A DNA stretch of 63,544 bases, the filler included, from Candidatus Woesearchaeota archaeon (lineage in GTDB: Archaea > Nanobdellota > Nanobdellia > Pacearchaeales > UBA284): assembly GCA_964354405.1 (NCBI GenBank). It is 6 parts of 5 records of this genome, joined end to end, with 100 filler letters (N's around TTAATTAATTAA, not from the genome) between each part and the next. Parts side by side here need not be neighbours in the genome. Positions count along the whole stretch, not along the records: positions 2,711 to 11,375 come from CAYGZP010000003.1; positions 11,476 to 30,652 come from CAYGZP010000003.1; 4 more parts are not named here. One strand, given 5' to 3'. The position numbers and the translations under genes are program-made. The notes beneath the pieces are model-generated. The model saw only the letters and a list, made by a program, of their open reading frames with translations, made no database searches and was not told the origin of the DNA. Below, piece after piece: positions 1 to 63,544 of this stretch (position 1 is the stretch's first letter; every line of letters begins with the position of its first letter).

Positions 1-160
1 TTTTATTGTAAATATTCTCAACACTCTCGCTCAAGGCCGCGATTACCTTTGCCGCTCGTCTATAAGCTTGGGGTTTCCAGGGTTCCTCTTGCATCTCAAG
101 GATATCAGCCATCTCAAAGAAAATCTTGGCGATATCCAAATTTCTCGACAAATCTGCCAT
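1..160 (-). CDS. polX: DNA polymerase X family, N-terminal fragment (runs off contig start)
   Basis: Not in the ORF track. Manual translation MADLSRNLDIAKIFFEMADILEMQEEPWKPQAYRRAAKVIAALSESVENIYNK matches the PolX 8-kDa domain start (IA.IF.E.AD.LE......K..AYR.AA). Confidence 0.8.
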   Translation of the reverse strand, partial: MADLSRNLDIAKIFFEMADILEMQEEPWKPQAYRRAAKVIAALSESVENIYNK

Positions 161-230
161 TTTCAATTATTTTTACTGTATTTTGCCTCTTTTCTTACAA
201 AACAGAGTAATTTAACTTTAATAAATTTTT

Positions 231-246
231 TCAAAAAGTTTATAAA
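231..246 (+). promoter_or_regulatory. Archaeal BRE/TATA promoter of the MFS gene
   Basis: AAAAAG-TTTATAAA about 30 bp upstream of ATG 276. Confidence 0.6.
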
Positions 247-275
247 CATAATTTTTGTTAAATGCAAACACAAAA

Positions 276-1658
276 ATGAGGATTTCAAAAAAACAGGAAA
301 AAAAGCTCATAGAAAAGACAAAATCATTGAGCATTCGCGAAGGTTCAGCATATTCAGTAAGCGAAGGAACTGGCATGCGTTACATAACTCCATATGCTCT
401 GCAGCTTGGCGCGACTAACACACATATCGGTTTGTTGACTTCGCTTCCTTCGCTATTGGGAAACTTCTCGCAGCTTTTCGCTCCAAGACTTATGGAAAAA
501 ATCTCGAGAAAGAAAATCGCTTTTTATGGCGCCTTATTACAGGCATTTATGTGGCTTCCTGTGATATTGTTAGGGGTAATGTTTTTTATCTTCGGTATAA
601 ACTCTAATGTTACGCCCACATTATTGGTGTTAGTATACACATTGCTTGTATTATTCGGAACATTTTATGGTCCTGCATGGAACTCTTGGATGAAAGATTT
701 AGTCACAGGAAACTCAGGGAAATATTTTGGGAACAGAAACAGAATTGTAGGATTTGTCGCGCTCATTTCAATGTTAGCAGGAGGTTTCATCTTAGATTAT
801 TTCAAACAAACCAAGATTTTCATGGGTTTCATAATATTATTTGGGGTTGCCTTCATAGCAAGAGCAATTTCAGCATCTCTTTTTCTGAAAAAATACGAGC
901 CTAAACTAACTCATGAAAAAGGCTATTACTTCAGTTTCTGGCAGTTTATCAAATATATTCCAAAGAGCAACTTTGGCAAATTTACTGTGCTCATAGCACT
1001 GATGCAGCTTGCAACAGCAATTGCCTCTCCGTTCTTCGCTGTTTACATGTTGAAAGACTTGCAGTTCACATATTTACAATGGATACTCGTAACAGTGGCG
1101 AGCTCTTTTGCTTCATTGTTGTTCATGCCTCTCTGGGGCAAGTTCGCGGATTATTATGGGAACATGAAAGCAACAAAAATATGCGCTTTTCTAGTAGCTC
1201 TCGTTCCTTTATTATGGGTGGGCTCGATTTTTATTGTCAAAAGTTCGCTGCTTTCATATCTTATTGTAATTGAATCATTCTCAGGAATGGCGTGGGCGGG
1301 ATTCAATCTTGCCTCGAGCAATTTTATCTATGACGCTGTGACAAGACAAAGAATGGCATTATGTGTTGCTTATTTCAACATACTTTCAGGCATAGGGGTT
1401 TTCATAGGCGCAACATTCGGCGGTTTCATCTCTTCAATGCCTTTCGCGTTGTTTGGATTTTCTTCAATCCTAGTAATCTTTTTCATAAGTGGGATAGCAA
1501 GGTTAATCATAGCAATATTGATGACCCCAAGAGTAAAAGAAGTAAGAGAAGTTAAAAGATTTGGGATAAAAGAGGCTCGAGAGAAATTATCAGCTCTCAC
1601 TCCCGACGAGCTTTGGAGGCATTTAGAGATAAACCTCAAGCCCCAAGCAACAGATTGA
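276..1658 (+). CDS. MFS transporter
   Basis: About 12 hydrophobic segments and an MFS loop motif (WGKFADYYG). ATG 276 preferred over TTG 255. Confidence 0.85.
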   Translation: MRISKKQEKKLIEKTKSLSIREGSAYSVSEGTGMRYITPYALQLGATNTHIGLLTSLPSLLGNFSQLFAPRLMEKISRKKIAFYGALLQAFMWLPVILLGVMFFIFGINSNVTPTLLVLVYTLLVLFGTFYGPAWNSWMKDLVTGNSGKYFGNRNRIVGFVALISMLAGGFILDYFKQTKIFMGFIILFGVAFIARAISASLFLKKYEPKLTHEKGYYFSFWQFIKYIPKSNFGKFTVLIALMQLATAIASPFFAVYMLKDLQFTYLQWILVTVASSFASLLFMPLWGKFADYYGNMKATKICAFLVALVPLLWVGSIFIVKSSLLSYLIVIESFSGMAWAGFNLASSNFIYDAVTRQRMALCVAYFNILSGIGVFIGATFGGFISSMPFALFGFSSILVIFFISGIARLIIAILMTPRVKEVREVKRFGIKEAREKLSALTPDELWRHLEINLKPQATD

Positions 1659-1725
1659 TTACCGTGAGAATTTATTTCTCAAAAATAGTGAGAAAACTTT
1701 ATATACGATAAGACCCTCGAAATTT

Positions 1726-1841
1726 TGAGCAGTGGAGCAATCCCTAAGACAGTTTTTTTCCTTCGGGAATTAGATTGGAAAAAGGTTTTTTCGATCCTTC
1801 GGGATTTATAAAAATCAAAATTGGGCTTCGACACTGTCTCA
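1726..1841 (+). ncRNA. Candidate structured small RNA of unknown family
   Basis: TATA box TTTATATA at 1698-1705. The 5' end TGAGCAGTGGAGC pairs with the 3' end GCTTCGACACTGTCTCA. Two C(UUCG)G tetraloop hairpins, no ORF. Confidence 0.55.
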
Positions 1842-1877
1842 CTTTGTATCTAAATAATTCTAAAGATTCCAAAAAAT

Positions 1878-2537
1878 CTAAAAATTCATCTCTTTTTTTA
1901 CTCTTTGACAAATTTTTCTAGCCTGCACAAGTGGCTCTGGCAACTTGTGAGGTTCGCGGATGCATTTTTTTACAATCGCTACAGCTGAATTCAAGGAAAC
2001 CATGTTCCCAGGAGAGATGTAAAAAGCTTTCGAACCCTGTTTGGTTATAACTTTCTTCGCGATGATTTTACCATTAAGCAAGACATCCTCGGCTTTCTCC
2101 TTTCCCACAAGAATCTGTTTGGCTATTCCGATTACTGGCTTGTTGATGCTAACTCCAAGATGACTTGCCAGTCCCAATCCTCTTGGATGCGAAATGCCAT
2201 GAGCTTCGATAAATATTACATCCGGAGACTCTTCTAATTTGTCATAAGCAGCAAGGATAGCAGGAAGTTCGCGATATGCGCGGAAGCCGGGGATGTAAGG
2301 GAATTTTGCAGGCTTGATTGAATATTTCTCCTCGACAAGCTCCATATTCTCATCTAAAACCGAGATGCTTGCAAGAATCTCTTTAGTCTTGAGAGTCTCA
2401 AGATCAACTCCGGCGAATCTTGTGGCATTGGCAAAATCAAAAGCATCTTTCAACACAACAATTTTCGAGAGCTTCTCCTGCTCTTTCTTCAAAGCTTTTA
2501 TATCAATGCCTCTTTCAACTGCCTCTTTTTCTAACAT
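1878..2537 (-). CDS. nfi: Endonuclease V
   Basis: AGVD, FPYIPGFRAYRE, HGISHPRGLGLASHLG, IGIAK and KLPEP motifs. ATG 2537 is the likely start. Confidence 0.9.
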   Translation of the reverse strand: MLEKEAVERGIDIKALKKEQEKLSKIVVLKDAFDFANATRFAGVDLETLKTKEILASISVLDENMELVEEKYSIKPAKFPYIPGFRAYRELPAILAAYDKLEESPDVIFIEAHGISHPRGLGLASHLGVSINKPVIGIAKQILVGKEKAEDVLLNGKIIAKKVITKQGSKAFYISPGNMVSLNSAVAIVKKCIREPHKLPEPLVQARKICQRVKKEMNF

Positions 2538-2610
2538 GATTATACCAAGAAAAAAGATATTAAAAAAGTTGTGGTTTTCTAATGCGATAATCCTTATAAA
2601 TCTCACAATT

Positions 2611-2710
2611 NNNNNNNNNNNNNNNNNNNNNNNNNNNNNNNNNNNNNNNNNNNNTTAATTAATTAANNNNNNNNNNNNNNNNNNNNNNNNNNNNNNNNNN
2701 NNNNNNNNNN
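2611..2710. other. Artificial contig linker
   Basis: N44-TTAATTAATTAA-N44 (stop codons in all six frames). Confidence 0.99.
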
Positions 2711-2805
2711 ACATTCTGACCAAGTTTAGCCAAAGAATCTCCAACCCATGCGGTAGATTCCGATGAGCGATTGGTTCCCTGCATTATGAGTTCTGCGATA
2801 GACAT
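2711..2805 (-). CDS. Phage virion/ejection protein, 5' fragment (runs off contig)
   Basis: MSIAELIMQGTNRSSESTAWVGDSLAKLGQN starts 3 bp after the stop of the upstream gene. Confidence 0.6.
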
Positions 2806-2808
2806 AAA

Positions 2809-3891
2809 TTATGCGTTGTAGTAGTATCCACCAGCACCTTTTTGTGGTTGATAGTATTGAATTTGGCTTACAGGAACTCCATAGGCTTTTGCTGCCTGCG
2901 CTCCCGTTCCATAAAATCCAGTTGCAGTATTCAAACCTGATGTCCCTGCGCCTGCGCCCTGTGCTGCTCCAAGTTGACCAAGCGCACCACTCATTCCCAT
3001 CAACGCGCCAGAAGTAGCCTTACCGATGTCAGAGACACCTTGGCCGACTGCCTGCTGTGCTGCGTAACTTGCGGCGGCATTTTCTTTGTTTGCTCCGTAG
3101 ATTTGCGTGGCCAATCCAGATTGAGCATTGAAGATGTTGTTATACATATCAGATGTCATTCTTGCTTTTTGCAATCCAACTTCTGCTCCTGCTGATTGAT
3201 AGCCAAGTTGTAGTCTACCTACATCCAATGGTTCTGCTGTAAATGCTTTAGCTAATTGCTGCCAGTTCATTGCTGTGTTTTGAACTGATGGCATTGCTGC
3301 CAATCCTCGGCCTTGAATATCAAGAGAAGTCAATCCAAGGTTACGAGCGAATTGTCCTTGTGCTGCTTGGAATCCACCTGCTTGTCCTGCGGTTGCTGGA
3401 TTGAACCCTGCTCCTGCACTCTCGGCGACATTACGCATGATCTGGTCTTTGACATCTTGTGGGACTTCTCCTTTAAGATATTGCGAGATAACATCCATCG
3501 CCTGCCCAACTTGATTAGTAGCTTGCTGGCGTTGTTGTGCTGCTCCGGGTTGGAATTGTTCAAGTTGCTGTTGATAGTAATTTGAAATCTTACCAGCGTC
3601 ACCAAGCATTGATTTAAGATTATACTCTGGAGCTTTGACTTTTTTAATCATCCCTTGGACCTGTTGCTGTCCTTGTTCGTATCCAGCAACCGCTTGTCTT
3701 TGTTGTTTCTTAAATGCTCCTGCTGCTGCGCCTTGAGCCTTCTTTGCCCTATCTGCCGCCGACATAGAAATAGCCGCTGACCCTGCCGCTGCACCTACAG
3801 CAACTACACCAGCAGCAATAGCGAATCCGCTACTATGAAACATCTGTGAATGTTTATCGTTGCCTAATGGGTCTGGTAAAAGAAATCTCAT
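2809..3891 (-). CDS. Phage internal virion / DNA ejection (pilot-like) protein
   Basis: Ala/Gly/Gln-rich with a hydrophobic N-terminus, downstream of tail genes. ATGA overlap with the upstream stop. Confidence 0.6.
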   Translation of the reverse strand: MRFLLPDPLGNDKHSQMFHSSGFAIAAGVVAVGAAAGSAAISMSAADRAKKAQGAAAGAFKKQQRQAVAGYEQGQQQVQGMIKKVKAPEYNLKSMLGDAGKISNYYQQQLEQFQPGAAQQRQQATNQVGQAMDVISQYLKGEVPQDVKDQIMRNVAESAGAGFNPATAGQAGGFQAAQGQFARNLGLTSLDIQGRGLAAMPSVQNTAMNWQQLAKAFTAEPLDVGRLQLGYQSAGAEVGLQKARMTSDMYNNIFNAQSGLATQIYGANKENAAASYAAQQAVGQGVSDIGKATSGALMGMSGALGQLGAAQGAGAGTSGLNTATGFYGTGAQAAKAYGVPVSQIQYYQPQKGAGGYYYNA

Positions 3892-4376
3892 TTGATTAAG
3901 TCGGTTCGGTTGTGCCGCCACTTCTGCACCCTTGGGTCTTCCTTGGCGATGTGGGGATTAAAGTCTCTTGAAGTGATGCTGTCAATAATTTCGTCTGGAT
4001 CAGTTAAGTCTGTGACATGGCAGGTAGTCCAGATTGTATCTTTGTGAGTGGCAAGCATACGCCTTGTTCCTGCTTCTGTAATGCCACTGTAGCCTGTTTT
4101 GTAGCGGTGGGCAGGGATGCCATGATACCAGACAGTTACATCGCCTTTCATTACGAAGAATGGATGCGTAGTTAGGTGGAGTAAACTTGTGAGAATTGTA
4201 TCCTTCGGCATATAGATTTCCCGAATATACAACCCCGGCGTGAACCTATGAATCAACGGACATTCCCGTGGAGGCAGTTTAAGAATCTCCAAATCCATCA
4301 GATTGAGTTCGTAGTCTGGATCACCATATCCAACCACGTTCCTCGCATCAATCTTGTCTGGAATTGTCAGCGTCAT
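3888..4376 (-). CDS. Phage cupin-fold protein
   Basis: HRFTPGLYIREIYMP...H...H...KGDV pattern, typical of the cupin-like gene next to podoviral ejection genes. Confidence 0.6.
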   Translation of the reverse strand: MTLTIPDKIDARNVVGYGDPDYELNLMDLEILKLPPRECPLIHRFTPGLYIREIYMPKDTILTSLLHLTTHPFFVMKGDVTVWYHGIPAHRYKTGYSGITEAGTRRMLATHKDTIWTTCHVTDLTDPDEIIDSITSRDFNPHIAKEDPRVQKWRHNRTDLIK

Positions 4377-5335
4377 CGGTAGAGGAAGTAATCATTCGGT
4401 GATGGTGACAATAGATCAGAACCGATTAGGTTTTCTGCCCTGCTATAGTTAGAGAAGCGGATTGGCGCGGCAGTTGGAATCTCTACGTTCTCCATTTCCT
4501 TTTCTTGTTCTTGCACGGCTAATGCCAGGTTTTGCATGAACTCTTGCGCTTTACGATTCTCACGCGAGTTCAATGCAAGAACCGCATAGATCATTGCATC
4601 CGCATTAAACTCCAACAATTCTTTCGGATCAGTCAGGTCGAAGTATTTTTTCGATGCGTAGAGCGTGATACACTCGCACGTCCTCGGTGCTTTGAATCTA
4701 CGGAATGTAGGATGAGCGTCATTCGGTTGATAGATAGCAATGAGCGTCTTTGCCTCCAACGTAGTATCATAAGCGTAAACGCGAATCCTGCCTTTGGTTA
4801 CTGGCTTGGTTACTCCCCGAATCCCTTTTACAAGAAGTTCGGATTTAGCCAGCGTCGGAGGATTGGCAGTAGTTACTTTGACTTTGTGGTAGGTGTCATA
4901 CTGATCTTGCGCTTCAAACATCAACTCAACGCCGATGTCTTCAGTTTCCTCTGCCATTACCCCGATTTGATATGGATGCGTTGTGTAATCTCGGAAGAGA
5001 ACGTGAAGTCCCCCGACTTCTACGATTCCTCTATGGCATGAATTGCCTGCTTGCAAAGCAAAAGCATTCGTAGCATTGAACCATTCATCGCTTAAACTAA
5101 CAGAGTCATTTCCAATCCAAGCGAGTTTGATTTGCTCATAGCGAGACGGAAGCGTGAAACAATCGTTCACGCAACAAATCTGGACATACTCTTCTTGCGA
5201 AGTCCAGCTTCTCTTGTTCCACAACAATCGTCTCGCTTGGTTTACGGCTTTAACGGCTCTGTCATAAGAACAAACGCCTGAATCGCCGACGAACCCCTTG
5301 ACGACTTCAACCATCTCTTCGAGGGTATCAGCCAT
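4373..5335 (-). CDS. Putative head-tail adaptor / tail tubular protein A-like
   Basis: Size, position and N-terminal AVKAVNQARRLLW helix. Confidence 0.45.
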   Translation of the reverse strand: MADTLEEMVEVVKGFVGDSGVCSYDRAVKAVNQARRLLWNKRSWTSQEEYVQICCVNDCFTLPSRYEQIKLAWIGNDSVSLSDEWFNATNAFALQAGNSCHRGIVEVGGLHVLFRDYTTHPYQIGVMAEETEDIGVELMFEAQDQYDTYHKVKVTTANPPTLAKSELLVKGIRGVTKPVTKGRIRVYAYDTTLEAKTLIAIYQPNDAHPTFRRFKAPRTCECITLYASKKYFDLTDPKELLEFNADAMIYAVLALNSRENRKAQEFMQNLALAVQEQEKEMENVEIPTAAPIRFSNYSRAENLIGSDLLSPSPNDYFLYR

Positions 5336-5354
5336 AGGTTATCGTTACCGATAA

Positions 5355-5519
5355 TTATTTTCCGCCAACTGGCTTGCCAGATTTTGGAAGCGGTGCGCTG
5401 GAGTATGGATTCTTGCCAGTGTTAGGTGGGTTCATATTGCCCATGCCTTCACGGATCATTCCACGGGTGCTTGCGCCTCCGCTAACTAACTTTGGGTCGG
5501 TTCCTTTTAGTGGTGTCAT
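5355..5519 (-). CDS. Small phage protein (54 aa)
   Basis: MTPLKGTDPKLVSGG...KPVGGK* fills the gap in the operon; below the ORF-track cutoff. Confidence 0.55.
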   Translation of the reverse strand: MTPLKGTDPKLVSGGASTRGMIREGMGNMNPPNTGKNPYSSAPLPKSGKPVGGK

Positions 5520-5546
5520 ATATTTAATTTTCTATGGCTTGGTTTA

Positions 5547-6044
5547 TTACAAAGCGTGAATTGCCATCCATTCAACGCTTGTTATTTCCGCAATGTTATT
5601 TTCAATGCGGATCGAAAATCCTGTAGTAGTTTTGCTTCCTACATTTAATGAGAAAAGTGGTGTGGGCTGAACTCCAATTGTAGCAGAACAAACTGGAGTA
5701 ATTGATACTGCATAGTTTGCGGTTGGAAGCGCAGCAAATGTTACAGTTCTTACAGAGTCTCCTGTAGTTACTCCAGTAATTGTTCCAACTCTTATTGTGC
5801 TAGTTTCAATCGTAGTAACCCTAACTTCTAACGCATCAATTTCATTCTGCTGATTAGCGAGAGTTTGATTGATTTGTGAAATTTGCTGTGGAGTTACATC
5901 GCCAAGACCCGGAACGAGAATTGTTCCATTGGAAAGAACCTCATCAATGAATGCTTGGAACACATTTTGCCAGTTACCAGTTGGACAAAAATCGTCTGGA
6001 ACATTTGGAAAGGTAAGTGCAGGGCTGCTGTCGGCGTTGTCCAT
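5547..6044 (-). CDS. Phage tail-associated protein (short coiled coil plus C-terminal lectin/gp53-like beta domain)
   Basis: TVTF...PTANYAVSITP...KTTTGFSI...WMAI pattern. ATG 6044. Confidence 0.5.
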   Translation of the reverse strand: MDNADSSPALTFPNVPDDFCPTGNWQNVFQAFIDEVLSNGTILVPGLGDVTPQQISQINQTLANQQNEIDALEVRVTTIETSTIRVGTITGVTTGDSVRTVTFAALPTANYAVSITPVCSATIGVQPTPLFSLNVGSKTTTGFSIRIENNIAEITSVEWMAIHAL

Positions 6045-6046
6045 AG

Positions 6047-7891
6047 CTAATTTACGATATTGTATTCCCAATATTTTTCTTGGCAACAAGAAAATGGTTC
6101 ACATTCTTGATTTTCTTCTGGGCAGTCACCAACTGGAGAATCGTCGTTGTTCTTGATGTTTGCCATTAACCTTACTCGGTCAACTGTAGCTGCGCCAGTG
6201 AGATTTACTTTAATTTGGAACTCGCTGCCCTCTACCGATGGGATACCTGCCAAATCATTACACTCACTTGGGTCTGGAGTGTTAAATTTGTAGCGTTTGT
6301 AGCGATTACCACCTCTCTGTGGAATACATTCAGTTACTTGTGGTGAACATGAATTACAACCGAATGTCGTAGGAACTTTGAGTTGTGACCAGCATGGATT
6401 AGAGTCAGAACGAAAATCAACATAACTATCTACTTCCCCTTTGATCTCACTCATCCACATTTCTCCACCAGTAATTTTTTTGCGGAGGAACTTATTCGTA
6501 GTTCCACTTCGGTTGAAGTCATACCTTCCTGTGGTAAAAAAGGATTCAATCTGCCTGCTTCCATTTGGGCCGTAATCGTCGCCTTGTGAAGCAGTAAATT
6601 CGTAGAGTCGATTCTTGTTGTCTTTATCAAACGAGAATCCAAATCCTCGCTTCTCACTTTGGATTAGTGCTGTGAGTAGCTGAGTTGGTCTAAAGCCTGT
6701 CCAGATGCCATTCCAGCGAAAAGAAAGCTGTGCGTCTGGTGCGGGTGAAGATGATTGGTCAAGGTCAAGAACTACCATTCCCCTATGATACCTATTCAAT
6801 CCTTCTACCCCTGCCGCACGATATGTCTGTGGTGCTACTGTGCTGATCAGATAGTTATTAAAGAACATCGTAGAAGCGAATTGTTTCAGCCAAGGTGTGT
6901 CGTTCGTAACCCATTTGTTTACTTCCCTCGATAGTTTACGAAGTGAGAAGTATCGTGCGAACTCAGATTGGCTATTGGAGTAGAATGCCCAACCATCGTG
7001 TGACCTAAACCAAAGTTCCGAGTTTGCCAATCCCAAGTATGGGCTTGTGCATCCGCGCCCAAGTAATGAGATGCGCTGGATGTTCGATGTATTCCATTGA
7101 CTTCTTGGTATAGACACATCCATTGAGAATGCTCCGTTACCAGTTAGGATAACAAGTTCACCTTGGCCGCGCAAGTTAGTTCCAATCTGTGGCATTACTT
7201 TCATGCCAGTGATATTCCCCATCATTGCTGGGGTAGAGAACGCGCCACCTTCTGCCCAGTATCCTATCTCTGTGAAGTTCTCGGTATTCTTGGTATCTGT
7301 AAATCCATTACCATAGATAATGTCAGATGCGTAGATTTGATTGAACTTGTCAGAGACAAAAACTCGCCCGAAAGCGTATTCCATCACAGTTCCAATCGGC
7401 ATCTTGGCGAGGTATGGATTCAACCGATAAGCTGGAATTGATAAATCACCATCCCATGCTATCGCATTTTGGTATCCGTTTTGGATATAAACTCGATCTT
7501 CGGCTTGCACGAACCATGTGTGCATCATGCCCGGATCGTTCCCTTCGATGATTTTGTAAGCTGTTGCGCTGTTGTTTACGATCTTCAGAAAGTAGATCGT
7601 TCCAGATACCGAAATCAGTATTCCATCAGCGGAGTTGTAATTTACTGCCCTATACGGATACGCCCCTTGAAAGTTTCCGTTCTCAATATCGTTAACGATA
7701 GTCGCGGATTGCCCTACTCCTGCAAGAATCGGGATATTCCGAATACTTGGTCTTGTTCGGTTTATACCTCCTCGGAATGTCCTATTAACTGACTCTGATA
7801 CAAAAGACTCTGGCAAATACGATGGGTGAGTATCCGCGTCTTGTGCAATGATACTTGTGAACCCATCAAAAACTGATCCTTCTGCTGGCAT
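6047..7891 (-). CDS. Tail tubular protein B / nozzle-stabilisation protein
   Basis: 614 aa, beta-propeller-like sequence, position in a podoviral tail module. Confidence 0.55.
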   Translation of the reverse strand: MPAEGSVFDGFTSIIAQDADTHPSYLPESFVSESVNRTFRGGINRTRPSIRNIPILAGVGQSATIVNDIENGNFQGAYPYRAVNYNSADGILISVSGTIYFLKIVNNSATAYKIIEGNDPGMMHTWFVQAEDRVYIQNGYQNAIAWDGDLSIPAYRLNPYLAKMPIGTVMEYAFGRVFVSDKFNQIYASDIIYGNGFTDTKNTENFTEIGYWAEGGAFSTPAMMGNITGMKVMPQIGTNLRGQGELVILTGNGAFSMDVSIPRSQWNTSNIQRISLLGRGCTSPYLGLANSELWFRSHDGWAFYSNSQSEFARYFSLRKLSREVNKWVTNDTPWLKQFASTMFFNNYLISTVAPQTYRAAGVEGLNRYHRGMVVLDLDQSSSPAPDAQLSFRWNGIWTGFRPTQLLTALIQSEKRGFGFSFDKDNKNRLYEFTASQGDDYGPNGSRQIESFFTTGRYDFNRSGTTNKFLRKKITGGEMWMSEIKGEVDSYVDFRSDSNPCWSQLKVPTTFGCNSCSPQVTECIPQRGGNRYKRYKFNTPDPSECNDLAGIPSVEGSEFQIKVNLTGAATVDRVRLMANIKNNDDSPVGDCPEENQECEPFSCCQEKYWEYNIVN

Positions 7892-8760
7892 TATGCGTTG
7901 ACACTCTTGATTACAATAAATCGCAATGTCAGTGTTTCAGATAAACTTGCTGCTGTGATATTCCTAATTACAATGTTTGCATTACCTGCCGCTGGAGCTA
8001 CTGCAAAATTGTATGATCCAAGCGTTCCTCCAGATACATGACTTACAATTATAATATCAGTAGCCTCAATAACCGAATTGCTCAAGTTAAATGTAACAGC
8101 AGTATTAGCTGCGAGTGCCGCACTATCGGTAACGATAATTCCAGTAGGACGATTGAGTGTAACAGCATTTGTTTTTGCCCCTGCACCTTGATTAATTGAC
8201 CCGCCAGCACCAGTATCGTATCCAATCTTGGATGAATTGCCATTAGCAAGAATAGTGTTGTTTGACGCTATTGTGCTATTCACAATAAGCGCACCAGTCA
8301 TTGTATCTCCAGCCTTGTTGAGCTTTAGAGCATCAGCAGTATCTACATATTGCTTTGTTGTTGCTTGAAGATTTGTGGTTGGATTTGCGGCGAGAGTTAC
8401 ACTTGCTGCCGTTACTACTCCAGTAGCAGTCACGCTTGCTGCATTAATTGATCCAGTAGTAGTCAGTGATTGGCTCCCAAGATCAACTGGTGCAGATTGG
8501 AGGAGACTATTCAGCGTAGCAAACTCAACACTACCAGTAGATGTTTTCCGAAGAACGGTATTATTCGCCCCATTAGTCCACGATATTGTCCCATTTGCGT
8601 TGGATATGAGAGCCTGTCCAGATGGCGGTGTCTGAAGAGTCCTATCACAAGCGGAAGAATCTTCTACAACCAATCTTTTAGCAATTCCTGTAAGCTCGCG
8701 GGGTTCGCAAAATAATGGATACTCAGTATCACAAGGAGGCGCGGGTGTGCATGGAGTCAT
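7891..8760 (-). CDS. Tail fibre protein
   Basis: ATTKQYVD and KAGDTMTGAL fibre motifs; Thr/Ala-rich. Confidence 0.7.
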   Translation of the reverse strand: MTPCTPAPPCDTEYPLFCEPRELTGIAKRLVVEDSSACDRTLQTPPSGQALISNANGTISWTNGANNTVLRKTSTGSVEFATLNSLLQSAPVDLGSQSLTTTGSINAASVTATGVVTAASVTLAANPTTNLQATTKQYVDTADALKLNKAGDTMTGALIVNSTIASNNTILANGNSSKIGYDTGAGGSINQGAGAKTNAVTLNRPTGIIVTDSAALAANTAVTFNLSNSVIEATDIIIVSHVSGGTLGSYNFAVAPAAGNANIVIRNITAASLSETLTLRFIVIKSVNA

Positions 8761-8765
8761 AGTAT

Positions 8766-9170
8766 TTAATTTAGAATGTTAGGCCAAGTTGCTTTAATTC
8801 CAGCAAGATCATCTGGAAGCGGAGTCAAAGTAACGTCGCGGAGTACTTGCTTTGCGGCAATGATTTCAACTTTTTTAACTTCATCATTAACCTCAACTGC
8901 CTTTATAAAGTCAATGTCGAGTTTTGCAAGTTTTGGTGCGCGAGCATTACGGAACTTGTCGAGATGGATAGCCTTGGCTTTCTCAATGTTTATTCTTGCG
9001 CCAAGCGCAATGTCAAACTCGTATGCGTTGAAATAGTCGTTATCAATGTCAACTGATTCGACGATCTTGTATGGAATCCCAAGCGGAACATCTTTGATTG
9101 CGTCATTAACATTACTAGTAGGAATGACTACTGCTATTTGATTGTTTGGTTGTGGGTAAGTGATAAACAT
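8766..9170 (-). CDS. Tail fibre assembly/chaperone-like protein
   Basis: R.AR...LAKLD...KQ.LRDVT...WP motif; lies between fibre genes. Confidence 0.55.
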   Translation of the reverse strand: MFITYPQPNNQIAVVIPTSNVNDAIKDVPLGIPYKIVESVDIDNDYFNAYEFDIALGARINIEKAKAIHLDKFRNARAPKLAKLDIDFIKAVEVNDEVKKVEIIAAKQVLRDVTLTPLPDDLAGIKATWPNILN

Positions 9171-9174
9171 AAGA

Positions 9175-10044
9175 TTAGTTTCCGAAGATTTGGAAGCAAG
9201 ATGTTGCTACATCATATAAATTATTAGTATAATCACCAGTTCTTACCCTCACGGCAGATGATGTATATGTTCCGCCAGATGCGAGAAATGCTGTCATAGC
9301 ACTTGTTCCTGTTGTAATTCCAGTAATTGAATAATTCACATCAGTCATCGCAGTAGTAAAATTCACAGTATAATCACCAGTTGCATTTTTCGTAACGCTG
9401 GAGACGTTGTAGCTGGAGCGGATGGTTGGGGGTGATGTAGTGCCATTAAAATTCACCCATGCTTTGGCAAGTTGAATTTGATTAACAATTCCAGTTGCTC
9501 CCGTTGCGCCTTGAGGCCCAGTTGCTCCTGCGCCTGTAGCTCCCGTTGCACCAGTTGCGCCTCCGGGTGATCCAGTAGCTCCAGTAATACCTGTGGCTCC
9601 AGTAGCTCCCGCACCCGGCCCTGTAGCACCTTGAGGCCCAATTATACCTGTTGCACCAGTAGCACCGATAGGGCCACCGCTTGCGCCAGTAGCTCCTGTT
9701 TTACCATTTAGCGAGACAATGACAATTTCATCCCCAGATGGGACAGGATTGTTCATCGTAATGGTATAGGGGACTCCAAATGTGATTGTATAGTCCAATG
9801 GGTCTTGGACGACTCCATCAATCGTTACCAAAAATGATGCGCTATTTGTTGTTCCAGCCCCATCAATATTGAATGTATCTTCAACCCCATCGCCAATATA
9901 TCCCCAGCGAATTCCTCCACCAGTCTCTGAAGCAGATATGGCTATACGAGCATAGTAAGCTGCACGATCCGCAATAGAATTAATTGCCGCCTCACTTGGG
10001 CCGCACGGATTGCATTTAGAACTTCTGGAATTTCCACAACTCAT
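9175..10044 (-). CDS. Collagen-like tail fibre protein
   Basis: G-A-T triplet repeats; C-terminal AKAWVNFNG...SYNVSSVT...GDYTVNF domain. Confidence 0.75.
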
Positions 10045-10073
10045 ATTGTTTATATATTGATTGTTTTTTATTC

Positions 10074-10493
10074 TTAGGCAAGAATTATTTTTTTAATCGT
10101 GCTTCCCTTGGGTTCTGTAACATGACCATTATCCCAAGCAATTTTTCCTTTGCCAATATGTGTTCCTCTGCTTTTAGGGTTGTCTATACGCGAGACTCGT
10201 ATTCCTTCGGCGGGAGGCCATTTTATCGTTAATGATATTTTTTCTTTAGCTGGTTTTTCTTTTTGAGTAGGTCGATAACCGAAGACAGTAACTTTTCTTT
10301 TCAGTTCATCGTTCCAATAGGTGATAGCTTTCTTTTCTACCTGACCACCTTTAATGGCAGATGACAATTGTTCAGCTACTCTTTCGGGACTGCACTCTAA
10401 TTGTTCAGCGATAGTTTCACGAGTATCCCATCCGCTCGGCCACTTGTAATGCTCTTTATTATGAGCTTCTACTATTTTGTTCCAGTTTGCCAT
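10074..10493 (-). CDS. Hypothetical phage protein (possible HTH)
   Basis: 139-aa ORF with [20 protein letters not shown]. Confidence 0.55.
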
Positions 10494-10496
10494 TGG

Positions 10497-11375
10497 TTAG
10501 TCCTCCAAAAAAATAGGCCAAGTTCCAGTTCTTCCCCGTTTCGCATCGAAAAGAAAGTATGTTTGTTGCGGTGGTTCGTATGCCGCTTTGATGGAAATGC
10601 TATATGCGTTGTGTCCAATAAGACTCCCATTGCTAATCCATTTCGGATTTTGTTGTGAGGTATGCCAGTGACCGAAAATGTCAATGTCCGCTGACCTGCC
10701 CTTATTCCAACTCGCAATCGCCTTCTCTACGGGTATGGTCAACCCGCCGATTCCCCCTTGGTATTTCAATCCATCACCATGATGCAGTCGGAATGTTTTT
10801 CCAAACACTTCAAGGTATGTGTGGTAGCTTTCCCCTACGATCCATTCCACTCCCTCAATCTCTTGCTCCAGCAGTTTGTAAAGAAGCCACTCGTAGCTGT
10901 TCTTGTAAGCTGTGCTGTGCCGAGGTTTGATTGTAGTCCTGCCGTGATTGCCAATTGAACATGGAATGATGATCCGTTCAAAGTTTCCTTCTTTTTTAAT
11001 CGTGTTGATTAGCTTGGATAGCTTTTGTCGCAACCAAAGAATAGTTTGAGTGGGTGATAATTCATTTTCTTCTCGCAATTCTTCGTGGATGTAGCCAGTC
11101 ATCAAGTCACCCAAAAGTGCAAGAACCAAGATAGGAATATCGCAACCTGCTCTTTCAATTTCGGTCAGTCGCAAAATAGCTTTGGTAGTTTTTTCAATGC
11201 GTTTATCTGCAACTTCAAGATTGAAATTGTTTAAGTGTGAAACTGTTCTTGGATCAACTTGTTCTTCAACGTGCCAGTCAGACAATACAGCTACTGCCGC
11301 GCTTGATATTCCTTGTGCCGATTCAATTTTGTATGTGTCTCTCTTAAACTTGTCTTCTTTCAGTGCAGATACAAT
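10497..11375 (-). CDS. Calcineurin-like metallophosphoesterase (5' truncated)
   Basis: SDWH, LGD, GNH, HGD and GHWH motifs; frame open to the contig end. Confidence 0.85.
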   Translation of the reverse strand: MVSALKEDKFKRDTYKIESAQGISSAAVAVLSDWHVEEQVDPRTVSHLNNFNLEVADKRIEKTTKAILRLTEIERAGCDIPILVLALLGDLMTGYIHEELREENELSPTQTILWLRQKLSKLINTIKKEGNFERIIIPCSIGNHGRTTIKPRHSTAYKNSYEWLLYKLLEQEIEGVEWIVGESYHTYLEVFGKTFRLHHGDGLKYQGGIGGLTIPVEKAIASWNKGRSADIDIFGHWHTSQQNPKWISNGSLIGHNAYSISIKAAYEPPQQTYFLFDAKRGRTGTWPIFLED

Positions 11376-11475
11376 NNNNNNNNNNNNNNNNNNNNNNNNN
11401 NNNNNNNNNNNNNNNNNNNTTAATTAATTAANNNNNNNNNNNNNNNNNNNNNNNNNNNNNNNNNNNNNNNNNNNN
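11376..11475. other. Artificial contig linker
   Basis: N44-TTAATTAATTAA-N44. Confidence 0.99.
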
Positions 11476-11477
11476 GG

Positions 11478-11738
11478 GGCAGTTTTGCTGAGAATAACCT
11501 GCACGGAGTAACAGGATACCGATGTAGGACAATGGGAGACTTCGTAGATGCAGTTAAAAACATAGACAATATCATGCCTTGGGACTGTAAACGATTTGGA
11601 ATGAACTTCAGCTTAAAGAAGGTAGCTCCAATGTATGAGAAATACTTCTCAGATGTCATGGATGTCTATACAGGAGAAGGATGGTATTCCGATGGAAATA
11701 ACATTAACGCAATGAAAAGAAGCTACCCTACGCTATGA
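11478..11738 (+). CDS. Glycosyltransferase (GT-B/GT4-like), C-terminal fragment
   Basis: GSFAENNLHGVTGYRC...FSLKKVAPMYEKYF, a typical GT4 C-terminus. Confidence 0.65.
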   Translation, partial: GSFAENNLHGVTGYRCRTMGDFVDAVKNIDNIMPWDCKRFGMNFSLKKVAPMYEKYFSDVMDVYTGEGWYSDGNNINAMKRSYPTL

Positions 11739-12124
11739 ACTGGGACGAATACGGAATGAGCATAGCAGAGGTAGTTGCTAAGAAGAGCAAAGACCCGTGG
11801 AGGAAGGTTGGGGTAGTGATACTCAGAGAAGACCATTCCATAGCGTCAGTAGGGTATAATGGATTCCCTCAAGGCGTAGAGGAAGACTGGTCAGATAGAG
11901 AAGAGAGAAGGAAGTACGTAATCCACGCAGAACAGAACGCACTGAGATATACCAACCCCGGCGAAGGGAAAGTACTGGTATCTACTCTACTCCCATGCAG
12001 GGACTGCCTAAAGACCATAGCCGCCTATAAGATAAAGAGAGTCCTCTACAAAGACATCTACCATACCGATCCAATAGCACTGGAAATAGCAGAAAAAATG
12101 GGAGTCACACTAACTCAAATATGA
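11735..12124 (+). CDS. dCMP deaminase
   Basis: SKDP..KVG, GYNGFP, HAEQNA and PCRDC zinc motifs. Confidence 0.9.
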   Translation: MNWDEYGMSIAEVVAKKSKDPWRKVGVVILREDHSIASVGYNGFPQGVEEDWSDREERRKYVIHAEQNALRYTNPGEGKVLVSTLLPCRDCLKTIAAYKIKRVLYKDIYHTDPIALEIAEKMGVTLTQI

Positions 12125-12306
12125 AAATATACATACTATCAAGCGGACTAATTGGACGCGACACACTACCAGAAGCGGCGTTCAAAACCAAAAAGGATAT
12201 GAATGCTTACATAAAAAAAGAATACCCAAATGCAAAGCTATACGCAAAACTATACTGGGAAGACGATACAATGTGTCTAACAGCACAAAAGCTACCAATC
12301 CTATGA
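12121..12306 (+). CDS. Small phage protein, paralog 1
   Basis: MKIYILS...AAFKTKK...YP...YWE. Confidence 0.65.
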   Translation: MKIYILSSGLIGRDTLPEAAFKTKKDMNAYIKKEYPNAKLYAKLYWEDDTMCLTAQKLPIL

Positions 12307-12379
12307 GCGACGAAATCGTAGCACTAATAATAGCATGGAGCATAATAGTAATCTGCTTCATCATAGAAACAAGAATCAA

Positions 12380-12592
12380 ATGAAAATATACATCCTATCC
12401 AAAGGCTGGAGAAACAACAGTAATAGATGCCCGATTGCAGCATTTCGCACAAAGAAATTGCTTCGTAGTTGGGTGCTTAAAAATTTTCCACATTATTATA
12501 GAAAATCGAGAATTCATCCAAACGAGATGTATTGGGAGTCTGAATTTGGATGGCTAAGGTGTGAAGACGAAACAATCAAGGTAATAGAATGA
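12380..12592 (+). CDS. Small phage protein, paralog 2
   Basis: MKIYILS...AAFRTKK...FP...YWE; ATG 12380. Confidence 0.65.
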   Translation: MKIYILSKGWRNNSNRCPIAAFRTKKLLRSWVLKNFPHYYRKSRIHPNEMYWESEFGWLRCEDETIKVIE

Positions 12593-12735
12593 AAGACTGC
12601 CACAAAGCATTCCTAAACCACTACCCGTGGCTAACAGAATACAAAGATTTTAACAACTGGTTATTCTCAGAAGACCCAACTTGCGTAGCCTTCAGAAGAG
12701 GATGGGCAGCAGCCAACAATTATCGTAACCGATAA
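12589..12735 (+). CDS. Small phage protein (48 aa)
   Basis: MKDCHKAF...NNYRNR*, with ATGA and TAATG overlaps at its two ends. Confidence 0.55.
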   Translation: MKDCHKAFLNHYPWLTEYKDFNNWLFSEDPTCVAFRRGWAAANNYRNR

Positions 12736-13280
12736 TGAATACAAAAATCGGCGCACTACCAACTCATAGATACATCTGGGTAGATAGCAAATACACCCAC
12801 GAAAACCCCGTAGGACCAGTAGAAGCTATGTGGGTAGGGCTAACCTCCATACCAAGCAGAGCATGGGGAATAAACGTCATCCTAAGAGAAGGCGGCGCAC
12901 TCTACAGAAACATCCCACCAAACGCAGTAAGATTCAAAGAAGAAGCACTGGAAAACTGGCGGATAGAAGAGAGCCAACTATGGAACTGCTACTCATACAA
13001 CTTTACTATACTAGAGAACCCAATACTAAGAGGACTATCAGTAACAGCCAAGGTCGGCCCAAATATCCTAAAGGGAACCTACCTCTTCTCCACTACCCAC
13101 CTAAACGATGGATGGTCAGATAGCCCAGAACAAGACAAAGAATTCATCTTCATAGAACTAACCAACGGAAGGCTAACAATCCAACCAACGAACAGAGTAG
13201 CCTTCATAGACAAATCCTACATCCTTCCAACCTGTATGCCTAAACTAAGACTACAAGATACCATCTACTCATGTGAGTAA
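12735..13280 (+). CDS. Hypothetical phage protein
   Basis: 181-aa ORF, coupled by TAATG, bracketed by two copies of the 16-bp palindrome. Confidence 0.75.
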   Translation: MNTKIGALPTHRYIWVDSKYTHENPVGPVEAMWVGLTSIPSRAWGINVILREGGALYRNIPPNAVRFKEEALENWRIEESQLWNCYSYNFTILENPILRGLSVTAKVGPNILKGTYLFSTTHLNDGWSDSPEQDKEFIFIELTNGRLTIQPTNRVAFIDKSYILPTCMPKLRLQDTIYSCE

Positions 13281-13437
13281 TTATCGTTAACGATAACCAT
13301 ACGACATAGAACAAAGTCGCAAGCTAACCGTACGACATTAGCTTGAACTTAGCTTGCTCTGTCAAGAGATTTTTATTGACATAGAAAATACGAGTTTTTA
13401 TGGGGAGAGGGGTTTCCGCATTGGGAGCTGTCGCGCT

Positions 13438-13467
13438 GGGGTGCTATGGGGGAGGGGGGCACTGGGG
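13438..13467 (+). other. G-quadruplex-forming G-tract in the main non-coding region
   Basis: GGGG-TGCTAT-GGGGG-A-GGGGGG-CACT-GGGG. Confidence 0.6.
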
Positions 13468-13780
13468 TCAGTCACCACAGAGAAAAGAGATTCCTTTGAG
13501 TCCCTGCCTTGCCAGTGTCGCCTTATAGTATAGTCACAGCCCTACAGCGTAGCCTTGCTAGCGTTGATCATGGCTGGCGTTATTGAGACTGGAGTTATCA
13601 ATCTCACTAAGAAGATGAGATAATGCAAGCGACTTGCATTTACTATTGCGCTACGTTGGCGTGTATCGCGTTTGTTTCAATCGGGCGGTGTATCGGCATT
13701 GGCGGAAATTGGGCATATTGGATGCGTAGCTATACTTAGCAAAACACGGGAAAAAGGCTATTGAGCGAATGACTGGTCTG

Positions 13781-14004
13781 TATCGCTGTATGACGATATA
13801 TGATTAAATTGCTCACGATCGCTCATTTTCGCCTATATCGCTGTGTGTCGATATAGTAATGGAATGTCTCTCGCATCGTCATATCTTGATATGTTGATGC
13901 GTTGCCTGTCTTGTCTCTCATATCTTCGCATCATGATATTTGAATATGTCTACTGTCTTGTCTTATTCCATACCTTGTATGGCAAGTATCGTTGTATATC
14001 GATA
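13781..14004. repeat. Three TATCG-N8-CGATA inverted repeats
   Basis: 13781-13798, 13836-13853 and 13987-14004; spacers CTGTATGA, CTGTGTGT and TTGTATAT. Confidence 0.75.
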
Positions 14005-14097
14005 AAACGATGGCATGATCTATGCTGATACTTTTCTATTTACAGGCTGGCATGGTTCCTGCTTGTGACAGGCTAAAAATAAATCAATATTGAGGTG

Positions 14098-14125
14098 TTG
14101 ACAGATTGAGAGAATCTGATATTGT
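14098..14125 (+). promoter_or_regulatory. Sigma70-type promoter of the small-gene (early) region
   Basis: TTGACA-N16-TATTGT with a TGn extended -10. Confidence 0.65.
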
Positions 14126-14145
14126 CTTTCTCGTGCTGGTCGCTC

Positions 14146-14345
14146 AGTGGCTCTGAATGAGGCTGAACGAGCAAATGCGCAAATGCTCTTTGAAACAAAA
14201 ATCCGCAACTTGATCACCGAAACCAATCCTGACGCTGACGCACGCTATAATGTCGTAGCGCATGAACTGTGGGGAAAACTGGGAAGACGGCGAACTAACT
14301 TGTGATCATTCCGGTAAGCGCATCGAATCGGCTTATTGCGATTAA
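14146..14345 (+). pseudogene. Frameshifted small phage protein
   Basis: ...YNVVAHELW and ENWEDGELTCDHSGKRIESAYCD* join if one G is removed from GGGGAAAA at about 14271. Confidence 0.4.
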
Positions 14346-14408
14346 AATCGAAACGGGATTTTTCCCGTCTTCACACTTTGGCAGGTGTGGACTGATGAGA
14401 TTGCCAAA
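14346..14408 (+). ncRNA. Type II hammerhead ribozyme with pseudoknot
   Basis: AATC-GAAA-CGGGA(TTTT)TCCCG-TC^-TTCACAC(TTTGGCAG)GTGTGGA-CTGATGA-GATT. Loop TTTGGCA is complementary to the 3' tail TGCCAAA. Confidence 0.93.
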
Positions 14409-14427
14409 ACACAAAACACCTAATAAA

Positions 14428-14745
14428 ATGATCGACACACTCAACACCTATCAAATATCTTACCGCCTTTTCCGTGATGAAAATGCGGGCTTTTCCTACA
14501 ACGGCGCAAAAGCATTGGCCGAGTATCTGGACACTGAAGAAAATGCAATGATGGAATTTGATTCCGTTGCGATCCGTTGCGAATGGAGTGAATATCCTTC
14601 CGCCGTTGCTGCTTGGCAAGAATATGACCCCTCTTGCCAATCTTCCGGTGATGAAGACGAAGACGAAGCGGAAGCATTGGTTTTGCTTCAAGATAAAACT
14701 ACAGTAATTGAATTCGACGGCGGCGTGATCGTTTCCCAATTCTAA
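14428..14745 (+). CDS. Acidic hypothetical phage protein
   Basis: FSYNGAKALAEYL...EFDSVAIRCEWSEY; ATG follows ACACCTAATAAA. Confidence 0.7.
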   Translation: MIDTLNTYQISYRLFRDENAGFSYNGAKALAEYLDTEENAMMEFDSVAIRCEWSEYPSAVAAWQEYDPSCQSSGDEDEDEAEALVLLQDKTTVIEFDGGVIVSQF

Positions 14746-14751
14746 AAACCA

Positions 14752-14788
14752 ATGTGCGGCAGGTTCAATCCCTCGCCGCTTTTCTCTC
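14752..14788 (+). repeat. Intergenic hairpin with T-loop-like GTTCAATC, copy 1
   Basis: GCGGC-AGGTTCAATCCCTC-GCCGC-TTTT just after a stop codon. Confidence 0.6.
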
Positions 14789-14900
14789 ATCTTATGAACA
14801 AACTCCATTCCTCTCTTCAATACAACAAAGCAAAATCCCGCTTCTTTGGGCTTCTGCTTATCCTCTCCACTATTGGCGCACTCTTAACCTTTATCCTTTT

Positions 14901-15134
14901 ATGACAAACGACAAATTCAAAACTAAAAACGGCGATTTAACTCCATACGCTCTCGCTTGTGGTTATGTTCAAGAAAAGGAATCGAATGGCATTCAAATTA
15001 AATTATGGCATGAGGGCGGGCCTCTTTATCATGTAATGGCTTTTGATTTTAGCCAAGGCAAGCGGCTTTTCTGGGAATCATTCGAGCGTTTAACTGATGC
15101 TCGGGCATTCTACAAGAAACCGCCTTTGCTCTAA
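14901..15134 (+). CDS. Hypothetical phage protein
   Basis: MTNDKFKTKNGDLTPYALACGYVQ... Confidence 0.65.
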   Translation: MTNDKFKTKNGDLTPYALACGYVQEKESNGIQIKLWHEGGPLYHVMAFDFSQGKRLFWESFERLTDARAFYKKPPLL

Positions 15135-15138
15135 AACC

Positions 15139-15187
15139 CCCTCCACACTATGCGGGCCATGTTCAATCCGTGCCCGCTTTGCTCTAA
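15139..15187 (+). repeat. Intergenic hairpin with T-loop-like GTTCAATC, copy 2
   Basis: CCCTCCACA..ATGCGGGC-CATGTTCAATCCGT-GCCCGC-TTT after a stop codon. Confidence 0.6.
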
Positions 15188-15320
15188 TCGCCCCGCTATT
15201 GCGTTTTTCCTACCTTTCCGCACCATCTGCCTTCCTTTCTACTCTCGCGCATTTATAGAGCTTTAATCGTTTCCGATAATCCCTCCACAGCAAACCAAAC
15301 AATAAACACCTAACAAAATA

Positions 15321-15623
15321 ATGAATAACACACACACATCCGCACCTTGGCAAATTGACTATTCCGGCAATTGCCATATTGGAATCACTGACGAAAATGA
15401 TCGAACCCTTGCGTTTTGCTCATTACAAAATGAAAATGGCGATGAAGATGAGGCAAACGCTCACCTCATTTCAGCCGCTCCCGATTTGCTCTCCGCACTG
15501 GAAAAGCTCTTGCAAATAAGCCAAGATAAGCTTGACCAATCCGCAACGCATGACGGGCTTGTAAATTGCGAGGCGTTAGCCAATGCACGGGTAGCAATCG
15601 CCAAAGCAAAGGGGGCAGCATGA
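15321..15623 (+). CDS. Hypothetical phage protein (HTP.PW...ANA.LIAAAPDLL family)
   Basis: HTSAPW...EANAHLISAAPDLLSALE...ARVAIAKAKG. Confidence 0.75.
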   Translation: MNNTHTSAPWQIDYSGNCHIGITDENDRTLAFCSLQNENGDEDEANAHLISAAPDLLSALEKLLQISQDKLDQSATHDGLVNCEALANARVAIAKAKGAA

Positions 15624-15805
15624 CTATCGTCACCTTCGACAAGCCAATTCAAGCGACAATGCTCCGCTGGGGTTCTCATCCCGTCCCCGATTGCACAATG
15701 ATTCCGGGCGAATATGTCAGAATCGCAAAGCGCACATGGGCGGTTTGGCTTGGCTCCGCTCCATCCAGCAAGTATATTTATCAAGTGCCGAAAGGAGCAA
15801 AATGA
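15620..15805 (+). CDS. Hypothetical phage protein
   Basis: ATGA overlaps at both ends. Confidence 0.5.
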   Translation: MTIVTFDKPIQATMLRWGSHPVPDCTMIPGEYVRIAKRTWAVWLGSAPSSKYIYQVPKGAK

Positions 15806-16062
15806 GTGATTTAACTTATTTAAAACAAGGTTTCTTCACTGTTTTCTTTCCGCAAAGCAAAGCGGGTAAAGTTGCTTGGAATGAACTTGCCAGCGTCACG
15901 CAAGACACTGGCAAAATTCCCACAATTCAGTTGCCGCAATTCTTGGAAAACTTGCGTAAAGCGGGTTATACTGTCCACAAGGTGAAAAATCGAACGGCAG
16001 AAGAAGCGGACGCTGAATTGCAGGCGATATTGGATAACCCTATTTTGGAAAAGTTAGCCTGA
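15802..16062 (+). CDS. Hypothetical phage protein
   Basis: MSDLTYLKQG..., ATGA overlap. Confidence 0.6.
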   Translation: MSDLTYLKQGFFTVFFPQSKAGKVAWNELASVTQDTGKIPTIQLPQFLENLRKAGYTVHKVKNRTAEEADAELQAILDNPILEKLA

Positions 16063-16080
16063 CCCTCCACAAATGCGGGG

Positions 16081-16683
16081 TTAGTCCGACCCTTCCCCGC
16101 TTTCCACTATGGTTGCCAATTCTGACTCGTTTTCCGAGTCCTCCGCTCCACGGACATATTCGGCGGATACAATCTCTATTTTATCGGCTTTCGTGGGGCC
16201 GGTGACGTGAAGATTTATCATCGCATTTACGCTTAATCCCTTTCTGTCGTGCATATTATTTTCATCCAATCCAAGGGCGCGAGTTGCAATTTTTTCGTAT
16301 TCAGCCAAGATGTCCAACCTTTGAGCCTGTTCTTTAATGTTCCCGAGTTTATGTCTCCCCTCAATTTCCTTCCGCTCCGCCGCAATCTCTCGCAACATAA
16401 ACTGATAATGGTTAGCGGTTTCCACTGCCATAAGGTCTTCCAACTTAGGCGCAACTACGTTGGCGACTTGTTCGCGCAGCCGTTTCCGCTTCTCAATCCA
16501 CTTCCCTTTGACCATGCAATTTTTGAGATAAAAGCGGGACATTTGCGCAAACTCAGGCAGTTTCAGAATGTCGGACATTTCCGCTCCACCCATGAATAGA
16601 GTTTCGATTTTCTCCATGTCCCACTTCTTTCTTCCCTTTCCACGTCCCAACTTTTCCACTGGCGTTTCTGGCGTTTTGTTCAT
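16081..16683 (-). CDS. Hypothetical protein, possibly terminase small subunit-like
   Basis: Basic HTH-like N-terminus, W.EKR helix, helical middle and acidic tail. Function is inference only. Confidence 0.4.
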   Translation of the reverse strand: MNKTPETPVEKLGRGKGRKKWDMEKIETLFMGGAEMSDILKLPEFAQMSRFYLKNCMVKGKWIEKRKRLREQVANVVAPKLEDLMAVETANHYQFMLREIAAERKEIEGRHKLGNIKEQAQRLDILAEYEKIATRALGLDENNMHDRKGLSVNAMINLHVTGPTKADKIEIVSAEYVRGAEDSENESELATIVESGEGSD

Positions 16684-16886
16684 AGTTTTATATTGTCAAA
16701 ACTCCTTTATATTGTCAAATGATTTCCCTCCACTACACACAAACCTAATATGATAACACCGCACAAAACAGTAACTCAGTCAACCTGCCTTCCACCAGAA
16801 GCGCACATCAGACTTTGGAACTCAGCCGCCAAAGCAAACGAAACTACGGCTCCAAAAATCAAGTCCACCGTTTACCCTACTAAAAA

Positions 16887-17075
16887 ATGAGAACATTTAC
16901 CATGCACAAGCAAAAACCCCTATTCCGTTACAAAGACTCTCCGCTTTCCGGTGAGTCAGTGAAGCGGGAGTTAATGGAAGCATTGGAAGCAGTCTTAGAT
17001 TGCTATGGAGATGGTGACACTCTCCTTATGATGCAATGCAAACACGCTCTTGATAGAGCAAGGAGGAATCCATGA
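16887..17075 (+). CDS. Small hypothetical phage protein
   Basis: ATGA-coupled to the helicase. Confidence 0.55.
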   Translation: MRTFTMHKQKPLFRYKDSPLSGESVKRELMEALEAVLDCYGDGDTLLMMQCKHALDRARRNP

Positions 17076-18703
17076 ATATAAATGACCTCATGGCAACAGT
17101 TGAGTGGTCGCAACCCATTCAACTCAATACTAAACGAGGCGTTCGACTCCTCAAGAAAGCACCGATTGAACAGGCTTTTTGGAAGGTTTACGGAGAGGAT
17201 AAGGAGCTTTTCAAGAAGCAGATGGGTGACGCTGGCATCCAGCTTGGTAAATTCCGCGATGAGTGGCAACTCACTTGGTGGTCAGACGATCAGCTTAAAT
17301 TTAAGCAGATTATCGTAACCGATACTCAGGCCGAAGCGGTTCAAGAGTTAGAGTTAAGCCCTCTACTTCACCCCGAAGGTTTATTAGAATATCAGATTAC
17401 CTCTGTGCAGATGGGTGTTGCCTCCATGAATAAGTATAACCGAGTTCTGCTTGGGCATAGCACGGGTGTAGGCAAAACATTCTGCGCCCTCGGCATTGCC
17501 AGAGAACTTGGTAAACGAGTTGCGGTTATTGCGCCATTGGCCGTTGTCACATCATGGCATCGGGCAGCTAAAATGATGAATGTCGAAATTTATGAAGCTG
17601 TTGGATGGGAGTTTTGTAAAACCGGAAAATCCAAAATCGGAAAATGGACTTGTGATTCTAAAAAGAAATTTGAATATCAACTTCCAGATGATGTCATTCT
17701 TATATTTGACGAATGCCATCGAGGCAAAGCTCCGGGAACTTCTCAGAATTCATTCTTAATTAGAGATAGTGTTGTTCAAAACATTCAAGCCATAGCATTA
17801 AGTGCAACCATTGCTGATTCTCCAGAAAAACTTTGGGCCTTGGGTCAATTTCTTGGGCTACATCAAGGAGGAAAAGATTATTATAGATTCCTTTCCGCTA
17901 ACGGATGCAGAAAGACAAGGTTTGGATTTCAATTCCAAGGTGGAAGCGCAATTCTTAAACGACTTCATCACAAGATTTATCCAGAAAGAGGAAATCGTTT
18001 GCGTCATAGTGATCTTGGTGAAGCATTCCCAGAGACATTGATTCACGCGAGGGCTTTTGATATGGAAAATACACGCGCTATTGCATCAGAATATGATGAT
18101 TTGTGTAATAGAGTAGAAGAACTTCGTATGGCCGAAAATTTCAGTGCAAATGTATTGGCCGAACAAACGCGAGCGAGACAAAAAATTGAACTTCTGAAGG
18201 CTCCTGCAATAGCTTCATTGGCAAAAGATTATATTGAAGAAGGGAATAGTATATTTATTGCTGTATCTTTTCGTGAAACAATGGAGTTTTTAATGAAAGA
18301 ACTCAATACGGATGCGGTAATTTGTGGCGGTCAATCAAAGTTAGAAAGACAAGGAGCAATAGATTCTTTTCAAAGAGATACAACGCGAGTAATAATTGGA
18401 ATTTCCGCTGCGTGTAGAGAAGGAATTTCATTGCATGACTTGAATGGTAAACATCCAAGAGTTGCATTGATATTTCCACAGCCTTCAGCATACGATTTGA
18501 AACAAGTATTAGGAAGAGTTCATAGGGCTGGAGGTAAAACAAAGAGCGTGCAATATATTGTTTACGCAGCCGGAATTCATATTGAGGAAAAAACTTGTAA
18601 TTCATTAGATGAAAAATTAAAGCGCATGGATTTGCTCAGTGACGGGGAAATCGACGCGACTATTTCCTTAGCTCCAAAAGAAGAAGAAAATAAACTGATC
18701 TAA
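17072..18703 (+). CDS. Superfamily 2 (DExH/SNF2-like) helicase
   Basis: GHSTGVGKT, DECH, SAT, EGISL and QVLGRVHRAG motifs. Confidence 0.9.
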   Translation: MNINDLMATVEWSQPIQLNTKRGVRLLKKAPIEQAFWKVYGEDKELFKKQMGDAGIQLGKFRDEWQLTWWSDDQLKFKQIIVTDTQAEAVQELELSPLLHPEGLLEYQITSVQMGVASMNKYNRVLLGHSTGVGKTFCALGIARELGKRVAVIAPLAVVTSWHRAAKMMNVEIYEAVGWEFCKTGKSKIGKWTCDSKKKFEYQLPDDVILIFDECHRGKAPGTSQNSFLIRDSVVQNIQAIALSATIADSPEKLWALGQFLGLHQGGKDYYRFLSANGCRKTRFGFQFQGGSAILKRLHHKIYPERGNRLRHSDLGEAFPETLIHARAFDMENTRAIASEYDDLCNRVEELRMAENFSANVLAEQTRARQKIELLKAPAIASLAKDYIEEGNSIFIAVSFRETMEFLMKELNTDAVICGGQSKLERQGAIDSFQRDTTRVIIGISAACREGISLHDLNGKHPRVALIFPQPSAYDLKQVLGRVHRAGGKTKSVQYIVYAAGIHIEEKTCNSLDEKLKRMDLLSDGEIDATISLAPKEEENKLI

Positions 18704-18717
18704 ATTTACTCAAACTT

Positions 18718-18755
18718 AAAAACCAGATTGGAAGAAATTCCTTTCTGGTTTTTTT
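18718..18755. terminator. Bidirectional intrinsic terminator
   Basis: AAAAACCAGA..GGAA-GAAA-TTCC..TCTGGTTTTTTT. Confidence 0.75.
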
Positions 18756-18759
18756 GTTT

Positions 18760-19220
18760 TCTAAACTAATCTGAAACTATTCAGAATATATTCTACTCGG
18801 AGATCAATGAATCTCCTGCGTTTCTGGCGGGGCAGAACCAGAGCGACAAGTCTCCCAAGGAATTTGGGAAAACTTGCCGAATGAATCATACGTTTCAGTA
18901 TGGGTGTTGTCACCTTTCGCTTAACAATCCACGCCCAGCGGTCTTCCTTTACCTAGGCTAGTCTAATCTCGTTGACTAATTGCAAGTCGTCCCGAAGGAC
19001 AGCATTAAGTTGGCAGGATAACAGTCTCGGCAGCCAGTCCAACTCCACTCCTTGGGCGATATTTGCAGACCTATGTCTCGGTGCGTCCTTCACGCATCCC
19101 CGTCGCTTACACGATCCAATGGTGGCAAAAAATTGGGCCTGTCGTAGCTGACGGACTACAACAGACCCATTTTATTGACTGAAAATGATCTCCATAAGCC
19201 CGTCAGAACTTGTATTGGAT
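18760..19220 (-). ncRNA. Candidate large structured RNA (or RNA-primed origin)
   Basis: No ORF; more than 10 hairpins. G-U pairs and a C(UUCG)G loop fix the minus strand. Bounded by promoter 19227-19254 and terminator 18718-18755. Confidence 0.55.
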
Positions 19221-19226
19221 ACAAGG

Positions 19227-19254
19227 AATCTAACAGAGCAAAGACCAATGTCAA
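19227..19254 (-). promoter_or_regulatory. Sigma70-type promoter
   Basis: TTGACA-N16-TAGATT with TGn; palindrome copy 19264 lies 9 bp upstream of the -35. Confidence 0.7.
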
Positions 19255-19279
19255 ATACTTTTTTTATCGGTTACGATAC

Positions 19280-19561
19280 TTATGTGATAATCCGTGGAGC
19301 CTCCTCTTTCTCCTCTTCCTTATCGAATCGTTTCCTAAACTGCGCTTGGGTGTAGTATAGGAACGCCATTTCCAAGTAGCGGATAGCCTCAAACCCTTCA
19401 CCCTTGCGGGATTCTGATTTGATGACCATCATGCTTGCGGTATGCAACAGGCTTGCCATTGCATGGACTCGTTCGTTTAGTGTCTCGTCGGCTGACTTGA
19501 TGAAGGTAAACGCTTCAAGGACAGCTTTCGAGGTTTCGTTTTGTGGTGTTTGTTCTGACAT
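19280..19561 (-). CDS. Hypothetical phage protein
   Basis: 93-aa ORF in operon. Confidence 0.65.
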   Translation of the reverse strand: MSEQTPQNETSKAVLEAFTFIKSADETLNERVHAMASLLHTASMMVIKSESRKGEGFEAIRYLEMAFLYYTQAQFRKRFDKEEEKEEAPRIIT

Positions 19562-19564
19562 AAA

Positions 19565-20551
19565 TTATGCTTCTTTCAAAAATTTCAGCCATTCGTTCTC
19601 CGCTGGATCAAACCATGATTTGTCGCCAAGGTCGATCAGTAGTTGGTGTTCTTGCACTTCTTCTGGCATATTGCGGAGGACTTCTGAGTTAGAGAAGTTA
19701 CTGACATTGAGGAGAAGGAAACGATGACCTGCTGGTTTATCGTCCTTACCTTGCTCACTACGCACTCGGTTCCTAACCTCAGTCGAGGATAGCTTCTCCG
19801 TCTTCGCGGCCTCAAGAAGTTCACTTTGCTTCTGTGCGTTGTTCTTCTCGTCTCCGAAGTTGGCGTTTCCAATCTCACGATAGACTGTGAATGGTAGCAT
19901 TGGGTCTCGTTTAGCAGCAGGGAATGCGCGGCAAGCACGGGCGTAACCGGAGACAGTTGGATAGCTCTTCTTGAATTGGGAGCAGAGTTGGTTGACTACA
20001 TCCTCATGCCCTGCGTTCTCAAGAGCTACTACTGAATCACCGATGATCCATTGTGCTCCCGATTCCAGAGTCAAACCGAAGGCGAATGCTGCCACCCAGT
20101 CTTTCATCTCTACTTCACCTTTAGGAACGCACTGAGTCATCCCTGCACCGATGTCGAACTTCTGTGTGAAGGATGACAATTCCAATCCGTTCTTCACACT
20201 CTCCACAAGGGCGATGGATTCGTTGACTTCGATAGGTTCATCCTCGGTTAATTCAACCTCAACTTCTTCAACTACTGGATTGGCGAGGCGTTCTTCTGCC
20301 ATCTCCTCGGCCATGTCCAAGTCGGCTGACATCTTCTCAAACATCTCCAGCATCTCATCTGGTGCATCGTCTTCAAGGTATTCGTTCTTAGTTACTTTTG
20401 ACCATGCTTTCTTGATGTGGGTTTCGGTGATGTTGATACCCGGCCATTCGGTCTTAACGAACTCGCCCATTTGGCGAAGGTATGTGGACAGAGGGACAAT
20501 GATTCCCTCTTGAGTTGGGCTGAACAATTCTAATTCTGATTTCTTTTTCAT
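19565..20551 (-). CDS. Hypothetical phage protein (acidic; W.IGD motif, possibly DNA-binding)
   Basis: 328-aa ORF. Confidence 0.7.
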   Translation of the reverse strand: MKKKSELELFSPTQEGIIVPLSTYLRQMGEFVKTEWPGINITETHIKKAWSKVTKNEYLEDDAPDEMLEMFEKMSADLDMAEEMAEERLANPVVEEVEVELTEDEPIEVNESIALVESVKNGLELSSFTQKFDIGAGMTQCVPKGEVEMKDWVAAFAFGLTLESGAQWIIGDSVVALENAGHEDVVNQLCSQFKKSYPTVSGYARACRAFPAAKRDPMLPFTVYREIGNANFGDEKNNAQKQSELLEAAKTEKLSSTEVRNRVRSEQGKDDKPAGHRFLLLNVSNFSNSEVLRNMPEEVQEHQLLIDLGDKSWFDPAENEWLKFLKEA

Positions 20552-20590
20552 TTTGGTGTTATAGGGTTAGGTGTTCTGGGGAGAACAAGG

Positions 20591-21445
20591 TTAATATGGA
20601 ATGTCGTCGTTGTCTTCTACAGGAGCGTCAAGGTTGAGGTCTTGTGCCGCTTGCTCTACGCACTTGGCGAATGGAGTTGTAAATCCTTTGTCCAAGTAAT
20701 ACTCATAAAGTTTAGTGAGTGCAGGCTTGCCGATTGCACCGAGCTTCTTGTCTTTGTGCGAACCACTTGGGACGATAGCAGATGCCCAATCAGCGGGGTC
20801 AAGTTCTGCTGGTTCTTCCACTTTAGCTTCAGACTTTGGCTCTGACTTGCTGATGGAGATTCCTTTGCGGTTAGCCTCGATGAAGACCGACGAGACATAA
20901 GCCCGAAGAGTCTCTTCATCTGTGACTTTGCCGAGATAGGCCATGCGAACCAAGGAGTCGATGTAAAGGTGAGTCTCTACGATTTGATCGAGTGCCTGCT
21001 CTGGATTATCGGAAACGATACTCTTGGGTATTACATAAGACGAATAAGGTGATCGAACAATTTCTTCGTTTGGTGTTTTACGCGCAGGCTCTTCACTCAC
21101 ACCATCGTATTCCACCTTTGCCGAAGCAGTGGCTTTGATGACTTGGTTGTGGATCTGCTGACCTTCTTTGTTCTTGTAGGATTCTTCCTCAAAGGTAACT
21201 CCGTTCATCCCATGCTTGCCGCGAGTCGAGGACAAGGTAATTGTCCTACCCTTGGCAGATTCTGGCTGAGTGCATTTCCAAAACGCGAGTTTGTAGTTCT
21301 TCCCATCTACTTCGATCTCGCCATTCTGAATCGTATATGGGCCGTAGTTGCCTTCGTGTTGCTTTTCTGGGAAGAGTTTAGTGATCTTCCCTGTTACTTT
21401 CTTGATGATATCTTTGGGTTCTAAACCCTCTAATTGGTTACTCAT
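20591..21445 (-). CDS. Putative single-stranded DNA-binding protein
   Basis: OB-fold-like N-terminus, acidic DNDDIPY tail, adjacent to an exonuclease. Confidence 0.6.
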   Translation of the reverse strand: MSNQLEGLEPKDIIKKVTGKITKLFPEKQHEGNYGPYTIQNGEIEVDGKNYKLAFWKCTQPESAKGRTITLSSTRGKHGMNGVTFEEESYKNKEGQQIHNQVIKATASAKVEYDGVSEEPARKTPNEEIVRSPYSSYVIPKSIVSDNPEQALDQIVETHLYIDSLVRMAYLGKVTDEETLRAYVSSVFIEANRKGISISKSEPKSEAKVEEPAELDPADWASAIVPSGSHKDKKLGAIGKPALTKLYEYYLDKGFTTPFAKCVEQAAQDLNLDAPVEDNDDIPY

Positions 21446-22307
21446 TTGATTTGTATGTTGCTTTGTAGTAGTGGCAGAAGGGCGCTACTGAGCAATAACG
21501 CTCGCAACGGATGTTTCCTCCTGCCCGTGTTTCGATTGAGTGTTTCGCTCCATAGGTAGGTAGCAATCTTTCAGCTTCCTCCAATGTCTCGCACACTTTT
21601 ACTGCTCGTTTATTACCATCTTTTTTTATGGCAAAAGTATTTGATTTAGCCCAGCGTTCTTTTGGTTCGCAAGCTGGGATAATATCGTCTGGCATTGCTG
21701 CCGCTGCTTGGTGAAGTTTGATCCTCTCCGTAGCGTAGCGGACTACCTCTTCGTTATCCCACAATGGTATGTCAACGATGTGGACTGCGCACTGGGGATA
21801 CTCTTTGTCAAACTCAGCCTTGCTCGCCTGCCAGTCCCGAAGGATAGCGACGATCTGGAGCTTCTTTGGGGAATACCCATACTCTCTCCATAACATTGCG
21901 TTGCAATTGAGTTGCATTACCCATTCATTTTTCTGTCCGAGTAGGAAAGAGAAGACTGATGTTACTTTGAAGTCAGAAAGAACTCCCTTCTCCACTTCGT
22001 ATAAATCAGTCTGACCTGTGAGTGTCCAACCATTAATCTCTTTGTAGAGACGCTTCTCAGTCATCTCTTCTTCGCCGCCTGCCAGCTCAAGAACTTTGTG
22101 AACCGACTGACCGAGCAATGCCCACACCCTATCGGATGCGTCTTCCACGATCTGGTCGGAATACCTTTTCTTAAGTTGGTTGATTTTCGGTGGCCCGATT
22201 AAGGTTGTCACCGATATGTCTGCTTTCCTTGTTCCTGCCATATACCCGTCATGGGACAAGGCGCGGAACATAGGTGCTGGGAGCGAATAGTTATTCGTTA
22301 TCGTCAT
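21438..22307 (-). CDS. PD-(D/E)XK exonuclease, Cas4/RecB-like
   Basis: G..VH..LE, E, LTGQTD, DFK, QLN and C-terminal CxxYCxxxxFC motifs. Confidence 0.8.
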   Translation of the reverse strand: MTITNNYSLPAPMFRALSHDGYMAGTRKADISVTTLIGPPKINQLKKRYSDQIVEDASDRVWALLGQSVHKVLELAGGEEEMTEKRLYKEINGWTLTGQTDLYEVEKGVLSDFKVTSVFSFLLGQKNEWVMQLNCNAMLWREYGYSPKKLQIVAILRDWQASKAEFDKEYPQCAVHIVDIPLWDNEEVVRYATERIKLHQAAAAMPDDIIPACEPKERWAKSNTFAIKKDGNKRAVKVCETLEEAERLLPTYGAKHSIETRAGGNIRCERYCSVAPFCHYYKATYKSNE

Positions 22308-22452
22308 TTGGTTCGTCCCAATAGGTAGGTCGAATGCCTTGATCCATGTCGCGGTGAGCGCACTTGTAGAGAAAATCAGATTCTCTCTCTTCTTCTATTT
22401 CGGAAGATAGATCGTATGGCTCCTCTTCCCCGTCATTGCAAGCCAAACTCAT
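22291..22452 (-). CDS. Small acidic protein (53 aa)
   Basis: MSLACNDGEEEPYDL...DDNE*, ATGA-coupled. Confidence 0.55.
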   Translation of the reverse strand: MSLACNDGEEEPYDLSSEIEEERESDFLYKCAHRDMDQGIRPTYWDEPNDDNE

Positions 22453-22697
22453 TCAGTTGGTGCTAATTTTTCCTCAAAGGAAGCCGCAAGGATTTCCGAA
22501 ACACCGCGAAGGTGATCGCCAATTTTGACCAAGGTAGCTGCGCTTGTCAGTTTACCCAGATCGAATTTTCCATCCACCGCCGACGATGAAATAAGGCGAA
22601 GGTAGATTTCTTTTTGAAGCTCACTTGGAGCGGTTGTTTTTGTAGGTGTGGGTTTATCTTTCATTAGTGTTTTATGGACGGGTGTTGTGCCGTTCAC
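22449..22697 (-). CDS. Hypothetical phage protein
   Basis: First gene after the promoter; start is GTG 22697 or a downstream ATG. Confidence 0.6.
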   Translation of the reverse strand: MNGTTPVHKTLMKDKPTPTKTTAPSELQKEIYLRLISSSAVDGKFDLGKLTSAATLVKIGDHLRGVSEILAASFEEKLAPTE

Positions 22698-22703
22698 AAG
22701 GCG

Positions 22704-22731
22704 AATCTACATCCTCCGATTATCGTGTCAA
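22704..22731 (-). promoter_or_regulatory. Sigma70-type promoter of the recombination operon
   Basis: TTGACA-N16-TAGATT; palindrome copy 22753 lies upstream. Confidence 0.7.
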
Positions 22732-22771
22732 CATTTTTTTGTAGTTTTTTTATTATCGTTTCCGATAACAG

Positions 22772-22807
22772 AAAACGCACCCCAGATTTTAGTCCGAGGT
22801 GCGTCCC
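22772..22807 (-). terminator. Intrinsic terminator after the giant virion gene
   Basis: GACGCACC..GGTGCGT-TTTC on the minus strand. Confidence 0.55.
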
Positions 22808-22869
22808 CTAATGAATAACACGAAACAGCAACAAGCTGCGGAGGTAGATTACATGAGCCTCTGCGGGTG

Positions 22870-25800
22870 TCAAGGCTTTTTGGCCGCTTGCCTAACTTTG
22901 TTCTCTGCTACATCCCTCGCACGATTCCCGATCCTCTCAACTGCCTTGCTGTAGAACTCCGGTTTAGCATTAAAAAGTTTGTCGTAGTTTTTCTTCATGG
23001 AGGTTGTGAGGATAGTTCCGTATTCCCTCACGAACATCTCGTATTCTTTATTGGTCGGTTGCCTGTCGAGCCTTTGTGCAAGCTGATTCCGAGTCGGTAT
23101 GCTTGGCCCTCCACCTTGCTTCAATACCAACTCATGGAGCTTGATTGATTCTCTGTCAGTCGGGATGTCATAGACAATCGGAACGCCGAGCTTGAACATC
23201 TTGCTTGCGAAGTCAGTTGAAAGCGATGGTTCACCAAATGCGTTCAAAGATTTCGGTGCTACAGCAGGCCCGATAAATGGGATGTTTGACCACACCGCTC
23301 CATCCAATGTTCTCCTGTCAATCGGATCGTTGAGGAAGTTTGAGAGGTTGCTTGCAAGGCTTGTTCCCAATACGGGAATCAGAGTCTTCGCAGGGAAAGT
23401 CAATCCCTTGGCAACGCCCTCTACACCGATGTCTCCGTAGGTTCCGAAGAGTGATTTAGTGGTGAACGCATATGGGCCGCGACGAAGGGCAGCATCAAAT
23501 AAAAACCCTGCTACGATTGCCGCATCTTCCAGTTGTGCGGGTGTCTTGGTTTGTTGCTTCTGCTTCTTGCGAATCTCAAGGTCATCAATCGCTCCAAGCA
23601 TCATCGCAGGCCAAGTGAACGCTTCAAATCCCCTCATCATATTCAGAGTGAATTTGGTTTTACCAAACGAAAGGATCATCGAGTTCGGCTTGTTGCCTGC
23701 CTTATACCAAGAGTCGTAAAACTGAGCGTCATCTTTCCTCTGTGGCCCGTTACCAGTAAATACTATCTTGAACTCATCCTCATCTTCTGGATCGTCAGTT
23801 GAGCCTGCGCGGAGGGCCATGAGTGCGAACAATGCTATAGTTCCGGCGGCTGCTTCGTTGAATCTTTGCTGGCGTTGGAAGTCACTACCCAAAGACTGGG
23901 CATAGCGGGATTCAATGTTTCTATTTTTTAAGGCAGCATCAACCATGATACGAACGAATCCATAAGGCGAGAACCATGCTGTCTCACGAATTACGCGAGC
24001 AGGGACGATGGCGAATCCATAGATTATTCGGCTGAAGATTTTGATGAATTGGCTATCGCTTCTATTGGCAGCGTTGGCTACAGACTCCAGCAACCACAAG
24101 GCAGGAGAGGATGCCATGCCAGCGTCTTTTAGATTTGTCGCCTCTTCTTTGAATGCGTCGAGCGATTGCCTGTTCCTACCTACCGAAGACAGAGCATCGT
24201 TGATAGCGGCATCCATTGCGGATTTGATTGCCTCTACTTTAACGCCTTCCTTCTCCAAGGATTTTTTCCAAGATGAAATGTAGAACTCATCTGCCAAGAT
24301 GCTCGCTTTGTTTTTATCGGTTCCGATAGCGATTTGTTGGAGATAGAAATCATTCTTCGCTTTCATCATGGCAGCGAAGACTTCATTAGCCTGCTTGTTA
24401 TTCATCCCCTTGTTCTTCATTACCGCCATCGCATACTTACTGATGTTTTGGTTCTGAAGAGCGGCAATCGCTCCGTAGTCGAGGGCATTCAAGATACGAC
24501 GAACATAATCCATCATACCAACCATCATGTTCTTTACGCCATCTGCCCGTTCTTTCGCATTCTTACTCTTGGTGAATTGATCTACACCCTTACGGTAGAG
24601 TCGAAGAAGATTATCATCATTCACGATGTAATCCACATTGGAATAGACAGTGACATTGTTCTTGAAGGAGAACGCAACTGTATTTGCCCATGACTTGATC
24701 GAGTCAACGAATGCTGTAGCCGCCCTGCCAATAGCTTTGGCATCACCCTTGATTGCGCCAGACCCTGCTTCCACGATAGCATTCCGCATAGCAAATGCGA
24801 TTGGTGAGAATGAGTTCACAGTCAATGTCGGGATACCACTCAAGGCTTGAGCATCGTAGTATTGTCCGATGACATCCCTTGCTCTGATAGGCAACTTAGC
24901 CTTAGAAATAACATCTTGGATTGCTTTGTAGGCTTCTGCTTTTTTAAGCTCCCCCGATTTTGGATCAGCGAGGATAGCGTCATTCTTGAGCAGGGTCTTA
25001 TATTGCTCTGGAGAAAACCCAGTCCATCCATTCAATGCCGCCATGTCGCTTAAAACATTCCTTGCAGGGTCTAATGCGCCAGCGCGGAGGGCTTGCAATA
25101 CCTTTTGGAATGCTCTGCGGCTTCTTGTATCTCCAGCTTTCCAAGGTGCAGTCTTGCTAATAGCATCTGTGAATGCCTGCTCCTGCGCCATCGTGAAGCG
25201 TTTCTGGAGCGAGATGTCCATCAGTTTTGCTATGCGTTCGGCTTGTGCTGTTGGTAGTCCTGCTTTACGAAGATAGTCACGCATGACCTCATATCTCCAA
25301 TTAGGATTCTGTTGATCTTCAAGAGGAGTATCTTTAATTGCTTTGACAATCTCACTGATTGGCCCTTTCTCTATCGCCTTGTTGATGGAAGATAGTTCTC
25401 TTGAAAGGCTATTGATCTCATGCTGTCTCCATACGATGTCAGCCAGTGTCTCTGCTGCTGCTACCTCTACTCCTGCTTCTTGGAGTTTGGCAACTAAAAG
25501 GGATTTCCAAGGAGCTTTGCGCCCCATGTCTGGACGTTGCTTTAAATCATTAGCTACGATAGCACGGACATCATTTGTGATCTGTCTTGCTGCTGTTGGA
25601 TCAAATGAAGGTGTATCAGATTGAATCTTGGCGAGCTTTTCAATCTCAGCGTCCGCTTGTCTCTGAACTTTCTTGTATTCCTCATCAAGTTCTGCTTCCT
25701 CAGTCTGACGTTTTTCCCTGCCTTTTTCGGTAGCCTTCGTGAACTCTTCCTTGATCTTACCAACTAAGTCAGTCCCAGTTCTGCCGCCAACCGATTCAAG

Positions 25801-28800
25801 CTCATCAGTCAACTCTTGCTCGCTTACTTGTGGAGTCTTCTCTACCGCTGCATAAGCATCCTTGATAGATTGAATTTGATCTTTGGTTGGGTTAGGCCCG
25901 TAGATGAACTCTGCTACATAGTTAGTGTAGGCATCCTGTTCAGCTTGCGCCATTTTTAAAAATCGTTGAGCCAACTCAAGCCTTGCGCGTAAATCTCTGG
26001 CAGCATCGCTTACACCGATTGCAGCAGTCGGTAGTTTATTGATGTTGGTCAACATTATGCCAAGCAATTTCTTATTTCCTTCTGCTGCGAGTCTAATCGA
26101 ATATTCAAACAAGTCGTTAATGAACAACGCTGCACCCATGCTGATCTCACTCGCCGCTCCAGACTCATCTACTATCCTTCCAACATCGTTCAGTTCTTTA
26201 GCGAAATCAGTTCCACCCCTACCAATCAGTCTTCCCAATGCACGGAATGCTTCAGTAGTATTTTTATCTGATACTTTGGTAGGATTAAACTTCTTTCGGA
26301 GGAGTTCTTGAGTCTTGGCAATGATGCCTTCTGGAGTTTTCTTTGGTGGGCCAACTTCTTCGCCCACGATTTGTTCTGGTTTTCCAGTTGGCGCGGGTTC
26401 TGGAGTTGATTCAAGTAATTCAATTTTATCACTTGTTGGAACGGACTTAATTTTCGATGGTGATGCAGATGTTATTGAATCAAGCCAAGTAGCAAGTGTT
26501 TCATCTGGAGAAAAGTTTTCTGATATTGCATTCCAAAGTTTTTTTAATTTTGCTGCAATTTCTGTAAAGAATTTATCAACTAAAGATTTAGGTTTTTCTC
26601 TTGTAGCTGACCACTTCGCAACCTCGTCAGCAAACCATTCTTTAAAAGAACTACGATAACGCTCCCATTTTTCAACCCTAAGTTCTTGAGGAAATGGAGC
26701 TTTGGGATCAAGCCAATCTGCATCAGTCATCCACTCCCATATTCTTCGTTGATCGGCAATAGAAGGAACTCCATCTTTACTATACCTTGATGCAAACCAT
26801 TTATTATATTGTGCAATGATTTCATCTTTTGTTTTTTGATCTGCATTAGAAAACTCAAGTTCCATTATTGCATGACCAATTTCGTGAGCCATTGCTGATG
26901 GTGTTGCTTTTGATGAAACAGCAACTGTTAAATCATTCCTTGACCAAGTTCCTCCAACACTATCGCCAGCAAGTGCGTTTTCTGTGTTTTTCTTATTCGC
27001 TAAATAAACAAGCTGATCTAATCTTGTAGCTTTTCCAGATTTTTGTTTTTCATCCCATTGCTTTTCAAGTCTCGTAAGAGACTCTTCCATGCTTATAGCT
27101 TTGACTCCAGCGGACTTTAACCCCGGAAATAAATTTATTAAAGCATTTCCATATCCAATTGGATCAAGGACTGGAGCTTGCGGTTTTATTTTTGACTTTG
27201 GTTTACCTACGGGTTCTGCTGGTGTTATCGTTTCCAATACTGCGGGGGTAGCAGATGGTGCGGATTTTTCAAGCCTATCAAGTTCTGGCATTACATCGTT
27301 CTTGATGTAGTCAAGGATGTCACGCTGCCTATCAAGCTCTGATTTGTTGAACTTCTTTGCGAATGCTTTCTTTTGCGCTGGAGTCTTCGCCTTTGCTTGC
27401 TCAACTTGATAGTTACTAATGTAGGATTGCGCGGTATCACGAATCTGTTGAACCCGTGTAAAGCGTGACGCAAGTTGTTCTTTGTTCTGAACTTTGATTG
27501 GAACAAGATTCTGAAGTTCTGGTTGTGGTGCTTCAAACATTGGATGCCCGACAACGATATTGGATACGATGTCTCCTTCTTGAACATCAACTCCAGCCTT
27601 TCTTGCATCGTATTCTGCAAGCCTTTTAACTTGTTCTAAATTTGGTTCTCTACCTTGAGATTTACGAAGTGTAATTACATCGCGGATAGTTTCTGCCTGA
27701 TCATCAGTCAATGGCTCAATAACAGGCGCAACCTCTGCGGCGGGTGCTTCTGTTACAGCAGGAGTCTCGGCTACGGGAGCAGGCGTGATAGCGGGAGCTT
27801 CTTGGGCAACTGGTAAGGATTCCTTAATAGTTGGTTCGGTGGGCGCGGCAGGCAATTCAGCAGGCTTGGGTATAGATACAGGCTTGCGTGTTATTCCACC
27901 AAACACATCATAGATTTGTTCTTCTCTTCCGTATGTTGCGCCGGGAATTTCTGTAGGCAATACATCAGTTGGTAATGGCTTCGGTGCAGGTTTAGTAATC
28001 GCTTTTGCCAATTCAATCTGTTGCTTCTCTGCTTCGGTTATCGTTTCCGATAATCCTGCTTTGTTAGCCACTCCTTTGAATGCACTCAAGTTTCTCTGTG
28101 CTTCACTCAATTCCAACTTCAACTTCTGCGCTTCTTGTGAAGTAGGTTCTAAAGCATCGTAGGCTTCTTGCAGGTTAGCGACAGCATTCTCGCGGCGAGC
28201 TAATTCTTTTACTACAGATTGCGTTGCTGGTGTGTTTTCTGCCAAAAGCTCGTTGGCTACTTGATTGGATTGTTTATCAATCTTTTTCTCTTCTTTTTGT
28301 TCTGGAGAAGTAAGTGCCTCAACGCCTCCAAATCCACCACCAATTAAAAGACCAGCAGTAGCTTCCATTGTCGCCGCTGGGATTACACCCTGCATAGTCG
28401 GGACATCTACACCGATTCTTTGGAGCGCGACATTCTCAGCAATCTTTTCTTGTCCACCTTGCAATGCTTCAATAGGAGCTTCAGAGAATCCTCCCTTGAT
28501 TACAGCTTTGATTATATCTTCACTCGCTTCTTTGCCTGCGCCCGTAATCAAACGAGTCATTATCTTTTCAGCACCAGTCGAGGATGCGGCGGCTCCAAGT
28601 CCTGCGCCGATAAGAATCTGATCCAAGTTCTTTCCGTTATAGGCTTGAGCCTCGGTTGCTATGTCATCAATCTTATCTTCTGGCAAACCTTGCTGACGAA
28701 GTTCTTCTTGGACTGCTGTGTAGATTTGACCTTTAATTGATCCTGCTCCCTGCGCTGCACCTATACCCATCTGTAGACCAATAACGCCAGCCCTGCCTAA

Positions 28801-29283
28801 TTGTGCGGCTTTAGCATACACACCTCCAGCCAAGTTAGGTAGCATCATACCCATTGTGGATGCAGTCATCTCCGCTGGAGCAACAGTGAACGCTTCCAAG
28901 CCAGCCATGATCTGTGGCAAGATACCCTTACCTTCAGCTTCTTTGAGAATACGGGAAATCTCTTGTGAGTCTTGCTTCGATTCAGCGGACAAGAGGCTAT
29001 CGAAATAATCTTCGTAGCCTGCTATGGATTTAGATACTGGATTGTTTGCGCCGAAGACATCAGAGATCATTCGGGTTCCAGTTCCCAATCCCTTCATAAA
29101 CTGGATTCCTATGTCTGCTGCACCACCGACTACACCTCCACCTTCGCGGCGTTCTGGTTCTAAATTCTTATTTATTGATGGATCATATTGATCTAAAAAT
29201 GATCCCGTGCTGGATGCAGGTTCTTGACTTACGATCTTTTTATTAGAAGTATCGTATTGGTTTAGGAAATCTTCTGCTGTCAT
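22870..29283 (-). CDS. Giant internal virion / ejection protein with a zincin-like (HExxH) domain
   Basis: 2137 aa; Gly/Ala hydrophobic N-terminal region, Pro/Ala linker, AHEIGH...EWFA, long helical C-terminus. Confidence 0.65.
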   Translation of the reverse strand: MTAEDFLNQYDTSNKKIVSQEPASSTGSFLDQYDPSINKNLEPERREGGGVVGGAADIGIQFMKGLGTGTRMISDVFGANNPVSKSIAGYEDYFDSLLSAESKQDSQEISRILKEAEGKGILPQIMAGLEAFTVAPAEMTASTMGMMLPNLAGGVYAKAAQLGRAGVIGLQMGIGAAQGAGSIKGQIYTAVQEELRQQGLPEDKIDDIATEAQAYNGKNLDQILIGAGLGAAASSTGAEKIMTRLITGAGKEASEDIIKAVIKGGFSEAPIEALQGGQEKIAENVALQRIGVDVPTMQGVIPAATMEATAGLLIGGGFGGVEALTSPEQKEEKKIDKQSNQVANELLAENTPATQSVVKELARRENAVANLQEAYDALEPTSQEAQKLKLELSEAQRNLSAFKGVANKAGLSETITEAEKQQIELAKAITKPAPKPLPTDVLPTEIPGATYGREEQIYDVFGGITRKPVSIPKPAELPAAPTEPTIKESLPVAQEAPAITPAPVAETPAVTEAPAAEVAPVIEPLTDDQAETIRDVITLRKSQGREPNLEQVKRLAEYDARKAGVDVQEGDIVSNIVVGHPMFEAPQPELQNLVPIKVQNKEQLASRFTRVQQIRDTAQSYISNYQVEQAKAKTPAQKKAFAKKFNKSELDRQRDILDYIKNDVMPELDRLEKSAPSATPAVLETITPAEPVGKPKSKIKPQAPVLDPIGYGNALINLFPGLKSAGVKAISMEESLTRLEKQWDEKQKSGKATRLDQLVYLANKKNTENALAGDSVGGTWSRNDLTVAVSSKATPSAMAHEIGHAIMELEFSNADQKTKDEIIAQYNKWFASRYSKDGVPSIADQRRIWEWMTDADWLDPKAPFPQELRVEKWERYRSSFKEWFADEVAKWSATREKPKSLVDKFFTEIAAKLKKLWNAISENFSPDETLATWLDSITSASPSKIKSVPTSDKIELLESTPEPAPTGKPEQIVGEEVGPPKKTPEGIIAKTQELLRKKFNPTKVSDKNTTEAFRALGRLIGRGGTDFAKELNDVGRIVDESGAASEISMGAALFINDLFEYSIRLAAEGNKKLLGIMLTNINKLPTAAIGVSDAARDLRARLELAQRFLKMAQAEQDAYTNYVAEFIYGPNPTKDQIQSIKDAYAAVEKTPQVSEQELTDELESVGGRTGTDLVGKIKEEFTKATEKGREKRQTEEAELDEEYKKVQRQADAEIEKLAKIQSDTPSFDPTAARQITNDVRAIVANDLKQRPDMGRKAPWKSLLVAKLQEAGVEVAAAETLADIVWRQHEINSLSRELSSINKAIEKGPISEIVKAIKDTPLEDQQNPNWRYEVMRDYLRKAGLPTAQAERIAKLMDISLQKRFTMAQEQAFTDAISKTAPWKAGDTRSRRAFQKVLQALRAGALDPARNVLSDMAALNGWTGFSPEQYKTLLKNDAILADPKSGELKKAEAYKAIQDVISKAKLPIRARDVIGQYYDAQALSGIPTLTVNSFSPIAFAMRNAIVEAGSGAIKGDAKAIGRAATAFVDSIKSWANTVAFSFKNNVTVYSNVDYIVNDDNLLRLYRKGVDQFTKSKNAKERADGVKNMMVGMMDYVRRILNALDYGAIAALQNQNISKYAMAVMKNKGMNNKQANEVFAAMMKAKNDFYLQQIAIGTDKNKASILADEFYISSWKKSLEKEGVKVEAIKSAMDAAINDALSSVGRNRQSLDAFKEEATNLKDAGMASSPALWLLESVANAANRSDSQFIKIFSRIIYGFAIVPARVIRETAWFSPYGFVRIMVDAALKNRNIESRYAQSLGSDFQRQQRFNEAAAGTIALFALMALRAGSTDDPEDEDEFKIVFTGNGPQRKDDAQFYDSWYKAGNKPNSMILSFGKTKFTLNMMRGFEAFTWPAMMLGAIDDLEIRKKQKQQTKTPAQLEDAAIVAGFLFDAALRRGPYAFTTKSLFGTYGDIGVEGVAKGLTFPAKTLIPVLGTSLASNLSNFLNDPIDRRTLDGAVWSNIPFIGPAVAPKSLNAFGEPSLSTDFASKMFKLGVPIVYDIPTDRESIKLHELVLKQGGGPSIPTRNQLAQRLDRQPTNKEYEMFVREYGTILTTSMKKNYDKLFNAKPEFYSKAVERIGNRARDVAENKVRQAAKKP

Positions 29284-30652
29284 TCAATTTGAAATTGGTT
29301 TTTGAGAATAGTTGCGGCTTGTTCTCTTGTCAATAATCCAGATTGAAATGCTTTTCCTACTTCTTCTTTTGAAGAATACTTGCCTTTTAATACTGCAAGT
29401 TTCATTTTGGTGTTTTGATAATCCTTGTAATTTGCAGCATCATCAGGCTGGAATCCTTTTCGAGTAGCAAGTTTCTCTAAAACTTTCAATTTAGTTTCAA
29501 GGCTTGAAATTGTATCTTTTGTTCGTGTTTTAGAACCTTCAGCTTCAGTTACTTGTTGACTTGCTTTTTGTTCACTTATTTTTTTAGCAAATGGATTTGT
29601 TGCATCCAACTCTTCTGGAGCTACTTGTTGAGTAGCTTTAGCAGCACCAGTTTGAACTGCTGGCATTCCACCTTGAGTTGGTGCTGGAGCTTCTGCTACT
29701 TCCATTTTTTTCGATGGAGACAAATTTAAGCCTGTTCCAGTAGCAATTTCTGATGCCCCTTGAATTTGTTTTATTTGCTTTGCTTGTGTTTCGGTAATTG
29801 GAATAGCAGCAGCACCCGATTTAGGAATTAATTCAAATTTCATATTTGAATCCATTCCAACTTGTTCAAGCGGAGCAATTGTAGCGTTAAGTATGCCGCC
29901 GTTTTGTTTGAATATTTCTTTAAATGTAGGTAAATCTTTTGAAGGACGATCACGCGACAAGTCTGAATTTGCTGTAATCAATTCTTTGATAAAATCATTC
30001 GCATCTTTATATTGTTGTTCTCCTACTTTTATTCTTTCTTCGGTGAATGTTACATCCATTCCCGGTTTATCTGTGCTGCCTCTTGCTGATTTCTTTAATA
30101 TTGTTTCTGTTCCAACTTTTGGAATTCCAAACCTACCAATATTTACTCCCCATTCTCCAAGATCAATGTTTTTATATTCATACTTTTCTGCTCCCGGATC
30201 AAATGATACGGATTGATTTACAATTTGTGATTTTTGATCTGGAGGTAATACCTCAAATGTTCGCAAATTACTTGCAGATGCTTGTTGATATGGGGTTCCT
30301 TCTTGTTTTTCAAAAGGAGCTTGCGCTTCCATCCATTTGTCAGGAGTAGATATTGCAGGAAGACCACTTGAATCTTTTTGAGGAACTTCATCTGGAAGTA
30401 ACACAGCATTTGTAACATCTTGTGCAGCTTGAATTATTGGACGTTGTTCATCTTGAGTCAATGAAGTTTTTGCATTGCTTGTTACATCACCACCAACAGG
30501 CGTAGTTCCGGCATTACCAGTCATAAAATTATATGCTTGTTCTGCGCCTGATTGTTGAGGTTCGCCGCCACCGCCACCATACCTTGCATTATACGCTTCA
30601 ATCTGACTCTTGCGTAGGAAGTCATCAGCGGCAATTTGATTCATCTTTATTC
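29280..30652 (-). CDS. Phage internal virion protein (5' truncated)
   Basis: Frame open to the contig end; ATGA-coupled to the giant gene. Confidence 0.6.
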
Positions 30653-30752
30653 NNNNNNNNNNNNNNNNNNNNNNNNNNNNNNNNNNNNNNNNNNNNTTAA
30701 TTAATTAANNNNNNNNNNNNNNNNNNNNNNNNNNNNNNNNNNNNNNNNNNNN
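30653..30752. other. Artificial contig linker
   Basis: N44-TTAATTAATTAA-N44. Confidence 0.99.
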
Positions 30753-30753
30753 C

Positions 30754-31959
30754 AGGGGTTATTTAGCTGAAAGAGGGGTTGATAGGAACCAGCAAGACAG
30801 ATATCTTAATGTTTTAAGAGAGATTGAGGAAGCGAATGCCTTAAGATTTGTTACAGAGAGAATCGCGGATACTTGGGACCACAATATAAAAGATGAAGAA
30901 CAAATTAATGATTTGTATAGGGAGAGAGCGTTATTTTTTATTGACAAGAATGTTCCTTTCACTAGTAGAAAACTCGAGCATGCAGTTTTTGGCTCTTCTG
31001 ACATAAGAGACTCGGAAGTGTTGGTTGAAAAATATGGCGAGGACAGGGCGAACAAGGCATTTGAATTTGTGTGGGCTGTCAAGCGGGCAATGTATGAAAA
31101 ATATGAAGGGGTTTTAATACAGTCTGAGGGTGACAAAAAAATAGGATTGAACAAAAGCAAGATGGCTTTTTTAGGGACTCTTTTAGCAGAAAGAGAATTC
31201 TATGAAAATTTGAAAAGTTTGCCAGAATGCTTGGCCAAAAGTAGGGAGGCTGATGAAAGAGAACTCGTGGATATTGTAAGAGAGATAGAACTCGGCGGAG
31301 GTTTGTATACTGGCGAGTTGGATGAAAGTAAAGTTTCTGCGTGGAAGCAAACAATCAAGCATGTCAAGAATCTTGATGCTTCTGAAATTGAGCTTATATT
31401 AGATGGCGACAAAGAAATGATAGAGAATGAAGGATTGTTGATTGGAACAAATAAAGAAAATCAGAATGAGGATTTCTTCTATTGGTTAGGCAAAAATATT
31501 GAAGATGCATATGATAGATTGGACAAAAAATTAACTTGGACAATGCCTAAAGGAATTAGAGATTTAATCGAAGCTAAAAGAAAAGCAAATATAGACGTTT
31601 CACTAAAAAAAGTCCAGGGCAACGAGCTTTACGATGAAGTTTATAATGTAACTATAGGAGTTGTAAAGAAAGCGGAAGAGTATGGCTTGCTCAAAAAAGT
31701 AGATATCAAACTTTTGTCTGGGGCTGTGAAACAGGTTTGTAGCGGAATCAGCGCTTATCAGACAGCGTTGTTCGGCAACAAGCCATTTGCTTACTATGTC
31801 GGCAAACATCCTCGAGACAATTATGATGTTTATGTAGCCCCATTGACTGACAGATCAAGACAAGCATATATGGACTTTTTGGCAAAAGCTTCCATAAGAA
31901 AAATTGTCGAAGAGAAACCTAAACAAAAGACTGGAGAAACTGACACTACTTTAAAATAG
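30754..31959 (+). CDS. Hypothetical protein (5' truncated)
   Basis: Frame open from the contig start. Confidence 0.7.
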   Translation, partial: RGYLAERGVDRNQQDRYLNVLREIEEANALRFVTERIADTWDHNIKDEEQINDLYRERALFFIDKNVPFTSRKLEHAVFGSSDIRDSEVLVEKYGEDRANKAFEFVWAVKRAMYEKYEGVLIQSEGDKKIGLNKSKMAFLGTLLAEREFYENLKSLPECLAKSREADERELVDIVREIELGGGLYTGELDESKVSAWKQTIKHVKNLDASEIELILDGDKEMIENEGLLIGTNKENQNEDFFYWLGKNIEDAYDRLDKKLTWTMPKGIRDLIEAKRKANIDVSLKKVQGNELYDEVYNVTIGVVKKAEEYGLLKKVDIKLLSGAVKQVCSGISAYQTALFGNKPFAYYVGKHPRDNYDVYVAPLTDRSRQAYMDFLAKASIRKIVEEKPKQKTGETDTTLK

Positions 31960-32022
31960 AAAACTTTATAATGTTAAAATAATAAATAAACTAACAAAGA
32001 AAGACAAAAAACAAAAAATAAA

Positions 32023-33567
32023 ATGACAGGGATAGAAATGACAGAAGGACAAGGAAATCAGGAGAACGCTCCTCAGAATTTATCGGAGTTAATGAATAAA
32101 GATATTGATGCAAGGCTTGGATGGATAGTCAGAATGCCCCCTCAAGAAGGGAAGATAATGCTTGCTGCGGCAATCCCAATCTCCAGAGCTAACTCGGATT
32201 TTGAACAGCAGATATTAGATGTAATTGCTTATAGATATTATCATAAAAAAGGCAAAGCTCCTTGGATGGGCCCCCAAGAAGAAGCAGATAAAAAAAGCCA
32301 GATTGAATTATGGTTAAAACAGCAGGGCGTGAGCATTGATAGTTATCTTGCTAAATTTGATGCAGATGTTCCTCAAAAATTTGTTTATGATACTGTTTTG
32401 GGTTATATAAACGGAGAGCTTGATGAGAGATTCAGAACAGTAGCCAGAGAATTGATTTATGAGCCTATAGGAAATTACATCAAAGGAAAAAATCCTACTC
32501 TTGAGCACTATGATTCCACAAAGCCTGATAAAGAAATAGAAGTAGAAACAGAAAAATTCACTCTTAGAACTTCCATAAAAAGAAAACCTATAATCTCTCT
32601 TGAAGAATTCTTGCAGGATAGAAGGACAAGAATTGAAGATTTCTATGGTGTGATTTCTGATAGAAGCCCAGAAGAAATTGAAAGAGAAAATGAAAGAATA
32701 AAAAATTTAAGCAAAGAGGGAATGAAACAGCTTTTGGAATCTGAGAAAAGACGAACAAGAATTGAACAGGAAAGGATGGCGGGATTGTGGCAAACTGCTT
32801 GGACGCCTGATGCCGATTGTCCTTTGAACTTGCTTTTAGCTCAAGTCTATACTCCTGCTAATGCTGCAGCAAATGCAAAATGTTCTATCCCCCAAGAAAT
32901 GATAAAATTAGTTGATTTGAAAGGAGTTCCATTAAACTTTAAGGGTGCAAGTACCGATTATGCTTCAACTAAAACTGTTAGGAATCCTGTTGGGAATCTA
33001 CAGTATGATATATTCCATCTATGGAACTTCAGAAAAGAATTCATGGAAAAAATTATTGAAGAGACTGCTAAAGATGTTCAGAGAAATCCATCTCAAGATT
33101 TGAAAGATATAGAATCTATTATAAAAAATGGATATGAATCAAGAGACCCGGAAGTATGGGGGGAGTTAAGACTGAAGGCTCTAGAAATGCTTTCTCAAGA
33201 TTTTATAAAGGACTTGTTAAAATCTGGCTATAAATTTAATTTCTTGGATACAACACCTTTCTCACCGTTGCTTGTGTGGGACAAGGACTGCAGCAGATTG
33301 ATTGTGTTGAGGCCTTATGCCGAGAACTATCATTTCAGCGAATTTGAATCGGAATGGCACAAGGACAAGAAACTTGCGAGAACAGAAAGACAGATGAAAG
33401 ATGATTTTTTCTTGAGGAATACTTATTATTCTAGAGTCAATAAGAGAACAGGATTAGGATTGACTCAGGTCATATCAGTTGAAGCTGATGACGAAGAAGA
33501 AGCGCGAAAACAATTGCAGATGTATTCTCTCACAAATATTTTCGGGGAAGTTCAAGTAAGAGAGTAA
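32023..33567 (+). CDS. Hypothetical protein
   Basis: 514-aa ORF, no recognised motif. Confidence 0.75.
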   Translation: MTGIEMTEGQGNQENAPQNLSELMNKDIDARLGWIVRMPPQEGKIMLAAAIPISRANSDFEQQILDVIAYRYYHKKGKAPWMGPQEEADKKSQIELWLKQQGVSIDSYLAKFDADVPQKFVYDTVLGYINGELDERFRTVARELIYEPIGNYIKGKNPTLEHYDSTKPDKEIEVETEKFTLRTSIKRKPIISLEEFLQDRRTRIEDFYGVISDRSPEEIERENERIKNLSKEGMKQLLESEKRRTRIEQERMAGLWQTAWTPDADCPLNLLLAQVYTPANAAANAKCSIPQEMIKLVDLKGVPLNFKGASTDYASTKTVRNPVGNLQYDIFHLWNFRKEFMEKIIEETAKDVQRNPSQDLKDIESIIKNGYESRDPEVWGELRLKALEMLSQDFIKDLLKSGYKFNFLDTTPFSPLLVWDKDCSRLIVLRPYAENYHFSEFESEWHKDKKLARTERQMKDDFFLRNTYYSRVNKRTGLGLTQVISVEADDEEEARKQLQMYSLTNIFGEVQVRE

Positions 33568-33601
33568 GAAGGTTTTTAAAATAAAATTACCTTTTTCTAG
33601 C

Positions 33602-34333
33602 ATGGAAAAAAGAGGCATGACAGGTAAGACAAATAAGCGAGCCATGACTAATATAGAAATGATAATCGCCATGACAATCTTTATTTTTTCTGTCGTGCTC
33701 GTGATTTATTACATCTCGTTCATTGGATTGCGGCAAGAGCCATCAGAAGCTTTTCTTGATGCTTTGGAGCGCGAGTTCCGCGACGATGCCGAAGTCAGCT
33801 ATAATGTGACTTATCTGAAGATTACAGCTGAAATAAGCGAGCTTTGTTTCAATCTTCCATTACATTCTGATTTTCCTAATGATAAAACTTTAATGTTCAT
33901 AGAAAGTGGTGGCAATCCCGTTGATTTTGATATTGATGGCGGGCTTAGTGTAGAAAAAAAAGATGACAACAATTACAAAATTTATTCTTTCCCTTTCGAG
34001 ATTACAACAAATCAGGGAGATTCTCCTAGCGGCTGCGCTGACTTAACAGAAGGAGATTATGAATATGGAGTGCCAATCTCGGACAAGATTTTTGCTGAAA
34101 ATAATTTTATAGAATTAAGTGATCCACTGGAATTCCCTTATGGAAGTTTGAAAAACCATTGGAATTTCCAGAAAGATTTTGCGATTAATGTAAGTAATCC
34201 TAAAGGAAATGTGTTTAATGTGAGTGGTGTGAAGCCGCCGCAAGTTGCTGTTAAGGCAAGACAATTTCCAATTAGATTCATGGATACAGAAGGCGCGATT
34301 ATCGGAGCGAATGTAAATATTCAAGTGTGGTGA
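33602..34333 (+). CDS. Class III signal peptide (pilin-like) protein
   Basis: KRA/MTNIE followed by a hydrophobic helix. Confidence 0.65.
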   Translation: MEKRGMTGKTNKRAMTNIEMIIAMTIFIFSVVLVIYYISFIGLRQEPSEAFLDALEREFRDDAEVSYNVTYLKITAEISELCFNLPLHSDFPNDKTLMFIESGGNPVDFDIDGGLSVEKKDDNNYKIYSFPFEITTNQGDSPSGCADLTEGDYEYGVPISDKIFAENNFIELSDPLEFPYGSLKNHWNFQKDFAINVSNPKGNVFNVSGVKPPQVAVKARQFPIRFMDTEGAIIGANVNIQVW

Positions 34334-34350
34334 AAATAAAAAAATAAAAA

Positions 34351-34770
34351 ATGAGACAAAATAAAAAAGGATGGATTATGATTATTGAGGCAGTTATGGC
34401 TGTGCTGATTTTGTTTGGCTTTGTGTTTTTGGCGATGGCAAGACAAGCGCAGGAAGCCAAGGCATTCCAGGAAAAGCCCTCTTTTTACAATATAGCAACT
34501 GTGTTAATTGACAAGGCGCGAGGAGATGATAAAGTTAGGGGTTATGTTCTTGCAGAAGAAGAGGGTGAAGTAAACCAAATATTATGGAATTATCTTGTTA
34601 TGATTAATTCGAGATATAATTCAACTGTTACTATACGCGGGGTTGACAAGGCATGTTCTTATCAGATGGAGAACAAGGACAAGGAAATTTATGCTGCGGA
34701 CACAGTCTTTGCGGCAAGTCCTGCTGCGAGCGAACCAAAAAAACTTTGTATTTTTGTCTGGGAGAAGTAA
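34351..34770 (+). CDS. Class III signal peptide (pilin-like) protein
   Basis: NKKG/WIMIIEA followed by a hydrophobic helix. Confidence 0.65.
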   Translation: MRQNKKGWIMIIEAVMAVLILFGFVFLAMARQAQEAKAFQEKPSFYNIATVLIDKARGDDKVRGYVLAEEEGEVNQILWNYLVMINSRYNSTVTIRGVDKACSYQMENKDKEIYAADTVFAASPAASEPKKLCIFVWEK

Positions 34771-34789
34771 AGAGTAAAAGGAGTAAAAA

Positions 34790-35206
34790 ATGTATGAAAA
34801 TTTTGAGCATAAAGCAGATATAGGTGTTAGAGGAAAGGCAAGCTCGGTCGAAGAGGCATTTGCCGAGGCTGCAAAAGCATTGTTTAATGTAGAAGTTGAT
34901 GTGAAAAAAGTCAAGCCGAGCAAAAAAATCAAATTTAAATGCAGCGCCATGAATCTTGAAGAGTTATTTGTTGAATGGCTCAATTCTTTGCTGTCTCATG
35001 CTTCGCTGCGGGATATGGTTTTTTCAAAATTCAAAGTCAAGATTAAAAACACTAAAATTCCTGTTTTGTATGGAGAAGCCTTCGGCGAGAAGTTCAATGC
35101 AAAGAAGCATAATGTTAAGGGCGAGGTTAAGGGCGCGACATACTCGCAGCTTAAGGTTTATCAGGATAAAGGATTGTGGATTGCGCAGTGTATTGTTGAT
35201 GTTTAA
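34790..35206 (+). CDS. Archease
   Basis: EHKADIG...EVKGATY...IVDV; adjacent to rtcB. Confidence 0.92.
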   Translation: MYENFEHKADIGVRGKASSVEEAFAEAAKALFNVEVDVKKVKPSKKIKFKCSAMNLEELFVEWLNSLLSHASLRDMVFSKFKVKIKNTKIPVLYGEAFGEKFNAKKHNVKGEVKGATYSQLKVYQDKGLWIAQCIVDV

Positions 35207-35220
35207 AATAAAAAAGTAAA

Positions 35221-36648
35221 ATGGATATAAACAGATTCAAGAAAATTGATGATAATGAATGGGAAATCCCAGCGAGTGGCTTGATGAAAGTACCTGGAAG
35301 GATTTTTGCCTCGCGAAAGTTGATTGAGGAAATGGATGAAAAAGTCTGGGAGCAGGTCAGCAATGTTGCGACATTGCCTGGAATCCAGCGCGCTTCGATT
35401 GCCATGGCAGATGCTCATTGGGGTTATGGGTTTCCTATTGGCGGAGTTGCTGCGTTTGATGCTGATGAAGGTGGGGTTGTGAGTGTTGGCGGAGTAGGAT
35501 TTGACGGCGGCTGTGGAGTTCGAGCACTAAAAACAGATTTGAAAGTTGATGAAGTTAGGCCGAAAATTAAAGAGTTAATTGATAAGTTGTTTGAGATTGT
35601 CCCTGCTGGTTTGGGGAATAGGGGCAAGATACTCTTAAAAGATAATGAAGTCAATGAACTTTTGCGCGAGGGCGCGAAATGGGTTGTTGAGAAAGGCTAT
35701 GGAACTAGAGAGGATTTGGAATTCATTGAGGACAATGGAACCATCAAGGGCGCGATGCCAGAGGCTGTCAGCGCTTTAGCGATGAAGCGAGAGAAGAAAC
35801 AAGTTGGCACGCTGGGCTCGGGAAATCATTATCTTGAAGTGTGTTATGTCGATGAAATTTATGATGACAATGCTGCGAAGCAGTTTGGAATTGAGAAAGG
35901 CCAAGTGTTCATGTGGATTCATTGCGGCTCAAGAGCTCTTGGACATCAGATTGGCACAGACTATCTGAAAGTTTTGGCTGAAGCTTCTCGAAAATATAAT
36001 ATTCCGATACATGAACGCGAGCTTGTCTGCGCGCCGATTAAAAGTGATGAAGGAAAAAGATATTTTGGGGCAATGTGCTGCGCGCTCAACTATGCATATG
36101 CAAACAGGCAAGTCATCGCGCATCTTGTGCGAGAGGGATTCAAGAAAATTTTTCCCAAAGCTAGAGTTGAGACATTTTACGAGGTTTCTCACAACTCTTG
36201 CAAGGCTGAGAGCCATAATATCGAGGGTAAGAACAAAATAGTTTATGTTCATAGAAAAGGCGCGACAAGGGCTTTCGGCCCGGGCCGCGACGAACTGCCT
36301 AAAGCATATCGAGCAATTGGACAGCCTGTCTTGATAGGGGGCACTATGGGAACTTTTTCATATATCTTGCATGGAACCCGCGAGGGTGAGAAGGGCTTTT
36401 TTTCAGCGTGCCATGGAGCAGGAAGAGCAATGTCAAGAACCCAGGCAGGGAAAGAGTTCAATGGCGCAAGTTTAATAAGAGAATTGGAGAAAAAAGGAAT
36501 TTATGTTAAAGCTCACAGCATGGATGGATTAGCTGAAGAAGCCCCCGGAGCTTACAAGAAAGTTGAAGATGTTGTTGATTCAATCCACAATGCTTCGCTT
36601 GCTCGCAAAGTTGCAAGACTGAAGCCGATAGGCAATATCAAAGGGTAA
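35221..36648 (+). CDS. rtcB: RtcB tRNA-splicing RNA ligase
   Basis: DAHWGYGFPIGGV, GFD..CGVR, GTLGSGNHYLE, HCGSR, HRKGAT, HGAGR and EEAPGAYK motifs. Confidence 0.96.
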   Translation: MDINRFKKIDDNEWEIPASGLMKVPGRIFASRKLIEEMDEKVWEQVSNVATLPGIQRASIAMADAHWGYGFPIGGVAAFDADEGGVVSVGGVGFDGGCGVRALKTDLKVDEVRPKIKELIDKLFEIVPAGLGNRGKILLKDNEVNELLREGAKWVVEKGYGTREDLEFIEDNGTIKGAMPEAVSALAMKREKKQVGTLGSGNHYLEVCYVDEIYDDNAAKQFGIEKGQVFMWIHCGSRALGHQIGTDYLKVLAEASRKYNIPIHERELVCAPIKSDEGKRYFGAMCCALNYAYANRQVIAHLVREGFKKIFPKARVETFYEVSHNSCKAESHNIEGKNKIVYVHRKGATRAFGPGRDELPKAYRAIGQPVLIGGTMGTFSYILHGTREGEKGFFSACHGAGRAMSRTQAGKEFNGASLIRELEKKGIYVKAHSMDGLAEEAPGAYKKVEDVVDSIHNASLARKVARLKPIGNIKG

Positions 36649-36760
36649 CTCGGGATTAATCCAAGATTAGTCAAGAGTGTAATAAATTTTAAATACTCAG
36701 AAATTGCTTATACTTATAATAATATAGTATATATAACATATAACAAAAAGAGATATAGAA

Positions 36761-39718
36761 ATGACAATCCCTAACACCATTTCAAGAACCAAAGATTTCC
36801 GCAAGAGGAAGAAAAGAGAGATGTTCTTTGGCATGCCTTTTCAGCCGTTGTTTGTTTTTCTTTTGTTGATTCTTACATTGCTTATAGTCCCTCAGTCAAA
36901 CTTGACACAACAGGAACTCGGGCAAAATGAGCAAAGGCAAGTAGGATTTCCTGTAACTACTACAACCATAACTGGAGAAGTTGTTAGCGGATTGAGCTTG
37001 AAAAAAATAAATTGGGAGCCTAACAAGGCTTTTGATGGAAATTTCAGTTTGATACTATACACGGGAGATTTCGTACCTGTTGACAGCAACATCAGCTTTA
37101 AGATTCATGCGATAAAATGCAAGAACTACTATACTTGTGATTTTGGCGAATTTGTAAAATGGGAATATTATGATATTAATACAAAGAAATGCAAGAACTA
37201 TAGTTACAATGCAAGTGGATGGGAAAACTCGCCTTGGGAAGATGTCTGTGCAGATAATTATGCTACATATGAATGCGATGATTATAACAAAAAGTGCTGT
37301 GTCTCGGGAAATGGTTTAGGCGGGTATTATGCTAATCTTGTTTGTAGCGGCGGTAAGGAATGCTGGGACGAGTGTTCTGGAACAAGTCAAAATCAACTTA
37401 TGTTTTTAGTTAATGCAATTACAAAATCTACAACTCCACACAGCGGCAATTATAGCACAGATCAAACTTATAAAAATGTGAATAATACTGGACAGACTTT
37501 TATTCCGAATCATGGAGCGGGGTTTGGTTATTGTTTTAACACTCAAGGCGGCGGAACAATTCCTTTGAACATCCCTAATGGAGCAAGTTATACTTTTGGA
37601 ACTCAGCATCCTCCATCTGCTACTGGTTATGCTGTCCAACAACCTCCTGGGCCTGACTTGACTGTAGAATCAATTTATATTAAAGAGAGCGGGGGAGTAC
37701 AGCCTCCTACAGGGATGGTTGCGGGCGCAGGAACAAAAAAAGTTTATGCCAGGATAAAAAATATCGGAACAATGGACGCGAATAATTTTGTTGTGCGCGC
37801 TGAGTGGAATACTGTCCCTTACATGCCAGGCATGGGCAATTTCAAAGAAGTTACAGTTAATTATCTTGGCGCGGGCCAGGAGTATGAGTTTGAAATAAAT
37901 AATCTAGATTCTATTAGAAACATGGAATTAAAAGTTTTCGCGGATTATTATAACTCGATTGCTGAAAGTAATGAAGCTAACAATGAGAAAAAAGCTTATC
38001 TTGGATGCTTGGATTTTGATGATGGCATTAACAAAGAGATAAAAGCCAGATGTATAGATTTTAGCGGAGAACAAGAAGACAATTGCGATATGAATACAGA
38101 AAATTATCTTTTTGAATACACTTGCGAGCCCGAAGTGGGGGGGTATATCGGTGAGTCTTGTTATGCCAATCATGTTCTTTGCGAGCAAGGATGCGAGGAT
38201 GGAAAATGTGTTCAGGCACAGCCCCAAAATTGCAAAGATAGCGATAATGGCAAATATCCTCTTATTTTTGGGACATGTTCAGATATGTTACCTTTAGAGA
38301 GGCAGGATGAATGCATTCCTAAAGAGCCTGGCAAAGTTAAAGAAGTGTATTGCAAGATGCCTGATGATGCTTGTGCTGAAGAAATTATGCTTTGTCCGAG
38401 CGGCACAACATGCATTAATGGCAGATGCACTTCTGAAATCCGAGCTAATTTGATTATAACTAATATTGAAAGAGTTTTCGGCCAAAGTAGCGATGTTGCG
38501 AGAATAACTATAAACAATACTGGCGAGGGGGATGTTACAGCAACTTATAATCTTACTATCCTTGTATATGATGGAACGAGCACAACAACCGAGAAATACA
38601 CTCTTGGGCCATTGGCTGCGGGGAGAGGATACACCAAAGACAGCCAGAAAAATATAGCGGGGAAGACAGTTTATGTTACTGCTATCGCGGATTCTGACAA
38701 TGACATTAATGAAGCAAATGAGAATGATAATAACTTAACTGTTTTGCTTCAGCCATATTCCTGCAAGAACTGGAACAGTGTTTATTATGTCAAGTTGAGT
38801 GACTTGAACCTGAAAACCCCGAGCTTAGAGGGAGCATATTACTTTAATGTCTCGTTTTATCACAAAAACACTTACATGAGCAGTCATTCTGTCACTTTTA
38901 TTGTGACCAAGCCCCAGACTCACAAAGCCTGCCAGAATCATCAGTGTGTCTCGGTCTCGGGAAGCGGCAGTGATTCTTGCTCGAGCAGCTCTGATTGTGT
39001 TGGGGCAGGAGTGTGTAATGAGAACTGGTTGTATCGTGATTGGAGCGCATGTGTCTCGGGCAAGAGAACCAGGGAGTGTTATGATGCAAATGCTTGTGAC
39101 ACAACCGAAGCCAAGCCAACATTCTGTTTAGAACTTATGGATAAATTTATTGAATCGCAAGAGTGCTGTGAGTCATCATGGAGTTGCGATGAGTGGAGCG
39201 CTTGTTACGAGTATCAAGGCGGATTAATACAAAGTATGACTTGTAATGATGCCAACAGATGCAACTCGCAGAATGTAAGCTATGCTCAGCTTCGTGACTG
39301 CTGCTCTGAAAACTGGCAATGTGAATGGAGCCCATGCATCGGAAGCAAAGAGACTTTGATATGCCAAGAGACTAATGGTTGTGATACAGAGTTCATGAAA
39401 CCTCAGGAAGAATCAAGAGCATGTCAGATTAAAACCATAACAAAACTTGCATGGTGGATATGGCTTATTATAATTGTAATAATAATCGCAATCACTTTGA
39501 CTGTGTTGTTTATCACTAAAGTTATCAAATGGCCATTTGGAAAAAAGAAAGGAGAAGCAAAAGAATCAATCACTTCTGCGCGCGCGAGCGCTTATCCTGA
39601 ACTTGCCAATTATATCAAGAGTGCCATGGCAGCGGGCATGAGCAAAGATGAAATTAAGAGAAAATTAACTGAAGCTGGATGGCCAGAAGACGCGATTAAT
39701 TCGGAATTAAATAAATAA
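36761..39718 (+). CDS. Cys-rich surface protein with CARDB-like and TSP1-like repeats, paralog 1
   Basis: N-terminal TM; PDL.V...N.G...E.NE.NN domains; C.D.D.G repeats; C.E.W.C..WS.C repeats; C-terminal TM and cytoplasmic tail. Confidence 0.75.
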   Translation: MTIPNTISRTKDFRKRKKREMFFGMPFQPLFVFLLLILTLLIVPQSNLTQQELGQNEQRQVGFPVTTTTITGEVVSGLSLKKINWEPNKAFDGNFSLILYTGDFVPVDSNISFKIHAIKCKNYYTCDFGEFVKWEYYDINTKKCKNYSYNASGWENSPWEDVCADNYATYECDDYNKKCCVSGNGLGGYYANLVCSGGKECWDECSGTSQNQLMFLVNAITKSTTPHSGNYSTDQTYKNVNNTGQTFIPNHGAGFGYCFNTQGGGTIPLNIPNGASYTFGTQHPPSATGYAVQQPPGPDLTVESIYIKESGGVQPPTGMVAGAGTKKVYARIKNIGTMDANNFVVRAEWNTVPYMPGMGNFKEVTVNYLGAGQEYEFEINNLDSIRNMELKVFADYYNSIAESNEANNEKKAYLGCLDFDDGINKEIKARCIDFSGEQEDNCDMNTENYLFEYTCEPEVGGYIGESCYANHVLCEQGCEDGKCVQAQPQNCKDSDNGKYPLIFGTCSDMLPLERQDECIPKEPGKVKEVYCKMPDDACAEEIMLCPSGTTCINGRCTSEIRANLIITNIERVFGQSSDVARITINNTGEGDVTATYNLTILVYDGTSTTTEKYTLGPLAAGRGYTKDSQKNIAGKTVYVTAIADSDNDINEANENDNNLTVLLQPYSCKNWNSVYYVKLSDLNLKTPSLEGAYYFNVSFYHKNTYMSSHSVTFIVTKPQTHKACQNHQCVSVSGSGSDSCSSSSDCVGAGVCNENWLYRDWSACVSGKRTRECYDANACDTTEAKPTFCLELMDKFIESQECCESSWSCDEWSACYEYQGGLIQSMTCNDANRCNSQNVSYAQLRDCCSENWQCEWSPCIGSKETLICQETNGCDTEFMKPQEESRACQIKTITKLAWWIWLIIIVIIIAITLTVLFITKVIKWPFGKKKGEAKESITSARASAYPELANYIKSAMAAGMSKDEIKRKLTEAGWPEDAINSELNK

Positions 39719-39790
39719 TTGGATAAAGTACAAAATTATAATAAAATTTAAATAGCTTGCTTGTCCTTAATTAATATAACAAAAAGAAAA

Positions 39791-42133
39791 ATGGTGAAAG
39801 AAAAAAAAGAAATTGCATGGGGAATGCCGTTTCTTCCATTATTAATATTCTTAGTGCTTGTAATCATTCTGTTGTTAGTCTTGCCCCTGGGTTTTTTAAC
39901 ACAGACAGGGCAAGTGATTAGTGGAATTGATTTGACAAAGGATAAATATAATCCTAATGAAAAGCTTCAAGGAGACGCCAACATAGAATTGAGATGGGGT
40001 GACTTGATTCCTGCTGTTACAAATGTCGAGTTCACAATAGACAGCAATGATACAACAATATCAAATATTGTGCTGCAGTTGCCAATGGCTATCGCTCTCT
40101 CTAAAACACCAACTTACGGAAACTTCACTTATGGGGCGTTCAGAAACATGAATGGCCCGATTGTCTCTGGAGATGGTTATGGTTTTGCAGCTTGTGTGAT
40201 AAGGCCCTCTCCAAAACAAGCCACTACATACGCTGTTTCAGCGCCTTCTCCTATCTTGCCTGACCTGACTGTTACTAGTATTTATCAAGCTTCTGGCGGA
40301 ACTGGCGGAATTACGCCAGTAGAAAGACTTTACGCAAAAATAGCGAATATAGGAACTCGAAGCACTCTTGATCCAAGCGCGCCTAGTCCTGGTGGGGGAT
40401 TTATTGTTAAAGGATGCTGGTACGAGCCTTCAGGCATATCGCCAAGTTGCTTTTTTGAGCAAGAAGTGGGGGAATTAGATGTAGGCGATGAAATTACTTT
40501 GGACATGGGATCTCGGGCTGTTGAAGGCAAGTCAGTCCAAGTCATAGTTGATTATTATGGAGTGATTGTTGAAAGCAACGAATATAACAATGAATTAATA
40601 AAAAGTTTTGGCGGGTCTCAAACCTCCTGCAGTGATCCTGATGGCTTGGATTACTTTACAAAAGGAGTATGCTCTGATTCAAGTCCTTTGCTCATGATTA
40701 AAGAAGATTACTGCAGCGAAGATGATAACACCACATTATTTGAATGGACATGCCCGAATCCTAGCGGATTATGTGCCACTGTAGAATATACATGTCTTGC
40801 AGGATGTCAAAATGGCGCGTGTATGGCACAGGGGCCTAGCGAGACTTGTACAGATACAGATGGCGGCAAGAATTATTATAAAAAAGGAACCTGTAGTGAT
40901 TTAGATATGCTTCCTGTTGTTCATGATGATGGGTGTTTAGAAGTGGGCGGTCCTGGAGATCCAAACATTGCTGAATGGTATTGCACTGGGAATAATTTAA
41001 TTATGTGGGATAGTAAATGTAGTGAATGTTCTGCTGCTTATTGCAATTACAAAGGAACCAAGAGCGAGGGATGGTATACTAATTGCAACAGTGGCGGCGA
41101 GAAATTAATCAGATATGAATTATGCGATGGCAGACATAAATTCGCGCCAGTCTGCTTGTATCCAGAGACTAAGGGAGAGGGCTGGTACACAAGTGATGTT
41201 TGCGATAAAGAGGAAAGTTACTGTAATTATGGATGCAGTGCAGCAGCTTGCAAAACAAACCCTTATGAATGCGATGACTGGAATAATATTTATACAATTA
41301 ATTTGTCGAAGTTAATTTTAAAGGCGCCTCAAGAAAGGGGAAGCTACACTTTCACTGTTGCTTTGACTCAAGAAGGCCCCTTGCCAGAGAAAACAATACT
41401 TTATTCGAGCAGTGAAACTTTTGAGACTACCTCTCATCGAGCCTGCCAAAACTATCAGTGTGTATGGGTTGCTGGCACTGGAAATGACCAATGTACTACC
41501 AATGAGCAATGTAAACAAACTGGTGGAGGCGGTGGCGGAGGCGGAGGAGGCGGAGCCTGCAATGAGAATTGGATGTATGGCTCATGGAGCACATGCATCT
41601 CTGGACAGAGAACCCGGGAGTGTTATGATGCAAGATATTGCGGAACAACCTATGCCAAACCTATTTCCTGCTTATCCTCTGGAACTAAATTCATACAGAC
41701 AGAGAGCTGCATTCCTGGATGCCAGGAAAACTGGCAATGCGCTGATTGGAGTTATTGCAGCCAGGAGACTCAGGAGCAGACAACTGTTTGTGAGGAAATG
41801 AGCAGATGCAATCCTATGAATTATTCTTATGTCCAGATACGCGAATGCTGCATTGAAGACTGGAGCTGTTCGTGGGGCACTTGTAAAGATGGATTCCAAG
41901 ACAAAGTATGCAAAGACAATAATAATTGCGGCTCAGAATTTACCAAGCCAACAGCAGAGCAGCGAGTTTGTAAGGCAAGAGCATGGGGGTTGTATGCAAT
42001 TATTGCAGTGGCTGCAATTTTAGCTGTGTTGGCTGTTCTTTACGCAACAAAAGTTATAAAACTCCCCATAAAGGGAGCGAAAGTAGGCAAATCAGCTGAA
42101 GAAGAAGCCCATTTCACAGAAGTCAAAGTTTAA
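39791..42133 (+). CDS. Cys-rich surface protein, paralog 2
   Basis: Same architecture (GMPF.PL start, CARDB-like, Cys repeats, TM) with a shorter tail. Confidence 0.75.
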   Translation: MVKEKKEIAWGMPFLPLLIFLVLVIILLLVLPLGFLTQTGQVISGIDLTKDKYNPNEKLQGDANIELRWGDLIPAVTNVEFTIDSNDTTISNIVLQLPMAIALSKTPTYGNFTYGAFRNMNGPIVSGDGYGFAACVIRPSPKQATTYAVSAPSPILPDLTVTSIYQASGGTGGITPVERLYAKIANIGTRSTLDPSAPSPGGGFIVKGCWYEPSGISPSCFFEQEVGELDVGDEITLDMGSRAVEGKSVQVIVDYYGVIVESNEYNNELIKSFGGSQTSCSDPDGLDYFTKGVCSDSSPLLMIKEDYCSEDDNTTLFEWTCPNPSGLCATVEYTCLAGCQNGACMAQGPSETCTDTDGGKNYYKKGTCSDLDMLPVVHDDGCLEVGGPGDPNIAEWYCTGNNLIMWDSKCSECSAAYCNYKGTKSEGWYTNCNSGGEKLIRYELCDGRHKFAPVCLYPETKGEGWYTSDVCDKEESYCNYGCSAAACKTNPYECDDWNNIYTINLSKLILKAPQERGSYTFTVALTQEGPLPEKTILYSSSETFETTSHRACQNYQCVWVAGTGNDQCTTNEQCKQTGGGGGGGGGGGACNENWMYGSWSTCISGQRTRECYDARYCGTTYAKPISCLSSGTKFIQTESCIPGCQENWQCADWSYCSQETQEQTTVCEEMSRCNPMNYSYVQIRECCIEDWSCSWGTCKDGFQDKVCKDNNNCGSEFTKPTAEQRVCKARAWGLYAIIAVAAILAVLAVLYATKVIKLPIKGAKVGKSAEEEAHFTEVKV

Positions 42134-42173
42134 TCACAGAAGTCAAGGTTTAATCACAGAAGTCAGGGTTTAA
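42114..42173 (+). repeat. Tandem repeat, 3 x 20 bp
   Basis: TCACAGAAGTCA(AA/AG/GG)GTTTAA. Confidence 0.9.
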
Positions 42174-42306
42174 TTAGAGCATTCTCGTAAGATTTATCAC
42201 TGGTTCTAACTCAAAAAGATTTAAATATTACTTTTTCTTTGAATTTTTGTAGTGTAAAAATCCTAAAAGAGATGTAGTTGTAGAGATATCAGCTATATTT
42301 TGAACT

Positions 42307-45300
42307 ATGAGTTATAAGAGATACATAAAAATTGGTGGCAAACTCTACGGGCCTTATGAATATCATAGTTATCGAGATGGTGATGGTAGTGTAAAAAGCG
42401 TTTATCTGAAGAAAACTCAGGAGAAAAACGCCTTATCAAAGAAAAAAAATCTTTATCCCAAGATTGTTCTGGCATTTTTTCTTGTTTTCGCGCTTTCATT
42501 GCTTTTCTTTTATCTTTCTGAAAAAAGTATGACAGGACACACGGTTTTGGATTTAGAGAAAGAAAAATTCTTTTTGAATGAAACAATCGGCGGCAAGGTG
42601 AAACTTTCTTTTGCAGAAGGCGAGTTCTATCCCGCAGATACTATAATAAAAATAACTTTTAATGGTAAAACTGAAGAGTTTACACTACAAGAGTTTCTTG
42701 CTTTGTCTGAAGAGCAGATTGAAAAGCAGGAACAAGATTTCTATATAGCTAATGCCCTGGTTCAGGGTTATGGAGAGGGCTATGGTTTCCAGGGTTATCA
42801 GAAAATCCCAGTGGATGTTTTCTTTAAATTAAGAATAAGCCCCCTCCTTGTTGAATTGCCTGTCTTGCCTGAAAATGAAACAAACATCACTTTGCCAGAA
42901 GAAAATATAACCTTGCCTGAAGAAAATGTTACTGAGCAGGGAGAGAATGTTACAGCGCCAGAAGAAAACGAAACAACAGAGCCAGAGGAAAATATTACAG
43001 AGCCTGAGCAACCCCCAATAGAAGAACCAACAGAACCTCCGGTAGAACCGCCTGTTGAACCCCCAGTTGAACCGCCAGTTGAGCCACCAGTAGAAGAGCC
43101 GCCTGTTGAACCACCAGTTGAACCTCCTGTAGAAGAACCAACAGAACCAGAACAACCTCCTGCTGAACAGCCCCCATCTGAACAACCTTCTGAACCGAGC
43201 GAGCCAAGTGAACCAAGCCCAAGTGAACCAGGAACAAGTGAAGGAGGAGCGAGTGAAGGAGGAATAACAGGAGCTGCGATAGGAGAGTTCTTTGAAGTTG
43301 ATGGTGTGTGTTCTTTGGACGAGCCATTCATTTATGTTCTTGAAAATGAAACTGCTGAGCTTGTTTCAGATAGTGTGAGAACAGACAACTCAAGCTTGAA
43401 TGATTCAGATGTTGATGTTCGGGTGAGACAGAATGAAGTTGAGGTTTCAACAGATTATGCTGATAAAGTTTATGGTTATGGCGAGGACTTTTTGACTGGC
43501 AATACTGAGATTATAGATATTGCTTTGGACATTTTCAATTTAACTGTTGCTGAAGAGGGAACTTATGTCTTGAGTATTGTTATGGAATATAATAATATAA
43601 CAATTGCCCAGGCAGCCACAGAAGTTGAGTTTATCAATGAGACTCATGCCCCTATTTTAATTAAAAAGATTCCTGACATAACAATTTTGAAGAATAAAAA
43701 AGAAACATTGCATCTGGATAATTATTTCATTGATCCTGACGGCGATAATTTAAGCTTCAGCGCTGACGAAATTGAAAACATAAGCATAACTTTCGAGGAA
43801 TCGATAGCGGAAATTGTCCCTGATGAGAATTTCACAGGAACTCGAGAAACAAAGTTCTATGCGAGCGATGGTGAAAACATCTCGGAAAGCAACTTGGTTG
43901 AAATTAATGTTGTTGAAGTAATAAATATCACAAACTACACTTACTACACAATAAGAATTGTTAATAAAGACAGCGAAATTTATGATGAAGTTTCAGTCAA
44001 CGAGTCTAGTGTAAGTTTAGAACTCAGCAAATTTGAAGATGGTTTTGGATTGATTGTTCTTGGGGGGAATGAGCCTGAAGCGCCAACTTTGCCGATTGAA
44101 CTGCCAGTCGAAGAGCCTGAACAACCTGAAGAGCCTATTGAAGAGAATGAAACAAATATTACTTTGCCAGAAGAAAATGTAACGCTTCCTGAAGAAAATA
44201 TTACTGTGCCGGGAGAGAATGTTACAGCGCCAGAAGAAAACGAAACAATTATTCCTGAAGAACCAGGGGAAAATGTTACTGAGCCTGAAGAAAATATTAC
44301 AGTACCGCAACCGCCAAAAGAGGAAGAGCCAATAATCGAGGAACCCATAATCGAAGGGCCCGCGGAAGAAAACATTTCAGAGATAGAACTTCCACTTTCA
44401 GGGATGGCGATTTTGGGAGAGTTGGGAGAGAAGATTTACAGTTCACAGATTAATTTCTCAGCTTTAGCAAATGAAACTGTAATTCAGATTGACGAGCCGA
44501 CAGAATCTCAAGTAACTCAGGGCATTGCAACAGAGATATTTGCAATTGAGCCAAGTGATGAGATTACAATCGAGAATGCCACAATTACATTAACAAAATT
44601 AAACAATACAAATATCACAAAGATTGTTAAGTGTGATGAATGGAACATAGAAGAATTTGATTGTGATGGGGGGTGGCTCGAGACTAATATTAGCTTTGAG
44701 CAAGACAATGAAACTGTCAAGTTCAATGTAACTGGATTCAGCGCTTATGCTGGTGCGACTGTGATGAACCTAACGAATATTACAATAACTTTAATCTCAA
44801 ACACAGGACAGTGTCTTATAGATTGCGAGGCAATCATTGATGTTTACATCCCCGAGTCTTATTTCTTGGGCAAGGAAAAAATAAAATTGAACAAATTGTC
44901 CAAAGGAGCATCGAAACTTGTTGAGGATAAAGAAGCAGAGCTGGAACAGGACTTTTTGACTGGCCAGGCAGTTGGCGAGGAGGAAGGGGAAGAAGTCGCG
45001 GAAGAAAATGAGTTGAAAGTTGACAAGGATAATTTCTTGGATACTAATTTGATTGATTTGTGGTTCCTGGAGACTGAAAATGCCAAAAAAATTGATGCTT
45101 TCAGTGTTGAAAAGCAGGTTGTTGTGAGCAAGAATGGCATTAATATCAGTGAGTGGAAACCTTTGCTTAACGAGGGCTTGAGCGCAGGACACAATATTTT
45201 GAGGGTTGCAGCGAGAAGAGAAGCGACTGTCGGCGATAACAATTTGGATTGGAAAATAAGTTTGAATGCTTCTGAACTTGGCAGCGATTATTACAAAGAG

Positions 45301-48300
45301 CCTGACTGGGCATGGTGGAACTCGAGCTGGGCAAAAAGAGTTCCAATAAAAGTTTATGGTGTTGGGGATAATAATTATACTGTGAGAATGAACTTGAGCT
45401 ATGACAGCGACATGCAAAATGATTTTGATGACTTGAGATTCACAGATGATGACAACACAAGTGCTTTGGATTACTGGATTCAGGAAAAAAGTAACAGCGC
45501 TTGGGCGATTGTGTGGGTTGAAGTCAAAGACACAGCCTCTTTAGCTAATCAAACAATCTATATGTATTATAAAAATCCCAGTGCTTCAGCTGGAAGCAAC
45601 ATCAGCAAAGCGTTCTTGTTCGGAGACGATTTCAATGACAACAGCATCTCGAGCTCGTGGATGAACAATACTGGCCCAATGTATGAGCAAGGAGGAATTA
45701 TTTTTATGAACACTAGCTCAGGGAGTGGGGAAGCTAAAATTTATATCAATACCACTGGGGGGATTACTGGCAACTTTGCTGTTTTGGCGAAGATGCGACC
45801 AGATTCTTTGACTGGCGACTATAGAATGGGAGTTTCTGCGAAACACGATTGGAATGGCGTAGGCGCGGGCTATAATACATTAGTTAAGTATGATAATCTG
45901 AGTGCTGTGATTTTCTTAGATGATGGGGGTGAGACCCCGCCAGTTTGGGGCAACGAGGCTTGGCCTGGTTTTACTTTCTCGACAGCGACATGGTATTGGT
46001 TTGAGATGAGCATAGTCCCTAGTATGATGTTCGGAGATGATTTAGAAGGGCGAGCATGGCAAGTTGGCTCGGCAAGGCCCGCTTGGCAAATCACTCAGAC
46101 TTGGAGTACAAGGAGCGGCGCAACAGCAGGAGTTAATCCTGGTTATGATGGTTATTCTGCTTGGGACGACTTTGTCTTGAGAAAATATGCGATTACTGAG
46201 CCAATTGTTTATATCGGCGGCGAAGAAGGGGGGTGTGTAGGAGCAACTCAAGTTTTTTTCTGTGGAGATACAATTAATGAAAGTTGCACCATGAATTGTA
46301 ATTTGAGCATCAGCGGCGGGACTTGCTTTACGATTGGGGCAAGCAATGTTGTGATTGAAGGGGCGAACTATGCTATAACTGTAGAAGTAATTGGGGGAGA
46401 AACTGGGAATGGGGATTATGGTATTTTAGTGAATGGTTATAATAATGCAACTGTTAAGAACTTTAAAAATATCAGTGGCTTTATTGAAGGGATTTATTTA
46501 AATAATTCAAATAATTCAGAAATAAATAATGTTACTTCTATGACAAATACAAGGGGCTTTAGATTTTCATATAGTTATAATTCCAAATTGTTGTATAGCA
46601 ATGGTTCGGATAATAGCGATTGTGGGATATATTTAGACTCTTATTCTAAAAGTAATAATTTGTCTCACAATTACTTTTACAAGAATGATTTTGGCATTGA
46701 GGCAGATATTAATTCAGGAAGTCTCCAAATTTTCAATAACACTATCATAAATCAGAGTACCAGGGGTATTTGGCTGCTTGGCACTAACAATACAATTAGG
46801 AATAATCTAGTTTACAATAGCTCTAGCGATGGAATATATGCTATTGGCCCGAGCACTATCGAAAATAACATAGCAAATAACAATAACCGCGGGCTCTTTT
46901 TGAGTGAAAGTTCAAACAGCAATATTACAAACAATACTTTTAGTTCAAATCAAGACACTGGCATATTCTTTTCATCAAGCTTCAATAATACCGCTCGTTA
47001 CAATATTATGGCAAATCAAGCATATGGCATTTATTTCTCATCTTCAAATGGAAGCTTGATTTGGGATAGCAATATGACAACATCCACTACCCAAGACATT
47101 TATTCAGATACTGAAACTAACAACAACACTTTCCTGAATGTCTCGTTCAACAAGAGCAATGTTCAGATTGATGGCGGCACAATTTATGTTCAGTGGTACA
47201 TGGATGCGAATGTGACTTATGCCAATGGGACTGCGGCCAATCAAGCGTATACTACCGCCTATGATAAAGATAATGGCCTGACATTCAATGTAACTACAAA
47301 TTCTTCTGGCTACATCACAAGGCAGAATGTCACTGAATACATGGAGAACTCGACTGGAAAGAATTATTATACAGACTATTCTGTGAATGCAACCAAGGGA
47401 ACTAACAAAAGTGAAACTGATTTGATTAATTTAACTACAAACTATATTTTCGGAAGCAATGGACCGGTAAATTTGACAATTAATGAGCTTGGTTGTGTGG
47501 GCGCAACCAGAACATTCATCTGCGGAGAAACTGTAACAGAATCATGCATTATGAATTGTAATCTGACAGCAGGCAATCCTTGTTTTGATGTCGGCGCGAG
47601 CAATATTGTGATTGATTGTGCAAATTATTATATCCAGAGTGGCCAAATTGGCATAAAAATCAATAATCAAAACAATGTTACAGTGAAATATTGCAACATA
47701 AATGCTACAGGAGCGATTCCGGATATAGACGCAAGCATTAAGACATATAACATGAGCAACAGCAGCATTATCCATAACACCATCACTTATGGCAATGGGT
47801 GGGCTCTATACATAGATACTGGCGCGAATAATACTGTATTTAATAATACTTTATCAAACAAAGGATTAACCGGGCTTCGTATAGATAGCTCTGTTTCTGG
47901 TGATAATATAACTAATAACACAATTAATAGTAACTCGTATCACGGAATCTATATGCTGAATTCAAATAACCACACCTTTGTAAATAATATAGTGAGTAGC
48001 AACACGCAACAAGGAATGTATTTAGGGTCTAACAACACTGTTATCAATAACACGGTTAATAATAATGGATTTAAGGGGATAACTATCGCGAGTTATAATG
48101 TCGTGACTGACAACACAGCAAATAACAATGGACAAGACGGCTTACAGATAAGCGGGTCTAACAACACCATCACAAACAACACAGCAAGCTCAAATAGTAA
48201 TTATGGAATCCATGCAAGTTCAAGCTCTAATAACCAATTTACTAACAATACTGTTTATAATAATACTCTCTGGGACGTTTATATTGACGGGGCTATAAAT

Positions 48301-49038
48301 AACACTTTCACAAACTTGATAATAGCTGGCCAGACTGTTGATACTTACCAGACAAAGATTAGCTTTACTTATTCTGGAAATTTGAGCATTCGTGGCGTTT
48401 CAAGTCCGTCTGCTGATACTTCTGGATATAGGAACATAAGCAAATATGTCAATGCTACAAACATAACAGCAGGATGGTTGTTCTTGAATGTCAGCTATAA
48501 TGCCACTGATTTGGGCTATATAGTTGAAAATACACTTAGCATGTCAAAGCACAATGGCTCTTGGTACACAAATCCTGCTATGTTTGCAAATGCATACGGA
48601 GTTAATACTTCTTTGGATTATGTCCATGCTAACATCACAAATTTTGGAAGCATATTCGCGCCCATGGGGAGAGCAACAATCACGAATTGCACTAATGGTT
48701 GTTTGTATGTTAAAAATATCACAGATGCAAATAAAACCATATTTGACAAATTCGGCAACGTGGACTTGGCTGGCTTCTTGACACAGAACAGTGTAGGCTC
48801 TCCTGATGGAAGTGACTTGATTTTCAGGGATACTTCTGATGCAGATGTTGCGTGGGTGGATGATGCAACAGGCAACATGAGATTGAAAGGAGCGCTATCA
48901 CAAAATAATGGCGGTTACTGCTCGCCGCCTGCCAACAGTTTTATAATCAAGGACAACAGCAGTAATTGTGTCGCTTATATAGACTCAGATGGAAACTTGT
49001 GGCTTAAAGGAGCACTTGTCGAAAATGCTGCAATCTAG
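42307..49038 (+). CDS. Giant surface glycoprotein (Pro/Glu linkers, Ig/cadherin-like, DUF2341-like, parallel beta-helix repeats)
   Basis: YKRYIK..GKLYGPY.Y.SYR N-terminal motif plus TM; many N-x-T sequons; DF.DLRF...LDYW; NosD-like N.I.NN....N..GI repeats. Confidence 0.8.
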   Translation: MSYKRYIKIGGKLYGPYEYHSYRDGDGSVKSVYLKKTQEKNALSKKKNLYPKIVLAFFLVFALSLLFFYLSEKSMTGHTVLDLEKEKFFLNETIGGKVKLSFAEGEFYPADTIIKITFNGKTEEFTLQEFLALSEEQIEKQEQDFYIANALVQGYGEGYGFQGYQKIPVDVFFKLRISPLLVELPVLPENETNITLPEENITLPEENVTEQGENVTAPEENETTEPEENITEPEQPPIEEPTEPPVEPPVEPPVEPPVEPPVEEPPVEPPVEPPVEEPTEPEQPPAEQPPSEQPSEPSEPSEPSPSEPGTSEGGASEGGITGAAIGEFFEVDGVCSLDEPFIYVLENETAELVSDSVRTDNSSLNDSDVDVRVRQNEVEVSTDYADKVYGYGEDFLTGNTEIIDIALDIFNLTVAEEGTYVLSIVMEYNNITIAQAATEVEFINETHAPILIKKIPDITILKNKKETLHLDNYFIDPDGDNLSFSADEIENISITFEESIAEIVPDENFTGTRETKFYASDGENISESNLVEINVVEVINITNYTYYTIRIVNKDSEIYDEVSVNESSVSLELSKFEDGFGLIVLGGNEPEAPTLPIELPVEEPEQPEEPIEENETNITLPEENVTLPEENITVPGENVTAPEENETIIPEEPGENVTEPEENITVPQPPKEEEPIIEEPIIEGPAEENISEIELPLSGMAILGELGEKIYSSQINFSALANETVIQIDEPTESQVTQGIATEIFAIEPSDEITIENATITLTKLNNTNITKIVKCDEWNIEEFDCDGGWLETNISFEQDNETVKFNVTGFSAYAGATVMNLTNITITLISNTGQCLIDCEAIIDVYIPESYFLGKEKIKLNKLSKGASKLVEDKEAELEQDFLTGQAVGEEEGEEVAEENELKVDKDNFLDTNLIDLWFLETENAKKIDAFSVEKQVVVSKNGINISEWKPLLNEGLSAGHNILRVAARREATVGDNNLDWKISLNASELGSDYYKEPDWAWWNSSWAKRVPIKVYGVGDNNYTVRMNLSYDSDMQNDFDDLRFTDDDNTSALDYWIQEKSNSAWAIVWVEVKDTASLANQTIYMYYKNPSASAGSNISKAFLFGDDFNDNSISSSWMNNTGPMYEQGGIIFMNTSSGSGEAKIYINTTGGITGNFAVLAKMRPDSLTGDYRMGVSAKHDWNGVGAGYNTLVKYDNLSAVIFLDDGGETPPVWGNEAWPGFTFSTATWYWFEMSIVPSMMFGDDLEGRAWQVGSARPAWQITQTWSTRSGATAGVNPGYDGYSAWDDFVLRKYAITEPIVYIGGEEGGCVGATQVFFCGDTINESCTMNCNLSISGGTCFTIGASNVVIEGANYAITVEVIGGETGNGDYGILVNGYNNATVKNFKNISGFIEGIYLNNSNNSEINNVTSMTNTRGFRFSYSYNSKLLYSNGSDNSDCGIYLDSYSKSNNLSHNYFYKNDFGIEADINSGSLQIFNNTIINQSTRGIWLLGTNNTIRNNLVYNSSSDGIYAIGPSTIENNIANNNNRGLFLSESSNSNITNNTFSSNQDTGIFFSSSFNNTARYNIMANQAYGIYFSSSNGSLIWDSNMTTSTTQDIYSDTETNNNTFLNVSFNKSNVQIDGGTIYVQWYMDANVTYANGTAANQAYTTAYDKDNGLTFNVTTNSSGYITRQNVTEYMENSTGKNYYTDYSVNATKGTNKSETDLINLTTNYIFGSNGPVNLTINELGCVGATRTFICGETVTESCIMNCNLTAGNPCFDVGASNIVIDCANYYIQSGQIGIKINNQNNVTVKYCNINATGAIPDIDASIKTYNMSNSSIIHNTITYGNGWALYIDTGANNTVFNNTLSNKGLTGLRIDSSVSGDNITNNTINSNSYHGIYMLNSNNHTFVNNIVSSNTQQGMYLGSNNTVINNTVNNNGFKGITIASYNVVTDNTANNNGQDGLQISGSNNTITNNTASSNSNYGIHASSSSNNQFTNNTVYNNTLWDVYIDGAINNTFTNLIIAGQTVDTYQTKISFTYSGNLSIRGVSSPSADTSGYRNISKYVNATNITAGWLFLNVSYNATDLGYIVENTLSMSKHNGSWYTNPAMFANAYGVNTSLDYVHANITNFGSIFAPMGRATITNCTNGCLYVKNITDANKTIFDKFGNVDLAGFLTQNSVGSPDGSDLIFRDTSDADVAWVDDATGNMRLKGALSQNNGGYCSPPANSFIIKDNSSNCVAYIDSDGNLWLKGALVENAAI

Positions 49039-49106
49039 CTCTTAGCTGATTTTTCAAAAAACTTTTCCCTTTTTTCTGTCTTTTTAGTGTTATCTAAATT
49101 CTAATG

Positions 49107-49184
49107 TATGTATTTACAGCTATCCATAAAAGATTTAAAGAAGCGAAACAGCGAAACATTTATAAATAAGTATGTAAATACATA
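49107..49184. promoter_or_regulatory. Inverted-repeat operator pair around a TATA box
   Basis: TATGTATTTACA (49107-49118) and TGTAAATACATA (49173-49184), with TTTATAAA between them. Confidence 0.5.
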
Positions 49185-49187
49185 TAA

Positions 49188-49367
49188 ATGGTAAAAGAGG
49201 CAAGTCTGCAAAGCCATCGTATTTCTGGGAAGACCAAGGCGACAATTGTTGTATACAATGAGACCTGGAAAGAATTCAAGAAGCTTGCCATAGACAAGGA
49301 AATGAGAATTTCAGAGCTTCTTCAGGAGCTTGTCAAATCTTATTTGAAAAACGGGGGTAAAAAATGA
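49188..49367 (+). CDS. Ribbon-helix-helix (CopG-like) regulator, 59 aa
   Basis: KATIVVYNETWKEFKKLAIDKEMRISELLQELVKSYL; below the ORF-track cutoff. Confidence 0.75.
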   Translation: MVKEASLQSHRISGKTKATIVVYNETWKEFKKLAIDKEMRISELLQELVKSYLKNGGKK

Positions 49368-49702
49368 AAAGTAAAGGTTATACTATAATATTATTGCCCA
49401 TATCTTTAATAATATTGATTTCAGCCTTGGCATCGTTGGCATCGGCAGCAGACCCCGGGCATGGAGCATCTGTAATTGGCTCTGGAACTTTTGAATCAGG
49501 CAACTATACTTTTCCCGCATGGTTGAATGTAAACTATATTGCTATTCCAAACAACAGGGAAATGTTAATGATAAATGAGAAAGTTTATAAACTTGAAAAA
49601 TATATTTATATTAACATACACCCCGGCGATTCGAAAGATTTGCCGGATGATTACTTTTTATTTAATTCTTTTTTGGGAGGTGCATTATGGAAAAAACTTT
49701 AG
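49364..49702 (+). pseudogene. Truncated copy of the 50292 surface protein N-terminus
   Basis: Signal peptide plus ADPGHGASVIGSGTFESGNYTFP.WLNV, then reads through the promoter and UTR of the NYN gene. Confidence 0.6.
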
Positions 49703-50295
49703 TTTTTATTGATGGAGGATTTCTTTCAAAATTAAGTAAATATTTTGGCGGCGGGACTTATTTAAGTTATGATATAATAACTTTTTCTAAAAACTTGGCT
49801 AGAAAACAGAATCTCGAATGTAAAAATATTTATTATTATAATGCTTCACCATTTAGAAGTAATATACCTACTAAAGAAGAAACTGAAAAATATGAAAAAT
49901 ATCAGAGATTCAAGAATAATTTATTAAGAAATAATATTATTATAATTAGAGAGGGAAGATGTCAAAGATTGAAAGTTGATGGAAAATTTATTTATGGGCA
50001 GAAAGGCGTAGATGCTTTGGCGATTATAGATTTAATGTCTGTTCCTTTAGAACATAAAGAGATAAAAAACGTTATATTGATAGCTAATGATAGCGATTTT
50101 GTTCCTGCTATTGAGAAAATTAAACAATTGAATATAATGGTAATTCTTTATACATATTATTCCAAAAAGAGAGAAAGCTCTTTTTCAAGAAGTAACGAAT
50201 TATTGCAGACTGTTTCAAAATACGTTAAACTAACAAAACAGGATTTTGATAATGCTCTATTGAATGTTACAAAAGAGGAGGCGTTATCAAAATGA
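49687..50295 (+). CDS. NYN domain (LabA/DUF88, PIN-like) ribonuclease
   Basis: VFIDGG, YYY.A, QKGVD, DSDFVPA and S.EL motifs. Confidence 0.88.
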   Translation: MEKTLVFIDGGFLSKLSKYFGGGTYLSYDIITFSKNLARKQNLECKNIYYYNASPFRSNIPTKEETEKYEKYQRFKNNLLRNNIIIIREGRCQRLKVDGKFIYGQKGVDALAIIDLMSVPLEHKEIKNVILIANDSDFVPAIEKIKQLNIMVILYTYYSKKRESSFSRSNELLQTVSKYVKLTKQDFDNALLNVTKEEALSK

Positions 50296-51301
50296 AATTT
50301 AATTATAAATCGATTAATTTGTCAATATTTGTATTACTCTTCTTTGCTTTAGCAATATTCATGACTGCTTTAGCGAGCGCAGCAGACCCCGGGCATGGAG
50401 CATCTGTAATTGGCTCCGGGACTTTTGAATCAGGCAACTATACTTTTCCCGAATGGTTAAATGTCACAGGAGTTACAATAGTTTCGCAAGGGATAACTGC
50501 TGGAAAGGGATTATTAATTGGAAATACAGGCGGGGGATTGTATGCTAATAGAATAATGGGTGATGGTTCTCACCTTTATATTGGCTTAAATGGCGACGGA
50601 ACTGGAACTAATGGATTATGGATTTTAACACATGGAGGCACAGGCAAATTTTTCTTTAGAGAAGATGGAAAAGTGACTATCGGTTCAAATTCCCAACCAG
50701 CTTACACTTTAGATGTTCAGGGAACGGGAGCTTTTTTAAACAATTTAACAGTCGACACAAATGTCTTTCATGTTGATACAGTAAATAACACAGTCGGCAT
50801 CGGAACGGTAACACCTATGACTTATGGGGCGAAGTTAGCTGTTGTCGGCGCAGGGGTTGGCAGGGGAATTGTAGCAACAAGCGATATTGAATCTTATACA
50901 AAAATATTTGCCCCCCAATTAACTATTGACAGCATACCTTCCACCTATGGTGGGGGTAATTTAACTATCACACCAATTACATCTTTCAGCAACAACGTCG
51001 GCATAGGGACGACGAGTCCGGGGGCTACATTGCATGTTCAGGGAACGGGAATAGTCTCAACAAGCTTAAGAACGAACTCTCTACAAGATTATGGTGGCAA
51101 CCTCACAATTACAACTGTAGGAAGTGGTAGAGATATTGCATTTAGCCCTGCAAATGTTCAGCAAATGAGGTTAGAAGCATCAGGTGGTCTTGCTCTCGGT
51201 TCTGGTTATGTGGGAACTGATCCTGGTGCTGGGAATATGATAATCAGCGGCAACGTCGGCATCGGGACGACGAGTCCGGGTGGAAGACTGGACACTGTTG
51301 G
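50292..51301 (+). CDS. Secreted fibre-like protein with GNVGIGTTSP repeats (3' truncated)
   Basis: Signal peptide and repeated VGIGT..P...L.V.G units. Confidence 0.75.
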
Positions 51302-51401
51302 NNNNNNNNNNNNNNNNNNNNNNNNNNNNNNNNNNNNNNNNNNNNTTAATTAATTAANNNNNNNNNNNNNNNNNNNNNNNNNNNNNNNNNNNNNNNNNNN
51401 N
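51302..51401. other. Artificial contig linker
   Basis: N44-TTAATTAATTAA-N44. Confidence 0.99.
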
Positions 51402-51650
51402 CACAAAGATTATGTTTCAGATGGCTCAGGAAGTGTCGTTGCTTATGGTGTCTTGGAAGATGCTTATAAGGAGAACATGTCTGTGGAGGATGCTGTCAAG
51501 ATTGGGGTGAGAGCTGTGAGCGCTGCGATGCAGAGAGACACTGCGAGCGGTTCTGGAATTGATGTTGTTGTTATTGACAAGAAAGGCGCGCGAAAGTTCA
51601 TGGAAGAGGAAGTCAAGAGTGTTTTAGTCAATGTTTCAGTTAAGAAATAA
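51402..51650 (+). CDS. psmB: Proteasome beta subunit, C-terminal fragment
   Basis: GSGS..AYGVLE...RDTASGSGIDV; conserved neighbour of aCPSF1. Confidence 0.9.
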   Translation, partial: HKDYVSDGSGSVVAYGVLEDAYKENMSVEDAVKIGVRAVSAAMQRDTASGSGIDVVVIDKKGARKFMEEEVKSVLVNVSVKK

Positions 51651-51725
51651 GTAAGTAGTCGGATAGAAAGACAAGCCCAAGAATCTAAAAATCAAGTTTT
51701 ATATTTTAATTTACTAATTTTAAAA

Positions 51726-53618
51726 ATGCCAGATATTTTGAAAACAATTTTAGATGAATTGCCTGCGAAAGTCATTGATTCGGCTAATTTTGAAGGCGCA
51801 AACATAGTTGTCTATACAAAGGATGACGAGTTCTTTTTGGAAGGCGAGGAAAAGATTATCGCTGTTGTGAACAAAATTAAGAAAAGGATTGAGTTGAGAG
51901 CGAGCAAAGAACTTTTGATGGACAAGGATAAGACAGAGAAATTTATCCAGGGACTTGTGCCCCAAGAAGCAGAGATACAGAACATTCTGTTTGATGAGAA
52001 CAGAAGCATTGTTGTTCTCGAGGTCAAGAAGCCAGGAATTGCGATAGGAAAAGGCGGCGAGCTGTTGAGACAGATTAAAGAAAAAACTTTCTGGATTCCG
52101 CAAGTCTCGAGAAGCCCAGCTATTCAGTCAAAAATCACAGAAGCGATAAGACACACATTGTTTGTCAAGGAAGATTACAGGAAAAAGTTCCTTAACTCAA
52201 TCGGAAAAAAGATATACAAAGAATGGAATCCTGAGAAAAAAGAGGAATGGGTTCGGGTTACTTTCTTGGGAGCTGCTCGACAAGTTGGAAGAAGCTGCAT
52301 TCTGCTTCAGACTCCTGAATCCAAGATACTTTTGGATTGTGGCTTGGATATTGCTGCGCACAACTCGGAGAAGTTTCCTTATTTCAATGTTCCTGAGTTT
52401 GACTTGAAGCAACTCGATGCTGTGATTATATCTCATGCACATTTGGATCATTCTGGATTATTGCCTTATCTTTACAAGATTGGCTACAGAGGGCCATGTT
52501 ACATGACTGCACCCACAAGAGATATTGCTGCTTTGCTAGCCTTGGATTTTATTGGAGTGAGCTACAAACAAGCTGTGACCCCATTGTACAGAGTTGCTGA
52601 TATCAAGACAATGGTCAAGCATAGTATCGAATTGAACTATAATGAAGTCACTGACATAACCCCTGATGTTCGATTGACTTTCTACAATGCAGGGCATGCT
52701 TTGGGAAGTGCTATGATTCATCTTAACATTGGAAATGGATTGCACAACTTGATGTATACATCTGATTTCAAATTCGCTAGAACAAGAGTGCTGGACTTGC
52801 CTGTTTTCAAGTTTCCTAGGTTAGAATCATTGATTATTGAGAGCACTTATGGCGGCAAGAACAATATTCTTCCTCCTAGAAAAGATGCTGAGAATGTTTT
52901 CATTGAGGCGATAAAGAAAGCTATTGAAAGAAAAGGAAAAGTTCTGGTGCCTGTGCTAGGAGTTGGGCGAGCCCAGGAAATTATGATGGTTGTAGATGCT
53001 GCTGTTAAAGAGGGAATGTTGCCTGATGTTCCAATATATCTTGATGGAATGCTTTGGGATGTTACTGCAATTCACACTGCTTATCCCGAGTTCCTCTCGA
53101 GCAATTTGAGAACGCAGATTTTCCAGGACAAGAATCCTTTTATCTCGGACATATTTAAGAGGGTTGGCTCTGCGCAGGAAAGAAAAGAAGTTGTTGAGGG
53201 CGGGCCTTGTCTCATACTCGCCACAAGTGGAATGCTTACAGGAGGAGCATCAGTAGAATATTTCAGGGAACTCGCGGACAACAAGAGAAATGCTATAATT
53301 TTTGTAAGCTATCAAGGACATGGTTCTCTTGGAAAACAAGTTCAGGAAGGTTTGTCAGAAGTCACATTGACTACAAGTGAGGGCAAGGAAGAAAAAACTA
53401 AAGTTGAAATGGAAGTTGTCACAATTGATGGCATGAGCGGGCATGCTGGCAGGAACGAACTTTTGAATTTTGTGAACAATTTGAGCCCGATGCCGCGGAG
53501 AATCATTGTACAGCATGGCGAGCAGTCAAGATGTTTGGATTTAGCCTCGACACTTTACAAGCTTCACAAAGTCGAGACAAATGTTCCGAGAAATATCGAG
53601 ACATTGAGATTGAGATAA
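51726..53618 (+). CDS. fttA: Beta-CASP ribonuclease aCPSF1 (FttA)
   Basis: N-terminal KH domains (IGKGG); SHAHLDH, AGHALGS and SGHA motifs. Confidence 0.93.
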   Translation: MPDILKTILDELPAKVIDSANFEGANIVVYTKDDEFFLEGEEKIIAVVNKIKKRIELRASKELLMDKDKTEKFIQGLVPQEAEIQNILFDENRSIVVLEVKKPGIAIGKGGELLRQIKEKTFWIPQVSRSPAIQSKITEAIRHTLFVKEDYRKKFLNSIGKKIYKEWNPEKKEEWVRVTFLGAARQVGRSCILLQTPESKILLDCGLDIAAHNSEKFPYFNVPEFDLKQLDAVIISHAHLDHSGLLPYLYKIGYRGPCYMTAPTRDIAALLALDFIGVSYKQAVTPLYRVADIKTMVKHSIELNYNEVTDITPDVRLTFYNAGHALGSAMIHLNIGNGLHNLMYTSDFKFARTRVLDLPVFKFPRLESLIIESTYGGKNNILPPRKDAENVFIEAIKKAIERKGKVLVPVLGVGRAQEIMMVVDAAVKEGMLPDVPIYLDGMLWDVTAIHTAYPEFLSSNLRTQIFQDKNPFISDIFKRVGSAQERKEVVEGGPCLILATSGMLTGGASVEYFRELADNKRNAIIFVSYQGHGSLGKQVQEGLSEVTLTTSEGKEEKTKVEMEVVTIDGMSGHAGRNELLNFVNNLSPMPRRIIVQHGEQSRCLDLASTLYKLHKVETNVPRNIETLRLR

Positions 53619-53621
53619 ATT

Positions 53622-54560
53622 TCACAAACACTTCTTATTATATCTTTTCCAGAAATTGATTATTCTGTTCTGATAACCCACTGTTTCTCTGATATATGGA
53701 ATACCATTGATTTTTGATACTGGACCAGGGCCGCAATTATAAGCTGAAACCCCCATCCTCACATCGCCTTTGAATTTTTGAAACCCCAAGGCATAATAAT
53801 TTACTCCTGCTGGAACAGCTTTTTCAAGGATGAATCGCTCATCTATTCTTGCTATTAGACTGTCGGGCTTGTTTCTTATTTGATTTAACAAATCTTTTTT
53901 GTAATATGTGAACAAGCTATCTGCTTTCTCTCGCTTTTTTTCATAGTTAAGAAGATATTTCTTGGCAAGTTCAAATTCTTTGTTTGTAAAAAGAGATATT
54001 GCTTTTCTGTACAAACTGTTGGCTTCTCCATCTAAGTTTTCTGCTTGTTTGAGATAATCAGGATAATAAACTTTCAAGTTATAGCCTTGTGCTGTCTTGG
54101 GCATTAATTGCGATGCTCCTCCCGCCCCACACCTCGATATTGCAAATTTCTCAAACCCTGATTCAGCTTCTATTTTTCCTAGAACAAGCACAGCATCAAG
54201 AGGAAAAATATTTTTGTTGTCTTTGATTGCTTGCTGAATTATTGGAATGTAATCTTTTGCTTTTGGATAGTCTCTAACAATTACATCAAGATGCTTGTAC
54301 TCTGGAGCTTCTTTGAATATGAAAAACTCAAGGCCGAGGGTCTCGGGTTCGATTGGCTTGAACCATTTATTAAACAAAGAATCAGCCAGAGAATCTAAAG
54401 AGGTGCGGGATTGCTCGATTTTTCTTGGTTCTGAAAACTGTGCTGGTTGTGTTGCTCTGATAACTCCAAAAGTTGCCCCGCCAATCAAAGTTATAAACAA
54501 AAATTTTCTCCAATGATTTCTTAAATAATCTGTGATACTCATCGCGAAATCGTCTTTCAT
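53622..54560 (-). CDS. Lytic transglycosylase (SLT domain) with N-terminal membrane anchor
   Basis: AESGF..FAIS..GAGG.SQLMP.TA, AYN.GPG and ET..Y motifs. Confidence 0.88.
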   Translation of the reverse strand: MKDDFAMSITDYLRNHWRKFLFITLIGGATFGVIRATQPAQFSEPRKIEQSRTSLDSLADSLFNKWFKPIEPETLGLEFFIFKEAPEYKHLDVIVRDYPKAKDYIPIIQQAIKDNKNIFPLDAVLVLGKIEAESGFEKFAISRCGAGGASQLMPKTAQGYNLKVYYPDYLKQAENLDGEANSLYRKAISLFTNKEFELAKKYLLNYEKKREKADSLFTYYKKDLLNQIRNKPDSLIARIDERFILEKAVPAGVNYYALGFQKFKGDVRMGVSAYNCGPGPVSKINGIPYIRETVGYQNRIINFWKRYNKKCL

Positions 54561-54662
54561 ATTTGAGAATGGGAAATTCCGTATAAATATCTTTCGTCAT
54601 TACGTAATAACAATACAAAGAAAAGTTTATAAATCTCGAACCCTAAAATATATCCTGCTAAA

Positions 54663-55151
54663 ATGAAAGGATTAATGATTATAATCATGATTTTGACTGT
54701 GATTCTATTAGGAATAGTCTCTTTTTTGTGGATTGATTCTGAGGTCGAGAATCCTTTCACAACTTTCAGCACTTTTGGGAATTCGCTTACTGAAAAATCT
54801 TCTCCGGCAAACTGGATTAAGGAGAATCAGATTCTGATTTATGATGACAGAATTGTGATACTTGTTGCTAACGCGACACTTAGCAGATACTCTGACACGA
54901 ACAGCATGGATCCAAATATTGATTTTAATGCAAACGGGATTGAAATTAAGCCGGGCTCACCTTCACAAATCCATGTAGGTGACATTATATCTTTTGAACA
55001 GGGCGGCGAGTTGATTGTTCATCGAGTCATTAAGATTGGAATGGATGAGCAAGGATGGTTTTGCGTGACTAAAGGAGATAACGCGTTGCAGGACGATGGA
55101 AAAATTCGCTTTACACAAATAAATTCAATAACAATCGCGATAATATATTAA
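54663..55151 (+). CDS. Signal peptidase I (S26, Sec11-like)
   Basis: TNSMDP, VGDII, IVHRV and TKGDN motifs. Confidence 0.8.
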   Translation: MKGLMIIIMILTVILLGIVSFLWIDSEVENPFTTFSTFGNSLTEKSSPANWIKENQILIYDDRIVILVANATLSRYSDTNSMDPNIDFNANGIEIKPGSPSQIHVGDIISFEQGGELIVHRVIKIGMDEQGWFCVTKGDNALQDDGKIRFTQINSITIAIIY

Positions 55152-55165
55152 GTCTAAAATTCAAA

Positions 55166-55513
55166 ATGAAAAACCAAGACGATTCAAAATATATTGAATT
55201 TGATTTAAGTTTAAAGGACGTGGGTGTAGGGGGTTGTTTACATATTAAATATCCTGTGCAAAGAGGAATTGTTGATTCTTACGCTTCAGAAGAAGGCCAA
55301 AAGATTAAAATGCAATTAGAAAACATCGCTAAAATGTGTATAACCCCCTCTATAATAGATTTTTTAAATGTTATACTCTTTGTTTGCGAAGGAGACTTGG
55401 CGAATCAAGAAAAAACTAATGGCGGTATTGAAGAAATAAGGAAATATTGCCAAGAATTAAGAGAAGGGGCTATGGATTTAACGAGTAAGTTAATGATTGA
55501 ATATAAAAAATAG
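55166..55513 (+). CDS. Hypothetical protein
   Basis: 115-aa ORF. Confidence 0.55.
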   Translation: MKNQDDSKYIEFDLSLKDVGVGGCLHIKYPVQRGIVDSYASEEGQKIKMQLENIAKMCITPSIIDFLNVILFVCEGDLANQEKTNGGIEEIRKYCQELREGAMDLTSKLMIEYKK

Positions 55514-55754
55514 GAGAAAACAAAGAAAAAATGGAAGAGATAAAAAGTTTAATTCAAAAAGTGCAATTGTCTTATCAGATAATCAAATTAGGCAAGGGTG
55601 AGATGGGCTTTTGGAAAGAAAATTTAATGAGTTAACCGATGAAGAGAGAGCTAGAATTATAGGAATTGCTGAAGAAATTTATCTGAATGGATTGCCAAGA
55701 GATGTTAGGGATGGCAGATGATTCTATTCTTTGGTGTATGGGGCTGTTGAATTC

Positions 55755-56768
55755 CTACAGGAGAATTATGAGGAGCAAGCTAAGCAGGCAGCCACCTGTT
55801 AAAAAAGGCATTGCAGGATAGTATTTTCCTTTTTCTGAGAACGCGAACAAAAGCAATAATGCTAAAGTTGAACAGAGAACGGTGATTATCGCTGGAATCA
55901 AGCCATAGGCTAAAAGGATTGTGCCTGCAAAGATTAATGGGAAGGCAACATCGCCGCCTCCGAGCGCGGCAATCTGTACAGGGACTTTTATTTTTCTTAA
56001 TTTAAGTTTCTTGCCTTTAGCTCTCTCGCGTTTTGCTATGGCTCTTAATTTCTCAACTCTGGCTCTGTCTTTTGGCTTTAGATATGGCAGGAAAAATCCT
56101 GTGAATATCTTTAAATGTTCAATTTGAAATTTTGCGAGCTTGATCATATATTTTGTTTTCCACACAGCAACTATATCATAAATTGAAATTCCTATCAGCA
56201 GAATCGCGGCGGCTAACACATTCAACAATGGAAGGAAGACTATCGCGAGGCCGGGATAGATAAAAAGTTCTGTGATGTTGTGAACAATTACATTTCTTTT
56301 GATTATCTTATAGAAAGTCAGTATAATCGCGGAAGGAACTGCGATTATCTCTGCTAGCGAGATGCTCTTGCCGAAAAACATAAAGAGTTTTGTGCCTAGA
56401 ATAGAATAAAGCAATAACGCGATAGCAATGCTTAAACAGATGAACACAACAAAGGCAAACCACGCCTTGATTACTAAAACAACCCTGATTTTAGAGAGAA
56501 GGAAGAAAATAAATGTGGCAATGACTATCCCAATCCCAATTGAAACTAACACACTGACAATATCCACTGTTCTTTTCAACTCAATTGGCGGCGGAACTGT
56601 TTCATTAACAAGAGAGACTTGTGGCTGGACTAAGGTGCCTTGCTGAACTTTCTGCTGAGCTGTCTTGCCAAAATAAGAGTCGTAAGAATTGATGACCAAG
56701 ATTCCTATAAATTGCGAGACCAAGAACATTGCCAAAATAACAAAAGTAATCTTAAGACTGTATTTCAT
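55755..56768 (-). CDS. Presenilin/signal-peptide-peptidase family intramembrane aspartyl protease
   Basis: YD, LGGGD and PAMP motifs in a multi-TM protein. Confidence 0.88.
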   Translation of the reverse strand: MKYSLKITFVILAMFLVSQFIGILVINSYDSYFGKTAQQKVQQGTLVQPQVSLVNETVPPPIELKRTVDIVSVLVSIGIGIVIATFIFFLLSKIRVVLVIKAWFAFVVFICLSIAIALLLYSILGTKLFMFFGKSISLAEIIAVPSAIILTFYKIIKRNVIVHNITELFIYPGLAIVFLPLLNVLAAAILLIGISIYDIVAVWKTKYMIKLAKFQIEHLKIFTGFFLPYLKPKDRARVEKLRAIAKRERAKGKKLKLRKIKVPVQIAALGGGDVAFPLIFAGTILLAYGLIPAIITVLCSTLALLLLFAFSEKGKYYPAMPFLTGGCLLSLLLIILL

Positions 56769-56818
56769 AAAAGAACTATAAGAAAAAGCTTTATAAAATC
56801 TTTTATCTTCTGCTTTAC

Positions 56819-57961
56819 ATGAAAAAAGAGAAAGTGAGAGAGAGAATGAAAGTTACGCCATGGGAAGTTTCTGGCAAAATAGATTACGAGAAACTTAGAA
56901 AAGAATTCGGGATTGAGGAAATGCCAAAACTGCCAGAAGTGTTTAATAAGGATGTTTTGTTTAGGAGGAAAATCATTTTTGCTAGTCGTGACTTTAACAG
57001 AATTCTTGATTCAATAAAAAACAAGAAAAAATTTGTGATGATGACTGGCTTGATGCCTTCTGGAAAGTTCCATTTAGGCCACATGCTCTTAGCTCAACAA
57101 ATGATTTTCTATCAGTCTTTAGGGGCCAAGCTCTATATTGCAGTAGCAGACTTGGAAGCTTATGGAACAAGAATTGGAGATTTGAATGAATTGTATAAAA
57201 CTGCAATTGAGGAATATCTTTTGAACTACATTGCCCTTGGCCTAAAACCTGAGAATTGCGATTTTTATTTTCAAAGTAAAAGGTCGGATAATGCAAACAA
57301 GGCAAGTGCTTATTATAAACTCGCTGGCATGTTCTCAAGACACGCTACTTTTAATGAGTTCAAAGCAGTTTATGGTGAGATAACTCCTACCAAGATGTTT
57401 GCTTCTTTGTTACAGGCTTCTGATATGTATCATCCTCAGCTTTCTGAATTTGAAGGAAACCCCCTGCCAACATTAATTCCTGTCGGGCCTGACCAAGATC
57501 CCCATATAAGAATTGCAAGAGACATGGCAGGAAGAATAAAAAATTTCAAGTTTATTCCGATAAGCTCGACTTATCATATTTTTATGCCTGGTCTCAAGGG
57601 CGTTGAGACAAAAATGTCTTCAAGCGACCCCTTTTCATACATTGCTTTGACTGACACTCCTGAAAAAGTCAAGGAAAAAATAATCAAGCATGCTTTTAGC
57701 GGCGGGCAAGGCAATTTAGCAGAGCATCGTAAATTAGGGGGCAATCCTGATGTTGACATTGCTTATCAATATTTGAGAATGTTTTTCGAGCCAGATGATA
57801 AAAAGCTAAAGAAGATTTACGATGACTACAAGTCAGGCAAACTTTTGACGAGCGAATTAAAACAATATCTTATTGATAAGATTAATGCTTTTCTCAAAGA
57901 ACATCAAAAAAGGCGAGAGCTTGCAAGAAAACAAGTTGATAGATTTATTTTCAAGCCCTAA
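56819..57961 (+). CDS. trpS: Tryptophanyl-tRNA synthetase (archaeal type)
   Basis: VTPWEV, HLGH, DQDPH, KMSSS and AFSGG motifs. Confidence 0.95.
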   Translation: MKKEKVRERMKVTPWEVSGKIDYEKLRKEFGIEEMPKLPEVFNKDVLFRRKIIFASRDFNRILDSIKNKKKFVMMTGLMPSGKFHLGHMLLAQQMIFYQSLGAKLYIAVADLEAYGTRIGDLNELYKTAIEEYLLNYIALGLKPENCDFYFQSKRSDNANKASAYYKLAGMFSRHATFNEFKAVYGEITPTKMFASLLQASDMYHPQLSEFEGNPLPTLIPVGPDQDPHIRIARDMAGRIKNFKFIPISSTYHIFMPGLKGVETKMSSSDPFSYIALTDTPEKVKEKIIKHAFSGGQGNLAEHRKLGGNPDVDIAYQYLRMFFEPDDKKLKKIYDDYKSGKLLTSELKQYLIDKINAFLKEHQKRRELARKQVDRFIFKP

Positions 57962-58401
57962 ACCCCAACTTTAACTTGAATCATGCTATTAATTTTAGAT
58001 TCGACTGATTGAGTTCTTGGTTGGATCATTGTCCGAATTTTTTCTTTTGTTTCTGCTATGTAAGATTTGTATTTCTTAATATTGTCTTGGCATCTCTTCT
58101 TGTTGTTTGGATTTGGCAAATATCTTTTTTCATAGCGCGCAATAGCTTTTTCCTCTTCTCCAATGCCAATTTCATAAGCCCTGAGTTTTAAATCCAGAAA
58201 TTTCTGATAAATCTCATGTTCCCCAAGGTTATTACCTTTTCCATTGCCGTTCCCATTTCCCCCAATATGATATTTTCCCAAGAGGTTTAATTTCATTAAA
58301 GAAATGGCATAACATCTTTCGTCAAGCCATTTGTCCACTAAGTTTAATGACTCTGTTAAGCTCATGCTTCCTACATCTAACTCTAACCCTTCGCCTTCCA
58401 T
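57958..58401 (-). CDS. Hypothetical protein
   Basis: 147-aa ORF with an upstream TATA box. Confidence 0.6.
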   Translation of the reverse strand: MEGEGLELDVGSMSLTESLNLVDKWLDERCYAISLMKLNLLGKYHIGGNGNGNGKGNNLGEHEIYQKFLDLKLRAYEIGIGEEEKAIARYEKRYLPNPNNKKRCQDNIKKYKSYIAETKEKIRTMIQPRTQSVESKINSMIQVKVGV

Positions 58402-58448
58402 TTTCTTATATATAGCCTTTTATTTATAAAAATTAGTGTGGTGAAATG

Positions 58449-59000
58449 TTATTTTGTAATTTCTAAGACTGCTTTTAGTATGCTAGGATATTTTTTATCA
58501 TCAAAATGTCCTTTATTATGAACAATAATCACCTTGGCATTTAATCTTTTTCTGAAAAGTTTAGAATCACTTAAAGGCACAACAGGGTCATCATCTGAGA
58601 AAATTGTAATAATTTTATTAGTGTGAGTTAGCACTTTTTTGTAATTGATTGTAGTTTCAAGCCATGGTTTTGCTATTGGTTTTTCTTCTGGCCCCAAATT
58701 TTTAAGATGGAACCATGGGGCTGTGAAAACTATTCCTCCAATTTTCCCATTTGCCGTTTCTAAATACCTTAAAACTGCTTGACAACCTATTGAATGAGCA
58801 ACAAAATAAGTGTTTTTGTTTAGTTTTTGGGTTTGTTTTTTCAAAAAAGGGACCCATTTCTCTACTTTAGGCTCGTCGGTGTTTGGCATTGCTGGAGCTT
58901 TGACTTTAAAACCCCTTTTCTTTAACTCTTTCTTCAGCCAGGTAAACCAGTTTGCTTTTGGATTTCCGCCCCAGCCATGAACAAGAATTATTTTTTTCAT
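58449..59000 (-). CDS. RBBP9/YdeN family alpha/beta hydrolase
   Basis: HGWGG...NWF.WL, AHSIG, SDDDP.V and GHF motifs. Confidence 0.88.
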   Translation of the reverse strand: MKKIILVHGWGGNPKANWFTWLKKELKKRGFKVKAPAMPNTDEPKVEKWVPFLKKQTQKLNKNTYFVAHSIGCQAVLRYLETANGKIGGIVFTAPWFHLKNLGPEEKPIAKPWLETTINYKKVLTHTNKIITIFSDDDPVVPLSDSKLFRKRLNAKVIIVHNKGHFDDKKYPSILKAVLEITK

Positions 59001-59002
59001 TT

Positions 59003-59590
59003 TCAAGCTAGAGAATCTTTTATTTCTGTTATATCATGGAAATAAAAATTATCTTCTGTATCATAAGACCATTCCAATACAACGTTTTTATAAGGGATTT
59101 TTTTCGCATAACCTAAAAGACTTGCCCTTTCTTCATCAGACAATAAGTTTTTGTTTCCGCTAATCTCCAACCCACCAACAAAAATTTTATCATCATACAT
59201 AGGATATTGATAATGTACATCAACCCTTTTGCCATCAGCTAAATCTCTCACAAATCCTTCAACAGCTTCAATTATCAAGCTATATTCCAGAAGCATCAAA
59301 TTTCCAGATTTTTTAAATCTCCAGGCGGGATAAACTACAAAAATACCTCCACCTTCTAATTTTTTCTGAAATTTTTTGATTATCTCTGGGATTTCTTCTG
59401 CTCTAACATAAGCCGCAAAGGGCAATGCAAGTTCATTTTTCCCCGTTCCATTAGATAAGCAACTTCTTATGCACCAGCCACAAGTTGTTTTTTTATTTAA
59501 ATTTAATTCTTCCGCTTTTTTAACAATCTGCCACTTCTTATGTGGCAATCCTAATTCTTCTAATTTTAATATTCCTTCCAATTTATTCAT
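59003..59590 (-). CDS. Hypothetical protein (possibly ATP-grasp-like)
   Basis: 195-aa ORF; IRS...IEAV.G...LEWS...FYF.D pattern. Confidence 0.55.
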   Translation of the reverse strand: MNKLEGILKLEELGLPHKKWQIVKKAEELNLNKKTTCGWCIRSCLSNGTGKNELALPFAAYVRAEEIPEIIKKFQKKLEGGGIFVVYPAWRFKKSGNLMLLEYSLIIEAVEGFVRDLADGKRVDVHYQYPMYDDKIFVGGLEISGNKNLLSDEERASLLGYAKKIPYKNVVLEWSYDTEDNFYFHDITEIKDSLA

Positions 59591-60432
59591 TTTAAATATC
59601 CTATTTTTATAAGCTGTTTAAGCATAAATCTCGCACCTAAATCTTGGCTATCTTTGAATTCACTTATTAAAGTTGGTTGCATTTTGAATTCCTTTATAAG
59701 TTCTGCAAAAGGTTCAAAACGAGGCAAAGCTTTTTTATCCTTAAAAGGGGCATGAACTTTTTCCCCCTTATTTCCATAATAAATAGGGCAAAAATGGCAA
59801 TGTAAATTCTTAAGATAATTTTTTCCCAATTCTTTTTCAATTTTTTCTAAAATTATCCTGAAATCTCCTTTATTTTTTAAACTTCCAAATGTTCTCGCAT
59901 GCACATGTGCAAAATCAATACAAGGTATACAATCGGTATTCTTACATATTTCAAGTATATCTTCGACTGAACCTAATTGTGAAGTCTTGCCCATCGTTTC
60001 AAGAGCTATTTTTGTCCTATAACCAATTTGTTGAGCTATTCTATTTATTTTATTTAAATTTCCAATAATTTTTTGCATAGGTTCCTTAGTATTTATGAAT
60101 CCTGGATGCAATACAGCAATCTTTGAATGCATCAAGTCAGCCAATTTAAGGGTTTTAAGCATCTCTTTAATCGAATTTTGAATTACTTTCTTTTTATCGC
60201 TTGTTAGAACAACATAATATGGTGAATGAACGCTCAACTGAACATCGAACTTTCTTGCATTTTCCCCCATTTGAATAGCTTTTTGTTCGGGCATTCTCGC
60301 GCCATATGTGAACATTATCTCTAATGCATTCAAACCAATAGAGCTTATCCATTCTGGGCCATTCAATCTATCCTTTCCAAATTTTGAAGCAAAAAAATTA
60401 GGGGGATATCCCGATGTTCCTATTCTTGTCAT
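59587..60432 (-). CDS. nfo: Endonuclease IV (AP endonuclease family 2)
   Basis: H.PYY, HPG, ETMGK..QLG, DFAH.HAR, H.H and GEK.H motifs; ATG 60432. Confidence 0.88.
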   Translation of the reverse strand: MTRIGTSGYPPNFFASKFGKDRLNGPEWISSIGLNALEIMFTYGARMPEQKAIQMGENARKFDVQLSVHSPYYVVLTSDKKKVIQNSIKEMLKTLKLADLMHSKIAVLHPGFINTKEPMQKIIGNLNKINRIAQQIGYRTKIALETMGKTSQLGSVEDILEICKNTDCIPCIDFAHVHARTFGSLKNKGDFRIILEKIEKELGKNYLKNLHCHFCPIYYGNKGEKVHAPFKDKKALPRFEPFAELIKEFKMQPTLISEFKDSQDLGARFMLKQLIKIGYLK

Positions 60433-60441
60433 TTTGAAACA

Positions 60442-60517
60442 TGGCCCCGACGGGATTTGAACCCGCGACACCTTGCTTAAAAGGCAAGTGCTCTAAACCA
60501 GGCTGAGCTACGGGACC
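60442..60517 (-). tRNA. tRNA-Lys(UUU)
   Basis: GGTCCCGTAGCTCAGCCTGGTTTAGAGCACTTGC-CTTTTAA-GCAAGGTGTCGCGGGTTCAAATCCCGTCGGGGCCA folds as a cloverleaf; TATA box at 60541-60548. Confidence 0.96.
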
Positions 60518-60565
60518 TTGAAATAACTATATAAAAAAGATTTATAAAGTTTCTTAATTTATTGT

Positions 60566-60665
60566 NNNNNNNNNNNNNNNNNNNNNNNNNNNNNNNNNNN
60601 NNNNNNNNNTTAATTAATTAANNNNNNNNNNNNNNNNNNNNNNNNNNNNNNNNNNNNNNNNNNNN
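60566..60665. other. Artificial contig linker
   Basis: N44-TTAATTAATTAA-N44. Confidence 0.99.
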
Positions 60666-60814
60666 CAACGTTAAACAAAATGTAATTTAATTGTAATATG
60701 TTCAATAATGCATTGATTAATATCCCCACCCTAACGAATTAAGTATAATTCCCACCCATATATATAAAAGAACACATTGTAATTAAACAATGTGTCCTTT
60801 AACGTACACACTTA

Positions 60815-61222
60815 TTAAGCCATAAGCTCAGTAAGTAGTGCATCTGTAACAGGTGCTGTAGCAAGGTGTTCGTAACGCTTAATCTTTGCTTTGTGTTCAG
60901 CTCTACGTTCTGTTTGTTGGAAGCTAACAAAGCTGTCAAATGCTAATGTGTCAACTGTTTCAATGGTGTCTACGCCATTACTGTCAACTGTTGTTATTTC
61001 ACGTGAACCTTGTGTAAGTTTAACGCTATCAACATTACCGTTGTTGAATGCAGCCACAAATGGACTGTCATTATCAACCGTGAACACTTTACCGTCATAC
61101 TTAAAACGTGAGAAGGTTTTACCGTCCTTACCTTTCTGTGTAGTAGCCTTGTATTTATTATTAGTATCAATAATACTAATTTCATCTACAAGGGTGTCTG
61201 TTAATTTAATTGGCTGTGCCAT
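60815..61222 (-). CDS. Hypothetical phage protein
   Basis: 135-aa ORF. Confidence 0.7.
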   Translation of the reverse strand: MAQPIKLTDTLVDEISIIDTNNKYKATTQKGKDGKTFSRFKYDGKVFTVDNDSPFVAAFNNGNVDSVKLTQGSREITTVDSNGVDTIETVDTLAFDSFVSFQQTERRAEHKAKIKRYEHLATAPVTDALLTELMA

Positions 61223-61484
61223 AAGATTTGATTGCAGTGTTTAATGGTGTCGCAAGCACCTTATAATGTGAATAGCAGGTGGGAATAGCCCCAACCGCCC
61301 AAACTCTACACGGGGTCTTGGTATGGAGTAACCTCCTCTCTTATATATATGGAGGGGGGTGTGTCTAAAATAGGGGGGTGTATATAAAATTTTTTTTGTG
61401 AAGAGTTTTCCACGTGGAACGTTGTCAAAGCATAGCTTTCCTCCAGGGGGTGTGTATTCATTTTATAGTTTTACAAAAAATAAA

Positions 61485-61517
61485 TTTGGTTGTTTCAAAA
61501 AAAGATTCCTACCTTTG
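61485..61517 (+). promoter_or_regulatory. Bacteroidota-type primary sigma promoter
   Basis: TTTG ... TACCTTTG (TAnnTTTG -7 box). Confidence 0.6.
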
Positions 61518-61591
61518 GGGTGGATGGGTGGGGAAGGATGTGTATATTCCTTTATATATGAATATTATTTTTTTAATTTAAATGGTTTATT

Positions 61592-61831
61592 ATGATTTTG
61601 TTTATTATTATTGTTGTGATTTTATTGGTTATGGCTGTATGGTGTGGAATGGAGAATGTTATAGATGGTTCTTTTCATATAGAGCTTAGAGCTTTTTCTC
61701 TTCCATATTATGAGTTGGGTATTTCTTTTAGAGAACATCCTACACTGGATGAAGACTATATGGAACAAGAATTGATTATAGGATTGTTTTTTATTAATTT
61801 GGTGGCAACCTTTTATAAGCAAAATAGTTAG
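61592..61831 (+). CDS. Small membrane protein
   Basis: Hydrophobic N-terminus. Confidence 0.6.
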   Translation: MILFIIIVVILLVMAVWCGMENVIDGSFHIELRAFSLPYYELGISFREHPTLDEDYMEQELIIGLFFINLVATFYKQNS

Positions 61832-61869
61832 AATTGATGGATAATATAGCAATAAGTTAAATAATTGTA

Positions 61870-61899
61870 TTTGATGTTGTAATATTATTCGTATCTTTG
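61870..61899 (+). promoter_or_regulatory. Bacteroidota-type primary sigma promoter
   Basis: TTTG-N18-TATCTTTG upstream of ATG 61916. Confidence 0.65.
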
Positions 61900-61915
61900 T
61901 ATTAATAATTAAATA

Positions 61916-62272
61916 ATGGAACCAAGAAAAAGGATTGTACAGAGTATTAAAAGAGTGGAGGAAGATGATTTTTCTCTAGCTGAACGATATTATTCTATTA
62001 TATCTATTATAAATAATTTAAAACTGACACAGAGGGAAATACAATTAGTGGCATTTACATCCATTAAAGGAAATATATCATATGCTAATAATATGAAAGA
62101 ATTCTGTGAAAAGTATAAATCCACTTCGCATACAATATATAATATTATTTCTAAATTGAAAAAGATAGGAGTGTTAATAAAAGATGGTACAAAAATAAAA
62201 ACAAACCCTGCCATATGTCTTTCTTTTAATAATGACATTACATTAGAAATAAAACTAATATATAATGGATAA
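61916..62272 (+). CDS. Winged-helix DNA-binding protein
   Basis: LTQREIQLV...TIYNIISKLKKIGVLIK...NP. Confidence 0.65.
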   Translation: MEPRKRIVQSIKRVEEDDFSLAERYYSIISIINNLKLTQREIQLVAFTSIKGNISYANNMKEFCEKYKSTSHTIYNIISKLKKIGVLIKDGTKIKTNPAICLSFNNDITLEIKLIYNG

Positions 62273-62654
62273 ACCAATATCTCTTTCTGTAAAAGATTTT
62301 ATTATAAGGAAGATGGCTGTAAAGCTGATGATGTCAGAAAAGACAATTGATGATGTTATTAATCATCAGTTTAATTCAGCAAACGAAGCTCTTAAATATA
62401 ATAACAGTGTTGAAATTTCTGGGTTTGGAAAGTTTTTGTTTAACCAAAAGAAGGCAATAAAAAGACTTAATGTCCTACTGTCTAAAGAAGAATTATATAA
62501 TAGTGTTATATTAACATGCACTACGGAAGAAAGGAAAGCATCAATACAATTGAAACTAAATACTATTAAAATAGAGATTGAAATATTAAAAACAAGAACC
62601 AATGAAGATGTTTCAAATTTACGAGGGGTGGAGGAACAAGTTGTTGCCTCCTAA
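62265..62654 (+). CDS. HU/IHF-like DNA-binding protein
   Basis: AL....SVEISGFGKF motif. Confidence 0.75.
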   Translation: MDKPISLSVKDFIIRKMAVKLMMSEKTIDDVINHQFNSANEALKYNNSVEISGFGKFLFNQKKAIKRLNVLLSKEELYNSVILTCTTEERKASIQLKLNTIKIEIEILKTRTNEDVSNLRGVEEQVVAS

Positions 62655-62889
62655 AGAATTAGAAGAGCAAATAAATATAGTGAGTGCCGAAAGAATGCAG
62701 ATATGTAATAAATGTCCTTTGCATTCAAAACATCATAAGTCGATACGTTTAGATAGTCATTGTACAGAATGTGGATGCACTCTGTCAGCTAAAACAAAAT
62801 GTTTATCTTGTGCTTGTCCATTAAATAAATGGACTGCAATGTTAACAGAAAAAAAAGAAGAATCATGGAAAAAAAAGGGAAAGAAGTGA
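62602..62889 (+). CDS. Cys-rich zinc-binding phage protein
   Basis: R..IC..C...C..CGC.L.AKT......CP..KW. Confidence 0.7.
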   Translation: MKMFQIYEGWRNKLLPPKELEEQINIVSAERMQICNKCPLHSKHHKSIRLDSHCTECGCTLSAKTKCLSCACPLNKWTAMLTEKKEESWKKKGKK

Positions 62890-63113
62890 AGCTTTTAAAA
62901 GTTCCAATCAATAGTCTTATAGAGATATTAACTGATTTATATAATCAAGGGGTAGACTATGTTGATATTATAGGAATACATAATGTTGAACAAGACACCT
63001 TGGGAATTCGTTACAATCAAAATTATTTAACACCACAATCAGATGATGAAATAATGTCTTCTGATTTATTTTTAAACCCACTGTCTGATGAAGACATAAA
63101 CCAAATAATATGA
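62865..63113 (+). CDS. Hypothetical phage protein
   Basis: LIEILTDLYNQGVDYVDI...LSDEDINQII. Confidence 0.6.
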   Translation: MEKKGKEVKLLKVPINSLIEILTDLYNQGVDYVDIIGIHNVEQDTLGIRYNQNYLTPQSDDEIMSSDLFLNPLSDEDINQII

Positions 63114-63292
63114 ACCCATCTGTAGAAGCATTTATTGTTATTGAAAAATTAGCAACATTGTGTGCCACGCCAGGAATATCTGAAGACGTACAAAGTGCAG
63201 CAAATGAACAAATACAATTATTATTAAAGAATATAATTGCTCCTGGTTTAGTTAAACTAACAGCTTCTTCTTCAGGTATAATAATTAAATAA
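63110..63292 (+). CDS. Hypothetical phage protein
   Basis: ATGA-coupled 60-aa ORF. Confidence 0.6.
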   Translation: MNPSVEAFIVIEKLATLCATPGISEDVQSAANEQIQLLLKNIIAPGLVKLTASSSGIIIK

Positions 63293-63295
63293 AAT

Positions 63296-63544
63296 ATGAA
63301 AAAAAACGAATACAATCAGATTATTTCTATACTTTACGATTTACATATTGCCTATCCACATTATAATATAGGTAGACATTTAGCAACAGCGTTTGATGGA
63401 TATGGAGATATATGGGGAATAACAGATAAAGAAATGTTGTTTTCTCTTACGAAGTATAAGTCTGAACTAGATATGGATTTTCCTCATATAGATGAAAAAG
63501 AAATTGAGAATATTATAAAGGATGGTATGGACCTTGCTAATATA
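63296..63544 (+). CDS. Hypothetical phage protein (3' truncated)
   Basis: MKKNEYNQIISILYDLHIAYPHYNIGRHLATAFDGY..., open to the window end. Confidence 0.6.
   Translation, partial: MKKNEYNQIISILYDLHIAYPHYNIGRHLATAFDGYGDIWGITDKEMLFSLTKYKSELDMDFPHIDEKEIENIIKDGMDLANI

Follow-up and report, generated by a model that had tools for sequence, protein, structure and literature searches.

A genome-wide palindrome array in a phage family and a stand-alone ParB-type protein as its candidate reader

Why does a phage genome carry the same palindrome, TATCG-N4-CGATA, about every 2 kb, and which protein reads it? The window (the whole stretch of 63,544 nucleotides analysed here) contains 11 exact and three one-mismatch copies, and a re-scan returned all of the coordinates given in the initial annotation of this DNA. 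In 100 shuffles of the window, exact matches averaged 0.00 (maximum 0) and one-mismatch matches 1.0 (maximum 4). The motif had been described as missing from the archaeal part of the window, and there was indeed none in those contigs; nor was an exact site found in the remaining 50 contigs of the assembly (782 kb). The two phage pieces of the window are the ends of one 51,842-bp contig, G000:C3 (C3), which as a whole carries 20 exact and four one-mismatch sites, and TATCG half-sites show no genome-wide enrichment. The array in this phage is real. The centre reported for it, [GT][AT][AT][AC], fits all 14 window sites (Table 1). Of the palindrome described as 16 bp long, an invariant core of 14 bp was upheld, but the full TTATCG-N4-CGATAA is perfect in only five of the 14. 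Similarly, the claim that most copies are intragenic is true of the window, where eight of the 14 lie wholly within ORFs, one lies on a stop/start and five are intergenic, but only half of the sites are in ORFs family-wide. The placements at gene junctions and upstream of -35 boxes hold on re-check.

Table 1. Palindrome sites and associated features, in window coordinates.
Feature	Position	Strand	Remarks
Dyad site	5339..5354		Fills stop-to-ATG gap, virion operon
Dyad site	7686..7701		Within 614-aa virion gene; codons identical in 19/19 genomes
Dyad site	8123..8138		Within 289-aa tail-fibre-like gene; in 8 genomes of its 15-member family
One-mismatch site	10223..10238		Within ORF common to 1/18 relatives
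Dyad site	12720..12735		Covers stop of 48-aa ORF and ATG of 12735-13280
Dyad site	13281..13296		Abuts stop codon; borders long non-coding region
Half-site cluster, non-coding	13664..14004		9 TATCG half-sites; three dyads with 8-nt spacer (13781, 13836, 13987)
One-mismatch site	15264..15279		Intergenic, early region
Dyad site	17310..17325		Within SF2 helicase gene; this column in 12/19 genomes
Sigma70-like promoter, TTGACA-16-TAGATT	19227..19254	-	9 nt downstream of 19264 site; consensus match only
Dyad site	19264..19279		Past final stop of exo-SSB-ParB-like operon; upstream of -35 box
328-aa ParB-like protein, predicted binder	19565..20551	-	Fold prediction and co-occurrence
SSB-like gene	20591..21445	-	Weak PHROG match (E 0.0025); operon of ParB-like gene
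Dyad site	21006..21021		Within SSB-like gene; 16/19 genomes
Exonuclease gene	21438..22307	-	Operon of SSB-like and ParB-like genes
Sigma70-like promoter, operon with ParB-like gene	22704..22731	-	Consensus match only
Dyad site	22753..22768		Upstream of operon promoter 22704-22731; site there in 17/19 genomes
Dyad site	24314..24329		Within 2137-aa gene
One-mismatch site	27225..27240		Within 2137-aa gene
Dyad site	28038..28053		Within 2137-aa gene

The array is kept across the phage family, with 15-32 motif copies in each of the 25 related long records. Family comparisons were made over 19 genomes (C3 and 18 relatives), counts over which are not independent because the genomes are related. Family-wide, 201 of 402 exact sites lie within ORFs, whereas 89% of the DNA is coding, and intergenic sites are therefore enriched about fourfold. 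All three reading frames do occur among the intragenic sites, as had been proposed, but two of them dominate (130, 67 and four sites). Selection acts on the sites at the DNA level. The coding sequence of C3 contains 10 sites, versus 0.63 after synonymous shuffling (maximum 3 in 200 shuffles), and the codons of the virion-gene site are invariant in 19 of 19 genomes, versus 7% of columns elsewhere. Lost intragenic sites are replaced nearby: the site in the DnaB gene occupies one column in 17 of the 19 genomes and another, column 294, in G005 and G024, and all seven genomes without the main-column site in the SF2 helicase gene have one elsewhere in that gene. Synonymous shuffling, codon invariance and turnover support the earlier view of the element as the site of a dimeric protein under DNA-level selection. 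Spacing in C3 was found to be evener than random (CV 0.50, p 0.0002), as it is in 16 of the 19 genomes (p<0.05), and this holds under a junction-aware null. Even spacing together with replacement within essential genes points to a limit of a few kb on the distance between sites, unlike in the case of ordinary operators.

A 328-aa protein encoded by the phage itself probably binds the array, as judged from its fold and its distribution. Its middle domain (residues about 145-270, window about 19730-20134) is predicted to have a ParB/Noc/KorB-type DNA-binding fold. The domain model has a pLDDT of 88, and Foldseek ranks Noc, Spo0J and ParB highest for it (probability 0.89-1.0), with E-values of 0.13-0.9, of which even the best is not significant. 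The VIA Z scores are 8.0 for ParB, 7.7 for Spo0J and 6.0 for KorB over 106-117 aligned residues; the fold rmsd ranges from 3.6 to 6.7 A, and Raf1, a Rubisco chaperone, scores equally high (Z 8.2). Pfam and PDB sequence searches with the protein gave no ParB link, and Pfam gave no match. The ParB_N CTPase domain (PF02195), detected in 10 of 14 controls, gave no match in the assembly, and no ParA was found by PHROGs in a scan covering 59 ORFs of C3 and 97 of the 116 accessory-family representatives, the other 19 being mostly long ORFs. The model thus suggests a ParB-type DNA-binding domain without the CTP clamp; the analogy with ParB and Noc drawn earlier stands for the DNA-binding fold and falls for the CTPase domain, and partition proper finds no support as a function. 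The 48 metagenome loci of at least 5 kb with the 328-aa gene, mostly of the same phage family, all contain the site.

A distant phage and a sister clade offer a natural experiment. G088, a complete phage with only 22% identity in the portal and 29% in TerL, has nine exact sites versus 0.13 expected, all nine within ORFs; it is a single genome that came to light via the motif, with sites not spaced significantly more evenly than random (CV 0.74, p 0.12). It encodes a 27%-identical homolog of the 328-aa protein, in which the start of the predicted recognition helix is kept and the N-terminal region is missing. In contrast, five sister genomes with a virion module closer than that of G088 have no homolog of the 328-aa protein and at most one exact site each, and a de novo palindrome search in them gave a log p of about -10 to -13, versus -90 for C3. 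The 328-aa family is the only one of 32 core families present in G088 yet absent from the five sister genomes. By fold and co-occurrence it is the best candidate binder among the ORFs put forward initially, whereas ORF 10074-10493, another of these, is present in only one of the 18 relatives. Scans for further distant clades with P0117, P0119 and P0317 found none, and a search with the G088 homolog recovered only itself. The packaging or entry roles suggested for the array are weakened by the sister clade, which has a homologous virion module but not the motif. The sister clade avoids different 4-mers than the motif-bearing family and therefore probably has another host, so that this contrast alone is compatible with a host binder. 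Centre preference shifts in all three divergent genomes (G005, G019 and G024), in G024 even though the predicted contact residues of the ParB-like protein are unchanged. As an anecdotal observation, A occupies the first centre base in nine of 40 half-sites of G005, alongside a Thr-to-Ser change, which also occurs in three short loci with A-type centres.

What would such binding achieve? On balance, and with somewhat better than even confidence, we favour an array to which the ParB-type protein of the phage itself binds as dimers, chiefly for KorB-like global control. Near sigma70-like promoters, 67 of 479 sites were found (roughly 14%), a 3.7-fold enrichment (67 vs 18), and some sites occupy the -35/-10 spacer or the -10 box. 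The operon promoter of the ParB-like gene is preceded by a site in 17 of the 19 genomes, and site 22753 is a candidate for autoregulation of this operon. Helical phasing to the -35 box is not claimed, the offsets (-45, -36/-35, -32 and -25/-24) coming from few independent promoters. The ParB-like gene would be expressed together with the exonuclease and SSB, and dimers of its product would line the phage genome as fixed anchors at intervals of about 2 kb, with global control as their most likely job. Promoter-proximal sites, including that of the protein's own operon, may repress initiation, and the remaining sites may silence and organise the DNA by serving as roadblocks or anchors independent of position. 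Lacking a CTPase domain, the protein should not slide, and many evenly spaced sites could substitute for sliding. Sites in late virion genes fit simple silencing poorly, and no integrase, like ParA, was found by PHROGs among the scanned C3 ORFs and accessory-family representatives.

A further proposal about this array is speculative. It is possible, if doubtful, that the phages represent a class of genome-marking systems, in which a stand-alone ParB-type domain that has lost its clamp reads an evenly spaced, self-renewing intragenic array, so as to label the entire phage chromosome as self and to stop or steer enzymes travelling on the DNA. The best-surviving rival to KorB-like control, though an unlikely one, keeps the same ParB-type binder and makes the array mainly non-transcriptional, for self-marking, for blocking DNA-travelling enzymes, or for anchoring in replication, recombination or packaging. 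It accommodates the 412 of 479 sites away from sigma70-like promoters, the single promoter-proximal site among 19 in G088, the wholly intragenic exact sites of that phage, the maximum tolerated gap suggested by even spacing and replacement, and the exonuclease and SSB genes next to the ParB-like gene. However, it is at odds with the promoter-proximal enrichment, with the sites lying within promoter elements, and with a homologous virion module that works without sites in the sister clade.

Binding by a host regulator or nucleoid protein, with sites collected by the phage, is quite unlikely. The differing 4-mer avoidance of the motif-free sister clade is as expected for another host, but the 120 motif matches in GTDB are scattered over taxa, with one site in 48 and two in the other two of 50 such genomes, and 301 Verrucomicrobiota genomes, sampled as a guess at the host, carry at most four sites (control up to seven). 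The proposed host-chromosome site thus found no backing, with no motif enrichment in either sample. In addition, G088 and three family members keep the motif without the GTAC avoidance of the others, and a host binder leaves the shared phage gene unexplained. No prophage was found in GTDB by capsid patterns; INPHARED had no match to the 614-aa protein, the 328-aa protein or TerL, and the exonuclease had only distant matches (41% or less).

Less probable again is a stoperator-like repressor, the XRE helix-turn-helix protein encoded beyond the window (C3:23828-24241). This protein has Pfam HTH matches, occurs in all 18 relatives and is missing from the sister clade, and G005 and G024 carry a site in its control region. 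Two XRE profiles, however, gave no match in G088, and XRE as binder therefore fails the co-occurrence pattern (present in G088, absent from the sister clade) shown by the 328-aa family. Its own divergent promoter region is without a site in 17 of the 19 genomes, the nearest being 433-447 bp away, and in G005 and G024 the recognition helix predicted for it is different, with the palindrome arms unchanged. That the element is a small RNA or single-stranded DNA hairpin acting as a processing, pausing or priming signal is very improbable: seven tested sites fold (5-8 bp, -4 to -9 kcal/mol), as any palindrome would, and GAAA and GTAA centres resemble GNRA on one strand, but the arm sequence is fixed with no compensatory exchange (logos), 87 short co-directional junctions show GAAA twice and GTAA once as the transcript-strand centre, the centre itself is symmetric like two half-sites, and there is no Rfam match.

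How does the array, with the 328-aa protein as its probable reader, compare with known systems? KorB and its OB sites on plasmid RK2, as excerpted in PMC11790492, share with it a ParB-family DNA-binding domain, a 16-bp site, proposed global repression and a mobile element; OB sites lie upstream of promoters, at 4-10 bp or at 45 to >1000 bp. KorB is, however, a CTP-dependent sliding clamp requiring KorA (PMC11790492), whereas for the phage protein, which has no CTPase domain, neither a ParA nor a KorA-like partner was found. The DNA-binding fold, by structure search, is also shared with ParB-parS and Noc-NBS, in which a few residues of the HTH region set specificity; those are CTP clamps on chromosomes, according to the excerpt of PMC7383237, unlike a stand-alone phage domain with about one site per 2 kb. 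Cluster A stoperators are likewise genome-wide (>20 sites), often in short intergenic gaps, and proposed as transcription roadblocks, but an excerpt of PMC9283540 describes asymmetric 13-mers oriented with transcription and a monomeric repressor of temperate phage, whereas arms and centre are symmetric and half of the sites intragenic here. The nearest named ESM Atlas clusters, by features and predicted structure, are the stand-alone ParB-HTH-like proteins LmbU, DUF6192 and DUF3102, all of them leads that fall short of the Atlas's bar for naming; LmbU is presented in the excerpted source as the regulator of a gene cluster, not as a genome-wide array binder (PMC10763038).

The closest parallel is found in Cluster O mycobacteriophages, which, according to the excerpt of PMC4351075, carry 17-bp dyad repeats genome-wide (34 copies in Corndog) with function not known. 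In both arrays the arms are invariant and the centre is AT-rich and variable, and C3 likewise has at least 20 dyads, many intragenic and most away from promoters. The same excerpt places about a third of the Cluster O repeats in coding DNA and few at promoters, with one denser region, and reports that the host has none and that these phages have a ParB-like protein but no integrase or parAB. The array was initially regarded as undescribed; this stands for its sequence, which appeared in none of the searches, but not for its kind. A literature search, mostly of papers free of subscription and in their main text, found no report of the motif or of arrays of this type being read by a stand-alone ParB domain. 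The sequences differ, with arms and spacer of 7-3-7 there and 5-4-5 here, and Corndog gp90 has a ParB N-terminal domain (Pfam) that the 328-aa protein lacks; hhalign of the 328-aa domain against gp90 gave a probability of 0.1%. The array is of the same kind as those of Cluster O, with a different sequence and candidate binder. The Cluster O paper, as excerpted, names three candidate binders, none tested, and reports no spacing or turnover analysis (PMC4351075), whereas for the present array a natural experiment singled out one specific candidate reader, which would give a testable explanation of why genome-wide arrays occur in some phages. If it does bind, it would be a ParB-family domain that functions without the clamp, in a compact protein-site pair rare in the bacterial genomes sampled; and if genome marking is true, the same logic could account for the Cluster O arrays.

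The initial annotation described a 16-bp palindrome recurring along the phage DNA of the window, which joins five contigs with N linkers. Eleven exact copies of TATCG-N4-CGATA were found (none in each of 100 shuffled controls), and 14 sites when one mismatch was allowed (shuffles: mean 1.0, maximum 4), all at the positions first assigned to them. The inner arms are fixed as described, but the outer T and A are only preferred, the perfect 16-mer occurring in 5 of the 14 sites. Both phage pieces are ends of the 51,842-bp contig G000:C3 (hereafter C3), which carries 20 exact and 4 one-mismatch sites in total; no exact site was found in the other 50 contigs of the assembly. Across 19 full genomes of the phage family, C3 among them, only the 4-nt spacer was strongly enriched (402 exact dyads), most other spacers giving 0–1 dyads, and those of 5 nt and 8 nt giving 15 and 12, respectively.

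No site has GTAC as its centre, since this tetramer is depleted throughout the DNA of 16 of the 19 genomes (0–4 copies vs about 140 expected). C3, G001 and G011 avoid CTAG, unlike the related G019 and G024, and in a sister clade CCGG and GCGC are avoided to differing extents; such profiles are a clue to host restriction systems. The half-site cluster (see table), a density reached in 0 of 500 simulations, includes three dyads with an 8-nt spacer, a form found in 8 of the 19 genomes, and is possibly an origin, a terminus or a second binding mode. The 5-nt-spacer dyad within TerL could be a tolerated variant or reflect coding constraint.

Positions of the phage pieces and associated features
Feature	Window	C3	Observation
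Phage piece	2711-11375	first 8.7 kb	GC of phage contig 44%
Phage piece	11476-30652	last 19.2 kb	
Other contigs	1-2610, 30753-63544		GC of other contigs of the assembly 31–39%
Half-site cluster	13664-14004	34853-35194	non-coding; 9 TATCG half-sites in 400 bp
328-aa ORF	19565-20551 (-)		
Half-site-like word	22716-22725		right after the -35 box of the promoter of the exo-SSB-ParB-like operon; kept by most relatives
5-nt-spacer dyad		21053	within TerL; same place in 8 genomes
Promoter pair		24242-24297	-35 boxes set back to back in the gap that separates the XRE gene from a divergent 122-aa gene; 19/19 genomes

C3 was binned with the archaeal assembly, in which it is probably a contaminant. It encodes TerL, a lambda-O-like initiator, DnaB, an SF2 helicase, RusA, an exonuclease and an XRE-type regulator by PHROGs matches, with a weak match for SSB; the capsid, portal and scaffold labels are inferred from size, order and conservation, with no database match behind them. 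Neither integrase nor ParA was found among the 59 C3 ORFs and the 97 of 116 accessory family representatives scanned. Several relatives have direct terminal repeats. The promoter pair lies upstream of the initiator and DnaB genes, a lambda-like switch layout with no integrase detected.

The array is genuine, extends across the clade and is under unusual selection. At least one exact site was present in all 134 related IMG/VR loci, which overlap; among 30 whole records searched, 25 family members held 15–32 exact sites each (reversed control 0–1) and five unrelated records 1–2. The 402 dyads comprise 201 in ORFs, 180 intergenic and 21 at edges, the coding fraction being 89% by our own ORF calls. 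Selection acts on the DNA and not the protein, as originally proposed: C3 coding sequence contains 10 sites, vs 0.63 after synonymous shuffling (maximum 3 in 200 shuffles). Intragenic sites occupy the same codons in a 614-aa gene (19/19 genomes), TerL (18/19), DnaB (17/19) and an SSB-like gene (16/19), and three codons are invariant at the 614-aa gene site, against 7% of background columns. The loss of a site is often made good by another: G005 and G024 use a second DnaB column, and all seven genomes lacking the main helicase-gene site hold another in the same gene. Gaps are more even than random in C3 (CV 0.50, p 0.0002), and 16 of the 19 genomes reach p<0.05, the same number as with a junction-aware null; the 19 genomes being related, these per-genome conservation and spacing tests are not independent. 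The three genomes without significant evenness come from a subclade in whose early region a site recurs every 200–700 bp. This subclade (G002, G003, G007, G014; L095-L097, L101, L105, L106, L113, L119, L126, L129) has a long early region, with sites among other repeated units.

What reads the sites? The virion module of the sister clade is homologous (capsid 49%, portal 40%, TerL 42%). Five near-complete genomes of this clade hold 0–1 exact sites each, and 657 kb of its loci hold 3; its host likely differs from that of the array-bearing family. G088 (L603-L605), a distant complete phage of 48.8 kb found through the motif scan and with no close relatives found in IMG/VR, holds 9 exact sites (0.13 expected), all in ORFs and with the same centres, and 19 at one mismatch. 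In this natural experiment, which depends on one distant genome, only the 328-aa family among 32 core-family profiles gave a match in G088 (E 2e-21) and none in any of the five sister genomes, absence meaning below profile detection, which diverged homologs may escape. The remaining four G088 matches are virion-module genes common to the sister clade. The G088 homolog (226 aa, 27% identical) lacks the N-terminal region, while the beginning of its predicted recognition helix is conserved. We consider it probable that the 328-aa protein binds the sites. The XRE-type regulator is not supported as the reader, being absent from G088 and having its own divergent promoter region site-free in 17 of 19 genomes.

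The 328-aa protein has no informative Pfam or PHROG match, ParB_N is absent from the whole assembly, and the nearest named Atlas clusters are ParB-HTH-like, as leads only. For the AlphaFold model of residues 140-274 (pLDDT 88), Foldseek ranked Noc, Spo0J and ParB at the top (prob 0.89-1.0, E 0.13-0.9), and VIA gave Raf1 (Z 8.2, rmsd 5.7, 122 aligned), ParB (Z 8.0, rmsd 6.7, 117 aligned), Spo0J (Z 7.7, rmsd 4.8, 106 aligned), KorB (Z 6.0, rmsd 3.6, 110 of 114 aligned) and SopB (Z 5.9). Scores for the predicted ParB-type fold are modest, yet consistent between methods.

Allowing one mismatch, 67 of 479 sites lie between -60 and +35 relative to a sigma70-like -35 box (18 expected), certain of them in the -35/-10 spacer or on the -10 box, and in 17 of 19 genomes the exo-SSB-328-aa operon has a site ahead of its promoter. 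Since only these 67 are near promoter-like boxes, most sites are not ordinary operators. On the reading we favour, a phage-made ParB-type dimer would dock on each site; evenly spaced fixed sites would supply reach, needed because the protein has no clamp domain, with promoter-proximal sites serving in repression and the remainder as roadblock or anchor. Late-gene silencing is hard to reconcile with the lack of a detected lysogeny module in this phage. The main rival is a non-transcriptional role, namely self-marking, blocking translocating enzymes or anchoring replication, which suits the intragenic majority equally well. The sampled genomes are unlikely to include a host with a dense array: the GTDB scan gave at least 120 stretches in scattered taxa, the full 16-mer occurring once in 48 and twice in 2 of 50 genomes among the matches listed, and 43 of 301 Verrucomicrobiota genomes had a match, at most 4 per genome (control up to 7). 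A host outside this sample may hold a few sites.

Literature searches returned no paper on the TATCG-N4-CGATA motif or the motif-protein pairing. The array had been called undescribed, which stands, within these searches, for the sequence but not for the kind: Cluster O mycobacteriophages have a 17-bp dyad repeated 34 times, with roughly one third of the copies intragenic and four close to promoters; neither integrase nor parAB is present, and the dyad has no assigned function (PMC4351075), the same kind of feature. The Cluster O ParB-like gp90 holds the ParB N-terminal domain and shows no similarity to the domain of the 328-aa protein. Stoperators are asymmetric and oriented, unlike these dyads (PMC9283540). 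KorB represses from sites 4–10 bp upstream or at distances from 45 to more than 1000 bp, by CTP-driven sliding (PMC11790492), in contrast to the clampless phage protein, and ParB/Noc specificity is set by a few HTH-region residues (PMC7383237). This is a known but unexplained kind of array, here with a specific candidate reader open to test.
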